Shown in pieces: positions 1 through 64,000 of a stretch of 64,000 nt of DNA; positions within the stretch are counted from its first letter, which is position 1, and each line of letters opens with the position of its first letter. Source of the DNA: Heterodontus francisci (taxonomy: Eukaryota); contig NC_090399.1 of the NCBI RefSeq assembly GCF_036365525.1, positions 14,879,558 to 14,943,557 on the forward strand, in the 5' to 3' direction. The position numbers and the translations under genes were made by a program. The notes below the pieces were generated by a model. That model was not told the DNA's origin and made no database searches. It worked only from the letters and a program-made list of their open reading frames with translations.

Positions 1-1770
1 CCACTCAAGGACAGAGATGGGAATCTATGCGTGGAGCCAGAGGAAATGGGTGAGGTGCTAAATGAGTACTTTGCATTAGTATTCACCAAGGAGAAGGACT
101 TGGTGGATGATGAGCCTAAGGAAGGGAGTGCAGATAGTCTCAGTCATCTCATTATCAAAAAGGAGGAGGTGTTGGGTGTCTTGCAAAGCATTAAGGTAGA
201 TAAGTCCCCAGGGCCTGATGGGATCTACCCTAGAGTACTGAGGGAGGCAAGGGAAGAAATTGCTGGGGCCTTGACAGAAATCTTTGCATCCTCATTGGCT
301 ACAGGTGAGGTCCCAGAGGACTGGAGAATAGCCAATGTTGTTCCTTTGTTTAAGAAGGGTGACAAGGATAATCCAGGAAATTATAGGCCGGTGAGCCTTA
401 CATCAGTGGTAGGGAAACTATTAGAGAGGATTCTTCGGGACAGGATTTACTCCCATTTGGAAACAAATGAACTTATTAATGAGAGACAGCATGGTTTTGT
501 GAAGGGGAGGTCGTGTCTTACTAATTTGATTGAGTTTTTTGAGGAAGTGACGAAGATGATTGATGAGGGAAGGGCGGTGGATGTCGTCTATATGGACTTT
601 AGTAAAGCCTTTGACAAGGTCCCGCATGGCAGACTGGTGCAAAAGGTGAAGTCACACGGGATCAGAGGTGAGCTGGCAAGATGGATACAGAACTGGCTCA
701 GTCACAGAAGACAGAGGGTAACAGTGGATGGGTGTTTTTCTGAATGGAGGGATGTGACGAGTGGTGTTCCGCAGGGATCAGTGCTGGGACCTTTGCTGTT
801 TGTCGTATATATAAATGATTTGGAGGAAAATGTAGCTGGTCTGACTAGTAAGTTTGCGGATGACACAAAGGTTGGTGGATTTGCGGGTAATGATGAGGAT
901 TGTCAGAGGATACAGCAGGATATAGATCGGTTGGAGACTTGGGCGGAGAAATGGCAGATGGAGTTTAATTACGACAAATGTGAGGTAATGCATTTTGGAA
1001 GGTCCAATGCAGGTGGGAGGTATGCAGTAAATGGCAGAACCCTGAGGAGTATTGACAGGCAGACCGATCTGGGCGTACAGGTCCACAGGTCACTGAAAGT
1101 GGCAACGCAGGTGGATAAGGTAGTCAAGAAGGCATACGGCATGCTTGCCTTCATCGGTCAGGGCATAGAGTATAAAAATTGGCAAGTCATGTTGCAGCTG
1201 TACAGAACCTTAGTTAGGCCACACTTAGAATATTGCGTGCAATTCTGGTCACCACACTACCAGAAGGACGTGGAGGCTTTGGAGAGGGTACAGAGGAGGT
1301 TTACCAGGATGTTGCCTGGTCTGGAGGGCATTAGCTATGAGGAGAGGTTGGAAAAACTCGGATTCTTTTCACTGGAACAACGGCGGTGGAGGGGCGACAT
1401 GATAGAGGTTTACAAAGTTATGAGCGGCATGGACAGAGTGGATAGTCAGAAGCTTTTTCCCAGGGTGGAAGAGTCAGTTACTAGGGGACATAGGTTTAAG
1501 GTGCGAGGGGCAAAGTTTAGAGGGGATGTGCAAGGCAAGTTTTTTACACAGAGCGTGGTGAGTGCCTGGAACTTGCTGCCAGGGGAGGTGGTGGAAGCAG
1601 ATACGCTAGCGAAGTTTAAGAGACATCTTGACAAATATATGAATAGGAAGGGAATAGAGGGATATGGGCCCCGCTAGTGCAGAAGGTGTTAGTTTCGGCA
1701 GGCATCAAGATCGGCGCAGGCTTGGAGGGCCGAATGGCCTGTTCCTGTGCTGTCCTGTTCTTTGTTCTTT
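1..1770 (+). mobile_element. CR1-clade LINE, ORF2 (RT) 3' part, young; starts before window
   Basis: Uninterrupted 548-aa ORF with KSPGPDG, GVPQGSVLGP, FADD; 3' tail (tgttctt)n. Confidence 0.95.
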
Positions 1771-2134
1771 GATATGGGGAGAGAGCAGTGGATTGGGACT
1801 AATTGGATAGCCCTACCAAAGAGGCACCACAAACATGATGGCCTGAATGGCCTCTTTATTATATGATTTTGTGATGCCATGATATAAAGGAACTCTGGTG
1901 GCTTGTTTTTTCAATTTTTTGACCTGATACTACAGCTTCTTCTGAAAGTCGAGACAGGCAACATCTGCTACACTACTTTCATCAATCCTCTGTGACTCCA
2001 TCAAAGAACTTAATCAGGTTAGCCAGACAGTTCATAGGAATCCGGTCTCTATATTTTGGGCATGATTTAATCTACCAAGAAACCAGTATTTCTTACAAAG
2101 TAATGATAAATTCCGCCAAATTTGGTGTGAGAGC

Positions 2135-2835
2135 ATCATAAAATGATACAGACGGAAGGAAACCATTCATTCCATCGTGACTGTGCCAGTTCTCTGCAAG
2201 TGCTATCCAGTTAGTCCCTGCTGTTTTCCCATATCCTGGCATTTTTTTCCCATTCAAGTATTTATCCAATTGACATTTGAAAGTTACCACTGAATCTGCT
2301 TCCACTACCCTTTCAGGCAGTGCACTCCAGATGACAACAACTCACTCATAAAAGAAATTCTCCTCATTTTGCCTTTAAAATTTTGAACACCTCAAATCTC
2401 TGCTCTGCTGAATGGAGAACAAGCCCAACTTTTCGATTCTCTCCAAGTACCATTCATTCAGAAATCTCCTCTGCTTCCTCTCCTAGCTCTTGACATCGTG
2501 CCTAAAATGTGTTGCCCAGAATGGAACACAATTCTCCAGCTGAGGTCTAACCAGTGATTGACAAAGGTTTAGCATAACTTCCTTGCTTTTGTCCTCTGTG
2601 CATCTATTTATAGAGCCCAGGATCCAGTAGCTTTCTTTTTTTTAAGTAGAGTTCTCAACTTGTTTTGTCACCTTCAAAGATTTGTGTACGTAAACCCCCA
2701 AGTCGTCCTGCTCCTGCACCCCTTTTAGAATTTTACCATTTAGTTCACATTGCCTCTCCTCATTCTTGTTCCCAAAATGCACCACTTCACACGTCTCTCT
2801 TGTGCGTCTGCCCCCATTTCAACAGTCAGTCTATG
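2135..2835 (-). mobile_element. Degenerate CR1 3' fragment
   Basis: Antisense CR1 tail and RT C-terminal similarity (EADSVVTFKCQLDKYL). Confidence 0.7.
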
Positions 2836-3989
2836 AAATAAAGGAAGAATCTCTGAATTGTAACATAGGAATAGGTGGAGGCAATTCAGGCCCTGTTCCA
2901 CCATTATGATCTAATTCCATATACCCGCCTTTGCCCCATCTCCCTTAATACCTTCACAAAAACCTATCAATGCCAGCTTTAAAATTAACAATTGACCCAG
3001 TCTTGAAGTGTGTTGCTATCCTGTTCACTGCTTTTTAACATTTCTGAGTTTAGCGTCATCTGCAAACTTTGAAATTATGCCCTGTATACTCAAGTCCAAT
3101 TCATTCACATATGAAAAAGAAGAGTGGCCCCAACACAAACACCACTGTCTATGTAGCAGGAGGCTTGCTAGTTGTAAAAGACTCTCTATGATTTATATCA
3201 GGTGATGTTTTATGCTGCAGCTAATACTTGCACCAATTTCATCCTGTGGTTATTAATTATTTTCAATATATGAACAAGCCTATGGCATTGCTCACCATGA
3301 GTTGGTGGACACAAGGTTTTGTGACACTAGTGGTGTAATATCAATATCACGAGGGTCACTGACAGTGACTGTATCTGATAAGTTACATTTTATTGCATGT
3401 TGTTCAGGGATTTTTGATGGCATGCGTCTACATGCAAAGTGTTGTTGAATTTTGAAACCCCCTTCCACACAGTTGCCACTTGGTCAATTGTTAATTTTAA
3501 ACCTGACGTTGATAATTTTTTGTAAACCAAAGGTATTAAGGGACACGGGGCAAAAGCGGACATACGGAATTAAATCACGGATCATCCGTGATCTCATTGA
3601 ATGGTGAACCTGGCTCCAGGGGTTGAACGGACTCCTCCTCTTCCTAACTTCCAATTCAGAGATTCTGTTCATTTCTTTAACGTAAACCAGTTGCCTGAAT
3701 ATTTTAAAATTCATTCTCTGGAAATGGGTGTTGGTGGCATGACCAGAATTTATTGCCCATTCTTAATTGCCCTTGAGAAGGTGGTGAGCCACCTTCCTGA
3801 ACCTCTGCAGTCCATGTGGTACACCCACAATGCTTTTTCTGTAGCAGATAGATACAACTGAGTGGCTTGCTGTGCCATTTCAGAGTCAACTACATTGCTA
3901 TGGGTCTGGAGGCATAGGTAGGGAAGCCAAGGATGACAGATTTCCTCCTCTGAAAGACATAAATGAACCATATGTGTTTTACCACAATT

Positions 3990-4716
3990 ACAGTACGCCT
4001 CCAGTGTGCGAGCTCAGCCTTCGGTCATCTGAGGAAAAGTGTGTTTGATGACAAAGACCTCAAACCTGGCACCAAGCTCATGGTCTACAGGGCCGCAGTG
4101 TTACCTGCCCCACTGTATGCGTCGGAAACATGGACACTACAGCAGACATCTCAAAGTCCTGGAAAGATAACACCAGTGGTGTCGCCGCAAGACCCTGCAA
4201 ATTCAGTGGCAGGACAGGCACTCCAGTTTGTGTCCTCTCTCAGGCCAACATCCCCAGTATCGAGACCTTGGTCATGGCTAGTCAGTTATGCTGGGCCGGC
4301 CACATCATCTGCATGCCTGACACAAGACTCCGAAAACAAGCTTTTTACTCCGAGTTCCGTCACGGCAACAGGTTACCAGGAGGGCAGAGGAACAGCTACA
4401 AGGATGTCCTTAAAGCCTCCCTGAAAAAAATGTGACATCTCCACTGATACATGGGAATCTCTTGCCCGAGACCACCCAAGATGGAGAAGAAGCATCTGCG
4501 ATGGTACCAGCCAGTTCGAACAACGTCGACATGCCCAGACAGTGACCAAGTGCAAATCGCGTTCAGAATTTCGAGCATCCCATCCACTCGCCTCACCAAA
4601 CATTACCTGAGGCAGAGTGTGCAGATCCAGAATTGGGCTATTTAGTCACCCAAGGACGCACAACCCTGGAGTGGAAGAAAGTCATCCTCGTTCCTGAGGG
4701 ACTGCCTGAGAAGAAT
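3990..4716 (+). mobile_element. RTE-clade LINE 3' fragment (divergent subfamily)
   Basis: ASSAFGHLRKSVF...LYASETWT, LCWAGHI; flanked by a ~20-bp direct duplication tgYgtttt(t)accacaatt. Confidence 0.8.
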
Positions 4717-5392
4717 AGTTTCACGTGCGTTTTTACCACAATTCAGTAGTTTTCTTCTCAAAGAAAAACAAGCATTTTATTCCAAGTTTATTAATTAATT
4801 GAAGCGATATTTCTCCCAACTGCTATCATCGGATTTAAACTCATGTCGCCAGAGCATAAGGTTAGGTTGCTAGATTATAAGACGAGCAACAATACCACTA
4901 TACTACTGTGCCCATAAGATCCCATAATTCATTCTGTCTGGCTTCAATTGGCCAAGATAGTGTGGCCAGAAATAGACGAGCCATAAAAACTCTACAGTGT
5001 AGCAAACCAAAGCAGCTGTTTCATAACCACTGATGGACCTACAGAGAGAAACTCACACACCGGTGGTGTACAATGTTGCCACAAGACAGTGCAAACATTT
5101 CCGTATAAGGCGTTAAAATAGGAGCAATATTAGAAGAAGTAAATGTTCTGTGAATGCTACATGATGGTTTCCGGGAGATTACCCTGTAATAATCGAGTGG
5201 AGGACTCGAGTTAAGGGTGCATTTTAAGGCGGTGGGAGCCGCTTACTGAGTGGATTTCATCAGTATCACAATTGTTTAAATATGATATCGATTAGATACT
5301 GGATTGGGCAAAGGCAGGAGGCGATGTTCAGACCAGGAGGTACACGTACCAGTCAATATTGCAGCAAGTACGTGCCTCGGCATACTGTCCAA

Positions 5393-7735
5393 CCTCTGGT
5401 CCAGTACACCTACTCGGCACCTATGCTCCAACACTCTTCTCCCCATCTGAATTAAAGACCAGTTCTACGAGGAACTCCATAATATCATTAGTAGCATTCT
5501 CAATACCAAACATTTGTTTCTGCTGGGGGACTTCAATGCCAGGGTTGGGGCCGACCATGACTCATGGCCCTCCTGCCTTGGGTGCTATGGCATTGGAAGG
5601 ATGAATGAGAATGGACAGAGACTGCTTGAGTTGTGTACCTATCATAACCTCTGCATCACCAACTCGTTCTTTCATACTAAACCATGTCAGCAGGTTTCTT
5701 GGAGGCACCCAAGATCACGTCGTTGGCACCAGTTGGACCTCATAGTCACAAGACGAGCCTCCATAAACAGTGTCCAAATCACACGCAGCTTCCACAGTGT
5801 GGACTGCAACACCGACCACTCCCTGGTGTGCAGCAAATTTAGACCCAAACCAAAGAAGCTGCATCACTCCAAGCAGAAGGGCTGCCAGCGCATCAACACT
5901 AACAGAATTTCTTATTCACAGCTGTGACATAAGTTTCTAAATTCACTTGAAAAAGCCCTTCAAAGCACTGCCACAGGGGATGCAGAGACCAAGTGGGCCC
6001 ACATCAGAGATGCCATCTATGACTCAGCAATGACCACCTATGGCAAACGTGAGAAGCAGAATGCAGACTGGTTTCAATCTCACTTTGAAGAGCTGGAACC
6101 TGTCATAGCCACTAAGCGCATTGCACTGGAAAACTACAAGAAAGCCCCCAGCGAGTTAACATCCGTAGCACTTAAAGTAGCCAGAGTTGCCGCACAAAGA
6201 ACAGCCAGGCGCTGTGCAAATGATTACTGGCAACACTTATGCAGTCGTATTCAGCTGGCCTCTGACACCAGAAATATCAGAGGAATGTATGATGGCATTA
6301 AGAGAGCTTTTGGGCCAACCATCAAGAAGATCGCCCCCCTCCTCAAGTCTAAATCATGGGACACAATCACTGACCAACGCAAGCAAATGGACCGCTGGGT
6401 GGAGAACTGTACTCCAGGGAAAATGTTGTCACTGAGACTGCCCTCAATGCAGCCCAGTCTCTGCCAGTCATGGATGAGCTGGACGAACAACCAACAAAAT
6501 CGGAACTCAGTGATGCCATTGATTCTCTCGCCAGTGGAAGAGCCCCTGGGAAACAGGGCTGTGTTCTCGCACCTACACTGTTTGGGATCTTCTTCTCCCA
6601 GCTGCTCTCACATGCGTTCAAGTCTTCAGAAGAAGGAATTTTCCTCCACACAAGATCAGATGGCAGGTGGTTCAACCTTGCCCGTCTTAGAGCGAAGGTC
6701 AAACTACGGAAGGTCCTCATCAGGGAACTCCTCTTTGCTGATGATGCTGCATTAACATCCCACACAGAATAGTGTCTGCAGAGACTCATCGACAGGATTG
6801 CAGCTGCCTGAAACAAATTTGGCCTAACTATCAGCCTCAAGAAAACAAACATCATGGGACAGGATGTCAGAAATACTCCATCCATCAATATCGGCGACCA
6901 CGCTCTGGAAGTGGTTCAAGAGTTCACCTACCTAGGCTCAACTATCACCAGTAACCTGTCTCTTGATGCAGAAATCAACAATCACATGGGAAAGGCGTCC
7001 GCTGCTATGTCCAGACTGGCCAAGAAAGTGTGGGAAAATGGCGCACTGACACGGAACACAAAGGTCCGAGTGTATCAAGCCTGTGTCCTCAGTACCTTGC
7101 TCTACGGCAGCAAGGCCTGGACAACGTATGTCAGCCAAGAGCGACGTCTCAATTTATTCCACCTTCGCTGCCTCCAGAGAATCCTTGGCATCAGGTGGCA
7201 GGACCGTATCTCCACTGCGGAAGTCCTCGAGGCGGCCAACATCCCCAGGGTATACACCCTACTGAACCAGCAGCGCTTGAGATGGCTTGGCCATGTGAGC
7301 CGCATGGAAGATGGCAGAATCCCCAAAGACACATTGTACAGCGAGCTCGCCACTGGTATCAGACCCACCGACCATCCATGTCTCCGCTTTAAAGACGTCT
7401 GCAAACGCGGCATGAAGTCCTGTGACATTGATCACAAGTCGTGGAAGTCAGTTGCCAGTGATCGCCAGAGCTGGCGGACAGCCATAAAGGCGGGGCTAAA
7501 GTGTGGCGAGTTGAAGAGACTTAGCTGTTGGCAGGAAAAAAAACAGAAGCGTAAGGGGAGAGCCAACTGTGTAACAGCCCCGACAACCAATTTTATCTGC
7601 AGCACCTGTGGAAGAGTCTGTCACTCTAGAATTGGCCTTTATAGCCACTCCAGGCACTGCTTCACAAACCACTGACCACCTCCAGGTGCTTACCCATTGT
7701 CTCTCGAGACAAGGAGGCCAAAGAAGAAGAGAAGA
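5393..7735 (+). mobile_element. RTE-BovB-like LINE, 5'-truncated, internal deletion near 6550
   Basis: APE endonuclease LLGDFNARVG, RT LFADD, C-terminal CxxC...H zinc knuckle, (gaa)n tail. Confidence 0.92.
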
Positions 7736-8071
7736 CCTGCCTCTGCTATTATAATCTCATATCTCCGGAGCTTTGTGAAATCAACCCAGTTCAGTATTTC
7801 TGATTAAAACAGGAAAACATTGGGTTCTTCTGGTCCAAGTGTCCATCATGGAAAAGTTACTTTCAATAATTTAAGATTTAATTATGACTTTAAATGTGTG
7901 TTACAATGGGACAAGTAACCAAACATACCCGCAGCACTTTAACGGTTAAAAAGAATAATATGAATTACAAAAGCATTATTCTTTATGAACTAGCCTTGAG
8001 TAAATGAGCTAGCTGCCTTTGTTTTAAAACTGTGTTGCAACATTGCCACCTGCTGGTTATCACACAAGGCT

Positions 8072-11000
8072 AGAAATCATGGAAAGTTTAAGGCACAGAA
8101 AGAGGCCACTTGTGTGTGCTGGCTGAAAAACGATCCACCTACTCTAATCCCACCTTCCAGCATTTGGTCCGTAGCCCTGCAGCTTACGGCACTTGAGGTG
8201 CATATCCAGGCTCCTTTTGAATGAGTTGAGGGTCTCTGCCTCAACTACCCTTTCAGACAGTGAGTTCCAGACCACTACCACCCTCTGGGTGAAAAAGATT
8301 TTCCTCATCTCCCCTCTAATTTTTGTATCAATCACTTTAAATCGATGCCCCCTCATCACTGACCTCTCTAAGGTGAATAGACCCTTCACACCCACTCTAT
8401 CCAAGCCCCTCAAACTTTTGTACATTTCAATCAGATCGCCCCCTCAGCCTTCTCTGTTCCAAGGAGATCAACCCCAGCCTATCCAATCTTTGCTCATTGT
8501 TGCATTTTTCCAGTCCTGGCAACATCCTTGTAAATCTCTCTGTACCCTCTCCAGTGCAACTACATCCTTTCTGTAATGGGGTGACCAGAACTGCACTCAG
8601 CACTCAAGTTGTGGCCAAACCAATGAGTTATACAGTTCCAGCATAACCTCCCTACTCTTGTATTCTATACCTCTGCTAATAAAGGAAAGGATTCCATATG
8701 CCTTCTTAACCACCTTATCGACCTGTTCTACTACATTCAGGGATCTGTGGACATTCACTCCAAGGTCCCTCATTTCCTCTACACTCTCAGTATTTTCCCA
8801 TTAATCGTGTATTCCTTTGCCTTGTTTGACCTCCCCAAATGCATCACCTCACACTTCTCCAAGTTGAATTCCATTTGCCACTTTTCTGCCCATCTGACCA
8901 GACCATCAATATCTTTCTGCAGCCTACAGCTATCCTCCTCGCTATCTACCACACGGCCAATCTTTGTGTCATCCGCAGACTTCTTGAACATGCCCCCTAC
9001 ATTTACGTCCAAATTGTTAATATATACCACAAAATGCAGGGGACCCAGTACTGAGCCCTGTGCAATGCCACTGGAAACAGCCCCCCAGTCGCTAAAACAG
9101 CTGTCAACAATTACCCTTTGTTCCCTGCCACTGAGCCAATTTTGTATCCACCTTGCTGCATTTCCCTGGATCCCATGGGATTTTATTTTTTTAACCAGTC
9201 TGCCATGTGGGACCTTCTCAAAAGCCTGGCTAAAATCCATGTAGACCACATCAACTACACTACCCTCATCTATCTTCCTTGTTACTTCTTCAAAAAAATT
9301 CGATCAAGTTGGTCAAACAATATCTTCCCTTAACAAATCCAAGCTGACTATCCTTGATTAACCTGTGCATTTCTAAGTGACAGTTTATCCTGTCTTTCAG
9401 AATAGATTCAATAATTTTCCCACTACTGAGGTTAGACTGACTGACCTGTAATTATTCGGTCTATCCTTTGCTCCCTTTTTAAACAGAGGTAAAACGTTAG
9501 CAATTCTCCAGTCCTTCGGCACCACACCTGTATCCAGTAGGGAGTGGAAAATGATGGTCAGACCCTCTGCTGTTTTCTCTCTTGCTTCTTTTAACAGCCT
9601 AGGATACATTTCATCTGGCCCTGGTGATTTATCAACTTTCAAGGATGCTAATCCCATTAATACTTCCTCTCTCCCTATGTTTTATCACATCCAATACTTC
9701 ACACTCTTCCTCTTTAACCACAATATCTGCATCGTCCCCCTCTTTTGTGAAGACAGACGCAAAGTATTCATTAAGAACCATATTAATATCTTCCGCTCCA
9801 GGTTACCTTTTGGTCTTTTATGGGCCCTACTCTCTCCTTAGTTATCCTCTTACTCTTAATGTATTGATAAAACATCTTTGGGTTCACCTTGATTTTGCTT
9901 GCCATTATTCTTTCATGCCTTCTCTTTGCTTTCCTAATTTCCTTTTTGAATTCACTCCTCCACTTTCTATACTCCTCTCAGCTTTCTGTAGTATTGAGTT
10001 CTCGGTGTCAGACTTAAGCTTTCCTTTTCTGCCTTATCTTACCCTGTAGGCTCTTTGACATCCATGGGGCTCTAGATTTGGCCGCCTTGCTCTTTTTCTT
10101 TGTGCGAAAATGTTTACCCTGATCCCCTTGAATCTCCCCTTTGAATGCTTCCCACTGTTCTGGCACTGATTTCCCTTCAAGTAGCAGTTTTCGGTTCACT
10201 TTCGCTAAATCACTCCTCAGTTTAGTAAAATTGGCCTTGTCCCAGTTGAGAACTCTAACTCCTGTTCTATCTCTGTCCTTTTCCATAATTATGTTAAAAC
10301 TGACTGAATTATAATCACTAACACCAAAATGCTCTCCCACTGCCACTCCTTGCACATGCCCATCTTCATTTCCTAAAACTAAGTCTAAAACTGCTCCCTC
10401 TCTTGTTGGACTTGCTACATACTGGGCAAAAAAGTTCTCCTGAATGCACCTCAAGAATTCTGCTTCCTCAATTCCTTCCACACTGAAACTATCCCAGTTA
10501 ATATTACTACTATTACTGCCCTATTGTTCTTGCACTTCTCCGAGATGTGCCTACATATTTGCTCTTCTATCTCCCTCTGACTGTTTGGACGTCTATAGTA
10601 CACTCCCAGCAGTGTGATTACCCCTTTTTTGTTCCTTAGCTCAATCCATTTGGCCTCATTTGATGAACCTCCCAACATATCATCCCTCCTCACAGCTGTA
10701 ATAGTTTCCTTGACCAGAATTGCCACTTCCCCTCCTTTCTTATCCCCCTCCCTATCGCATTTGAAAACCCTGTAACCAGGAACGTTGAGCTGCCACTCCA
10801 GTCCCTCCTTAAGCCATGTTTCTGTAATAGCTATGATATCATACTGCCACATGTCTATCTGTGCCCTCAGCTCATCTGCTTTATTTGTTATACTCCTTGC
10901 ATTGAAATAGATACCCTTGAGCACTGCTAAACTCTTGTATTTATTTTCTAACCCTCGTTTCCTCTGACTTCCAGACTCATCCATTAATTTTCCACCTTCC

Positions 11001-11458
11001 ATTTTAATTTTTGATTTTGTCTCAGCTGAGTCTACCCTCAGGTCCCCATCCCCCTGCTAAACTAGTTTAAACCCTCCCCAACAGCACTCGCAAAACGTCC
11101 TGCAAGGAACTTAGTCCCGGCCCTGTTCAGGTGCAACCCGTCCGGCCTGTATAGGTCCCATCTCCCCCAGAGCCGGCCCCAATGTCCCAGTAATCTGAAG
11201 CCCTCCCTCCTGCACCATTTTTCCAGTCGTGCATTCTTCTGTCTTATCCTTCTATTTCTATACTGAATTGCGTGTGACACTGGGAGTAATCCGGAGATTA
11301 CTACTTTTGAGGTCCTGCTTGCTAATTTCTTACCTAGCTCCCTAGATTCTGCCTACAGGACCACATCCCTCTATCTACCTATGTCATTGGTTCTGATGTG
11401 GACCACGACTGCTGGCTGTTTACCCTCCCGATTCAGGGCGCTCTGCAGCTGCTCAGTG
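8072..11458 (-). mobile_element. CR1 LINE, ORF2 plus 3' end of ORF1 (esterase), frameshifted
   Basis: YFNARSITNK/ITETWL endonuclease, RT fragments, ORF1 DGLHLN motif. Confidence 0.92.
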
Positions 11459-11684
11459 GCTCAAATGGCAATCTCAGAATCATAGACTGACACAGTGCAC
11501 AAGGGGGCCATTCTGCCCATTGTGCCTGTGGTGGCTTTTTGCTGTCCAATTAGTCCCAATTCCCTGCTCTTTCCCCAAAGCCCTGCACTTTCCCCTAGTT
11601 TTAACACTATTGTGTCACCCAGCTCAGTACTCTCGCTTATGAGTCAACAGTTTATAGATTCAGGTCCCATTCCAGAATTAGAGT

Positions 11685-13420
11685 GATTAGGGCACAGAAG
11701 GAGACCATTTGGCAAATCAAATCCATGCAGCTCTCTGCAGAGCAATCGAATCAATCTCATTCCCCTGCTCTATCACCATTGCCCTGCTGGTTTACTTCCC
11801 TCAAGTGCCCATCTAATTTCCTTTTGAAATCATTCATTGTCTCTGCTTCCAGCAACCTCATGTGCCGTGAGTTCCAGGTCATTACCACTCGCTGCGTTAA
11901 AAAAAACTGCCTCATATCTCTGCAGCATCTTTTGCCTAAAACCTTAAATCTGTGTCCACTAGTCCGTGCATGATCAACTAATAGGAACAGCGTTTCTTTG
12001 GTCCATCATAACAATAACTGTCATAATCTTGTACACCTCTGTCAAATCTCCCCTCAATCTCCTTAGCTCCAAGGAGACCAAACCCAGCTTCTCCAACCTA
12101 ACCTTGTAGCTAAATTCCCTCATGTCTGGAACCATTCCGGTAAATCTCCTCAGCACTCTCTCAAGGACCCTGACATCCTTCCTCAAAATATGATGACCAG
12201 AACTGGACACAATACTCAAGTTGTGGCCTAAACTGAGCTTTATAAAGTGTTACGACTGACTGCTCCTGTCAAAGCCCCCAATCAAAATATACAATTCTGA
12301 TTGTGGTGGGAGATACACACTGGTAATTCAATCCCATCACTCCACATATCGCTTAACATATCATTTAAAACTTTCCAAATTAAAGAAAGACCCAATCAAA
12401 TTGTACCATTTTTAATCCCAGAATGAGGCTAACCAATAGAAGAACTAAATTCTTAAACACTATGAAGATATAAACAACATTTAAAATAGAAAAAAATAAA
12501 GTCCTTGCAAATTTACAGTCCAATATTGCTCAAAGTCCTCACAGGATGTTGCTCGAAGTCCTCACAGGATGTTGCTTTCCTTCTCCAGCCAATTTCAACA
12601 ATTAACGACTTGCAAACACTTTCAACAGAATAAATCTAACTTTAGAGTTTTTGAGGGATAAAAAATTGCCACAGTCTAACTTCCCTTTCCTCAATTTAAA
12701 TTACCAGAGATCTCTGATTTGGCTTGACTTTTTTTTTAGAATTTTGAGAGATAATAATTAACAGACTAAAATCCTCTTCCTTCAGTTTAAATGTTTGAGA
12801 GCTCTTTTCAGGTGTGCTGATCACAGCTGTGTCCTCTGTGTCGGTATTCTGTTAGGACAAACTGTCTTTATCAGCCAGTTTAAAACTGAATTGTAACAAA
12901 TGTATCACATCAGGCTCACTCCCAGTGGCTGTACCTATGGTGACGGGAATACACCCTTTGAATCGCAGTCTCCAAATGGCTGTTTCTAAGCCAATGAAAA
13001 TGCACCTTCCTATAAATCCTGAGGCTTGCCAGCTCTTAAAGCAATACTGATGCCTTGAAAGCCTTAAAGGCAAACCGCATATTCCAAAAAAAAAAACCCT
13101 ACAGGACCATGACAAAAGGTTCAGCATAACCTTCCTGCTTTTGTACTCAATACCTCTATTTATCAAGTCCAAGATCCCATATACTTTGCTAACTGCTCTC
13201 TCACTATGCCCTGCGACCTTCAAGGATGGATGCACATGCACCCCCAGGTCCCTCTGTCCCTGCACACTCTTTAGAACTGTCATTTCGTCTATATTGTCTT
13301 CCTATCCCTTCTGTCAAAATGCAACACCTCACACATCTCTGCATTAAATTCCATCTGCCACTTGTCCGCCCATTCTGCTAGCCTGTCCGTGTCCTTTTGC
13401 AGTCGATTGGCATCATCCCC
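11685..13420 (-). mobile_element. Old CR1 3' fragment interrupted by a solo LTR
   Basis: CR1 RT C-terminus continues across 12247/13115. Confidence 0.75.
12248..13114. mobile_element. Solo LTR (867 bp)
   Basis: TGTTA...TGACA termini and a 4-bp target-site duplication AAAG, splitting a CR1. Confidence 0.75.
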
Positions 13421-13859
13421 ACCGCCTGCCGCACTTCCAAAGTTGGGCGGCGGCAGAGCAGGTAGGAGTGGAACAGCCGTCCGTCCTTCAGCTGGCCTGA
13501 ATGTGCCATCCATCGGCTTCAATGGAAAGCAATTCAGGCAGGGTCGATACCGGGTGGCTGATTTCACTGGCGACGATTCTGTGCCCTCCCAGTTCTTCGA
13601 AAATAATTCCTGTCCTGTAAATACGCTAAAATATTTTCAGTAATGAACATGGGCAGAACCCATTGCGCAACAGAAGATCTTACCTGTGCACCAACAAGTG
13701 CACTATTAATCTGTGTAGTTGTCCGCGTCCTGAATTCGCCCTATTGCTTTGCTTGATTCAATGAAACGGGGGGGGGGGGGGAGGAGGGGGACACAGTAAG
13801 GCGAGATGACGCAGGATATGTGTTAGCTGCCGCTCATTAACCAATATCGTAGCTTTGAC

Positions 13860-14100
13860 ATTAACAGGTTGCGGGAGTTGCAGTGAGAAAGCAAATATTC
13901 TACTGGATCTGTGTGATGGTGTTGAATATAGCGGTTATTTCCATCTAATGGTGAGATGCTTGAGCTTTTCTTGCTTAATTTGCTTCCTGCGTGATAACAG
14001 TGACTACATTTCAAAAGGACTTGCTCGTGGGAGGTGGGGGGGTCAAAGCCCTTTGGGACGTCCAGTGACCGAGAGCGATGCCATATAAATACAAGTCTCT
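13860..14100 (+). mobile_element. SacSINE1/DeuSINE-like 3' fragment
   Basis: aacagtgactacatttcaaaag...ctttgggacgtcc...tataaatacaagtct, similar to 56870-56968. Confidence 0.5.
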
Positions 14101-14375
14101 CACTATTTCAACGGAGGTTTTAATTCATCTCTCCGCCCTTTCAAGATAAAATTAAAAGTTCCTTTCTGACCGTGGAACCACAATCTCGATTGAATACAAA
14201 TAGGAAAGGCATTGAAATTCTGGCTGGACATTCTCCACTGCTTACAATGCAGCTGAAAGGACAGTTGCTGGGAGAAATCTAAAGGCACTACATTTTTGTT
14301 TTACAAAGTTGAATAGATTTCGAACAAAATAATGAGAAAATACTTCTGGCTTTAGCTACAGGAGGCTGCTGAACC

Positions 14376-14418
14376 ATGTTCTGGGTTGGATGCGTTTGGT
14401 CATTCCTGTTGTTCTCGA
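14376..14418 (+). CDS. Exon 1 (signal peptide) of NCR3-like gene 1
   Basis: gaACCATG Kozak context, hydrophobic MFWVGCVWSFLLFS, donor A|gtaagt in phase 1, matching the V exon acceptor. Confidence 0.75.
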
Positions 14419-17400
14419 GTAAGTAATTCACATTCATTTTGTACATAATTAAACAGATACACATCCCGCCTCCGCTTCCACACACACATCAACACACACA
14501 CATATGTATATATACCTTCATGTATAGATATGCATATATACAGATACACCTACACACACGAAAATATACATATATATATATAAATCAACTATTGCATTAC
14601 ATACTCTGGAAGACAACGAACAATAACTTGTATTTGTATAGCGCCTTTAACGTATAAAACCTCCCAAGGCGCTTCAAAACCTGTTAACATTAACTGCCTA
14701 AAGAATTGAATTGTGATTCTCGGATAACTGTGATATCGTTAATGGTCCAAACATCGGGGACAGCACATTGAAAGGTTTCCACGAAGCCGCCGCTGCCTGG
14801 GGTGAACCCCATTATAGTTTAGGATTAGACAAGAGTCAAGAGCCACTGATCACAGAATTCAGGCGACTTGAGCGATGCCAATGAAGTGAATTATTTGGGC
14901 TCCTTTCGTAAGTTCGGCTGCCTTCTTCCAGCACATTGGTGTTAGTTTCACACGCTTGGCAGTTTCACCTTGTCTTCGGCCCCATTTATTAGTTCCCCGT
15001 GTGCTCATCAGCCCATGCCAACTGTTTTAGTTATTAATATCAGTCCCTGATGAGTAATGTCAAAGAACAAATATTTAATTGTAGACCGTGGGCATCATCT
15101 GAGCGAACAATAGAAGCTGAATTTTCTAGCTACATGTATTAAGGTTAGTGGCCGAAATATCAGGGGCACCCCCAGGTCCCTCTGTTCCTTTGCCACTAAG
15201 TCATTATCTCTCCCTATCCCTTCTGCCAAAATGCATCACCTCACACCTGTCTGTATTAAATTCCATCTGCCACTTGTCTGCCCATTCTGCTCGCTTATCT
15301 ATGTCCTGTTGCAGGCAGCTCATATCATCCTCACTGCTTGTCATTCCTTCAAATTTGGTGTCATCGGCAAATTTTGAAATTCTGCTCTGTATTCCAGGGT
15401 CCAAGTCATTTATGTATAGAGTATAGGATCCTAGCACTGACCCTTGTGGAACACCACTGTCTACCATCCTCCAGTCTGAAAAACAGCCATTTACCACAAC
15501 CCACTGTTTTCTGTCCTTAAGTCAAATGTTAATCCAATTGCACACTAATCCTCCTATTCCATGAGCCTCAATTTTGTTAGCCAGCCTTTTATGTGGTACT
15601 TTTACCAAATGCTTTCCTAAAAATTATATAGGCAACATCCATCACACTCCCTTCGTCAATCTTCTCAGTTACATCATCAAAAAATTAAATTAGATTCATC
15701 AAGCATGGTCTGCCTTTTACAAATCTGTGCTGCTTATTCTTAAATAACTCAAATTTCTCCTTTTGCTTTTGATATTTCCATTGTTGTTTTCAAAACCTTA
15801 CGCACCACTGGTAAACTCTAGTTAGCCCTTGTTAGTAATCGGATTGAAGCCAGGGAGGAGATGTGTATAAGTGACTAGCCTGGATTATTCCTATCTCTCC
15901 TGGCCACTCTCTTATCCTCCATAATATTTAGCTCATCACAAACTCTGCAGCCCATATCCTATCCGGTACCAAGTTCCCTCATCTATCATAAATACAAGCA
16001 AAATACCGCAGATGCTGGAAATCTGAAATAAAAACAAGAAATGCTGGAAATACTCAGCAGGTCTGGCAGCATCTGTGGAGAGAGAAGCAGAGTTAACGTT
16101 TCAGGTCTGTGACCCTTCTTCAGAACTTGCAGATATTAGAAATGTGAAAGGTTTTAAGCAAGTAAAACAAGGGTGGGGGGAGAGATAACAAAGGAGGAGG
16201 TGTAGATCGGACAAGGTCACAGAGAATAACCGACCACAAGGTCATGGAGCAAAGGCAAGCAATATATTAATGGTGTTTTGAAAGACAAAGCATTAGTATA
16301 GCAGCAAGTACAAACATGAAAAAGCAGTGGGTAGGCAAACTGAACAATCTAAGATAAAATGAAATAAACACCCAAAAAAGAAAAATAACTAAAAATAAAA
16401 GTAAAATGGGGGGCCCGTCATGCGGTGAAATTATTGAACTCAATGTTCAGTCCGGCAGGCTGTAGTGTGCCTCATCGATCACTAACCTGGTTGCTCACTT
16501 ACATTCTTTCCCAGTTTCCCCAATGTCTGAGCCCTAAAATTCTTATTGTTGTGTTTAAAACTATTCATGGCTTCATACATCACTATCTCTGTAGCTTCCT
16601 ACAACCTTACAACACTCTAAGAACTCTGCATTTCCCTGGCTCTGGATGCTGTACGTCCCCCCGCTCCACCCCACTATGCTTGGAATAAACTCTGGAATTC
16701 CTTTCCTAAAACTCTCTGCCTTTCCATCTCTCCCAGCGGCATTAAAAGTCCTCCCCTTTAAGCCCGCTTTTAGTCACCCCCCTCTAGCATCAGTTTATTT
16801 TTAGCTCCAATCCAATTTTGTTTGATTTTGGAAGAGTTATGCGGCCTGTTTGACATTAAAGACACCACGTTACTGCAGATTATTGCTAATTCTATTGTTC
16901 ATATGTAGGAAAGAGCATTTCTTGTTTTTATTTCAGATTTACAGCATCCGCAGTATTTTGCTTTTATTTTAGTAGGGAAGAGCTGCTCGTGTCAATAGTT
17001 TAGGAAAAAGACGTACTCTTCATCTCTGAAAAACGGGGACTGGGGAGGTTAAAGGCAGCGCTTGTTTCTGGGTAAGGCATGACGATAGAAAGTGGATTTA
17101 GCAAAGGACATGTCCTACAGTCAGGAGCTCGGGCTGGCTTTCCAGATGTGGGAATAAATGTAGAAACTATCGTGGAATTCAACAGATGCTGTTACGCAAA
17201 GGACTAGGTCCCAGTGATTCCTTCATCTCTATTTACTTGAGCTTGTATAGTCGCTGAATATTGTTACGGAAGCAAAAGGGAAACACATGGGACAAGTGTG
17301 ATTTCGTTCACGGGCATACAGCAATGTCGCAGGTGAATTTCTCTTATTCGCTGTCACTCTCCAGCGTACCGGATTGTAGTAAGACTCAACTTTAATTAGA

Positions 17401-20400
17401 CCTCACGAATAACTGCATAATTATAGGCAATTTTAAGGATTGAATTGTAAAATGTTCAGTTGCTTTCTATTTCCCTACTTGCGATTTGGTTAACATCCCA
17501 GCCTGCTCCGATTGGAAAAAAAATCGATTATAAAATAGGCCACGGGTAAGGCTTAACATGCAAGGGTGCACTTTTAACTCGCTGTCCCGAGTGTAAAACT
17601 GGAGTCATGTTTGGCTCCCCGTTATAGAAACCGCCCGATTTTCATTAATTTAGATTTTCAACTTATCACCAGTTTACACCCCGGCGCCAACTGAAAACCT
17701 CACCCACTGAACTAATGTAAAAGATAATCGGGAATCAAAGTGTAATATTCATGCTTCTGACGTACTTTAGGCCACAAGGCGGAAATTGGTGAATATTTTA
17801 AGGGAGCTATTTTAATTGTTCTAGAGCAGCCGCCGTTTGAATTATTAAAGACATTACTTATCATTTATATCCATCAATGAAATACCAGTTGCCCATTTTA
17901 TTTGTGGAGCTGTCTGAGGGGGAAAGACAGCAAACTCACATAGACTGGAAATCTGAGTTTTAGGTAGAAAATACTGGATAGACTCAGTAGGTCAGATAAA
18001 TGAAGAGTGTAGGGTTTGTGCGTTCAGGTCTAGGACGCTTCTTCAGAACAGTTATTCAGTATTGACAAATGCTTCCTGACTTGCTGAGCTGTGAATTTAC
18101 TCTTATCCCTAATTCAGGGCAGGACTTTCTGAGGGCAGTTTGCTGGTACCGAAAAAGTAAAAATGTAGAGTGGCGTGACTAACTGATGAGGTTATTTCAT
18201 GTTTGCAGGAGTGACTGCCTCGGGTGTTACAGTCATTCAAGAACCGCGTTCGGTGAGCGTTACCGAGGGTAAAACATTGCATCTATCATGTAGTTTCATT
18301 GTGAACACAGCCCTTTCAGGAAACAACCCCATCGGTTCCCTCATTTGGTACAAAGATTTCAGAACGTCTATAGTTTGTAACAACTGCACGGAATATATCG
18401 GACGAGTTCAGAAAACCGGTTCAAGACCCTTCCGCGAATTTAAAAACGGATCGGTAACAATCACCGGGGTGAAACTGAACGATACAGGAAGGTATTACTG
18501 CGAGGTGGTTCTTAACATCGGTGGAAAGGGCACCGGAGAAGGCACAGAAGTCACAGTAAACCGTAAGTTTGTATTATCTTACATCTTATGCCTTTAGATT
18601 CAGTTCCCCCCTCCAAAAAAAAAAGATATTTTTATTGGAAACTCGGGGTACTGTCACCTTTAAGACATAAATTGAAATTTAACCCGGTTGGGTCTTTTCC
18701 GCAGAATAGGTAAACTGGCGGGTTCGGATGCACCGCTGGTATTACACTCTGTCCGATTTTACTCCATTGAAAATAGCAGAGAGCAGTTTGGGGCCAGGTG
18801 TAAAACCGGCGTTCATACAAAATATTTACAGCACAGAAGGAGGCCATTCGGCCCGTCGTGTCTGTGCCAGCTCTCTGCAAGAACAACTCAGCTAGTCCCA
18901 CTCACCCGCTCTTTCCCCCTAGTCCTGCATTTTCTTTCTCTTTAGGTGCATATCCAATTCACCTTTGAAAGTTCCGACTGCATCTCCCTCCACAACACTC
19001 TCACACACTGCATTCCAGATCCTAACCACATGCTAGTAAAACAGTTTTTCTCCCCCTCTCATGTCATTGTTGGTTCTTGTGCCAATCCCTTTAACTTGGT
19101 GTCCTCTGGTTCACAACCCGTCAGCTAATGGGACCAGTTTCTCTCTATCTACTCATTCTAGATTCCTCATGATTTTTAAACACTTCTATTAAATCTCTCA
19201 ACCTTCTCTTCTCTAAGGAGAACAACGCAGTCATCTCCAATCTATCCATGTAACTGAAGTCCTTCATACCGGAATATATTTTTGTAAATCTTTTTTGCAG
19301 CCTTTCTAAAGCCTTCACATCCTTCCTAAAGTGCAGTGTGCAGAATTGGGCCTGATACTCCAGCTGAGGCCGAGCCTGTATTGTGTAAAGTTTCACCATA
19401 ACTTCCTTGCTTTTGTACCCTATGCCTCTATTTATAAAGTCCAGGATCCTGTTTGCCTTTTTAACTGCTTTCTCAACCTGCCCTGCCATCTTCAATAATT
19501 TGTGCACATATACCCCCAGGTCTCTCTGTTCAAAGAACAAAGAACAAAGAAAATTACAGCACAGGAACAGGCCCTTCGGCCCTCCAAGCCTGCGCCGATC
19601 CAGATCCTCTATCTAAACCTGTCGCCTATTTTCTAAGGGGCTGTATCTCTTTGCTTCCTGCCCATTCATGTATCTGTCTAGATACATCTTAAAAGACGCT
19701 ATCGTGCCCGCGTCTACCACCTCCGCTGGCAACGTGTTCCAGGCACCCACCACCCTCTGCGTAAAGAACTTTCCACGCATATCCCCCCTAAACTTTTCCC
19801 CTCTCACTTTGAACTCGTGACCCCTAGTAATTGAATCCCCCACTCTGGGAAAAAGCTTCTTGCTATCCACCCTGTCTATACCTCTCATGATTTTGTACAC
19901 CTCAATCAGGTCCCCCCTCAACCTCCGTCTTTCTAATGAAAATAATCCTAATCTACTCAATGTCTCTTCATAGCTAGCGCCCTCCATACCAGGCAACATC
20001 CTGGTGAACCTCCTCTGCACCCTCTCCAAAGCATCCACATCCTTTTGGTAATGTGGCGACCAGAACTGCACGCAGTATTCCAAATGTGGCTGAACCAAAG
20101 TCTTATACAACTGTAACATGACCTGCCAACTCTTGTACTCAATACCCCGTCCGATGAAGGAAAGCATGCCGTATGCCTTCTTGACCACTCTATTGACCTG
20201 CATTGCCACCTTCAGGGAACAATGGACCTGAACACCCAAATCTCTCTGTTCATCAATTTTCCCCAGGACTTTTCCACTTACTGTATAGTTCACTCTTGAA
20301 TTGGATCTTCCAAAATGCATCACCTCGCATTTGCCCTGATTCAACTCCATCTGCCATTTCTCTGCCCAACTCTCCAATCTATCTATATTCTGCTGTATTC

Positions 20401-23400
20401 TCTGACAGTCCCCTTCACTATCTGCTACTCCATCAATCTTAGTGTCGTCTGCAAACTTGCTGATCAGACCACCTATATTTTCCTCCAAATCATTTATGTA
20501 TATCACAAAAAACAGTGGTCCCAGCACGGATCCCTGTGGAACACCACTGGTCACATGTCTCCATTTTGAGAAACTCCCTTCCACTACTACTCTCTGTCTC
20601 CTGTTGCTCAGCCAGTTCTTTATCCATCTAGCTAGTCCACCCTGGACCCCATGCGACTTCACTTTCTCCACCAGCCTACCATGGGGAACCTTATCAAACG
20701 CCTTACTGAAGTCCCCTTTAGAATTTTAACCTTTATTTCACATTGCCTCTCCATGTTCTTCCTACCAAAATGTATCAGTTCACACTTCTCTGCATTAAAT
20801 TTCATCTGCCACTGTTCGTCCATTCCACAACCTGTTTATATCCTGTAGAAGTCTATCACTATCCTCCTCACTGTTCACAATACTTCCAAGTTTTGTGTCA
20901 TCTGTGAACTTTGAAATTGTGCCTTGTACACCCAAGTCTAGGTGATTAATGTATATCAGGAAAAGCAGGGGTCCTAGTACCGACACCACTGTACACCTTC
21001 CTGCTGTCCAAAAAGCAATCGTTCGTTCATCACTCCTCTCTGTTTCCTGTCACCCAACCAACTTCGTATCCATGCTGCCACTTTCCTTTTTATTCCACAA
21101 CTTAAACTTTGCTGGCAAGTCTATTATGTGACACTTTATTAAATGCCTTTTGGAAGTCCATATACATCACAATACCCTCATCGGCCTACTTTGTTACCTC
21201 ATCAAAAAACTCAATCAAATTAGTTAAATGTGATTTGACTAGCATTCCTTAATTAATCCACATTTGTCCAAGTGACTGTTAATGTTGGTCCAAATTATTG
21301 TTTCTAAAGGATTTTTCATTGCCGAGGTTAAACTAACTGGACTGTAGTTGTTGGGTTTATCCTTACACCCTTTTTTGAACAATAGTGTAACATTTTCACT
21401 TATCCAGTCCTCTGGCACAACCCCCCTTTCGCAGGGCAATTGGAAGATTATGGTCAATGCCTCCACAATTTTTACCCTTACTTCCCTCAGCATCCCCAGA
21501 TGGATCCCATCCAGTCCTGGTAACTTATCAACTTTAAGTGCAGCCATCTATCTAATACCTCCCTTTTATCAATTTTTACCCCATACCGCTTCTTAACTAC
21601 CTCCTCTTTCACTATGACTTGGGTAGCATCATCCTGCTTGGTAAAGACAGATGCGAAGTACTCAGCCATGCCCTCTACCTCCATGTGTAGATCCTCCTTT
21701 CGGTACTTAATTGGCCCCACCTCTCCTCTTACTACCCTTATGCTATTTGTAGGGTTATAGACTTATGGATTCCAGAGGACTGGAGGACAACGAATGTGGT
21801 ACCATTATTCAAGAAGGGTAGCAGGGATAAACTAGGTAATTACAGGCTGGTGAATCTAATATCAGTGGTTGGGAAGCTATTGGAAAAAATCCTGAGGGAC
21901 AAGATTAATCTCCACTTGGAGAGGCAGGGATTAATTAAGAATAGTCAGAATGGCTTTGTTGGGGGAGATCTTGTCCAACAAACTTGATTGAATTTTTCGA
22001 GGAGGTGAATAGATATGTAGATGAGGGTAAAGCAGTTGATGTAGTCTATATGGACTTCAGCAAAGTTTTTGATAAGGTCCCACATGGGAGATTGGCTAAG
22101 AAGGTAAGAGCCCATGGGATCCAGGGCAATTTGGCAAATTAGATCCAAAATTGGTTTATTGACAGGAGACAGAAGGTGATGGACGAGGGTTGTTTTTGCA
22201 ATTGGAAGCCTGTGACCAGTGGTGTACTGTAGGGTTCGGTGCTGGGATCTTTGCTGTTTGTAGTGTACATTAATGATTTAGACGTGAATATAGGAGGTAT
22301 GATTAGTAAGTTCGCAGATGACACGAAAATTGGCGGTGTCGTAAATAGTGAGGAGGAAAGCCTTAAATTACAGGACGATATAGATGGGCTGGTAAGATGG
22401 GTAAAGTAGTGGCAAATGGAATTTAATCCTGAGAAGTGTGAGGTGATGCATTTTGGGAGGACTAACAAGGCAAGGGAATATACAATTGATGGTAGGACAC
22501 TAGGAAGTACAGAGGGTCAGAGGGACCTTGATGTACTTGTCCATAGATCACTGAAGGCAGCAGCAAAGGCAGATAAGGTGGTTAGGAAGGCATATGGAAT
22601 ACTTGCCTTTATTAGCTGAGGCATAGAATATAAGAGCAGGGAGGTTATGATGGAGCTGTATAAAATGCTAGTTAGGCCACAGCTGGAGTACTGTGTACAG
22701 TTCTGGTCACTACATTATAGGAAGGATGTGATTGCACTGGATAAGGTGCAGAAGAGTTTCACCAGGACGTTGCCTGGGCAGGAGCATTTCAGCTTTGAAG
22801 AGACACTGGATAGGCTCGGGTTGATTTCCTTGGAGCTGAGAAGGCTGAGGGGGGACCTGATTAGAGATATACAAAATTATGAGGGGCATAGATAGGGTAG
22901 ATAGGAAGAAACTTTCTCACTTAGTGGAGGTATCAATAATCAGGGGACATAGATTTAAGGTAAGGGGCAGGAGGTTTTGAGGAATTTAGAGGGGATTTGA
23001 GGAAAAAGTTTTTTACCCAGAGAATGTTTGGAATCTAGAACACTGCCTGAAGAGGTAGGGAGGCAGGAACCCTCACAACATTTAAGAAGTATATCGATGA
23101 GCACTTGAAACACCATAGCATACAAGGCTATGGATCAAGTGCTGGAAAATGGGAATAGAGTAGATAGGTGCTTGATGGTCAGCACAGACACGATGGCCAA
23201 AGGGCCTGTTTCTGTGCTGTATAACGCTATGGCTCTAACATTTAAGAAGTATTTAGACGAGCACTTGAAACGCCATGACATAGAAGGCTAAGTGCTGGAA
23301 AATGGGATTTGAATAAATAGGCTTGGTGGCTGGTGCAGACACAGTGGGCCAATGGGCCCCTTTCTGTGCTGTATAACTCTATGACTCTATGATTCCCTTT

Positions 23401-26400
23401 TATGTTAGTCTCTTCTCATAGTCTCTCTTTGCCTCTCTTATTCACGTTTTAACTTCCCTTCTCAACTTTTTATATTTAGCTTGGTCCTCACTTATGTTGT
23501 CAACCTGACATCTGTCATACATCCCCATTTTCTGCTGCATCTTACTCTCTATCTCTATCGTCATCCAGGGATCCTGGTTTGTTTACCCTACATTAACCCC
23601 TTGTGGGAATGTACCTTATCTCTTCCCAAATTATCTTCTCTTCAAAGGCAGCACATTGTTCCATTACAGTTTTACCTGTCAATCTTTGATTTCTATTTAC
23701 CTGGAACAGATTTGTTCTGACCCCACTGAAATTGGCCATCCTCCAATTTAATATTTTTTACTTTAGATTGCTGCTTGAAGAAGAGGGGAAAAGTGGCAGT
23801 GATAGGGGATTCATTAGTTAGGGGAACAGGCAGGTGTTTCTGTGGCCTTAGACATGACTCCAGGATGGTGTGTTGCCTCCCTGGTGCCATGGTCATGGAT
23901 ATCACAGAGAGGCTGCAGGACATTCTCCTGGGGAAAGGTTAGCAGCCAGAGTTTGTGGTCAACTTTGGTACCAATGACATAGGTAAGAAGGGGGATGAGG
24001 TTCTGAAAGCAGATTTTATGGAGCTAGGAAGGAGATTAAAACGTAAGACCTCAAAAGCAGTAATCTCAGGATTACTCGTAGTCCCACGTGCAAGTGAGCA
24101 CAGGAATAGGACAATTGAGTGATTGGACATGTGGCTGGAGAACTGGTGTAGGAGGGAGGGCATCAGATTTCTGAGACATTGGGACCAGTTCTGGGGCAGG
24201 TGGGACCTGTATAAGATGGATAGGTTACATCTTAGAAGGACTGGACTATTATCCTCGCGGTGAGATTTGCTCGTGCTTTGGGGGAAGATTTAAACTAGAT
24301 TGGCAGTGTGATGGGAAACTGAGAGGGAGCTCAGATTGGAGAGACCGAAGAAGGGTCACTGACCCGAAACGTTAACTCTGCTTCTGTTTTCACAGATGCT
24401 GCCAGACCTGCTGAATGGTTCCAGCATTTCTTCTTTTTATTTCAGATTTCCAGCATCCGCTGTATTTTGCTTTTATTATTATATCAGAGAGAAACACAAC
24501 TGGTAACTTGTCAGGGGTGTGGGAACAAGGAGCAAATATTGCAGAAGAATACCAAGGAGCACGGAATACTGAGAGAGAGAGATAGCATTAGAGTAGGGAA
24601 TAGTAAGTTATTAGGTGGGGTTAGAGTAAGAGAGAAATTAATATAGTCTAAATCAGGGTTCATGTGAATGCAGAGTGTGGTTAATAAGATTGGTGAGGTA
24701 CAGGTGCAGATTGCCATGTGGAAATATGATAATGTGGCTATGACAGAGACCTGGCTCAAAGAAGGGCAGGACTTATATTAAATATTACTGGATACAGGGT
24801 GTTCAGGAAAGATAAAAAAGGGAAAAAAAGGGTAGGGGTGGCAGTATTGATTAAAGAGGCATTACAGTGCTGGGGAAAAATGATGTGCCAAAGGGGTTGA
24901 GGACAGAATCAATCTGGCTAGAGCTAAGGAACAAAAAAGGTGCGATTACATTGCTCAGAGTTGTCTATAGACTACCAGCTAGTGGGAAGGACGTGGAGGA
25001 ATGAATTTGCAAGGAAATTACAGAGAGGTGCAAAAATTCTAGGGTAGTTATAATGGGGGACTTTAATTATCCAAACATAGACTGGGATAATAGCAGTGTA
25101 AAGGGCAATGAGGTGCAAGAGTTCCTGGAGTGTGTTCAAGAAGATTTTCTACAACAGTATGTTTCTCATCCAATGAGAAAGGAGGCACTGCCAGACCTGG
25201 TTCTCAGGAATGAGGTGGGCCAAGTAGATCAAGTATCAGTAGGAGAGCATTTAGAGGACAGTGATCATTGTATCATAAGGTTTAAGCTGACAATGGAAAA
25301 GGACAAAGAGCAATTCAGGGTAAGAATAATTAACTGGGGGAAAGCCAACTTCAATGGGGTAAGAATGAAGCTGGGGCGAATAAGTTGGAGTCAAAAGCTG
25401 GGAGGAAAACCAGTAGATGAACAATGGGCTACCTTCAAAGAAGAGATAGTCGAGCACAGTCAAGGTATGCTCCCTTGAAGGGAAAAGGTAGGGCAAACAA
25501 ATCCAGAGCTCCCTGGATGACAAAAGAGTTAGATTAAGATAAAGAAAAAGTGTGCTTGTGACAGATGTCAGGTGGAAAATACTATTGAGAACCAGGCTGA
25601 AAATAGAAGGTCAAAAGAGGAAGTAAAAAAGTAATTATGAAGCAAAGAGAGAGCATGAAAAGAGACTTGCAGCTAACATTAAATGGAATCCCAAAGTTTT
25701 CTATAGACATATAAATTGTAAAGGGTGGTAAAAGGAGGAATGGGACTGATTAGGTACCATAAAGGGGATTTATACATGGAGGCAGAGGGCATAGCTGAGG
25801 TATTAATTGAATACTTTGCATCTTTCTTTACCAAGGAAGAAGATGCAACACAAGCTATGGTGAAATAGGAGGTAATTCAGACACTAGAAGGGTTTAAAAT
25901 TGATAGAGTATAGGGCGGCACAGTGGCGCAGTGGTTAGCACCGCAGCCTCACAGCTCCAGGGACCCGGGTTCGATTCTGGGTACTGCCTGTGCGGAGTTT
26001 GCAAGTTCTCCCTGTGTCTGCGTGGGTTTTCTCCGGGTGCTCCGGTTTCCTCTCACATCCAAAGACTTGCAGGTGATAGGTAAATTGGCTGTTATAAATT
26101 GCCCCTAGTGTAGGTAGGTGGTAGGGAATATGGGATTACTGTGGGGTTAGTATAAATGGGTGGTTGTTGGTCGGCACAGACTCGGTGGGCCGAAGGGCCT
26201 GTTTCAGTGCTGTATCTCTAAATAAATAAATAATAGGCTGTCTGTACTGAAATTGGATAAAAAACCAGGACCAGATGAGATGCATCCAAGGATACAGAGG
26301 AAAATGAGGTTGGAAATCGCAGAGGCACTGGCCATAAATTTTCAGTCTTCCTTAGACTCGGGATGGTGCCAGAGGACTGGAGAATTGCAAATGTCACACC

Positions 26401-29400
26401 TTTGTTCAAAAAAGGGTGTAAAGATAAACCCAACAACTACAGGCAGTTGGTTTAACTTCAGTGATGGGGAAACAACTAGAAACAATAATTCAGGACAAAA
26501 TTAATAGTCACATGGACAAATGCGAGTTAATTAAGGAAAGCCAGCATGGATTTCTTAAGGCAAAATCGTTTTTAACTATCTTGCTGGAGTTTTTTGAAGA
26601 GGTAACAGAGAGAGTTGATGAGGGCGATGCTGTTGATGTGGTGTACATGGACTTTCAAAAGGCATTTGATGCAGTGCCACACAACAGGCTTGTGAGCAAG
26701 GTTATAGCTCATGGAATAAAAGGGACAATAGCAACATGGGTATGGAATTGGCTGAGTGACAAGAAACAGAGAGTAGTGGTTAATGGATGTTTTTTGGGCT
26801 GGAGGAATGTTTGGAGTGGAGTTCCCCAGGGGTCAGTGTCAGGACCTTCTCTTCCTGATATATATTAATGACCTAAACCTTGGTGTACAGGGCACAATTT
26901 CAAAGTTTGCAGATGACACAAAACTTGGAAGCATTGTGAACTGTGAGGAAGATAATGTGGAACTCCAAAAGGACATAGACAAGTTGGTGGAACGGGCAGA
27001 AAGGTGGCAGATGAAGGTCAATGCACAGAAATGTGAAGTGGCTCATTTTGGTAGGAAGAAAATGGAGAGACAATATAGAATAAAGGGTACAATTCTAAAG
27101 GGGGTGCAGGAGCAAAAAAACGTTAACTCTATTTTTCTTCCCACACATGCTGCCTGACCTGCTGAGTACTTCCAGCACTTTCTGTTTTTGTTTCTGATTT
27201 CCAGCATCCACAGTATTTTGCTTTTGTGTTGTTGTAGTAATCCAAGAGTCTGCCCTATGATAGTAAGACTATGAATTCAAATCCCATCACAGCAACCAAG
27301 GAATTTAAATGAATGTGAAAACAGAAAGCTCGTATTGGTATTGGTGACCGTGTAACTATCAGATTGGTACAAAATCCATCTGGTTTGTTCATGTGCTTGA
27401 AGGAAGGAAATTGCTATTCTTTCCTGATCTTCACCTATTGCAATGTACTTGACTCTTTACTGCCCTCTGCAATGGCCGAACAAACAATTCAGTTGTCAAG
27501 AAGGCAGCTCGCTACCATCTTTTCAAGGGCAATTAGGGATGGGCAGTAAATACTGGTCTTGCCAGCGACGTTCTCATCGTGAATTAATTGACAAAAAACC
27601 GAACGCTTCATTGACCTTTAAATCTCAATAATATACACTACATATCCTCCATTTAATAAAATACTCAACTAGAATAAACCAATTTTACAAACAGTTTACC
27701 CACTACAACACTTATAACCAGTTACTGTGCTGAAAAAGATATGGATATACGTCGCCACTGAAGTAAGTGATCGTCAGATGCACATTAGGTTCGACAAATA
27801 CACCCAACGACTACGACGTGAGGATGAAATGCGTGGCAAGTATACAAAATCCATTTCTTAAATAACCGTCATATCAAAAAACAAGTGACAGAAAAATAAA
27901 TTTGAGTTGATGATCCCTTCTTCATTATTGTGTTGTCACATGACTGTGTTTGGCAACACAGGTCACTGCACACCCAGTACTCCAGGAATATAAATTCGTC
28001 TGCTCCGAATAGGAGAGGATTGCTGATTCAGGTCATTTGCGATTCTGCACGTCTGATCTCACGATCCTGTCTGGGCAGACTAGGGAAACAAAGTACTGAA
28101 ACAGACTTTCCTCTGCCGTTGAAACACAGCGTGGGAGCAAGGACACATTTATTTAGTAATGAAACTGGACACCTCCCTCCCATGCTAATATTTGGGAAAT
28201 TCACCGTTTGCTGGGTATGCAGACAGAATTCGTGGTATCTTCAGATGTGTTGCAATAAGTACACTAATAAAAATCCGGGCTCCACCTAACCGAAAAGAAA
28301 TAACTTGTTGAGCTTTTTTCTGAGAAATAGATCGGCATAGAAGATAGTGCAACACTTCACCTCCCTACACCCCCCGCCACGCTCCGTCCCCCACCCAGCT
28401 CCGAACCCTGCTGAAATTTGCAGGTTTTTGAAGTACAAGTTTGTATTCACCTAACCATCGCTTTCTTGTGGTTTTATCTGCTCAAGATCTTGCTGCTGTG
28501 CTGCGCCTTGAGCGTTAAGTCAACTGCGGTTTCTTGACGGAAGGCTACAGCTAGCAATAGCAACCTTCAAAAACTCAAAGGGAGATGGAAACAAAAAACA
28601 ACAACAGCTTTTGATTTATCTCCTCAGGTCATGACGATTCTGAAGTGACATCTCCACCGAATCAAGGGAACATATATCTGCTTATATTTTCAGTGTTGGT
28701 GCTTGTGCTGCTGGGTCTCATCCTTGTTAAAATAATTTCAACCCTGCTCTGCTGTGGCCCTCGAGGTAATTATCCTGAATTCAACTTCGTTACTACATGG
28801 AAAGAGTTACTGCAAGCATATTCCTTTCTTGCAAAGTTTGTATGATTATACACATAAAAGAATAACACGGCTGATGTGTAGCTTACGTTGCAATGTAGCG
28901 ACACTCAAATAGTCAAAATGATTGATGAATAGGAATAATCAGGGTTTTTCATGATTATTTGTATTTACCAAAAGGCACGGAATGACGTGATTTCAATAAT
29001 TTGGAAAACGTGTAATCTTGCATAATTCGAAACCATAAACGCCATGGCTTTTGACATACACATATTTTAATTGGCGCAAAAGCAGTTAATCGGAAGACCC
29101 CCATGTGTGTTAAATGGAACAGTAGCGCAGTATGCACTAGTGTGAGGTGATGCATTTTGGGTGGACTAACAAGGCAAGGGAATTTACAATGGGTGGTGGG
29201 ACACGAGGAAGTACAGAGGCCCAGAGGGACCTTGGTGTTCTTGTTCATAGATCACTGAAGGCAGCAGCACAGGCAGATAAGGTGGTTAGGAAGGCATATG
29301 GGATACTTGCCTTTATTAGCCGAAGCATAGAAAATAAGAGCAGGGAGGTTATGATGGAGCTGTATAAAAGGCTAGTTAGGCCACAGCTGGAGTACTGTGT

Positions 29401-32400
29401 ACAGTTCTGGGCACCACACTATAGGAAGGATGCGATTGCACTGGAGAGGGTGCAGAGGAGATTCACCAGGATGTTGCCTGGGCTGGAGCATTTCAGCTAT
29501 GAAGAGAGACTGGAAAGCCTAGGGTTGTTTTCCTTAGAGCAGAGAAGGCTGAGGGGGGTGGGGGGGGGGCCTGATTGAGGTATACAAAATTATGAGGGGC
29601 ACAGATAGGATAGATAGGAAGAAACTTTTTCCCTTAGCGGAGGGATCAATAACCAGGGGACATAGATGTAAGGTAAAGGACAGGAGGTCTAGAGGGGATT
29701 TGACGGAAAAAAATTTCACCCAGAGGGTGGTTGGAATCTGGAACACACTGCCTGAAAGGGTGGTAGAGGCAGGAACCCTGCTTTAAGAAGTATTTAAATG
29801 TGCACTTGAAATGCCATAGCATGCAAGGCTACGGGCCAAGTGCTGGAAAATGGGATTAGAATAGATAGGTGTTTGATGGCCGGCACAGACACAATGGGCC
29901 GAAGAGCCTGTTTCTGTGCTGTATAACTCTAAGCCTCTATGACTGTCTGATGAAAGCTGCCATCGGATGCACCAGAGAATGAGGGAGACTGAGCTTCAAC
30001 TCCCCCACAGCCTTATTTTCCTATTAGAGGCCGATCATCACTGGCATGCCCTTTGCAAGCCAGGTTGTGTGGCATTGGCAATGAAGAAAGGGATTTGGGG
30101 AAGCTTCGGGAGCAGTGAAGTGGTCTGACTGAGGAACCTGGTCAAGTGAGAAGCATGAATAAGAAAAAGCTTGCATTTATATAGCGCCTTTGAGATAGTA
30201 AAAACACCCCAATGTGCTTCACAGGAGCGTTACCAAAAAAAATTTGACACCAAACCACGTAAGCAGGTTTTAGGGCAGCTGGCCAAAAACTGAGTTAAAG
30301 AGGGAGGTTTCAAGGAGGAAAGAGAGGTGAAAAGACATAGAGGGTGAAAAGAGAAGGAAAAAGTGGAATAAATTACAATAGCAAGCCGTGAATCACAACA
30401 AGAAGAATGAAAAATCATCACTGTGGTGTATATTTACGCACCACTTTCAATTAAATGTATTGTTTTTATTCCGTAAAATTATAAGTCATCCAAATAGTAG
30501 AAGATCAAAAACTTATTTGAACACTCAACTTAGAAAATGCCAGAATATGCCATGATTTCACAGCAGTTTTAAATATTTCGCTGCAGAGGCCATTTAATAG
30601 TTATGTATTTTAATGTTTTTGTCACATTGCAAGATATTAGATGTTTCAGTAAGAACAGAGAAGATGGTAAAAGGGGGGGGGGGCGGTGTGGCATTGTTAA
30701 TCAAGGAGAGTATTACAGCGACAGAAAGGACATTTGAGGACTCGTCTACTGAGGCAGTATGGGCCGAGGTGAGAAACAGGAGAGGAGAGGTCACCCTGTT
30801 GGGAGTCTTTTATAGACCTCCGAATAGTTCCAGAGATGTAGAGGAAAGGATAGCGAAGATGATTCTCGACAGGGGCCAGAGTAACAGGGTAGTTGTTATG
30901 GGGAACTTTAACTTTCCAAATATTGACTGGAAATACTATAGTTTGAGTACTTTAGATGGGTCAGTTTTTGTCCAGTGTGTGCAGGAGGGTTTTCTGACAC
31001 AGTATGTAGACAGGCCAACCAGGGGCGATGCCACATTGGATTTGGTACTGGGTAATGAACCCGGCCAGGTGTTAGATTTAGATGTAGGTGAGCACTTTGG
31101 TGATAGTGATCACAATTCGGTTAGGTTTACCTTAGCGATGGGCAGGGACAGGTATATACCGCAGGGCAAGAATTATAGCTGGGGGAAAGGAAATTATGAT
31201 GCGATTAGGCAAGATTTAGGATGCGTAGGATGGGGAAGGAAACTGCAGGGGATGGGCACAATCGAAATGTGGAGCTTATTCAAGGAGCAGCTACTGCGTG
31301 TCCTTGATAAGTATGTACCTGTCAGGCAGGGAGGAAGTTGTCGAGCGAGGGAGCCGTGGTTTACTAAAGAAGTTGAAGCGCTTGTCAAGAGGAAGAAGAA
31401 GGCTTATGTTAGGATGAGACGTGAAGGCTCAGTTAGGGCGCTTGAGAGTTACAAGCTAGCCAGGAAGGATCTAAAGGGAGAGCTAAGAAGAGCAAGGAGA
31501 GGACACGAGAAGTCATTGGCGGATAGGATCAAGGAAAACCCTAAGGCTTTCTATAGGTATATCAGGAATAAAAGAATGACTAGAGTTAGATTAGGGCCAA
31601 TCAAGGATAGTAGTGGGAAGTTGTGTGTGGAATCAGAGGAGATAGGGGAAGCGTTAAATGAATATTTTGCGTCAGTATTTACAGTAGAGAAAGAAAATGT
31701 TGTCGAGCAGAATACTGAGATTCAGGCTACTAGGCTAGATGAGATTGAGGTTCACAAGGAGGAGGTGTTAGCAATATTGGAAAGTGTGAAAATAGATAAG
31801 TCCCCTGGGCCAGATGGGATTTATCCTAGGATTCTCCGGGAAGCAAGGGAGGAGATTGCAGAGCCTCTGTCCTTGATCTTTATGTCATCATTGTCGACAG
31901 GAATAGTGCCGGAAGACTGGAGGATAGCAAATGTTGTCCCCTTGTTCAAGAAGGGGAGTAGAGACAGCCCTGGTAATTATAGACCTGTGAGCCTTACTTC
32001 GGTTGTGGGTAAAATGTTGGAAAAGGTTATAAGAGACAGGATTTATAATCATCTAGGGAAGAATAAGTTCATTAGTGATAGTCAGCACGGTTTTGTGAAG
32101 AGTAGGTCGTGCCTCACAAACCTTATTGAGTTTTTCGAGAAGGTGACCAAACAGGTGGATGAGGGTAAAGCAGTGGATGTGGTCTATATGGATTTCAGTA
32201 AGGCGTTTGATAAGGTTCCCCACGGTAGGCTATTGCAGAAAATATGGAAGTATGGGGTTGAAGGTGATTTCGAGCTTTGGATCAGAAATTGGCTAGCTGA
32301 AAGAAGACAGAGGGTGGTGATTGATGGCAAATGTTCATCCTGGAGTTTAGTTACTAGTGGTGTACCGCAAGGATCTGTTTTGGGGCCACTGCTGTTTGTC

Positions 32401-35400
32401 ATTTTTTATAAATGACCTGGAAGAGGGTGTAGAAGGGTGGGTTAGTAAATTTGCAGATGACACTAAGGTCGGTGGAGTTGTGGATAGTGCCGAAGGATGT
32501 TGTAGGGTACAGAGGGACATAGATAGGATGCAGAGCTGGGCTGAGAGATGGCAAATGGAGTTTAATGCGGAAAAGTGTGAGGTGATTCACTTTGGAAGGA
32601 GTAACAGGAATGCAGAGTACTGGGCTAATGGGAAGATTCTTGGTAGTGTAGATGAACAGAGAGATCTTGGTGTCCAGGTACATAAATCCCTGAAGGTTGC
32701 TACCCAGGTTAATAGGGCTGTTAAGAAGGCATATGGTGTGTTAGCTTTTATTAGTAGGGGGATCAAGTTTCGGAGCCACGAGGTCATGCTGCAGCTGTAC
32801 AAAACTCTGGTGAGACCGCACCTGGAGTATTGCGTGCAGTTCTGGTCACCGCATTATAGGAAGGATGTGGAAGCTTTGGAAAGGGTGCAGAGGAGATTTA
32901 CTAGGATGTTGCCTGGTATGGAGGGAAGGTCTTACGAGGAAAGGCTGAGGAACTTGAGGTTGTTTTCGTTGGAGAGGAGGAGGAGAGGTGACTTAATAGA
33001 GACATATAAGATAATCAGAGGGTTAGATAGGGTGGATAGTGAGAGTCTTTTTCCTCGGATGGTGATGGCAAACACGAGGGGACATAGCTTTAAGTTGATG
33101 GGTGATAGATATAGGACAGATGTCAGAGGTAGTTTCTTTACTCAGAGAGTAGTAGGGGCGTGGAACGCCCTGCCTGCAGCAGTAGTAGACTCGCCAACTT
33201 TAAGGGCATTTAAGTGGTCATTGGATAGACATATGGATGAAAATGGGATCGTGTAGGTCAGATGGTTTCACAGGTCGGCGCAACATCGAGGGCCGAAGGG
33301 CCTGTACTGCGCTGTAATATTCTAATTCTAATATTAAACAATGATAAAGTACGGATAATATAATTTGGAAAGTATAAGTTTCTGTTAATAAAGAAGCATA
33401 TTTCCATCTCAAAGTTTTCATATTGTATTGACAGTAGTACCATACTATTTTGGATTGTTGTTTTTGTTCTGGTTTTTAAAAAATCTAATCGACTTAAAAT
33501 ATTTTATAGATAAAAGAACTGGAACCCAAGTTGTAAGTAAGGTATGTAATATATTGTAACTAAGACATTTAATTTGATTTGCAGTGTGATTCATTGCTGT
33601 TGTCGGTGACCCTTTTTGAGAAAGCTACATAAAGAGATAAGATCCACCTACAGGAAACTTATTATCGTGCAAAAGATTGGAACGTGTCCTGCCAAAATGC
33701 ATCACCTCACACTTCTCAGGATTAAATTCCATTTGCCACTGCTCTGCCCATCTCACCAGCCCATCTATATCATCCTGTAATCTAAGGCTTTCCTCCTTAC
33801 TATTTACAACTCCACCAATTTTCATGTCATCTGCGAACTTACTAATCAGACCTCCTATATTCACGTCTAAATCATTATTGTACACTACAAACAGCAAAGG
33901 TCCCAGCCCCGATCCCTGTGATACACCACTGGTCACAGGCTTCCAATCGCAAAAGCACCCCTCAAAAATCACACTCTACCTCCTGCCACTAAGCCAATTT
34001 TGCATCTAATTTGCCAAATTGCCCTGGATCCCATGGGCTCTTACCTTCTTAACCAATCTCCCATGCGAGACCTTATCAAAAGCCATACTGAAGTCCGTGT
34101 AGACTACATCAACTGCTTTACCCTCATTTACACATCTCGTCACTTCCTTGAAAGATTCAATCAAGTTTGTTGGACATGATCTCCCCCTGATAAAGCCATG
34201 CTGACTATTCTTAATTAATCCCTGCCTCTCCAATTGGAGATTAATCTTGTCCCTCAGAATTTTTTCCAATAGTTTCCCTACCACTGATGTTAGACTCACC
34301 GACTTGTAATTACCTGGTTTATCCCTGCTACCCTTCTACCACATTCACTATCTTCCAGTCTTCTGGAACCTTTCCTGTGGCCAGAGAGGATTTGCAAATT
34401 TGTGTTAGAGCCACTGCAATCTCTTCCCTTGCCTCACATAACAGCCTGGAATACATCTCATCTAGGCCTGGGGATTTATCCACTTTTAAGCCTGCTAAAA
34501 TCGCTAATACCTCCTCCCTTCCAATGCTAATTTGTTCGAGTATATCACAATCCTCCTCCCTGATCACTACACCTACATCGTCCTTCTCCATAGTGAACAC
34601 AGATGAAAAGTAATCATTTAAAACCTCACCTATGTCCTCCGGCTCAACACAGATTGCCTCTTTGGTCCCTACTCTTTCCCTGGTTATCCTCTTGCCCTTA
34701 ATATACTTATAAAATGCCTTAGGATTTTCCTTTATCTTGCCTACCAGTGTTTTTTCATGTCCTCTCTTCGCTCTCCTAATTACTTTTTTAAGTACCCCCC
34801 TATACTTTCTATACTCCTCTGGGGCCTCTGCTGTTTTCAGCACTCCGAATCTGCTGTAAGCCTCCTTTTTTTTCCTGATCCAATCCTCTATATCCCTTGG
34901 CTTCCAGGGTTCCCTGGACTTGTTGGTCCTACCCCTCACCTTTACGGGAACATGTTGGCTCTGAACTCTCACTTTTTCCTTTCTGAATGACTCCCACTGG
35001 TCTGATGTAGACTTTCCTACAAGTAGCTGCTCCCAGTCCACTTTGGCCAGATCCTGTTTTATCATATTGAAATCGGCCTTCCCCCAATTCAGTACCTTTA
35101 TTTCCGGTCCATCTTTGTCCTTTTACAGAACTACCTTAAATCTTACAGAGTTATGGTCACTATCCCTGAAATGCTCCCCCACTGACACTTCTACCACTTG
35201 TCCAGCCTCATTCCCTAGGATTACATCCAGTAACGCCCCTTTAAGCCTTTTGCACTAAAGCTATCCCAGTTAATATCGGGGAAGTTGAAATCCCCTACTA
35301 TTATTACCCTATTATTTTGACACCTCTCTGAGATTTGCCTACATATCTGCTCCTTTATCTCTCCTTGACTATTTGGAGGCCTGTAGTACACTCCCAGTCA

Positions 35401-35768
35401 AGTGATTGCCCCCTTTTGCATAGTTACTGCACCGAGATGATCAGCTATCCTGTCATTTCAAATCTTGTAACAAATGATCTGATTAATTTAAGGACGGAGA
35501 CAGGTCGGAAACTGTTCCTCATGTCGAGCTGAATATCCCCCGATCAAACCCTCCTCATCGGATTGTGTGCGAGGCAGTGAGGTCCGGCGGACAGAATCAA
35601 AACTCAACAGCAAGTGGCTCGGTATCACTTCCAGCAAGTAATGAAGAATCGGTTGTGTCCACGTCATTGTGGCAACCGGATTATAATGAGGAATCGGTTC
35701 GGTTCGAGCCCGTGCAGGCTCCCAGAAGGATGGAAGGGCAGACCGTGTATGCGGCTGTAAGAGTGTAG
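14376..35768 (+). CDS. NCR3: NKp30/NCR3-like type I Ig-superfamily receptor, 5 coding exons join(14376..14418,18209..18562,28628..28765,33510..33541,35493..35768), 280 aa
   Basis: All introns are GT-AG, and the phases chain 1-1-1-0 into an 843-nt stop-free ORF: MFWVGCVWSFLLFSR-VTASGVTVIQEPRSV...YYCEVVLNIGGKGTGEGTEVTVNR-HDDSEVTSPPNQGNIYLLIFSVLVLVLLGLILVKIISTLLCCGPRD-KRTGTQVVSK-DGDRSE...EGQTVYAAVRV*. The symbol denotes family, not proven orthology. Confidence 0.8.
14455..14585. repeat. (CA)n/(TA)n microsatellite
   Basis: Visible alternating dinucleotide runs just inside intron 1. Confidence 0.8.
15165..15810 (-). mobile_element. Old CR1 RT fragment
   Basis: SGVPQGSVLG...FADDTK...CEVMHFGR. Confidence 0.8.
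15990..16478 (-). mobile_element. Penelope-like element 3' end (family A) with hammerhead motif
   Basis: Minus strand encodes GTLQPAGLNIEFNNF* (GIY-YIG C-terminal TLxPxGLN), followed by a terminal repeat also seen at 16915-16970, 17940-18050, 24345-24480, 27120-27225, 37131-37250. Confidence 0.75.
16091..16127 (-). ncRNA. Minimal type I hammerhead ribozyme motif
   Basis: Minus strand AGTT-CTGAAGA-A-GGGTC-ACA-GACCT-GAAA-CG-TT-AACT: intact core, stems I and II, palindromic helix III (AACGTT). Confidence 0.6.
18209..18562 (+). CDS. NCR3: Exon 2: V-set Ig domain with germline J-like G strand (NKp30-like)
   Basis: Acceptor ttgcag|, donor C|gtaagt, phase 1-1. B-strand Cys (LHLSC), IGSLIWYKD (cf. 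human NKp30 IGSVTWFRD), EYIGRV, DTGRYYC, GKGTGEGTEVTV (cf. GVGTGNGTRLVV). Confidence 0.93.
19531..20714 (-). mobile_element. Young 5'-truncated CR1
   Basis: Open 352-aa RT C-terminal ORF, (tgttctt)n tail as in the element at 1-1770. Confidence 0.93.
21772..23391 (+). mobile_element. 5'-truncated CR1 with duplicated 3' tail
   Basis: RT fragments, 3' UTR present twice (23075-23235, 23237-23391), (ctatgact) tail. Confidence 0.88.
23775..27118 (+). mobile_element. Degenerate CR1 (ORF1 esterase + ORF2) with nested PLE fragment and SINE
   Basis: IGDS/GTNDIG-type ORF1 motifs, MGDFNYP, YMDFQKAFD, FADDTK. Confidence 0.85.
25913..26233 (+). mobile_element. tRNA-derived V-SINE (HE1-like)
   Basis: A box tggcgcagtgg, B box ggttcgattc, V-domain gcggagtttgcaagttctccc...gggtgctccggtttcc, CR1-like tail, (taaa)n. 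Confidence 0.88.
28628..28765 (+). CDS. Exon 3: stalk + transmembrane segment
   Basis: Pyrimidine-rich acceptor atctcctcag|, donor G|gtaatt, 138 nt phase 1-1, encodes IYLLIFSVLVLVLLGLILVKIISTLLCC. Confidence 0.85.
29139..29945 (+). mobile_element. CR1 3' fragment
   Basis: MHFGWTNK...RPQLEYCVQFW, CR1 3' UTR. Confidence 0.88.
30632..33332 (+). mobile_element. Young 5'-truncated CR1 ORF2 (EN+RT), frameshifts at homopolymers
   Basis: 600-aa and 299-aa overlapping ORFs, (ttctaa)n tail, atatta on both flanks. Confidence 0.95.
33510..33541 (+). CDS. Exon 4: 32-nt juxtamembrane micro-exon (D)KRTGTQVVSK
   Basis: attttatag| acceptor and AAG|gtatgt donor. It converts phase 1 to phase 0 as needed to join exon 3 to exon 5, and supplies basic stop-transfer residues. 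Confidence 0.6.
33684..35420 (-). mobile_element. CR1 internal fragment
   Basis: ORF2 linker and RT pieces (KSPGLDEMY, FADD). Confidence 0.88.
35493..35768 (+). CDS. Exon 5: cytoplasmic tail ending in ITSM-type TVYAAV
   Basis: tttaag| acceptor, 91 codons open to TAG, non-repeat sequence, C-terminal TxYxxV, AATAAA ~125 nt downstream. Confidence 0.75.
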   Translation, partial: DGDRSETVPHVELNIPRSNPPHRIVCEAVRSGGQNQNSTASGSVSLPASNEESVVSTSLWQPDYNEESVRFEPVQAPRRMEGQTVYAAVRV

Positions 35769-35891
35769 CGTTTGTATCAAAATGGTCTTTGCATGTTAAT
35801 GGAAGACGTTTTGTAAATTCTAAGCAGGGTTGGAGGCGGATAGCGAGTTTAACAGAAGTTATTTTGATGCTTAACGTCCATTCTAATGATG

Positions 35892-35897
35892 AATAAA
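35892..35897 (+). terminator. Candidate polyadenylation signal of gene 1
   Basis: First AATAAA after the stop codon. Confidence 0.4.
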
Positions 35898-36351
35898 TGG
35901 CAAGTTTGCTTAATTGTTCTGATATTTCCACTCTTGTTTAGCTCAAACCTTGAAGATTGACCATTTGAACTTGCCGGAAGTTTGAACAGTATAAATATTC
36001 TTATTCTAAATCTATTATTTCAATGAATGTGTACAAAAAATACATTTTATAACAGTCATTTGTTGGCTTCAGTACTCCAAGTCGTTACAATGATTTCTTC
36101 TGAAAACATGCCAAGCATACATTGTGGTTTGGCACCGTTTCCTTGCCCTTCTCAGAATCAAATGTTATCTTTTGTTCTATTTGTGATTCTTTCATTTGCG
36201 TGTAGTTTTTCAAAGTGCAACTATATTAACCAAGGGTTGAAACGAAGTCTGAAACCAACAATTTGTTATCCGTCCACTGGATAATCCTATATAAACAAAC
36301 TGACCAACCACAAAGATGCTGCACTGAACAGTCCCAACCCCTGCAATTGTC

Positions 36352-36770
36352 AGAGAGGGGTGGGGGGAGGGGGAAGAGAGGGAAAAAACAGAGAGGGGGA
36401 ACAGAGAGAGAGTGGAAAACAGAGAGGGAAAGAGGGGGGGGGGGCAGAGAGGAAGGGGGCAGAGAGTGAGGGGAAAACAAAGACAGAGAGAGGGGAAAAC
36501 CGAGAGAAGGGAGCAGAAAGGGAGACAGAGAGAGAGAGGGAGGAAAAGAGAGATGGGGGAATAGAGAGAGAGAGCGGCAACTGAGAGAGTGAGCTGGACG
36601 AGGTGGGGGGGGGGGGTGGTGCGGACAGAGTGAGAGAGACAGATAGAGGGGGCACAGAGAGAGAAAGGGGGACGGGGGTACACAATCAGAGAGGATGATG
36701 CAGTAGGGGACGACAACACAAAGAGGGGGAAACACAGGAAGAAATGAAGACTGAGAGAGAGAGAGAGATC
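36352..36770. repeat. Polypurine (GA-rich) low-complexity tract
   Basis: ~420 bp almost entirely G/A on + strand. Confidence 0.85.
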
Positions 36771-37029
36771 AAGATCACTCCTGACAGATGGATATCTATC
36801 CAGAATACTCCACATTGCTACAAGAAGTTGCAGGCAGGCATTGACTACTTGCGGAGGCAAAACCTGCCAGTTACCTCACTAAATTAGTGTCCAACATACT
36901 GACGAGAAAGTAACTCAATAAATTAATCTTCTCATTTAAAACTTCTTCACAAATGCACATTTGTTGTTGTTTTGATTAATAGCAAGATACATTTTTAATG
37001 CATTTATCTTTGCAAAATTGTCTCACCGG

Positions 37030-40000
37030 CCCCCCATGTAAGATAAAAATTGTAATTATGTCCCCAGTTCTTGACTCCACAGAGAGGGGAAACTACCTCT
37101 CAGCATTTACCCTGTCAAACCCCTACAGAATCTGATGAATGGTCATCGACCTGAAACGTTAACTCTTTTTCTCTCTCCACACTTGCTGCCTGACCTGCTA
37201 AGATTTTCCTGCATTTTCTGTTTCTATTTCAGATTTCCAGGATTTGCCTTTCTCCTGCTTCAGCATCTTGTAAGTTCCAATGAGATCACCTAAACCCAGA
37301 GAGTATAGGCCCAATCTACTCAACCACATCACAGGACAACGCTTACTGCACCACCTTCAAGTCAAGCTTATTCTTCTTTAAAGAAACAGACCAAAACTGT
37401 GCACAGTACTCCAGGTGTGGTCTCACCAAAGCCTGTACAATTGTAGCAAGATTTCCCTTACTCTTATACTCAAGCCCCCTTGCAATATAATTCAACAAGT
37501 CCTTTGCATTCTAATTGCTTGCTGTACTGCATGCTAACTTGCTGTGTTACTTGTGCGAGTGCACCCAAGACTCTTTGAACATGAACATTTAAATGTTTCT
37601 CACCATTTAAAAAAATATTTTCTTTTTTCTATTCTTCCTATTAAACTAAATAACCTCATAGTTTCCCAAATTATACTCCATTTGCTACCTTATTGCCCAT
37701 TGATTTTACCTGTCTATATCTTTTTGCAGACCCTTTGTGTCCTCATGCCAGTTGACTGTGCCACCCAGCTTTATATCGTTTGAAAACTTGAATGTATTAC
37801 TCTTATTACATTCATCTGAATAATTAATATATATTATAAATAGCTGGGCCCCAGCTCTTTGCAGCATCTCACTAGCTGCAGCCTGCCAACTTAAAAATGC
37901 CCCCTGTATCCCTACTCTCAGCTTCCATTGCGCTAACCAATCCTCTATCCATGCTGATATATATTCCCAACCCCATGAGCCCTTAGCGTGTGTAACAGTC
38001 CTTTATGTGTCACCTTATTGAATGCCATTGGACATCCAAATATACTACATCCACTGGAACGCCCTTTATCTAATCTGTTAGTTACATCCTTAAAAACTCT
38101 AAAAACAAAATGTCAGACAAGATTTCCTTTTCATAACACCATGTTGACTCTGACTATATTATTATTTTCTAAGTGCCTTGTTAACACCTCCTTAATACTA
38201 GATTCCAGCATTTTTCCAACAATTGTTACCAGGCTAAGTAGACTGTAGTTCCCTGTTTTTGCTCTCATTCCTTTGTTCAATAGTGATGTTGCATTTTCTG
38301 CCTTCCTATTCACTGGGACCATTCTAGAATCTGGGGAATGTTGGAAGATCATAAACAATGCAACCATCTCTCTGAGAACCATATGATGTCGGCCATCACA
38401 TCCACGAGTTTTGTTGGTTTTTAGTCCCATTAGTTTCTCTAGTGCTTTTCCTCTAATGATATTAATTATTTAAGTTCCACACTCCCATTAGTCCATGGTT
38501 CCCATTGTTTTTAATATGCTTTTTGTGTATTCTCCTGTGAAACAGGCCCAAAATATTCGTTCAATGTCTGCTATTTCTTTAATCCTCATTATAATTTCTC
38601 CTATCTCAGTCTCCAAAGGACGAACATTTTCTTTCGTGACTGTCGTTCTTTTTATATACTTGTAAAAGTTCTTAGAATGTCATAGAGTCTTAGAGTCATA
38701 ATGGCACAGAAGGAGGCCATTTGGCCCGTCAAGTCCATGCCAGTTCTCTGCAGAGTAATCCAATCAGTCTCAATCCCTGGCTCTATCCCCATAGCCATAT
38801 AAGTTCATTTCCCTCACATACCCATTCAATTTCCTTTTGAAATCATTCATCATCTCCACTTCCACCACCCTCATAGGGGGTCAGTTCCAGGTCATTACCA
38901 CTCACTGCGTAAAAAGAAAGTTCCTCCTCACATTCCTCCTGCATATCCTGCCCAAAGTTTTCAATCTGTGCCCCCTCGTTCTTGTACCATCAGCTAATGG
39001 GAATAGCATTTCTTTGTCTACCATATCCAAACCTGTCAGAGTCTTATACACCTTTATCAAATCTTCCCACAATCCCCTTAGCTCCTAGGAGAACAACTCC
39101 AGCTTCTCCAACCTAACTTTGTGGTAAAATCCTCATCCCTGGAACCATTCTGGTAAATCTCCCCTGCACCCTCTCAAGGACCCTCACATCTTTCCTAAAG
39201 TGTGATGATCAGTACTGGATGCAATACAATAGTTGTGGCCAAGCGAGAACTTTATAAAGGTTCAGCATAATGTCCATGCTTTTGTACTCAATACCTTTAT
39301 TTCTGAAGCTCAAGATCCCATATGCTTTACTAACCACTCTCTCAATATATTCTGCCACCTTCAAAGATCGATGCACATGCAACTCCAGGCCCTCTGTCCT
39401 TGTACACTTTTTAGAACTGTACCATTTGGTCTGTATTGCCTCTCCCTGTCCCTTTTGCCAAAATGCAGCAGAAGACTGAGTTTTAGTTTAGAGGTACAGC
39501 ACTGAAACAGGCCCTTCGACCCACCGAGTCTGTGCCAACCATCAACTACCCATTTATACTAATCCTACACTAATTCCATATTCCCCACCTGTCCCTATAT
39601 TTCCCTACCACCTACCTATACTAGGGGCAATTTATAATGGCCAATTTACCTATCAACCTGCAAGTCTTTGGCATGTGGGAGGAAACCGGAGCACCCGGAG
39701 GAAACCCACATGGTCACAGGGAGAACTTGCAAACTCCACACAGGCAGTACCCAGAATTGAACCCGGGTCACTGGAGCTGTGAGGCTGCGGTGCTAACCAC
39801 TGCGCCACTGTGCCGCCCTATTAAATTCAATTTCCCACTTGTCTGCCCATTCTGCAGTTGATCTGTATCATGCTCACTGTCTGCCACGCCTCTAAGTTTG
39901 GTATCATGGGCAATTTTTCAAATTTTACCCTGTATTCCAATATCCAAGTCATTTAGGTAGATCAAAAATCTTGGTGAATACTGATGTCTAAGATCCTCCA

Positions 40001-40200
40001 GTCTAAAAATCAACCATTTACCATGACTCACTGTTTTGTGTCCTTAAGCCACTTTTTTATCCAGTCTGAAACTGGCCGTCTGATTTCATGAGCCTCAGTT
40101 TTGGTAACCAACCTTTTGTGTGGTATATTGTAAAAGGCTTTCTTAAAATCCATATAGATAGCATCTATTCCCTCCATCAACCTTCTCTGTTACTCCAGCT
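37030..40200 (-). mobile_element. Two old CR1 fragments in tandem (~37030-38680, ~38680-40200) with nested PLE fragment and SINE
   Basis: Degenerate antisense CR1 ORF2; second 3' tail near 38685. Confidence 0.7.
39482..39818 (-). mobile_element. V-SINE (HE1-like)
   Basis: Reverse complement of the 25913 element. Confidence 0.88.
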
Positions 40201-40239
40201 CGTGTTTTTATCTACCTAGATAATTTACTTTCATATTCA

Positions 40240-43200
40240 GTATCAGAGCCCCTGCTATCTCCTCCCTCGCCTCACATAACAGCCTGGGATACATCTCATC
40301 TGGGCCTGCGGATTTATCCACTTTCAAGCCTGCTAAAACAGCTAATACTTCCTCCCTTTCAATGCTAATATGTTCAAGGATATCACAATTCCCCTCCCTG
40401 ATCTCTACACCTACATCATCCTTCTTCATAGTGAACACAGATGAAAAGTAATCATTTAAAACCTCAACAATGTCCTCCGGCTCCACACACAGATTGCCAC
40501 TTTGGCCCCTAATGGGCCCTACTCTTTCCCTGGTTATCCTCTTACCTTTAATATACTTATAAAATGCCTTAGGATTTTCCTTTATCTTGCCCACCAGTGT
40601 TTTTTCATGTCCCTTCTTCGCTCTCCTAATTATTTTTTAAGTACCCCCCTATACCTTCTATACTCCTTTAGTGCCTCTGCTGTTTTCAGCACTTTGAATC
40701 TGCCATAAGCCTTCTTTTTTTTCATTATCCAATCCTCTATATCCCTTGACATCCAAGGTTCCATGGACGTTTTGGTCCAACACCTCACCTTAACGGGAGC
40801 ATGTTGCCCCTGAACTATTTCCTCTTTGAATGACTCCCACTGATGTGCTGTAGACTTTCCTACAGGTAGCTGCTCCCAGTCCACTTTGGCCAGATTCTGT
40901 TTTATCATATTGAAATCGGCCGTCCCCCAATTCAGTACCTTTATTTCCGGTCCATCTTTGTCCTTTTACAGAACTACCTTAAATTTTACAGAGTTATGGT
41001 CACTATCCCTGAAATGCTCCCCCACTGACACTTCTACCACTTGTCCAGCTTCATTCCCTAGGATTAAGTCCAGTATCGCCCCTTCTCTTGTCGGACTTTC
41101 TACGTGCTGGCTCAGAAAGCTCTCCTGTATGCACTTTAAGAATTCCGTCCCTTTAAGTCTTTTGCATTAAGACTATCCTAGTTGATATTGGGGAAGTTGA
41201 AATCCCCTACTATTATTACACTATTATTTTCACACCTCTCTGAGATTTGCTGACATATCTGCTCCTCCATCTCTCCCTGACTGTTTGGAGGCTTGTAGTA
41301 CACTTCCAGCCAAGTGATTGCCCCCATTTTGTGTTTAATTTCTACCCATATGGTCTCATTTGAAGAACTTTCTAAGATATCATTCCTCCTTACTGCAGTA
41401 TTTGACTCCTTGATCAACAGTGCAATGCCACCTCCTCTTTTACACCCTCCCCTGTCATCCCTGAAGATTCTATACCCTGGAATATTGAGCTGCCAGTCCT
41501 GCCCTTCCCTCAACCATGTCTCTGTGATAGCAATAATATCATAATCCCATGTGTTAATCAATACCCTCAATTCATCTGCCTTACTCGTAAGGCTCCTTGC
41601 ATAAAATAGATGCAATCCAGCCTTGCATTATTTGCTTGTGCCTTAACAGGTCTACATTTGCTTTGCCTTCCAGACTGACTCAGTTTCTCTTCTATATTTG
41701 ACTGTGCATCACCCCCTACTGTACCTCTACCGTACCATCCCACACTCCTGCCAAATTAGTTTAAAACCCTCCACACCCACCCCCTCCAAACCCTCCCACA
41801 ACAGCACTAGCAAACCTCCCAGCAAGCATGTTGGTCCCATTCCAGTTCAGGTGCAACCCGTCCAACTTGTACAGGTCCCACCTTTGCCAGAAACAGTCCA
41901 GTGATCCAGGAAACTAAAGCCCTCCCTCCTGCACCATCTCTGCAGCCATGCATTCATCTGCTCTATCCTTCTATTCCTATACTCACTAACACACGGCACC
42001 AGGAGTCATCCAGAGATTACAACCTTTGAGTTCCTGATTTTTAATCTGCTATCTAACTCCCTAAATACTTGTTGCAGCACCTCATCCTTCTTTCTACCAA
42101 TGTCATTGGTACCAATGTGTACCATGACCTCTGACTGTTCACTCTCCCCCTTCAGATTGTCCTGCAGCCATTCTGTGACATCCTTGACCCTTGCACCAGG
42201 GAGGTAAAACACCATCCTGGAGTCACGTTTGCAGCCACAGAAACACCTATAGAGTCATAGAGAGATACAGCACTGAAACAGGCCCTTCGGTCCACAGAGT
42301 CTGTGCTGACCATCAACCACCCAATTATACTAATCCTATATTAATCCCATTTTTCCTCTCTCACATCTCCACCTTCCCTCAATTCTCCTACCACCTATCT
42401 ACACTAGGGGCAAGTTTTTACAATGCCCAATTTACCCATCAACCCACAAGTCTTTGGCATGTGGGAGGAAATTGGAGCACCCGGAGGAAACCCACTCGGT
42501 CGCAGGGAGAACTTGCAAAGTCCGTACAGGCAGTACCCAGAACCGAACCTGGGTCACTGGAGCTGTGAGGCTACAGTGCTAACCACTGTGCCGCCTATCT
42601 GTACCTCTTATGATAGAATCCCCTATCACTATAGCCCTGCCACTATTCTTCCTCCCCTCCTGTGCAACTGAGCCACCCATGGTGCCATGAACTTGACTCT
42701 TGCTGCTTTCCCCTGTGCCATCTCCCCCAACAATATCCAAAGCGGTATATCAGAGAGGGGGATGGCCACAGGGGACTCCTGCACTACCTGCCTTCCTCTA
42801 CTCTGCCTGGTGGTCATCCATTCCCTTCCTGCCATTGCAACATTTGCCTGCGGTGTGACCACCTCGCTAAACGTGCTTTCCACAACGTTCTCAGCATCGC
42901 GGATGCTCCATAGTGAATCCACTCACAGCTCCAGCTCCGTAAAGCGGGTAGCCAGTAGCTGCAGCTGGATACACTTCCTGCACACATGGTCATCAGAGAC
43001 ACTCGAAGCATCCCTGATTTCCCACATAGCACAGGAGGAGCATATCAGGGGTGCGAGCTCTCCTACCATGACTTACCTATAAATTACTTAGTTACTACCT
43101 TTAATTAAAACATAATAATTACGCTCGGGGCCTTGTTCTACTCCAAACACTACCCACTACAATCTAAAGTGCCTTATAAATTACACTAATTAAAAAAAAA

Positions 43201-43485
43201 ACACATTTTTGTAGTACTAACCTTGCCACCTAATACGATAGGTTTTGAGGGTTTTTTTTTCAGAAAATAACTTTTCCCTTATTTTTTTAAGCTATTTACA
43301 GCCACTAACAGTTGTTACTTATCCAACCAATCACCTTGTAGCTTTCCTGTGATGTCCCTGTGGACTTTTAAAAATTCTTTTTCCAAAACTCTAGCACGCC
43401 TGGACTGCTCTCACACAGGCCCACTCCTGGAAGATAAGTGATCTGGGCTGCCATCCACGGACTCTATTGCTCCTCTCTCGGTGGA
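40240..43485 (-). mobile_element. CR1 5' half: 5' UTR, ORF1 (Cys-rich N-terminus + esterase), ORF2 endonuclease
   Basis: LPGARVKDV/HIGTNDIG ORF1, ITETWL...GDFNFP endonuclease. Confidence 0.88.
42251..42595 (-). mobile_element. V-SINE (HE1-like) inserted in CR1 ORF1
   Basis: Same family; cctat on both flanks. Confidence 0.85.
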
Positions 43486-45089
43486 GGAGGAGATCTGTAA
43501 GGAACTCACAGTCGTCATGTCGAAGGCAGTGGACACAGGAACCTTCTTCTTTTCTTTCTTTCTTTTGGGCCTCCTTATCTCGAGAGACAATGGATACGCG
43601 CCTGGAGGTGGTCAGTGGTTTGTGAAGCAGCGCCTGGAGTGGCTATAAAGGCCAATTCTGGAGTGACAGGCTCTTCCACAGGTGCTGCAGAGAAATTTGT
43701 TTGTTGGGGCTGTTGCACAGTTGGCTCTCCCCTTGCGCCTCTGTCTTTTTTCCTGCCAACTACTAAGTCTCTTCGACTCGCCACAATTTAGCCCTGTCTT
43801 TATGGCTGCCCGCCAGCTCTGGCGAATGCTGGCAACTGACTCCCACGACTTGTGATCAATGTCACACGATTTCATGTCGCGTTTGCAGACGTCTTTATAA
43901 CGGAGACATGGACGGCCGGTGGGTCTGATACCAGTGGCGAGCTCGCTGTACAATGTGTCTTTGGGGATCCTGCCATCTTCCATGCGGCTCACATGGCCAA
44001 GCCATCTCAAGCGCCGCTGACTCAGTAGTGTGTATAAGCTGGGGATGTTGGCCGCTTCAAGGACTTCTGTGTTGGAGATATAGTCCTGCCACCTGATGCC
44101 AAGTATTCTCCGAAGGCAGCGAAGATGGAATGAATTGAGACGTCGCTCTTGGCTGGCATACGTTGTCCAGGCCTCGCTGCCGTAGAGCAAGGTACTGAGG
44201 ACACAGGCCTGATACACTCGGACTTTTGTGTTCCAGGAACCAATGCATTACAAACAAGCCAATGTTGCGTCCATATTCACAGACACAGACATTGACACCT
44301 ATAGACCCATTGATCATTCGTTTATTGCATGTAAGGTAATGAAAGCGATTATCAGGGGCAAAAGCGAGGATCGTTTGTACAATGACCAACTATTCAACAG
44401 GAAGTAACATTGATTCAGAAGGGGAAAAATCATATCTGACCAACCTCTTCAAACCAGCTGGGGTTTTTCCAGGTAAATGTCTTTACCTGGACTCCCAAAC
44501 AACCATTGATAAAAATCCGGTGCTAAAAGTAGTTAAATAAAATCAAAGCTGGAGTTTCAGGATACGTCCTGGGAATGAATAGGAAAAATGTGGTAGATTT
44601 TAAACTTGAAGATCGGAAATAAAACGGGCCTTGTGGATTGGCCGTCTGCGATGGACCAAATGACCTACTGCTGTTCTGTGTCATTTCATGTTTCTGTAAA
44701 ATAAGTGAGGAAATCATTGTTGATTTTCCAGGTACCAATCAAATCACTTAAGTGATCACTTACAAACTGCATTCCACATTCTGTCCTTGGAAATTCTATG
44801 TGCTCACATTCCTCACTTGCTCATTCAAACATTCATTCGTTTTCATTGTTAGTCCCTGGATATTTGCCAATATATTTATTGATTGACTATGAAGGTGGAA
44901 AACTTTGTTACCGTGTTTAAATGGTTTCTTTTTATCTCTTTTTAGTAGTTCTGTTTGATATTTTCCTTGAGTACAAAATAACGACCTTCTCTGGGATCTA
45001 ATTTTCCTTTCAGATTTCTGCCTTATTGAATGACCCGTCTCGGTATTTATCATTCTAGTTTCAAAGTAAACAATCACAGGAACAAAAAG
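43485..45089 (+). repeat. Local duplication, copy A (paralogous to 58483-59828 + 63328-63346)
   Basis: ~0.9 kb of colinear, highly similar non-coding sequence once the private insertions are removed. Confidence 0.9.
43544..44233 (-). mobile_element. Young RTE 3' fragment
   Basis: Open 201-aa C-terminal ORF; TSD caggaacc (43536-43543, 44234-44241). Confidence 0.92.
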
Positions 45090-45235
45090 ACAGACCGCTA
45101 GATCGTTAGTATGACAGACAGATATATCGATAGATAGACAGACAGTCAGACAGATATATGAATAGAGAGTCAGACGGATATATGAATAGACAGACAGGCC
45201 TATAGACAGACAGATAAATAGAATAGATAGATAAG
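45090..45235. repeat. (GAYA)n degenerate microsatellite
   Basis: gata/gaca tetramers. Confidence 0.75.
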
Positions 45236-46047
45236 TTTGAAAGACTCCATAGTTATTCCACCTCCTTTTCACATTAGAAAATGTTTACTAGTTTAAACAT
45301 TTCAACTTAATGCATGAGGATGACTATCTTGCAAACTGCTGGATTTCATGAAATAATTTCCATCTTAACATCATAGCTTTCAATGAATGAACAAGACGCA
45401 TGTCACAAGACACACAGCTGCCAAAGTATTCAGTGCAACTAGTAGCCAACCTGCATGTAAAATAATCAGCCCAATAAATGGCCCCCACTGGCCATATGTA
45501 CTTGATAGTGAATATATAATCTTCATTACATTTCATGGTTCAATGGTACATGACCGGATTGCAAAAAAAATTCTAACCATAATTCTGAACATGTTCATTT
45601 ATCAAATCAGAAGGGAACATCACTCAACGTTTTTGAAAAGAGAAATGGCACTGGTAGATTATTAATGCAAAAAACATGAACAGGAATTGTACAAGCGAAT
45701 GCAGACATTGCATGAAATAAAGCATTTTGTGAATATATAGTAAATGATGGGTATCTCTAATTACATTGAGAATAGCAAGCTAAAATCTAGGGCGAAATAA
45801 ATATCTGCCTTTATTAAGAGATAACAGAGGAAGATAACACTCGGATTCAAGACGAACTAGACGAACTAACAAGAGGAATCATTAGTACAAAGCTGGAATA
45901 CCACTCTGAATACAGGGAGACCTGGTCTGAACAAATGAGTGCAGGGCTGTTAAAGGAAATGGGTACCAAGCTGAGCAAATATTGCAATGAGCCGCTGGAG
46001 TAAACTAAAGGAAGTAATTGCTGATTTGACTGTTTCATTCTCCATAG

Positions 46048-46250
46048 AGCAAAAACAACCGGATAACAGTGGAAGTTCTCTGCTTTGGCAGCTGATGGTC
46101 GTAGGAGTGAAACTTGCAGTGTTTGTTGTGATCATCATTCTAACAATTTCCCTCGTACATTTCTGCGGATCTGGAGGTTCTCCTGTGACAATCACTGCAA
46201 AGAGAGAGGGAATTGAGCGAAGCGGCAAGTGTGCGATGGAAAACGGTTAA
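46048..46250 (+). CDS. Orphan stalk/TM/short-tail exon of an activating-type NCR3-like receptor (possibly a pseudogene remnant or an alternative last exon)
   Basis: Acceptor tgtttcattctccatag| in phase 1. Encodes QKQPDNSGSSLLWQLMVVGVKLAVFVVIIILTISLVHFCGSGGSPVTITAKREGIERSGKCAMENG* with a Lys in the TM. No V exon was found between 35768 and 46048. Confidence 0.65.
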
Positions 46251-46466
46251 ACTAAACCCATTGGCATTTTGGACAATTTGTATTTTCAGTTGGATTATGA
46301 GGTGAAATTATAAGCGAAATGATTCTAATTGTTAAATGCAAACGCAAAAGATAATGTTTATTGTATCGTAACGTAAATTGCGCTCGGGTATGTTTATATG
46401 GCACACGTGATCTTCGTGTTGCTTTATATTGGCAATATTAAACGATCTTTTATATCCTTCATACAC

Positions 46467-49400
46467 CTGGGTCATTGTGGTTTTGATCTCTGGGTTATTG
46501 GGGGTTTTGATCTCTGGGTCATTGTGGTTTTGATCTCTGGGTTATTGGGGTTTTTGATCTCTGGGTTATTGGGGTTTTTGATCACTGGGTTATTGGGGTT
46601 TTTGATCACTGGGTTATTGGGGTTTTTGATCACTGGGTTATTGAGGGTTTTGATCTCCAGGTTATTGGGGGTTTTGATCTCTGGGTTATTGGGGTTTTTG
46701 ATCACTGGGTTATTGAGGGTTTTGATCTCCAGGTTATTGGGGTTTTTGATCACTGGGTTATTGGGGTTTTTGATCTCTGGGTTATTGGGGTTTTTGATCT
46801 CTGGGTTATTGGGGTTTTTGATCTCTGGGTTATTGGGGTTTTTGATCTCTGGGTTATTGGGGTTTTTGATCACTGGGTTATTGGGGTTTTTGATCTCTGG
46901 GTTATTGGGGTTTTTGAACTCTGGGTTATTGGGGTTTTTGATCACTGGGTTATTGGGGTTTTTGATCTCTGGGTTATTGGGGGTTTTGATCTCTGGGTTA
47001 TTGGGGGTTTTGATCTCCAGGTTATTGGGGGTTTTGATCTCTGGGTTATTGGGGTTTTTGATCTCTGGGTTATTGGGGGTTTTGATCTCTGGGTTATTGG
47101 GGGTTTTGATCTCTGGGTTATTGGGGGTTTTGGATCTCTGGGTTATTGGGGTTTTTGATCTCTGGGTTATTGGGGGTTTTGGATCTCTGGGTTATTGGTG
47201 TTTTTGATCTCTGGGTTATTGTGGTTTTGATCTCTGGGTTATTGGGGGTTTTGGATCTCTGGGTTATTGGGGTTTTTGATCTCTGGGTTATTGGGGGTTT
47301 TGGATCTCTGGGTTATTGGGGTTTTTGATCTCTGGGTTATTGGGGGTTTTGGATCTCTGGGTTATTGGGGTTTTTGATCACTGGGTTATTGGGGGTTTTG
47401 ATCTCTGGGTTATTGGGGGTTTTGATCTCCAGGTTATTGGGGTTTTTGATCACTGGGTTATTGGGGTTTTTGAACTCCGGGTTATTGGGGTTTTTGATCT
47501 CTGGGTTATTGGGGTTTTTGATCTCTGGGTTATTGGGGTTTTTGATCTCTGGGTTATTGGGGGTTTTGATCTCTGGGTTATTGGGGGTTTTGATCTCCAG
47601 GTTATTGGGGTTTTTGATCACTGGGTTATTGGGGTTTTTGAACTCCGGGTTATTGGGGGTTTTGATCTCTGGGTTATTGAGGGTTTTGATCTCTGGGTTA
47701 TTGGGGTTATTGATCACTGGGTTATTAGGGTTTTTGATCACTGGGTTATTGGGGTTTTTGATCTCTGGGTTATTGGGGTTTTTGATTTCTGGGTTATTGG
47801 GGGTTTTGAACTCTGGGTTATTGGGGTTTTTGATCACTGGGTTATTGGGGTTTTTGAACTCTGGGTTTTTGGGGGTTTTGATCTCTGGGTTATTGGGGTT
47901 TTTGATCACTGGGTTATTGGGGGTTTTGAACTCTGGGTTTTTGGGGGTTTTGATCTCTGGGTTATTGGGGTTTTTGATCACTGGGTTATTGGGGGTTTTG
48001 ATCACTGGGTTATTGTGGTTTTGATCTCTGGATTATTGGGGTTATTGATCTCTGGGTTATTGGGGTTTTTGATCACTGGGTTATTGGGGGTTTTGATCTC
48101 TGGGTTATTGGGGTTTTTGATCACTGGGTTATTGGGGTTTTTGATCACTGGGTTATTGGGGGTTTTTTGATCACTGGGTTATTGGGGGGTTTGATCTCTG
48201 GGTTATTGGGGATTTTGATCCCTGGGTTATTGGGGGTTTTGATCACTGGTGTTTTAGGGGTTTTGATCACTGGGTTATTGGGGGGTTTGATCTCTGGGTT
48301 ATTGGGGTTTTTGATCTCTGGGTTATTGGGGGTTTTGATCCCTGGGTTATTGGGGGTTTTGATCACTGGTGTTTTAGGGGTTTTGATCACTGGGTTATTG
48401 GGGGGTTTGATCTCTGGGTTATTGGGGTTTTTGATCTCTGGGTTATTGGGGATTTTGATCCCTGGGTTATTGGGGGTTTTGATCACTGGTGTTTTAGGGG
48501 TTTTGATCACTGGGTTATTGGGGGGTTTGATCTCTGGGTTATTGGGGTTTTTGATCTCTGGGTTATTGGGGATTTTGATCCCTGGGTTATTGGGGGTTTT
48601 GATCACTGGTGTTTTAGGGGTTTTGATCACTGGGTTATTGGGGGGTTTGATCTCTGGGTTATTGGGGTTTTTGATCTCTGGATTATTGGGGGTTTTGATC
48701 ACTGGGTTATTGTGGTTTTGATCACTGGGTTATTGGGGATTTTGATCTCTGGGTTATTGGGGGTTTTGATCTCTGGGATATTGTGGTTTTGATCACTGGG
48801 TTATTGGGGTTTTTGATCTCTGGGTTATTGGGGATTTTGATCTCTGGGTTATTGGGGGTTTTGATCTCTGGGATATTGTGGTTTTGATCACTGGGTTATT
48901 GTGGTTTTGATCTCTGGGTTATTGGGGATTTTGATCTCTGGGTTATTGGGGGTTTTGATCTCTGGGATATTGTGGTTTTGATCACTGGGTTATTGGGGTT
49001 TTTGATCTCTGGGTTATTGGGGATTTTGATCTCTGGGTTATTGGGGGTTTTGATCTCTGGCTTATTGGGGGTTTTGATCACTGGGTTATTGTGGTTTTGA
49101 TCTCTGGCTTATTGGGGTTATTGATCTCTGGGTTATTGGGGGTTTTGATCCCTGGGATATTGTGGTTTTGATCACTGGGTTATTGGGGTTTTTGATCTCT
49201 GGGTTATTGGGGGTTTTGATCACTGGGTTATTGTGGTTTTGATCTCTGGCTTATTGGGGATTTTGATCCCTGGCTTATTGGGGGTTTTGATCACTGGGTT
49301 ATTGTGGTTTTGATCTCTGGCTTATTGGGGTTATTGATCTCTGGGTTATTGGGGGTTTTGATCCCTGGGATATTGTGGTTTTGATCACTGGGTTATTGGG

Positions 49401-51008
49401 GTTTTTGATCTCTGGGTTATTGGGGGTTTTGATCACTGGGTTATTGGGGGTTTTGATCCCTGGGATATTGTGGTTTTGATCACTGGGTTATTGGGGTTTT
49501 TGATCTCTGGGTTATTGGGGGTTTTGATCTCTGGGTTATTGGGGGTTTTGATCACTGGGTTATTGTGGTTTTGATCTCTGGCTTATTGGGGATTTTGATC
49601 CCTGGTTTATTGGGGGTTTTGATCTGTGGGTTATTGGGAATTTTGATGCCTGGGTTATTGGGTTTTTGATCTCTGGGTGATTGGAGGTTTTTGATCACTC
49701 TGTTATTGTGGTTTTGCTCTCTGGGTTATTGGGGGTTTGATCCCTGAGTTATTGTTGTTTTGATCCCTGGGTTATTGTGGTTTTGATCCCTGGGTTATTG
49801 TGGTTTTGATCTCTGGGTTATTGGGGTTTTGATCCCTGGGCTATTGGGGATTTTGATCCCTGGGTTCTAGGGGGTTTTTATCCCTAGGTTATTGTGGTTT
49901 TGATCCCTGGGTTATTTGGTTTTTGATCTCTGGGTTATTGGGGGTTTTGATCACTGGGTTATTGTGGTTTTGATCACTGGGTTATTGTGGTTTTGATCTC
50001 TGGCTTATTGGGGTTATTGATCTCTGGGTTATTGGGGGTTTTGATCCCTGGGATATTGTGGTTTTGATCACTGGGTTATTGTGGTTTTGATCTCTGGCTT
50101 ATTGGGGATTTTGATCACTGGGTTATTGGGGGTTTTGATCCCTGGGATATTGTGGTTTTGATCACTGGGTTATTGGGGTTTTTGATCTCTGGGTTATTGG
50201 GGGTTTTGATCTCTGGGTTATTGGGGGTTTTGATGCCTGGGTTATTGGGTTTTTGATCTCTGGGTGATTGGAGGTTTTTGATCACTCTGTTATTGTGGTT
50301 TTGCTCTCTGGGTTATTGGGGGTTTGATCCCTGAGTTATTGTTGTTTTGATCCCTGGGTTATTGTGGTTTTGATCCCTGGGTTATTGTAGTTTTGATCTC
50401 TGGGTTATTGGGGTTTTGATCCCTGGGCTATTGGGGATTTTGATCCCTGGGTTCTAGGGGGTTTTGATCCCTGGGTTATTGTGGTTTTGATCCCTGGGTT
50501 ATTTGGTTTTTGATCTCTGGGTTATTGGGGGTTTTGATCCCTGGGTTATTGGGGGTTTTGATCCCTGGGTTATTGGGGTTTTGATCCCTGGGCTATTGGG
50601 GATTTTGATCCCTGGGTTCTCGGGGGTTTTGATCCCTGGGTTATTGTGGTTTTGATCCCTGGGTTATTTGGTTTTTGATCTCTGGGTTATTGGGGGTTTT
50701 GATCCCTGGGCTATTGGGGATTTTGATCCCTGGGTTCTCGGGGGTTTTGATCCCTGGGTTATTGTGGTTTTGATCCCTGGGTTATTTGGTTTTTGATCTC
50801 TGGGTTATTGGGGGTTTTGATCCCTGGGTTATTGGGGGTTTTGATCCCTGGGTTATTGGGGGTTTTGATCCCTGGGTTATTGGGGGTTTTGATCACTGGG
50901 TTATTGGGGGTTTTGTCCCCTGAGTTATTGGAGGTTTTGATCCCTGGGTTATTAGGTTTTTGATCTCTGGGTTATTGGGGGTTTCGATCACTGGCTTATT
51001 GGGGTTAA
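46467..51008. repeat. 24-bp tandem satellite, ~190 units, consensus GGGTTATTGGGG(G/T)TTTTGATC(T/A/C)CT
   Basis: Directly visible; produces the LISGLLGF/PNNPEIKN pseudo-ORFs. Confidence 0.97.
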
Positions 51009-51347
51009 TGGGAGGTATGACCACCAGACACGTGGCATGCAGGCCCACTGGCATGTGGTTCCACCTTGGTGCCAAGAAACAGACACCCAGCTATGGTTAA
51101 ACAGTCATGTCTGGGGACAGTAGGAAGCTTTGGGAGTAAACTCCAGCAGAAAATCAAGAGTGGAGTCCCAGTATGAAGTTACCGGTTTCTTATCTAGCAG
51201 TTGTGGCAATTTCTGCAGCAGAGCTGGTACCAAACACTACGTTTTTTTCCCTTTTCGTTTGGACAATACTAGCAAAGCCTAGAGGTGGGGTTCTGATGCT
51301 TGAGCAATACGGGGTCTCCGTACTATTTGCCCAGGCCTGCACTCTGG

Positions 51348-51781
51348 GCCACATGGAAGATGGCAGGATCCCCAAAGACACATTGTACAGTGAGCTCGCC
51401 ACTGGTATCAGACCCACCGGCCGTCCATGTCTCCGTTATAAAGACGCCTGCAAACGCGACATGAAATCGTGTGACATTGATCACAAGTCGTGGGAGTCAG
51501 TTGCCAGCATTCGCCAGAGCTGGCGGGCAGCCATAAAGACAGGGCTAAATTGTGGCGAGTCGAAGAGACTTAGTAGTTGGCAGGAAAAAAGACAGAGGCG
51601 CAAGGGGAGAGCCAACTGTGCAACAGCCCCAACAAACAAATTTCTCTGCAGCACCTGTGGAAGAGCCTGTCACTCCAGAATTGGCCTTTATAGCCACTCC
51701 AGGCGCTGCTTCACAAACCACTGACCACCTCCAGGCGCGTATCCATTGTCTCTCGAGATAAGGAGGCCCAAAAGAAAGAAA
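51348..51781 (+). mobile_element. Young RTE 3' fragment
   Basis: TSD gcactctgg (51339-51347, 51782-51790); nearly identical to 43544-43990. Confidence 0.92.
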
Positions 51782-52804
51782 GCACTCTGGAGAGGGCACT
51801 CCAGCTTCATGATTGGCACAACAAGTTAGCAAACAGTTAAAAACATCAGTCAACCTCAGGCAAATTATATTCATCTGTGCCAGCTGTGGAAGGGATTGAC
51901 AGAGACAATTCAGCCTCCACAGCCACGACAACAATGTTCAACTCAGAAGTGACATACACCCTGGGCGCAGTCCATCATCTTCTGAGAGGGATGGATGCCT
52001 CCTACTACTACTGCTGCTACTGTCCTTCATAATAATTAACAGCTAATCGGTGCTGCATATTCACAGATGTTTATGTACCTCTGGACCTCAAAATGCTATT
52101 TTAATACATTGATGACGTTTGCTTCATTGAAACATGTTCCATTTAAAGGCAAATGCTCCCCGTAAACTCTAATCACCATCACATAACTGACAGGGAACTT
52201 TTTAATTTAACAAAGAAGTATGGCTGTTCTCCACAAATGAGTAGATATGGGGTTATTTTGCATTTTCCTTGTCACTTTTCTCGAATTATTTCAGGTACAG
52301 GTACAGCTGGGCATTGAAATGTTGCTCCGCTTTGTGCATTCACTGTGCACATCAAGCATTCTCATGTGAGGGGTAGCACAGCCTATGGTAGCGAGAGGCT
52401 TCCTCTACAGTTACCCAACAATGGGTCTTAACAATACTTGCGAAAGTAACCAAACTCTTTTAAAGTAATTGTTTTATGTATTGCAATGATGTTTTATGAT
52501 GTGATTTGGTACATTCACCTTCTTGTAATAATTATGGCCATTGCTCTGTATTTCTTATCATATTGCTTTTCGGTGAGGACACTGCTTGCAAGAGAGCCTC
52601 CTCAAAATACGGGAGATATTTTATCAGGCAACACAAAGGCACAGACGTGCACAGCATGCACAATCAGTAGCATAGATCAAAACCAAGCAAAACATAAGTG
52701 GCTAATATTAACCTGAACCATTGTAAAGTTCTGGTTGTAATGAATACTATGACATATACATCTTTAAGTAAATCAATATTAAAGTTAAATAACGGTTTAA
52801 TGAA

Positions 52805-53255
52805 TATTGCTGAAAATAGAGACATGTTGACAAAGTTTCTTGCCTTGCACTCATTGGAACAATCCACAAGAATACCAATGTAAGGGAAAACAACAACTTT
52901 ATACTGTGTGAAATGAGAGTGCTGATTGGTTGGCAAGTGAAATCTGATTGGTAGAGGCGTCGCCATGGAGAATGCACCAGTTTATGGTGACTGACAGTTA
53001 ACTGCCAAGCTTTGTTTGAAATTTAAACCAGGCAGATTGACTCTGATTGGTCAAGGCATTGCCCTGAGGAATGAACCAGCCAATGACTGTTACTATTTTG
53101 TTTACCTGACAAAGGCTCAATGTGTGTACATGTTCTTTCTGTCTGCAAAGAACAGGGCCCTGTGTATTTATACATGTAGCTTCCAGTACGTGCAAATGTA
53201 CCACACTGTGAGCCCGACTGACAATCTTAAATTGGTTGTCAGTGTAATTCTTAAT
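52805..53255 (-). mobile_element. Penelope-like element 3' end (family B)
   Basis: LEATCINTQGPVLCRQKEHV C-terminus plus terminal repeat; inverted paralogue of 53850-54268. Confidence 0.65.
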
Positions 53256-53849
53256 GATTCAAATGCTTTAACTGCAGGCAAAGAAACTCTGAAAATAAAA
53301 AAAAGTGCTGCAAAGAATATGGAATCAATGAATGTCTCAGTTGTACATCATCTTTAGGGCAGATAACCAAAAGCTTGGTCAAAGAGGTAGGTTTTGAAGT
53401 GCGTCTTAAAGAAGGAAAGAGACGTAGAAAGGCGGAGAGGTTTATGGAGGGAATTCCAGAGCTCAGGGCCTAGGTAGCTGTAGGCTGCTTCCTGGAACAA
53501 AGTGTCAGGTAACTCTGCCCCTCCCTGATAACCTGCAGTTTGTGCAGCTCGGACTCCAGCCAAACAAATCTGAGCCAAATTTCTTCGAGTTGCAGACACT
53601 GCAGATGTGGTTGCTTGGGATCTTGCTGGTCTCTACAAACTCCCCTAAACTCTCCAACAATTCCCAAAAGGAAGTGATCAGTGGCTAATAAGTAATAGAT
53701 CTTATTTCAGTAATCATCTGACAATTCATCCTACATTTCCGTTTTGATGGAAATATTCTTATTGTTTCTGTTTCACATGCTGATTATCCTGCTCGTCATT
53801 AAAAGCTTTTTTTCTTTAGTTTTTATTTCATGAATGCATTCATCAGTGA

Positions 53850-54268
53850 GAATGTCTCACATTAGATGTGATTCTATGATTAGACAGCAATTACTGAAGA
53901 ATCCTGAGTGTGCTAAGAATTACACTAACAACCAATTGAAGATTATCAGTGGGGCTCACAATGTGGCTCACTTACACTTGCTGGATGCTACATATATTCA
54001 TATGCAGGGACCTGTCCACTGCAGGCAAAAAGAACATATCCAGGCATTGCACCTTTTTTAATTAAACAAAAGTGCAGAGGACAATAATTTCCTGGTGCAT
54101 TCCCCATGGCAATGACCCAACCGATCATAGTCAACTTGCCAACCAATCAGCACCCTTTTCTCCAGCAGTATAAATAGTTTCTCCCTTTGAAATTTGGCAT
54201 TCTCGTATTTGTCCTGATGTGTGCAAGAAGAAAAGCTTCAACACCATGTCTTTTTTTCTGCAATACTA
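53850..54268 (+). mobile_element. Penelope-like element 3' end (family B) with degenerate hammerhead
   Basis: NPECAKNY...LLDATYIHMQGPVHCRQKEHIQALHLF*, then CCAATCAG, TATAAATA and gtcCTGATGtgtgcaagaaGAAAagcttc. Confidence 0.65.
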
Positions 54269-54463
54269 AAGTGCGAATCGTAACCTTGTCAAAATAAACT
54301 CTTTAAATTTGGGGCAACTACTGTCAACGTCAAGCCCTCCGAGATCGGAGAACTCACTTGTTGTTAGCAGTAGAAAGCTAATTTAATGTGCCCCAATAAT
54401 TTTCCTCACTCCAAAACTGAGACAAGGAGTTTCGCCTCCATTCAAAATTTGCCTGAATTTATT

Positions 54464-56968
54464 AGCCTGGCTCAGTTAGTAGTAGTCTCGCTTTTGAGTC
54501 ATAAAGTTGTGAGTTCAAGTCCCATTGCAGGGTCTTGTGTATATAATCTAGGCTTAAACTCCTAGTGCAGTACTGAGGAGATGTCGGAGGTGCCATCCTT
54601 GAACTGAAACGTTAAAACCCATCTGCCCTCTCAGGTGAACGTAAAAGATCCAATTGTGCTATTTCAACGAAGAGTAGGTGAGTTCTCTCTGATGTCCCCA
54701 TCAATACTTACCTTCTTCTTTGGCCTCCTTGTCTCGAGAGACAATGGGTAAGCACCTGGAGGTGGTCAGTGGTTTGTGAAGCAGTGCCTGGAGTGGCTAT
54801 AAAGGCCAATTCTAGAGTGACAGACTCTTCCACAGGTGCTACAGATAAAATTGGTTGTCGGGGCTATTACACAGTTGGCTCTCTCCTTGCGCTTCTGTCT
54901 TTTTTCCTGCCAACTGCTAAGTCTCTTCGACTCGCCACACTTTAGCCCCGCCTTTATGGCTGTCCGCCAGCTCTGGCGATCGCTGGCAACTGACTCCCAC
55001 AACTTGTGGTCAATGTCACAGGGCTTCATGTCGCGTTTGCAGACGTCTTTAAAGCAGAGACATGGACGGCCGGTGGGTCTGAAACCAGTGACGAGCTCGC
55101 TGTACGATGTGTCCTTGGTGATGCTGGCATCTTCCATGCAGCTTACATGGCCAAGCCATCTCAAACGCCGTTGACTGAGTAGGGTGGATATGCTGGGGAT
55201 GTTGGCTGCCTCGAGGACTTCTGTGTTGGAGATACGGTCCTGCCACCTGAAGCCAAGTATTCTCTGGAGGCAGCGAAGATGGAATGAGTTGAGACGTTGC
55301 TCTTGGCTGCCTTACATTGTCCAGGCCTCGCTGCCGTAGAGAAAGGTACTGAGGACACAGGCTTGAAACACTCAGACTTTTGTGTGGCATTTTCCCATAC
55401 CCTCTTGGCCAGTCTGGACATAGCAGTGAAAGCCTTTCCCATGCGCTTGTTAATTTCTGCACCAAGAGACAGGTTACTGGTGATAGTTGAGCCTAGGTCA
55501 GTGAACTCTTGAACTACTTCCAGAGCGTGGTCGCCGATATTGATATTTGGAGCATTTCCGATGTCCTGTTCCATGATATTCGTTTTCTTGAGGCTGATTT
55601 TTAGGCCAAATTCATTGCAGGCAGCCACAATCCTGTCGATGAGTCTCTGCAGACATTCTTCAGTGTGAGATGTTAATGCAGCATCGTCAACAAAGAGGAG
55701 TTCCCTGATGAGGACCTTCCATACTTTGGTCTTCGCTCTAAGATGGGCAAGGTTGAACAACCTGCCATCTGATCTTGTGTAGAGGAAAATTCCTCCTTCT
55801 GAAGACTTGAATGCCTATGAGAGCAGCAGGGAGAAGAAGATCCCAAACAGTGTAGGTGTGAGAACACAGCCCTGTTTCACACCACTCAGGATAGGAAAGG
55901 GGTCTGATGAGGCACGGTTATGCTGGGTTATGCCTTTCATATTGTCATGGAATGAGGTGATGATACTTAGTAGCTTTGGTGGACATCTGATCTTTGCTAG
56001 TAGTCTGAAGAGACCACGTCTGCTGATGAGGTCAAAGGCTTTGGTGAGATCTATGAAAGCAAGGTAGAGGGGCATCTGTTGTTCGCGGCATTTCTCCTGT
56101 AGCTGGCGAAGGGAGAACAGCATGTCAATATTGGATCTCTCTGCTCAAAAGCCACACTGTGCCTCAGGGTAGACATGCTCAGCCAGCTTCTGGAGCCTGT
56201 TTAAAAGCAACTCGAGTGAAGACTTTCCCCACTATGCTGAGCAGGGAGATTCCACGGTAGTTGTTGCAGTCACCGTGGTCACCCTTGTTCTTATAGAGGG
56301 TGATGATATTGGCATCGCACATGTCCTGTGATACTGCTCCCTCATCCCAGCACAGACAAAGCAGTTCATGGAGTGCTGAAAGTATAGCAGGCTTGGCACT
56401 CTTGATTATTTCAGGGGTGATGCAATCCTTCCCAGGGGCTTTTCCGCTGGCTAGAGAATCAATGGTATCACTGAGTTCTGATTTTGTTGGCTGTTCGTCC
56501 AGATCATCCATGACTGGCAGAGACTGGGCTGCATTGAGAGCGGTCTCACTGACAACATTTCCCCTGGAGTACAGTTCCAGGTAGTGCTCCACCCAGCGGT
56601 CCATTTGCTTGCGTTGGTCAGTGATCGTGTCCCCTGATTTAGAATTGGGGTGGGGGGCAATCTTCCTGATGGTTGGCCCATCAATACTCATCACTTAACC
56701 AATATTGCTAAAGCCAATAATTTTTTTAAATTTTCTTGGGATCTTGCTGTTGCTGGCTAGGCCTGCATTTATTGCCCATTCTCTAATTGCCCGTGAGAAT
56801 CTGCTCATTATTACAATGCTGCTTCTGCAACGTTGCAGCCAGAAAACTGGCTGTCGTGTTTCCTGCATTACAACAGTGAATGCACCTCAAAACAAAAGTT
56901 CTTAATTGGCGGTAAAGCACTTTCCGACGTCCCTGAGGTCGCGAAGGCGCTATAAAAACGCACGACTT
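54464..56968 (+). mobile_element. SacSINE1/DeuSINE-like SINE split by an RTE insertion (54464-54711 and 56677-56968)
   Basis: tggctcagtt A box, gttcaagtcc B box, Deu-like core cagtactgagg...tgtcggaggtgcc, tail ggcgctataaaaacgca. Confidence 0.65.
54712..56680 (-). mobile_element. RTE-BovB-like LINE, 5'-truncated
   Basis: RT fragments (FIDLTKAFD, GVKQGC), zinc knuckle; TSD cccatcaatact. Confidence 0.92.
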
Positions 56969-57991
56969 TGTCACTTGTCACCCCCGGGGTCAGTGTGACA
57001 GTTCCATTTGTCATGTCAGTAACTCCATCCCGCTATGAGCCAGATATCAATCAGCTCTTAAATACCAGCTTAGTTGGAACAAAAGTGAAACCAGTTGAAC
57101 TCATTTTCTTGACGAACATCACCATAATGGGGAAACATTGGTTCCCATCTTTGCGCACCGGATTTACCACATTAGGAGACTTTTTTGTTATAAAAAGTAA
57201 TAAAAACCTACATTTTTAAATTAACCGCATCACATTAACTACATTTAGATGTCAACTTCTTCATATTATTTATGGCCGCATTTGCACCGTTCAATGGAGT
57301 GAGGCCAGTCAAAATTCAGAGAGTCATTCGCACGCTGGTTATCTGGAGGGCACAGATCCGCATTTCATATTGCACTAGTCATTTCTAACTTACCCCTCAA
57401 TCCCCTCCCCCCCTCCACAAACTGCTCCTTCGAACACGTCAAGGTGATTTGATGACGATATTCCCTGTGGGACTGCGGCATCCGCTTTCTGAAGCTTTCC
57501 ATTTGACTGGCTTGAAAGTCATTGGTTCACAATGTAGCAGATGGTGTCCAAACATTTTTCAGTGTGAATAATCCTAAAGGGGTGGGAGGATGGATACAGA
57601 ACGTTCTGGACATAGTATCTGACCATAGGTGAGTGACAGATTATCACTACCTTTTTACCTCTGCGTGGAAGGTAATTCCATTCAGTCGGTGAATTATGCG
57701 CCTATAGCCTCAATTAATATGATTGATATAAGTTGAAAATAACTGAGATGGAAAGTTACCTATGACACCCCGGAGAAATTTGGAATGTAAGTATCAGTAC
57801 CTGGCGAGTTCTGTTCCACTCGCTTTTGATCATAAAACTCAATGCTTGGTGAAATTGGGCTTAACTGCATTTATATTACCTAATGCGTTAGGAATAATAT
57901 TTTGTAAGAAGCATGTATATTTTAAAATAATTCTTATTGTATCATACAGTAAAAGAGCAATCAGTGGGTGAGCATTTGAAGCTTTAAGCAT

Positions 57992-58303
57992 CGAGTCATA
58001 GAGAAATGCAGTACTGAAACAGGCCCTTCAGCCCACCGAGTCTGTGCCAACCACCAACCGTTTATACTAATCCTAAATTAATCCCATGTCCCTACCACAT
58101 CCCCACAATTCTCCTACCACCTACCTACACTAGGGGCAATTTACAATGGCCAATTTACCTATTAACCTGCAAGTCTTTGCCAGTGGGAGGAAACCAGACC
58201 CACACAGCCAAAGGAAGAACTTGCAAACTTTGTACAGGCAGTACCCAGAACTGAACCCAGATTACTGGAGCTGTGAGGCTGTAGTGCTAACCACTGCGCC
58301 ACC
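57992..58303 (-). mobile_element. V-SINE (HE1-like), 5'-truncated/deleted
   Basis: Same family as 39482. Confidence 0.8.
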
Positions 58304-58482
58304 CTTAGTTCCCATGGCTATTTTAATGTAGTTTTATTTCCTTTCTGCGTTACAATAGGGAACGACATCTCAAACATCCAAACAGCTTCAATATAATTGC
58401 AATAGTAGAATAAATGGGTTAGAAGCAAGCAAATGGGCAGAGGGAAAGATGTTGTTTAGACATGAGTGCTGAGGGAGATGAA

Positions 58483-59828
58483 GGAGGAGATTTGTAAGGA
58501 ACTGACAGTCGTCATGTGGAAGGCAGTGGACACAGGAACATTAAAAACAAGACAATGTTGTGTCCATATTCACAGACACAGACATTGACACCTATAGACC
58601 CATTGCTCATTCTTTTATTACATGTAAGATAATGAAAGCGATAATCAGGAGCAAAGGCGAGGATCGTTTGTACAATGACCAACTATTCAACAGGAAGTAA
58701 CATTGATTCAGAAGGGAAAAAATCATAACTGACCAAACTCTTCAAACCATCTGAGGTACTGAGAGGCCAACAGGACGATGACTAACTCTATTATGTCTTC
58801 ACCTGGACTCCCAAACAACCTTTGATAAAATCCAGTGCTAAAAGTAGTTAAATAAAATCAAAGCTGGAGTTTCAGGATACGTCCTGGGAGCATTTCAGCT
58901 ATGAAGAGAGACTGAAAAGGCTAGGGTTGTTTTCCTTAGAAGGCTGAGGGGGACATGATTGAGGCATACAAAATTATGAGGGGCATTGATAGGTTAGATA
59001 GGAAGAAATGTTTTACCCTTAGCGGAGGGGTCAATAACCAGGGGCATAGATGTGAGGTAAGGGGCAGGAGGTTTAGAGGGGACTTGAGGAAAAGAATTTC
59101 ACCCAGAGGGTGGTTGGAATCTGGAACACACTGCCTGAAGAGGTGGTTGAGGCAGGAACCCTCACAACATTTAAGAAGTATTTAGATGAGCACTTGAAAT
59201 GCCATAGCATACAAGGCTATGGGCCAAGTGCTGGAAAATGGGATTAGAATAGATAGGTGCTTGATGGCCAGCACAGACACGCTGGGCTGAAGGGCCTGTT
59301 TCTGTGCAGTATAACTCTATGACTCTATGAATAGGGAAAATGCGGTAGATTTTAAACTTGAACATCGGTAATAAAGTGGGCCTTGTGGATTGGCCGTCTG
59401 CGATGGGCCAAATGACCTCCTGCTGTTCTGTGTCATTTCATGATAAAATAAGTGAGGAAATCATTGTTGATTTTCCAGGTACCAATCAAATCACTTAAGT
59501 GATCACTTACAAACTGCATTCCACATTCTGTCCTTGGAAATTCCATGTGCTCACATTCCTCACTTGCTCATTCAAACACTCATTCGTTTTTATTGTTGTT
59601 CCCTCGATATTTGCCAATTTATTTATTGATTGACTATCAAGGTGGAAAACTTTGTTGCGGTGTTTAAATGGTTTCTTTTTATCTCTTTTTGTAGTTCTGT
59701 TTGACATTTTCTTTGAGTACAAAATAACGACCATTTGGCTTCTATGGGATCTAATTTTCCTTTCAGATTTCTGCCTTATTGAATGACATGTCTAGGTATT
59801 TATCATTCTAATTTCAAATTAAACAATC
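58483..59828 (+). repeat. Local duplication, copy B
   Basis: Colinear with 43485-45075; resumes briefly at 63328-63346 after the RTE. Confidence 0.9.
58888..59326 (+). mobile_element. CR1 3' fragment private to duplication copy B
   Basis: Absent from copy A (gtcctggga|atgaatagg). Confidence 0.85.
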
Positions 59829-62800
59829 TTCTTCTTTGGCCTCCTTGTCTCGAGAGACAATGGGTAAGCGCCTAGGGGTGGTCAGTGGTTTGTGGAGCAG
59901 TGCCTGGAGTGGCTATAAAGGCCAATTCTAGAGTGACAGACTCTTCCACAGGTGCTGCAAATAAAATTGGTTGTCGGGGCTGTTACACAGTTGGCTGTCC
60001 CCTTGCGCTTCTGTCTTTTTCCCTGCCAACTGCTAAGTCTCTTCAACTCGCCACACTTTAGCCCCGCCTTTATGGCTGTCCGCCAGCTCTGGCGATCACT
60101 GGCAACTGACTCCCACAATTTGTGGTCAATGTCACAGGACGTCATGTTGTGTTTGCAGACGTCTTTAAAGTGGAGACATGGACGGCCGGTGGGTCTGAAA
60201 CCAGTGACGAGCTCGCTGTACAATGCATCCTTGGGGGTCCTGCCATCTTCCATGCGGCTCACATGGCCAAGCCATCTCAAGCGCCGCTGGCTAAGTAGGG
60301 TGTATACCCTGGGGATGTTGGCTATCTTGAGAACTTTTGCATTGGAGATACGGTCCTGCCACCTGATGCCAAGGATTCTCCGGAGGCAGCGAAGAGGGAA
60401 TGAGTTGAGACATCGCTCTTGGCTGACGTACGTTGTCCAGGCCTCGCAGCCGTAGAGCAAGGTACTGAGGACACAGGCTTGATACACTCGGACTTTTGTG
60501 TTCCGTGTCAGTGTGCCATTTTCCCACACCCTCGTGACCAGTCTGGACACAGCAGCGGACGCCTTTCCCATGCATTTGTTGATTTCTGCATCGAGAGACA
60601 TGTTACTGGTGATAGTTGAGCCTAGGTAGGTGAACTCTTGAACCACTTCCAGAGCGTGGTCGCCGATATTCATGGATGGAGCATTTCTGACGTCTTGTCC
60701 CATGATGTTCGTTTTCTTAAGGCTGATGGTTAGGCCAAATTTGTTGCAAGCAGCCACAATCCTGTCAGTGAGTCTCTGCAGACACTTTTCTGTGTGGGAT
60801 GTTAATGCAGCATCATCAGCAAAGAGGAGTTCCCTGATGAGGACCTTCTGTACTTTGATCTTTGCTCTAAGATGGGTCATCAGATCTGGTATGGAGGAAA
60901 ATTCCTTCTTCTGAAGACTTGAACGCATGTGAGAGCAGCAGGGAGAAGAAGATCCCAAACAGTGTAGGTGCGAGAACACATCCCTGTTTCACATCACTCA
61001 GGATAGGAAAGGGGCCTAATGAGGCACCGCTATGCTGAATTGTGCCTTTTATATTGTCATGGAATGAGGTGATGATACTTAGCAGCTTTAGTGGGCATCC
61101 AATCTTTGCTAGCAGTCTGAAGAGATCACTTCTGCTGACGAGGTCAAAGACTTTGGTGAAATCTATAAAAGCAATGTAGAGGGGCATCTGTTGTTCATGG
61201 CATTTCTCCTGTCGCTGGCAAAGGGAGAACAGCATGTCAATGGTGGATCTCTCTGCTTGAACGCCACACTGTGCCACAGGGTAGACATGCTCAGCCAGCT
61301 TTTGGAGTCTGTTTAAAATAACTTGAGCGAAGACTTTCCCCACTATGCTGAGCAGGGAGATTCCACGGTAGTTGTTGCAGTCACCCTTGTTCTTATAGAG
61401 GGTGATGATATTGGCATCGCGCATGTCCTGTGGTACTGCTCCCTTGTCCCAGCACAGGCAAAGCAGTTCATGGAGTGCTGAGAGTATAGCAGGCTTGGCA
61501 CTCTTGATTATTTCCAGGGTAATGCCATCCTTTCCAGAGGCTTTTCCACTGGCTAGAGAATAAATGGCATCACTGAGTTTCAATTTTGTTGGCTGTTTGT
61601 CCAGCTCGTCCATGACTGGCAGAGACTGGGCTGCATTGAGGGCGGTATCAGTGACAACATTTTCCCTGTAGTACAGTTCTAGGTAGTGCTGCACCAGCGG
61701 TCCATTTGCTTGCGTTGGTCAGTCATCATGTCTCCTGATTTAGACTTGAGGGGGGTGATCTTCTTGATGGTTGTCCAAAAGCTCTCTTAATGACAGGTTC
61801 CAGCTCTTCAAAGTGAGATTGAAACTAGTCTGCATTCTGTTTCTCACATTTGCTAAAGGTGGTCATTGCTGAGTCATGGATGGCATCTCTGATGTGGGCC
61901 CACTTGGTCTCTGCATCCCCTGTAGGAGTGTTTTGAAGGGCTTTTTCAAGTGAAATTTGAAACCTATGTAACAGATGTGGATAAGAAATTCTGTTAGTCT
62001 TGATGTGTGGGCGGCCCTCCTGCTTGGAGTGATGCAGCTTCTTTGGTTTGAGTCTAACCTTGCTGCACACCAGTGGTCGGGTGGTCAGTGTCGCAGTCTG
62101 CACTGTGGAAACTGCGTGTGATTTGGACACTGTTTATAGAGGTTCGCCTTGTGACGATGAGGTCCAGCTGCTGCCAACGACGTGATCTTGGGTGCCTCCA
62201 AGAAACCTGGTGACAGGGTTTAGTATGAAAGAACGAGTTGGTGATGCAGAGGTTGTGATAGGTACACAACTCAAGCAGTCTCTGTCCATTCTCATTCATC
62301 CTTCCAATGCCATAGCGCCCAAGGCAGGAGGGCCATGAGTCATGGTCGGCCCCAACCCTGGCATTAAAGTCTCCCAGCAGGAGCAATGTTCGGTATTAGG
62401 AATGCTAATAATGATATTATGGAGTTCCTTATCAAACTGGTCTTTAACTTCATGTGGGGAGCAGAGTGTTGGAGCATAGATGCTGAGTAGGTGTACTGGA
62501 CCAGAGACGGTGAGCAGTCGGATGGACAGTATGCATTCCGAGCCATTTGAAGGTGGCTCTATCATGCTGAGCAAAGAGTTTCTGATGGCGAAGCCCACTC
62601 CATGCTGTCTTGGTTCTTCAGGATCCCTACCCTGCCAGAAGAAGGTGTAGTCTTGCTCTCTTAGAGATCCGCTCACAGGGAGGCGAGTCTCCTGAACTGC
62701 TGCAATTTCGACATTGAGTCTACTGAGCTCGTTGTTAATAATGGCAGTCTTCCGAGAGTCGTTGAATTGTGTAAGGTCTTCCGACAGGCCAGAACACATA

Positions 62801-63327
62801 GTTCTGACGTTCCAGCTTGCAAAACGAAGCGCTTCTTTCCTTTTTTGTCGTTTGGTTCAGCGTTACAGTCCACTTGTCGGGCAATGACCCTGAGCTCCAA
62901 GCACCCTGAAGCAGATGGACTGTGGTGGGACAGAAGCTTTCTGACTGGGGGCTGCCCAGTTTGAGGAGGGTGGTAGCTGTCCAGTGAGATGCGATGACCT
63001 CTCCTACCAACAAAGGCAACCTGTGGTGCCCAATCTTTACACCAGTTGAGCTGGACATATAACCTGTAACTGCTGCCTTCGGTGTTGTTTTGGTCGCTGT
63101 GAGGCAACTATGGACTGACCTCTCCATGGTGCATGCCTGGGTGGATGTATAGAGGTTGTGAGTTGCCCACGCGTCAAACCCCCCCCCCCCCCCCCCTCTC
63201 GGCCTTCGTAGTGGGGTCCAAAGGAGTGCAGAGCACAACGAATGGCACCGGTATGGCTGCAGGAACTGCTAGAAACATGCCAAAGGTGACACATTAAGGG
63301 TTCTGCTCTGGATTTTCTGTAGGATTT
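59829..63327 (-). mobile_element. Near-full-length RTE-BovB-like LINE (5' UTR, EN, RT, zinc knuckle), disrupted
   Basis: AAVQETRL, LLGDFNARVG, LFADD, CSTCGRVCHSRIGLYSH; acaat on both flanks. Confidence 0.93.
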
Positions 63328-63871
63328 ACAATACAGGAACAAAAAGGATTAATGTTTGTATACGGGAGGAGTCTCAGCTGGCTTGTAGCGATGATATTTG
63401 TAGGTCTACCGACGTTCTTTAGAATTGGGAACGTGAGTGTGTGTTAATGGATGGAGATGATTGCGCACCTAAGAATCTCCTGAGGGCTCACAGTAGATAA
63501 GGAAATGAAGTCGTGAAGGACAGTGAAGAGTGTTATCATGTAAGGCTTGTACTTTTATTTCTCTATGATATATTACAATTAGAATGAAGGTTTTTTGAAA
63601 ATAATGTTTGTGATTCCCAGATCACTGTGAAGCAATGAAACCCGCTGCCCTGCTGTGGACCTGGATGCTACTCTTTAGTAAGCTATTTGTTTTCTTACTA
63701 CACTTCACTGTTGTGTAGTCTGAGAAAGTTAAGTAACTGGTGGTCTTGAAGTATATGGGGAAATGGAAACAAATTTGGCATAATGATGTTATCCCAGCTG
63801 TTGTAGTAGCCCATACAAGGAAGAATGATGTCACTTTGAACATCTAATTGCCACGAGCATTTGTCTTACAG

Positions 63872-64000
63872 CGACAACTGCTAGGAAGATCAAAGTGTTT
63901 CAAACACCACCTTCCATTGAGGCGAGCGAGGGAGAGACTGTCCATCTTCTCTGCACCTACAGCACATCTCACGGTCAACGGATCGGGGCTTTCTCTTGGT
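63872..64000 (+). CDS. NCR3: 5' part of a second NCR3-like V exon (truncated by window end)
   Basis: Acceptor ttgtcttacag| phase 1. Encodes TTARKIKVFQTPPSIEASEGETVHLLCTYSTSHGQRIGAFSW (A' EG motif, B-strand Cys, IGxxxW). Confidence 0.85.

Follow-up and report, generated by a model that had tools for sequence, protein, structure and literature searches.

An intact NKp30-like gene and a probable headless duplicate of its neighbour in the horn shark Heterodontus francisci

The question raised by this locus is whether a lysine-bearing transmembrane (TM) exon, lying between two NCR3-like genes of the horn shark Heterodontus francisci, is a working third member of a paired receptor family. Paired families such as KIR, LILR, SIRP-alpha/beta, teleost NITR and Xenopus CEACAM/FcR-like are tandem arrays of Ig-superfamily genes whose signalling modules have opposite effects, and they also show birth-and-death relics. 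The initial annotation of the 64,000-nucleotide stretch analysed here (the window) described a long-tailed gene, a short-tailed exon with a TM lysine and a divergent second V exon in tandem on one strand, and all three were confirmed, on the plus strand. The window holds an intact gene (gene 1), the first two exons of another (gene 2) and, between them, what is probably a headless duplicate of gene 2; in this assembly the lysine exon most likely does not serve as a functioning third member. The family was represented by 21 proteins named by look-up and 11 further matches; 150 relatives were matched, most of them outside the named set. The window is rich in repeats, 39,853 of its 64,000 bases having a second copy within it.

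Gene 1 lies within 14376-35768 on the plus strand and has five exons, all four introns being GT-AG:

14376..14418, plus strand: gene 1 leader exon, 14 codons and 1 base, phase 1 (P0001 residues 1-14), GTAAGT donor
18209..18562, plus strand: gene 1 pre-joined VJ exon, NKp30-like by PDB sequence and fold matches, RSS-free surroundings
28628..28765, plus strand: gene 1 stalk and uncharged transmembrane exon (P0001 134-178)
33510..33541, plus strand: gene 1 small cytoplasmic exon (P0001 179-189)
35493..35768, plus strand: gene 1 tail exon with terminal TVYAAV (ITSM consensus TxYxxV), AATAAA at 35892

The spliced frame is identical at 280 of 280 residues to P0001, which is RefSeq XP_067865303.1 ('NCR3-like', Heterodontus francisci) and the sole protein retrieved with the V exon at 18209. 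Gene 1 is an intact, already annotated NKp30-like gene. CR1-type LINE reverse-transcriptase open frames were also seen at 1-1674 (558 aa) and at 30601-33253 (604 and 301 aa), the latter within the third intron of gene 1.

The best PDB sequence match of the gene 1 V domain (V1) was human NKp30 (3noi, phmmer E 1.3e-8). The family profile gave NKp30 an E of 2e-28, the best among single-V chains, with only two multi-V diabodies scoring higher, and Foldseek ranks 1-4 for the V1 model (pLDDT 89.6) were all NKp30, with TM 0.76-0.81. The PD-1/CD28 family has the same V-TM-ITSM layout as gene 1, and a PDCD1 cluster came second by language-model features, but NKp30 ranked first by sequence, profile and fold, as had been proposed, and the GxGT strand of V1 is complete and of J type. 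The V and J parts are contained in one exon through the end of the G strand (GxGT), followed by a GTAAGT donor, and no RSS was found near it. A single weak RSS-like match in the window, at 63629 on the minus strand in the gene 2 5' UTR (perfect heptamer, 24-bp spacer, nonamer with 2 mismatches), is probably due to chance. The suggestion of a germline VJ-type gene was therefore borne out for gene 1, whereas the V domain of gene 2 (V2) is cut by the window. In the parts of PMC10751288 and PMC12227049 consulted, NKp30 is a non-rearranging VJ gene of the MHC; no MHC gene was found in the 64-kb window.

Human NKp30, in the excerpted text of PMC6514059, lies in MHC class III, has a TM arginine and a short tail, pairs with CD3-zeta/FcR-gamma and has tail isoforms. 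It resembles gene 1 in its single V, stalk and TM, and V1 matches it best in both sequence and fold. However, it is one gene with a TM arginine and a short tail, whereas gene 1 has a membrane segment without charge and a long tail bearing TVYAAV three residues from the C-terminus. The lysine of the gene 1 TM exon stands where the hydrophobic run ends on the inner side, likewise in the ortholog-like P0007. The motif fits the ITSM consensus TxYxxV (PMC11599192, in part), and judging from these motifs gene 1 is likely an inhibitory or switch receptor. Its V domain would bind a cell-surface ligand, by family analogy perhaps a B7-type Ig protein, and the distal TxYxxV tyrosine would be phosphorylated and then recruit SHP-1/2 or a SAP-type adaptor. 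Relatives bear at most three tail tyrosine motifs, of which gene 1 retains the last, with His and Ser at the positions of P0007 TIYAKL and VVYSAP. Inhibition by gene 1 may be weak because only one of the three family tail tyrosines is left. It is even conceivable, although we consider it rather unlikely, that with a lone TxYxxV near the C-terminus gene 1 acts as a switch or weak co-receptor and as no true inhibitor; the two replaced tyrosines (His, Ser) speak for this reading of its function, while the remaining motif is kept in P0007, P0016, P0035 and P0158 and the TM is uncharged.

Gene 2 begins near the end of the window:

59829..63328, minus strand: RTE-type LINE in the gene 2 upstream flank, ACAAT on either side
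63635..63677, plus strand: gene 2 leader exon, 43 nt, 11/14 identical to the sawshark P0005/P0151 leader
63872..64000, plus strand: gene 2 V exon, truncated at the window end, sawshark and nurse-shark V matches

V2 matched Pfam V-set (E 2.4e-5 over 42 aa). It is identical at 33 of 39 positions (85%) to the second V domain of sawshark P0151 and 62% identical to nurse-shark P0052; with V1 it shares about 33%. Strict receptor pairs have highly similar ectodomains, and on this point V1 and V2 fail as a strict pair. Closer pair candidates than V1/V2 are Hemitrygon P0032/P0035 (64% V identity, apparently one contig) and Rhinoraja P0027/P0158 (LOC144602683/684), with V identity at 32 of 38 residues (84%) over the available part. 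In one gene model, sawshark P0151 unites a gene-2-like leader, a V2-like V (85%) and a last exon 56% like the lysine exon, and nurse-shark P0052 likewise joins a gene-2-like V to a lysine-bearing membrane exon. As both relatives end in such an exon, gene 2, whose TM exon lies beyond the window, probably belongs to the activating type. The gene 2 protein was absent from the 11 matches listed (best 8000 candidates scored). In gene 2-type receptors, which have no tail motif, the membrane lysine would pair with the aspartate of an ITAM adaptor, for which DAP12, FcR-gamma and CD3-zeta are candidates; human NKp30 differs in using an arginine.

Sawshark P0151/P0005, named 'pIgR-like', carry two V domains in tandem ahead of the Lys-TM exon and are either a genuine two-domain NCR3 or a fusion of two neighbouring genes. 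The LINE at 59829-63328, which we take from its ORFs to be of the RTE type, is apparently full-length and ends about 300 bp upstream of the gene 2 start codon; its insertion could affect the gene 2 promoter. Judging from a donor at 63433 and an acceptor at 63621, gene 2 may have a 5' UTR exon that starts at the RTE end. An apparent Arg-TM exon at 63323-63432 was dropped: it begins inside the RTE end and runs on into ordinary flank, has no Pfam match, and matched relatives only at E about 1.

Between the two genes lie the following features:

43482..45089, plus strand: duplicate of the gene 2 upstream flank, with an RTE fragment at ~43546-44245, aligned to 58479-59828 and 63334-63347
45088..45197, plus strand: GACA/GATA microsatellite at the inferred deletion junction
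46048..46250, plus strand: Lys-TM short-tail exon, open frame, phase 1, own V absent from the window
46467..51004, no strand given: satellite with a 24-bp unit in about 190 copies; its start lies about 40 bp past the divergence point of the transcribed 3' UTR

By its sequence, the exon at 46048-46250 is a true NCR3-family exon. Its acceptor is in the 99th percentile among the AG sites of the window, it is identical at 30 of 54 residues (56%) to the last exon of sawshark P0151, and its G-V-K-L type motif is also found in six named proteins from five shark/ray species and in one unnamed protein. The combination of a positive TM residue, lysine and not arginine, with a short tail occurs in this orphan exon and six named relatives and not in gene 1. 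No V remnant was found at 35769-63634 or 1-14375 by motif, by tblastn with 32 relatives or by profile with stops read through, and the family profile, run in six frames with stops read through, recovered V1, TM1, the tail, Lys-TM and V2 and nothing else in the window. A hydrophobic ORF at 52450-52713 matched none of the 32 relatives and was discarded.

Within the window the stretch at 43482-45089 recurs just once, upstream of gene 2; the two copies align with 838 matches, 57 mismatches and 40 gap columns (93.6% identity; 6.4% diverged). Each copy bears transposon insertions of its own. When the gene 2 RTE is removed, the match extends 14 bases beyond the insertion site and then ends, about 290 bp before the start-codon position, at the GACA/GATA microsatellite, after which come the last intron and then the lysine exon. 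Because a V is absent and a copy of the gene 2 flank lies directly upstream, the lysine exon is best read as a headless gene 2 duplicate. An activating gene would have been duplicated in tandem, and a deletion in one copy would then have removed its promoter, leader and V and joined the upstream flank to the last intron across the microsatellite; the locus would thus represent birth and death within a two-sign receptor family. Alternatively, the lysine exon might be the last one of an activating gene that has its V upstream of the window and an intron of >46 kb, within which gene 1 would be nested in the same orientation. This would account for an intact exon with its V partner absent from the window; however, it leaves the gene 2 flank before the lysine exon intron and the break in the 3' UTR unexplained, and nesting on the same strand over a polyadenylated gene is an unusual arrangement, so that we give it hardly any weight.

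The satellite at 46467-51004 is strongly G/T-skewed on the plus strand, has only 5 CpG and may be a sign of rearrangement or of an assembly join. RTE 3' fragments at 43554-43991 and 51345-51782, inverted and flanking the relic and the satellite, are 99% identical over 438 bp, far closer than other copies (about 90%), which suggests a recent insertion or conversion.

Ten sequencing runs contain the lysine exon stretch, none of them recorded as RNA; that X1 and X3 are RNA is a guess. Four of the ten were compared over 45300-46460, X5 and X8 being uninformative on the splice. In X1 and X3, which come from one sample, two paths lead into 46048. One is unspliced (depth 42 and 14), and the other comes from different sequence (depth 197 and 51), starting exactly at the acceptor and in phase, in junction contigs that hold 30 letters of the exon, one below the bridge threshold. 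The joined V end reads GPGTMLTVK, resembles GPGTRLTVK of P0052, differs from GEGTEVTVN of V1 and is absent from the 64-kb window. We infer that V2, cut by the window end, also ends in GPGTMLTVK. That contigs join the same exon to a V absent from the window is a further reason for regarding the lysine exon as a headless duplicate.

The junction bears also on the idea that the lysine exon is an alternative last exon of gene 1, so that V1 could be made with an inhibitory tail or with an activating one. The phases agree, the end of V1 and the start of the lysine exon both being in phase 1, and the exon has a strong acceptor and an open frame and lies on the same strand 27.5 kb downstream; human NKp30 tail isoforms, moreover, have opposite effects (PMC6514059, in part). 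This splicing was at first the favoured reading and became very unlikely with the X1/X3 junction and the flank duplication. The sole spliced partner observed at 46048 is another V, and no junction of V1 to 46048 was listed in the contigs over 45300-46460, although contigs drop rare forms. The splice would also have to bypass three exons and the AATAAA at 35892, the RefSeq cluster of gene 1 has one member, and no short isoform of near length was found (74-237 aa, 31 candidates, 0 scored).

Homology of the lysine exon region to the transcribed copy spans 45359-46425. In X1, X3 and X8, which represent two organisms, the 3' UTR departs from the window at 46425, just before the 4.5-kb satellite, and its continuation is absent from the window sequence. 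The coding part of the lysine exon is intact, with 0/203 differences from X1/X3 (from organism A, which may not be the window's species), and this speaks against the headless-duplicate reading. In the intron, X1/X3 differ from the window at 15 of 689 positions (2.2%), significantly below the 6.4% of the flanks (Fisher p 5e-5); judged by the flanks, a transcribed copy more distant from the relic would have been expected. The transcribed copy could have arisen as a third, more recent duplicate or by conversion, or it could be an intact allele of the same locus. In the last case, other individuals would have an intact locus, the window would carry either a deletion allele, as in KIR-like gene-content polymorphism, or an assembly collapse beside the 4.5-kb satellite, and the transcribed Lys-TM receptor would stem from the lysine exon locus itself. 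The absence of coding differences, the single difference in 231 positions of the proximal intron, an intron closer than the flanks and the simple repeats adjoining both breakpoints agree with this. Nevertheless, it requires two separate lesions, a 5' loss and the 3' UTR break; the distal 458 bp of the intron has 14 substitutions and four indels, many for an allele; and the two organisms, of which A may be another species, share five states in X1/X3 and X8 that the window lacks (4 substitutions and 1 insertion). We therefore consider an intact locus, in either form, unlikely.

The NCR3-like family is expanded, which had also been predicted: there are seven NCR3-like horn-shark genes (XP_067865303, 360-369, 377-378, 380-381, 388-391, 393-396, 595), their records apparently of one 74,466,956-bp contig, which does not imply proximity to the window. 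The seven named horn-shark proteins all have tail tyrosine motifs and all are without the lysine motif. The expectation of both activating and inhibitory members held for the two motif types across sharks and rays, while the lysine exon found here is without a V. When members were classified by TM charge and tyrosine motifs, as had been suggested, 33 hand-picked V domains fell, by motif alone, into 8 lysine, 18 uncharged with a tyrosine tail and 7 ungrouped. In the tree of these domains, lysine and tyrosine-tail types interleave, and either type forms one group in 0/200 bootstrap trees. The type label needs 5 changes, at least 4 of them forced by supported branches, a count that is possibly inflated by gene-model chimeras and includes P0075, with its weakly hydrophobic segment. 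The shark NCR3-family proteins P0141, P0101 and P0155 are annotated as SIRP-alpha/beta-like, and cluster names are unreliable. We suggest only tentatively that shark and ray NKp30 may be a KIR-like paired family whose V domains repeatedly switched between a lysine TM and an ITIM/ITSM tail, with activators born and lost; on that tentative view, the window might catch one activator loss, possibly still polymorphic.

A shark NCR3 family of eight subtypes, linked to the MHC, was reportedly described by Kinlein et al. 2021 (PMID 33742259). The part of PMC12227049 consulted lists eight nurse-shark NCR3 accessions (MT914154-914161). That family shares with the window genes a non-rearranging VJ domain and several divergent members, whereas the horn-shark genomic layout and the headless duplicate differ. 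The gene family itself is already known, and novelty of the paired layout cannot be claimed: nurse-shark QTT61904.1, a Lys-TM NCR3 like gene 2, is in GenBank, and Kinlein 2021 may class charged and ITIM types. The suggestion that the paired architecture is undescribed cannot be upheld for this reason. No description of shark NCR3 signalling types was found in the literature covered, which did not include Kinlein 2021 and Flajnik 2012; it comprised parts of PMC5112662 and PMC2413239 on paired receptor families and, as background, parts of PMC12272517, PMC10450919, PMC3964593 and PMC4536121.

For annotation, reads are needed before the exon at 46048 is taken for a gene or for an isoform of XP_067865303.1. 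NKp30 is an exception among NK receptors, which rarely have orthologues across vertebrates. If its shark relatives have both signs, the oldest jawed vertebrates would have a candidate, with named genes, for inhibitory self-recognition. If the tentative view of a KIR-like paired family is true, cartilaginous fish would have in an NCR3 cluster their main NK/T recognition system based on a balance of signals, and human NKp30 would be the single survivor of a paired family.

What the first reader, a model, noticed from the sequence alone, without database searches (positions are those of the whole stretch)
14376..35768. NKp30-like receptor with a long signalling tail ending in an ITSM
Seen: phase-compatible exons join an NKp30-type V domain to a ~105-aa cytoplasmic tail ending EGQTVYAAVRV*. 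Established: mammalian NKp30 has a short tail with no Tyr motifs and signals through CD3zeta/FcRgamma. TxYxxV/I is the ITSM of SLAM-family receptors and PD-1, which binds SAP/EAT-2 or SHP-1/2. Inference: this cartilaginous-fish paralogue signals directly, as an inhibitory or switch receptor.
Basis: partly seen in the sequence, partly recalled or inferred. Interest (0 to 1): 0.82.

Follow-up and report, generated by a model that had tools for sequence, protein, structure and literature searches.

The report
Horn shark NKp30-family inhibitory-type receptor
This is a real, expressed and already annotated horn shark gene of the known shark NKp30 (NCR3) immune-receptor family; it has lost two of the family's three tail tyrosine motifs, and the one it keeps reads as a "switch" motif because of a single residue, so it is an ordinary family member with a small twist.

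Summary
The gene is real. Five GT..AG coding exons (14376-14418, 18209-18562, 28628-28765, 33510-33541, 35493-35768) translate piece by piece into RefSeq XP_067865303.1, [quoted passage not shown] (280 aa), which ends ...EGQTVYAAVRV.

A 32-nt mini-exon (33510-33541) lies between, and an RNA contig shows the GT..AG joint 33541->35493.

The V domain is NKp30-type:
- Human NKp30 is its best solved-structure match.
- It carries the GTGxGT J-like motif.
- It sits in a 97/91-supported clade of shark and ray NCR3-like proteins, within a broader clade that holds a GenBank nurse shark NCR3.

The long tyrosine-bearing tail is not new. ITIM-tailed NCR3-like proteins are annotated in other sharks, rays, lungfish and newt. 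Relatives share three conserved tyrosine sites. This gene has His and Ser at the first two and keeps only the last. At that site pY-2 is Thr here, where relatives have I/F/V/A/V, which gives TVYAAV.

It is most likely an inhibitory, possibly attenuated, receptor that recruits SHP phosphatases. A SAP-type switch is not excluded and was not tested.

Other agents of this scan described neighbouring NKp30-family genes of this genome before.

Novelty is low: a new member of a known kind.

The parts
14376..14418 (+). Coding exon 1: ATG and signal peptide MFWVGCVWSFLLFS, ends in phase 1, donor gtaagt
   Evidence: Translates to P0001 residues 1-14. The 5'UTR extent is unknown.
18209..18562 (+). Coding exon 2: single VJ-type Ig V domain with the J-like motif GKGTGEGTEVTV, phase 1 to phase 1
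   Evidence: P0001 residues 16-132. Pfam V-set E 2.9e-12. Best PDB hit is human NKp30, 3noi, E 7.9e-9. Run X1 holds 100% of its sampled words.
28628..28765 (+). Coding exon 3: short stalk (HDDSEVTSPPNQGN), transmembrane span IYLLIFSVLVLVLLGLILV, then KIISTLLCCGPR. Ends in phase 1.
   Evidence: P0001 residues 134-178. Hydropathy maximum at residues 148-166. No charged residue in the outer or central part. K169 lies at or near the cytoplasmic boundary.
33510..33541 (+). Coding exon 4: 32-nt mini-exon encoding (D)KRTGTQVVSK. It converts phase 1 to phase 0.
   Evidence: P0001 residues 179-189. The RNA contig covers it and joins 33541 to 35493. The segment DKxxxTQVVxK is conserved in ray relatives P0015, P0036 and P0073.
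35493..35768 (+). Coding exon 5: 91 aa of cytoplasmic tail plus the stop codon
   Evidence: P0001 residues 190-280. X1 contig record 8 matches with 0 differences from 35489/35493 to 35963.
35520..35522 (+). His199 codon (cat) at the family's tyrosine site 1 (TVPHVELNI here; relatives have xxYAxLNI)
   Evidence: Alignment A1. BLASTP against P0007, which has STIYAKLNI.
35658..35660 (+). Ser245 codon (tcc) at the family's tyrosine site 2 (ESVVSTSL here; relatives have E-x-VVYAxV)
   Evidence: In A1 this column is Tyr in all 10 other sequences ('nearly invariant Y245').
35742..35759 (+). The only retained tyrosine motif, T273-V-Y275-A-A-V278 (acc gtg tat gcg gct gta). It fits the ITSM consensus TxYxx(V/I).
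   Evidence: Sequence. Homologous site 3 in relatives reads IVYATV, FVYAAV, VVYGRI, AVYGKI, VVYGAV.
35769..35963 (+). 3'UTR with AATAAA at 35892. The RNA contig ends at 35963.

Best explanation
This is an inhibitory-lineage member of the elasmobranch NCR3 (NKp30) receptor family. It is a type I membrane protein with a signal peptide, one germline-joined VJ-type V domain, a short stalk, a membrane span without a central charged residue, and a 112-aa cytoplasmic tail.

Shown here: the exon structure, identity to an annotated RefSeq protein, transcription and splicing of the last intron, family placement, and the state of the three family tyrosine sites (His, Ser, Tyr).

Inferred: after ligand binding, a Src-family kinase phosphorylates Tyr275 in TVYAAV. 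The phosphotyrosine then recruits SH2-domain phosphatases (SHP-2, SHP-1) that dampen activating signals, as for ITIM/ITSM receptors in general. With only one of three motifs left, the signal is probably weaker or differently tuned than in its three-motif paralogues.
For: - Exon pieces equal XP_067865303.1, 'NCR3-like [Heterodontus francisci]'.
- The spliced RNA contig has the joint 33541->35493, with no depth in the unique intron bins. The V exon is held by the same run.
- Coverage of the V exon and of the tail exon falls in the same order across the three runs, X1 > X2 > X3.
- NKp30 is the best PDB match for the single V exon and for the family profile.
- The V domain sits in a 97/91 clade with shark and ray NCR3-like proteins, and in a 92/79 clade with nurse shark NCR3 QTT61904.
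- Relatives with the same layout carry 1-3 canonical ITIMs at aligned sites.
- The TM has no central Lys. Short-tailed relatives (P0011, P0025, P0052) have Lys in the outer half of the span.
- Motif definitions, and the preference of SHP-2 C-SH2 for Thr at pY-2 and Ala at pY+1, come from PMC12151841.
Against: - No biochemical data exist.
- Two of the three family tyrosines are gone (H199, S245), which could mean the tail is decaying.
- Tandem-SH2 phosphatases are usually best activated by two phosphotyrosines, and only one is present.
- K169 lies 8-9 residues before the basic stop-transfer point of aligned relatives. It could sit inside the membrane and pair with an adaptor.
- The tissue and cell type of expression are unknown (the runs are coded).
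- The link from the V and TM exons to the tail rests on the RefSeq model, contig-length arithmetic and homologue architecture. I saw no junction for that link.
Confidence: 0.6

Rival explanations
1. Switch receptor. The sole TVYAAV motif is a CD150-type ITSM that binds a shark SAP/EAT-2-like adaptor. The receptor would then activate or inhibit depending on whether the adaptor is present.
For: - TVYAAV fits TxYxx(V/I).
- It has a hydrophobic residue at pY-1. PMC12151841 states this is needed for SH2D1A binding to the CD150 motif.
- A sh2d1a-like transcript is reported in bamboo shark T cells (PMC11372145).
- Among roughly 40 family tails scanned, this is the only TxYxx[VI].
Against: - The Thr sits at a site where relatives have I, F, V, A or V, so it may be neutral drift.
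- The closest relative has Ile there.
- The hydrophobic pY-1 and Ala at pY+1 are inherited from the family's ITIM-like consensus and were not newly acquired.
- No orthologue with a conserved Thr was found.
- No binding data exist.
Confidence: 0.12
2. Attenuated or signalling-dead receptor. The tail is under relaxed constraint after losing two ITIM tyrosines. The protein would act mainly as a ligand sink or decoy, or be on the way to pseudogenisation.
For: - Site 1 Tyr is His and site 2 Tyr is Ser, while 10 of 10 aligned relatives keep Tyr at site 2.
- The tail is less conserved than the V domain against P0007.
Against: - The reading frame is intact over all five exons.
- The transcript is present and correctly spliced at appreciable depth.
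- The last motif and its acidic upstream context (RMEGQ, against KDEQ / NEQ / MEEA in relatives) are kept.
Confidence: 0.2
3. Dual-mode receptor. Lys169 lies within the membrane and couples to a DAP12/FcRgamma-like adaptor in addition to the tyrosine motif.
For: - The hydrophobic stretch runs 30 residues (I148-C177) with K169 inside it.
- P0007 has Lys at the same place.
Against: - The adaptor-coupling Lys of the short-tailed relatives sits in the outer half of the span (P0011, P0025, P0052), not here.
- A 21-residue span ending just before K169, followed by a Cys-Cys that could be lipid-anchored, is an ordinary arrangement (inference).
Confidence: 0.08

Closest known systems
Shark NCR3 (NKp30) gene family (nurse shark GenBank MT914154-914161; Kinlein et al. 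2021, Immunogenetics 73:333) and RefSeq 'NCR3-like' proteins of sharks and rays
   Same: - Single VJ-type V domain encoded in one exon.
- The GTGxGT J-like motif.
- A clade shared with nurse shark NCR3 QTT61904 and with Carcharodon and Hemitrygon NCR3-like proteins.
- The family holds both Lys-in-TM short-tailed forms and long ITIM-tailed forms.
   Different: This copy keeps only the last of the three tail tyrosine sites and has Thr at pY-2. The 2021 paper was not held in the library, so what it says about tails rests on my memory only.
Human NKp30 / NCR3 (PDB 3noi, 3pv6, 6yjp)
   Same: It is the best solved-structure match of the V domain (E 7.9e-9; profile 81.5 bits). The J-like GTGxGTxxxV segment is shared.
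   Different: From established knowledge, human NKp30 has an Arg in its TM, a short tail without tyrosine motifs, and signals through CD3zeta/FcRgamma. This protein has no such charge in the outer TM and has a 112-aa tail with one tyrosine motif. Orthology to tetrapod NCR3 is not resolved by the V-domain tree.
Chiloscyllium plagiosum LOC122541177 (XP_043533738.1, P0007)
   Same: It is the closest relative found: 53% identity in the V domain and 43% overall. It has the same leader, the VCNNCT motif, the stalk, a TM with Lys at the same place, tail landmarks (LNI-RS, NEESVV, VRF-P) and a C-terminal xVYAxVR(L/V).
   Different: It keeps Tyr at site 1 (TIYAKL), has IVYATV (a canonical ITIM) at the last site, and has 12 extra tail residues.
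ITSM-bearing receptors (CD150/SLAM family, PD-1, BTLA)
   Same: The motif fits TxYxx(V/I). It has hydrophobic pY-1 as in the CD150 motif and Ala at pY+1 as in PD-1 (definitions from PMC12151841).
   Different: There is no sequence or domain relationship outside the six-residue motif. PD-1 and BTLA pair the ITSM with an upstream ITIM, which is lost here. SLAM receptors carry several ITSMs.

Membership tests
NCR3 / NKp30 family (elasmobranch branch) | One V-set Ig domain with the J-like strand (GxGTxLxV type) encoded in a single exon | tested here: met
   Exon 18209-18562 encodes the whole domain, ending GKGTGEGTEVTVN. Pfam V-set E 2.9e-12.
NCR3 / NKp30 family (elasmobranch branch) | The V domain is closer to NKp30 than to other V families | tested here: met
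   Human NKp30 is the top PDB hit of the single exon (E 7.9e-9; next single-V families are SIRPa at 2.4e-6 and light chains at about 1e-5). It is also the top single-domain hit of the family profile (81.5 bits; Vdelta1 66.6, V-NAR 62.7).
NCR3 / NKp30 family (elasmobranch branch) | Groups with recognised shark NCR3 sequences in a tree | tested here: met
   It sits in a 97/91 clade with Chiloscyllium and ray NCR3-like proteins, and in a 92/79 clade with nurse shark NCR3 QTT61904. The tree holds only the best 93 V domains. No TCR, Ig, CD28 or NITR outgroups were available by reference.
NCR3 / NKp30 family (elasmobranch branch) | Linkage to the MHC | not tested
   Earlier unchecked notes of this scan place MHC class I and II genes 27-52 Mb further along the same 74-Mb piece. 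I did not verify this.
Mammalian-type activating NKp30 | Charged TM residue for CD3zeta/FcRgamma coupling, and a short tail without tyrosine motifs | tested here: not met
   There is no charge in the outer or central TM, the tail is 112 aa, and it carries TVYAAV. It is therefore not an activating NKp30 in the mammalian sense.
NCR3 / NKp30 family | Binds a B7H6-type ligand | not testable with these tools
   No ligand data exist.
ITSM (immunoreceptor tyrosine-based switch motif) | Sequence TxYxx(V/I) in a cytoplasmic tail | tested here: met
   T273-V-Y-A-A-V278 lies 105 residues after the TM. The definition is from PMC12151841.
ITSM (immunoreceptor tyrosine-based switch motif) | Thr at pY-2 conserved in relatives | tested here: not met
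   The same site reads I, F, V, A and V in P0007, P0036, P0076, P0028 and P0015.
ITSM (immunoreceptor tyrosine-based switch motif) | Binds SAP/EAT-2 and SHP-1/2 in a switchable way | not testable with these tools
   This needs peptide binding or cell assays.

The most novel reading that the evidence does not exclude
In the horn shark lineage, one NKp30-family inhibitory receptor has been stripped of both ITIMs and retuned by a single Ile/Val-to-Thr change into a lone CD150-type ITSM (hydrophobic pY-1). It would then work as a SAP-dependent activating/inhibitory switch. That would show that SLAM-like switch signalling can arise by a point change inside an ancient NK-receptor family.
Probability: 0.1. 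Interest if true: 0.55.

Novelty: new member of a known kind. Interest (0 to 1): 0.25.

Why it matters
The result shows how the shark NKp30 family diversifies its signalling. Within one V-domain lineage there are Lys-in-membrane short-tailed (activating-type) forms and long-tailed forms with one to three inhibitory motifs. This copy documents stepwise loss of tyrosine sites and a one-residue shift of the last motif from ITIM-like to ITSM consensus. It is a useful data point for the birth-and-death evolution of NK receptors and a cheap, testable peptide for SH2 specificity in cartilaginous fish. It does not change the view of the family, because long tyrosine-bearing tails are already the rule for non-mammalian NCR3-like receptors and the gene is already in RefSeq.

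Tried and rejected
- **Direct TM->tail splice (28765->35493).** Rejected. It is out of frame, reads ...AEYPPI...SSK*, and the RNA contig joins 35493 to 33541 instead. An alternative acceptor at 35499/35500 would restore the frame, but it has a purine-rich upstream tract and the RNA contig does not use it.
- **Word-index protein searches.** The V exon, P0001 and P0007 as queries each returned nothing beyond the query itself. They therefore gave no named nurse shark orthologue. The blank for the V exon in the 65-208 aa range also means no annotated short isoform joins this V domain to the activating-type TM exon at 46048-46250.
- **Literature.** Kinlein et al. 2021 (PMC8273117) and Flajnik et al. 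2012 (PMC3709836) are not held. A search for NCR3 + nurse shark + ITIM found no paper.
- **Weak V-like ORF hit at 45324-45536 (minus strand, E 0.008).** The translation shows no Ig hallmarks, so I took it as chance.
- **dN/dS on the tail.** Not attempted. No coding DNA of a relative was available, and divergence (43% identity) would saturate synonymous sites.
- **Joined model.** I did not build or search a joined spliced sequence. Window exons were handled one by one by reference, and full-length work used the database protein P0001 returned by the search tool.
Full report
**What is in the sequence.** The window holds no N. On the + strand between 14.4 and 36.0 kb lie five coding exons with canonical GT..AG borders:

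| Exon | Coordinates | Content |
|---|---|---|
| 1 | 14376-14418 | Signal peptide |
| 2 | 18209-18562 | V domain |
| 3 | 28628-28765 | Stalk and transmembrane span |
| 4 | 33510-33541 | 32-nt mini-exon |
| 5 | 35493-35768 | 91 aa of tail plus stop |

I translated each exon in its own frame, by reference. Every piece is an exact substring of one database protein, and the three split codons give the residues that protein has (R15, R133, D179). I did not build or search a joined sequence. Full-length analyses used the database protein itself.

The introns are largely LINE reverse-transcriptase debris on both strands.

**Identity.** A HMMER scan of 1.8 billion representatives with the V exon returned P0001, 280 aa and 100% identical. 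P0001 is XP_067865303.1, [quoted passage not shown], on a 74.5-Mb chromosome record. The gene, including the tail ending EGQTVYAAVRV, is therefore already in public annotation.

Base 28765 is the first base of a codon, and 35493 starts a codon in the frame that leads to TVYAAV. A direct join shifts the frame and gives RRQVGNCSSCRAEYPPIK...SSK*, with no motif. The mini-exon, which encodes (D)KRTGTQVVSK, restores the frame.

**RNA evidence.**
- Three coded runs of one sample were found with the V exon. X1 holds all its sampled words, X2 0.44 and X3 none.
- I laid them on 33301-36100, keeping within the 6-kb limit and avoiding the duplicated LINE parts.
- X1 shows one 1291-nt contig (depth 36) whose positions 817-1291 match 35489-35963 without a difference. 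Its joint 'from 33537 to 35489, skips 1951, GT..AG (cut +4)' corresponds to 33541 joined to 35493.
- The unique intron bins 33395-33488 and 33583-33676 have zero depth, so the material behaves as RNA.
- About 788 nt of the contig lie upstream of the mini-exon. Coding exons 1-3 sum to 535 nt, which leaves about 250 nt for 5'UTR. This is consistent with a full mRNA but is not proof.
- Coverage of the tail exon falls X1 > X2 > X3, as does coverage of the V exon.
- The junctions upstream of the mini-exon were not seen directly.

**Is the V domain NKp30-type?**
- Pfam calls it V-set.
- Against all PDB sequences the best hits are the four human NKp30 entries (E 7.9e-9 to 2.2e-8). SIRPa follows at 2.4e-6, and single light-chain V domains at about 1e-5.
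- A profile of 11 family members again ranks NKp30 as the best single-domain chain (81.5 bits). Only multi-V engineered antibodies score higher, by summing domains.
- The J-like segment GKGTGEGTEVTV carries the GTGxGT signature seen in the human NKp30 alignment and in a subset of relatives.
- In an IQ-TREE analysis of 93 V domains, the gene sits in a 9-row clade (UFBoot 97, SH-aLRT 91) with Chiloscyllium LOC122541177 and ray NCR3-like proteins. That clade lies inside an 18-row elasmobranch clade (92/79) holding a GenBank nurse shark NCR3 (QTT61904) and Carcharodon NCR3-like.
- Bichir, lungfish, newt and frog 'NCR3/NCR3-like' proteins lie in neighbouring, unresolved branches. A Polypterus member is even mis-fused to PRRC2A in one record, and PRRC2A is to my knowledge an MHC class III gene.
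- The tree has no TCR, Ig, CD28 or NITR outgroups, because none was available by reference.

**The tail in family context.** An alignment of 11 long-tailed relatives (A1) shows three conserved tyrosine sites.

| Site | Family pattern | This gene | Note |
|---|---|---|---|
| 1 | xxYAxLNI | TVPHVELNI (His199, cat) | Tyrosine lost |
| 2 | E-x-VVYAxV | ESVVSTSL (Ser245, tcc) | Tyr in all ten other sequences |
| 3 | acidic-x-x-VY(A/G)x(V/I) near the C-terminus | QTVYAAV | Tyrosine kept |

At site 3, pY-2 is I, F, V, A and V in the five relatives whose tails reach that far, and T here.

- The closest relative, P0007, has TIYAKL, VVYSAP and IVYATV at the three sites.
- The motif therefore matches TxYxx(V/I), but it derives from the family's last ITIM-like site by a change at a variable position.
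- The hydrophobic pY-1 and Ala pY+1 are family traits.
- Of about 40 family tails scanned, this is the only TxYxx[VI].
- ITIM-tailed NCR3-like proteins occur in Carcharodon (P0066), horn shark paralogues (P0076, P0094), rays (P0036, P0015, P0073), lungfish (P0089) and newt (P0030).
- The same V lineage also contains short-tailed forms with Lys in the membrane span (P0011, P0025, P0052).

**Mechanism.** The layout is that of an inhibitory immunoreceptor: an uncharged outer and central TM, a long tail and a C-terminal tyrosine motif. By analogy with ITIM/ITSM receptors, Tyr275 would be phosphorylated and would bind SHP-2 or SHP-1. PMC12151841 summarises that Thr at pY-2 and Ala at pY+1 favour the SHP-2 C-SH2 domain. 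It also states that SH2D1A binding to the CD150 motif needs a hydrophobic pY-1, which is present here. A sh2d1a-like transcript exists in bamboo shark T cells (PMC11372145), so a switch function is not excluded. Nothing tested here supports it beyond the six residues.

Loss of two of three tyrosines argues for an attenuated signal. The intact frame and the correctly spliced, reasonably abundant transcript argue against a dead gene.

**Novelty.** This is an annotated gene in a published family. Nurse shark NCR3 genes MT914154-914161 are cited in PMC12227049. Earlier agents of this scan described neighbouring NKp30-family genes of this genome as known-family members. The small new point is the H199/S245/T273 state of this copy.

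The three word-index protein searches found only the queries.

Noticed in passing
window 46048-46250 (+): A terminal exon encodes ...SSLLWQLMVVGVKLAVFVVIIILTISLVHF... plus a short tail and a stop, with Lys in the membrane span. It closely resembles the TM of nurse shark NCR3 QTT61904 (LWQMILTGLKLAVFSVCIIITISLAYF) and of the short-tailed ray NCR3-like proteins. No V exon lies just upstream. The word search found no annotated 65-208 aa protein joining it to the V exon at 18209.
   Followed up: partly
window 46467-51004: A 24-bp minisatellite (CTGGGTTATTGGGGGTTTTGATCT) runs for about 190 copies at 87% match, directly after the orphan TM exon. It explains the strong GC and AT skew at 46-50 kb.
   Followed up: partly
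window 63829-64000 (+): The start of another V exon (KIKVFQTPPSIEASEGETVHLLCTYSTSHGQRIGAFSW...) is cut by the window end. It belongs to the next family gene and matches domain 2 of the Pristiophorus two-V protein P0005.
   Followed up: no
window 30613-33256 (+) and 33625-35391 (-): Large LINE ORF2 remnants (endonuclease and reverse transcriptase) fill introns 3 and 4. The + copy has a 600-aa ORF and a 299-aa ORF separated by a frame break. RNA contigs of these repeats reach word depths in the tens of thousands.
   Followed up: no
window 28733-28756 (residues K169 to C177): A Lys followed by IISTLLCC lies inside a 30-residue hydrophobic stretch. The Chiloscyllium relative shares the Lys. It may be a snorkelling boundary Lys with a lipid-anchored Cys pair, or a buried charge.
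   Followed up: partly
P0013 cluster (Polypterus senegalus): One GenBank record (KAG2469052.1, 'PRC2A protein, partial') fuses an NCR3-like two-V protein with PRRC2A. This hints that the bichir NCR3-like genes lie beside this gene, which is to my knowledge in the MHC class III region.
   Followed up: no

Follow-up and report, generated by a model that had tools for sequence, protein, structure and literature searches.

An NKp30/NCR3-like receptor gene of Heterodontus francisci with apparent loss of two of three cytoplasmic tyrosine motifs

The last coding exon of an NKp30/NCR3-like receptor gene in Heterodontus francisci encodes a cytoplasmic tail with four hexamers that resemble ITIMs in which the tyrosine has been replaced. 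Alignment with the tails of shark and ray relatives indicates that two of these, VPHVEL (site 1) and VVSTSL (site 3), are genuine lost ITIMs (ITIM 1 and ITIM 2, respectively), and that the other two, IVCEAV (site 2) and VRFEPV (site 4), are most likely look-alikes and not lost ITIMs. The receptor appears to be without two of its relatives' three tyrosine motifs, and we think it probable that it is a weakened inhibitory receptor working through the remaining motif, TVYAAV (site 5), and possibly SAP-switchable. All coordinates are positions on the forward strand of the window, the whole stretch of 64,000 nucleotides that was analysed.

The V exon used as a query returned one database protein, P0003, an NCR3-like protein of Heterodontus francisci, which maps to the following five exons.

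14376–14418, + strand: leader exon, from the ATG to a phase-1 donor (P0003 residues 1–14; GT donor)
18209–18562, + strand: single VJ-type Ig V exon, NKp30-like (Pfam V-set, E 2.6e-12; best PDB match NKp30)
28628–28765, + strand: stalk and transmembrane (TM) exon, with uncharged core I148–V166, Lys167 at 28729–28731 followed by IISTLLCC, and predicted helix 145–174
33510–33541, + strand: short cytoplasmic exon (P0003 residues 179–189), joined to the tail exon in the X1 and X2 contigs
35493–35768, + strand: last coding exon, cytoplasmic tail of 91 residues and stop (spliced contigs; AATAAA at 35892)

Contigs from sequencing runs X1 and X2 carry the letters of the short cytoplasmic exon immediately 5′ of the tail exon, and the tail exon is therefore spliced. 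The joined exons suggest that these contigs derive from transcripts, with the qualification that none of the runs with matching contigs is recorded as RNA. The V domain is a single non-rearranging VJ-type IgV in one exon, with the YYC..GxG pattern, and its nearest solved structure in the PDB is NKp30 (4 of the top 5 matches by sequence, and the whole top 4 in both the profile and the fold comparison). Human NKp30/NCR3 and shark NCR3 (e.g. nurse shark QTT61904.1) likewise have a single VJ-type V exon, and the database name is NCR3-like; the published nurse shark NCR3 (P0033) sits at an open fork on both V trees. The receptor is thus NKp30/NCR3-like, encoded by a five-exon V–TM–tail gene with a spliced tail. 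It differs from human NKp30, which is described in PMC6514059 as having a TM arginine (pairing with CD3-zeta/FcR-gamma) and a tail without inherent signalling, in its uncharged core and its long tail, which has one tyrosine motif and descends from a tail with three. Members of the CD28, CTLA4, CD28H, CD28X and PD-1 group are marked by PPP or EIP in CDR3 or by the PD-1 tail consensus, as set out in the available portions of PMC11599192 and PMC12151841; the CDR3 here, YYCEVVLNIGGKGTG, has neither PPP nor EIP, the tail lacks the PD-1 consensus, and identity with any of these is ruled out.

The intron between the TM and short cytoplasmic exons contains retrotransposon-like frames of 604 and 301 residues (30601–33256, + strand), which overlap in different frames and are putatively of CR1/LINE type. 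Similar fragments are found in large numbers across the window.

The original prediction had proposed four "ghost ITIMs" of the form V/I-x-Y-x-x-L/V, with each would-be tyrosine held by a codon one base away from a Tyr codon. These hexamers and codons are confirmed, and they lie in one frame of the tail exon: VPHVEL at 35514–35531 (CAT), IVCEAV at 35562–35579 (TGC), VVSTSL at 35652–35669 (TCC) and VRFEPV at 35697–35714 (TTC). It had also held that TVYAAV (35742–35759) alone keeps its tyrosine; its TAT codon is indeed retained, although as T-x-Y-x-x-V this motif falls outside the V/I rule, and the tail has a second tyrosine in DYNEES, which is part of no motif. Codons one base from Tyr make up 12 of the 61 sense codons, about a fifth as had been estimated, and 15 of the 91 codons of the tail exon. 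Only four V/I-x-x-x-x-L/V frames occur in the exon, and all four have such a codon at the tyrosine position.

In 100,000 codon shuffles, four or more motifs of this kind were not routine (P between 0.0002 and 0.01 across motif definitions): P was 0.00017 for the motif as originally defined, 0.0035 for S/I/V/L..L/V and 0.0099 when T and I were added. Of 53 other tails of 60–200 residues among the matches listed, none has four such frames and two have at least two. The four-motif pattern therefore exceeds codon-shuffle chance, for a motif that was defined post hoc, after inspection of the sequence. When sites 1 and 3 were held fixed, the probability of two extra ghosts was 0.011 with the original motif, 0.078 with S/I/V/L..L/V and 0.12 with the widest motif.

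Relatives were collected with phmmer, which gave 223 matches, and sampling used the best 150 of the 223; word-based homologue searches had poor recall, returning P0003 alone or 4 of 8 of their own query rows. The tail alignment has 11 rows representing 9 genes, two of which occur twice; all are shark or ray proteins of the same TM-and-tail type among the matches listed, and the alignment was run in three MAFFT modes. Alignment A1 also contains a newt protein, which was omitted here since its tail does not align, and orthology of the tails was judged from the tree and identity rather than from synteny. Among the matches listed, Tyr occupies the site 1 column in 8 of the 11 rows, representing 7 of the 9 genes, in all three MAFFT modes. 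At site 3 it occupies every row scored (11 of 11 or 10 of 10, depending on the mode), and at site 5 every row with a residue present (6 of 6 or 7 of 7). No row of these has Tyr at site 2 (0 of 11) or at site 4 (0 of 10–11). The tyrosines of relatives at sites 1, 3 and 5 indicate an ancestral tail with three tyrosine motifs.

The closest homologue among the matches listed, P0004 from Chiloscyllium plagiosum, reads TIYAKL, AACTKL, VVYSAP, VRFDPL and IVYATV at sites 1–5, and in the pairwise alignment of the two tails the His, Cys, Ser, Phe and Tyr of H. francisci stand opposite Tyr, Cys, Tyr, Phe and Tyr, respectively. The Cys at site 2 is also present in both P0004 and the ray protein P0011, and the Phe at site 4 in the shark protein P0004; this is the only shark homologue in the same V clade among the matches listed. 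That all four sites are genuine ghosts is rejected on the tail alignments of the matches listed. The proposal of a multi-ITIM tail serially disarmed is supported for sites 1 and 3, the second of which has a TAC codon in a close relative (see below), and is not supported for sites 2 and 4, where the closest homologue listed has Cys and Phe. An ungapped register from site 1, which sets the site 2 Cys, 16 residues on, opposite a Tyr of P0011 and P0019, was discarded: in the alignments with P0004 and P0011 the Cys residues pair with each other, and the H. francisci gene shows a four-residue deletion. In P0004, P0005, P0019, P0030 and P0032 motifs have been lost or damaged by other routes, namely a Pro at +3, replacement of the site 1 Tyr by His, deletion and truncation.

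Run X5, from a different organism that is a close relative, bears on the timing of the change at site 3. Its contig is identical to the window at 253 of 262 tail-exon bases and has A at 35659, so that TCC becomes TAC and VVSTSL becomes VVYTSL, with sites 2 and 4 unchanged. This base is read from one contig at a depth of 3.9, which is under the tool's depth-5 caution. Six of the nine differences are itemised, and these do not extend to the ends of the contig, near which site 1 (13 bases from the end) and the − 2 Thr of site 5 lie. Six random changes would be expected to produce Tyr at sites 2–4 in ~ 3% of cases, and the X5 Tyr agrees with the family state at site 3. At 35659 the X1 (depth 35.9) and X2 (depth 6.9) contigs, which represent one sample, match the window, and this agreement rules out an assembly error. 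From the X5 reading, a single low-depth contig, we infer that the Tyr-to-Ser change at site 3 was a single recent base change. At site 1 the protein alignments suggest a Tyr-to-His change, likewise by one base.

In its present form the H. francisci tail has no strict ITIM, (S/I/V/L)xYxx(I/V/L) as defined in PMC12151841; the X5 reading would give one, VVYTSL. The retained TVYAAV matches the ITSM consensus TxYxx(V/I) of the same source. We infer every signalling step of the model that follows. An ancestral tail with three tyrosine motifs would have undergone the two single-base changes described above, that at site 3 being the recent one. Thirty residues separate this lost site from the retained site 5, a spacing shared with three relatives, and the two may formerly have been a tandem pair suited to both SH2 domains of SHP-1/SHP-2; the ITIM tyrosines of KIR2DL1, Y281 and Y311, are also 30 apart (PMC2064172). 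A tail with a single site would bind phosphatases monovalently and less strongly. The binding sites of SHP-1 and SHP-2 are reported to be conserved in jawed vertebrates, sharks included (PMC12151841). The surviving TVYAAV could also bind a SAP-type adaptor, because its − 2 residue is Thr and its − 1 residue is hydrophobic.

Known receptors give examples of what a single motif can do. PD-1 depends chiefly on its ITSM (PMC12151841) and Siglec-7/9 on their proximal ITIM (PMC7165337), while the lone ITIM of NKp44-1 is described in PMC6514059 as recruiting no phosphatase, that is, a lone ITIM can be inert. The tail shares its terminal T-x-Y-x-x-V with PD-1 and CD150/SLAM; its − 1 residue is hydrophobic as in CD150, a property needed for SH2D1A binding, and its + 1 Ala is favoured by the C-SH2 domain of SHP-2 (PMC12151841). 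Unlike PD-1, it has neither the DYGEL/EYATI consensus nor a partner ITIM, and its V domain resembles that of NKp30 more closely. NKp44-1 likewise combines one V domain with a single tyrosine motif and has a Lys within or close to the TM, and NKp44 has both activating and inhibitory splice forms; its Lys pairs with DAP12 (PMC6514059), whereas that of H. francisci follows a complete hydrophobic span.

A different account takes in a further exon of the activating type, which lies 10 kb downstream of the tail exon.

46048–46250, + strand: Lys-bearing, activating-type TM and terminal exon, with an open frame and an AG phase-1 acceptor matching the V donor

This exon is 57% identical to P0154 and, across 33 residues, 61% identical to the TM of nurse shark NCR3 (P0033). 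A 24-bp tandem array (46467–51004; 190.6 copies, 87% matches) begins ~ 220 bases behind it. Two readings of the exon suggest themselves: an orphan, or an alternative activating end of the NCR3-like gene. In the second case one V exon would have two ends, the ITIM-type TM and tail or the downstream Lys exon, and the ITIM end would be decaying as the balance shifts to the activating form. The open frame, the acceptor and the phase speak for such an arrangement, as does the V exon count: neither tblastn with all matches nor the family profile found another V exon, intact or decayed, between 18567 and 63832. Against it, a protein search with P0003 (154–490 aa) gave no isoform with the Lys exon, by a type of search with poor recall (in another run it recovered 4 of 8 of its own query rows), and an orphan left by deletion of its partner's V exon is equally plausible. 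We regard the two-ended gene as a rather unlikely explanation of the tyrosine losses; that both halves of a receptor pair share a single NKp30-like V exon, with the inhibitory/activating switch made by splicing within one gene, seems to us about equally improbable on these sequences.

The relatives show how the two ends are distributed. Among the matches listed, a distinct Lys-bearing TM exon occurs in seven relatives. On the V tree both an ITIM-type clade and a Lys-type clade are rejected (AU p 1e-53 and 3e-37, respectively) and the two types are interleaved, which also speaks for a two-ended gene. As neither TM type forms a V clade, the back-ends appear to have been exchanged as units, as set out in PMC2213150 for most new activating Ly49. 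In two rays the ITIM type and the Lys type carry consecutive LOC numbers; separate adjacent numbers of this kind count against a single gene with two ends. Judged by tree and exon type, the distribution of the two back-ends is the pattern of a paired-receptor family, in which the Lys type would be the activating one by analogy with KIR and NKp44.

The original prediction went further and read the tail as that of an inhibitory receptor turned activating, and here the evidence is weak. In KIR and Ly49, conversion to an activator requires a basic TM residue and ITIM loss; most new activating Ly49 had the whole signalling domain replaced, and a charge-first order is documented for rat Ly49s3 (all PMC2213150). 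A conversion under way in H. francisci would likewise have begun with the gain of Lys167, followed by loss of the basic cluster behind it, which would bring the Lys to lie within the membrane, and now by removal of the ITIMs. Lys167 is inside the predicted helix, directly after the uncharged core, and among the matches listed both sharks of the clade have this Lys and none of the ray ITIM-type TMs does. The stretch behind it, IISTLLCC, has a mean hydropathy of 2.19 against − 1.18 in P0004, and the H. francisci gene is the only one of 10 among the matches listed without a strict ITIM. However, the best 19-residue TM span, I148–V166, is complete and uncharged ahead of the Lys, P0004 has the same Lys and retains three tyrosines, and the last tyrosine motif is intact. 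The presumed activating members use a separate exon, in which the Lys lies near the start of the span; in 7 of 8 it is followed by at least 15 uncharged residues. Fewer than three tyrosines at these columns are found in 5 of the 10 genes among the matches listed, and the best 19-residue core is uncharged in 9 of the 10. An atlas search with the TM and tail gave no score above 0.81. Conversion to an activator is, in our estimate, unlikely.

The four hexamers could also be related at a deeper level, all of them descending from a 45-nt ITIM unit by tandem duplication, with Tyr lost from sites 2 and 4 before the sampled lineages split. Autocorrelation of the tail exon DNA has peaks at lags of 45 and 90 (lag 45, P 0.0002, corrected 0.003), and the candidate codons are numbers 9, 25, 55, 70 and 85 of the exon. 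A 16-nt direct repeat (35639–35654 and 35684–35699, 94% alike, spacing 45 nt) precedes sites 3 and 4, direct repeats in the exon have spacings of 45 and 90, and sites 3 and 4 have 16 of 30 non-motif bases in common (P 0.0013, one of 15 pairs tested). This likeness is absent, however, in the three relatives that share the 30-residue spacing (P 0.51, 0.30 and 0.11), site 2 matches no other unit when the motif codons are excluded (P at least 0.06), and no row of the alignment has Tyr at either site. Tandem Repeats Finder found no repeat in the tail exon. A shared origin of all four sites is thus doubtful, and it would be compatible with the explanation preferred here for sites 1 and 3. A short local duplication may have helped to produce the look-alike at site 4.

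Finally, the losses could be neutral decay and not tuning, with the ITIM end drifting under relaxed selection in a decoy or a redundant paralogue. The six itemised coding differences from X5 all change the amino acid, the exon differs from X5 at 9 of 262 positions and the 3′ UTR at 5 of 163, and the varied routes by which relatives have lost motifs would fit drift as well. Six of six non-synonymous is, however, within the neutral expectation (P 0.13–0.17) and so does not discriminate drift from selection, and the frame, the splice sites and the terminal motif are intact in an exon that is spliced. We give this account little weight relative to that of an attenuated inhibitory receptor.

ITIM loss and the exchange of signalling domains are processes well known from KIR and Ly49. 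KIR-L/KIR-S and inhibitory/activating Ly49 likewise have related ectodomains on an ITIM tail or a charged TM, with ITIM loss and back-end exchange (PMC2213150); the H. francisci gene differs in having no clear new TM charge and one tyrosine motif remaining, and in that the activating type of its family uses a separate exon. Our literature search found no description of shark NCR3 genes losing ITIMs, and Kinlein 2021 and Flajnik 2012 may already describe the ITIM-type and Lys-type subtypes. The tail would represent ITIM erosion in progress in an NK-type receptor of cartilaginous fish, with naturally occurring Tyr and Ser versions that differ by a single base. The shark and ray NKp30-like genes are indicated as a paired-receptor family with two interchangeable back-ends, which bears on whether NKp30 was paired ancestrally.

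Further members of the family are encountered in H. francisci itself. The leader (63635–63677) and the start of the V exon (63872–64000, both + strand) of a neighbouring NCR3-like paralogue are cut by the end of the window, and across 39 residues this V start shares 85% identity with P0007, in the second V domain of that protein. Three further Heterodontus paralogues, P0024, P0035 and P0050, are recorded on a contig 74,466,956 long, the length also given for that of P0003, which suggests one gene cluster.
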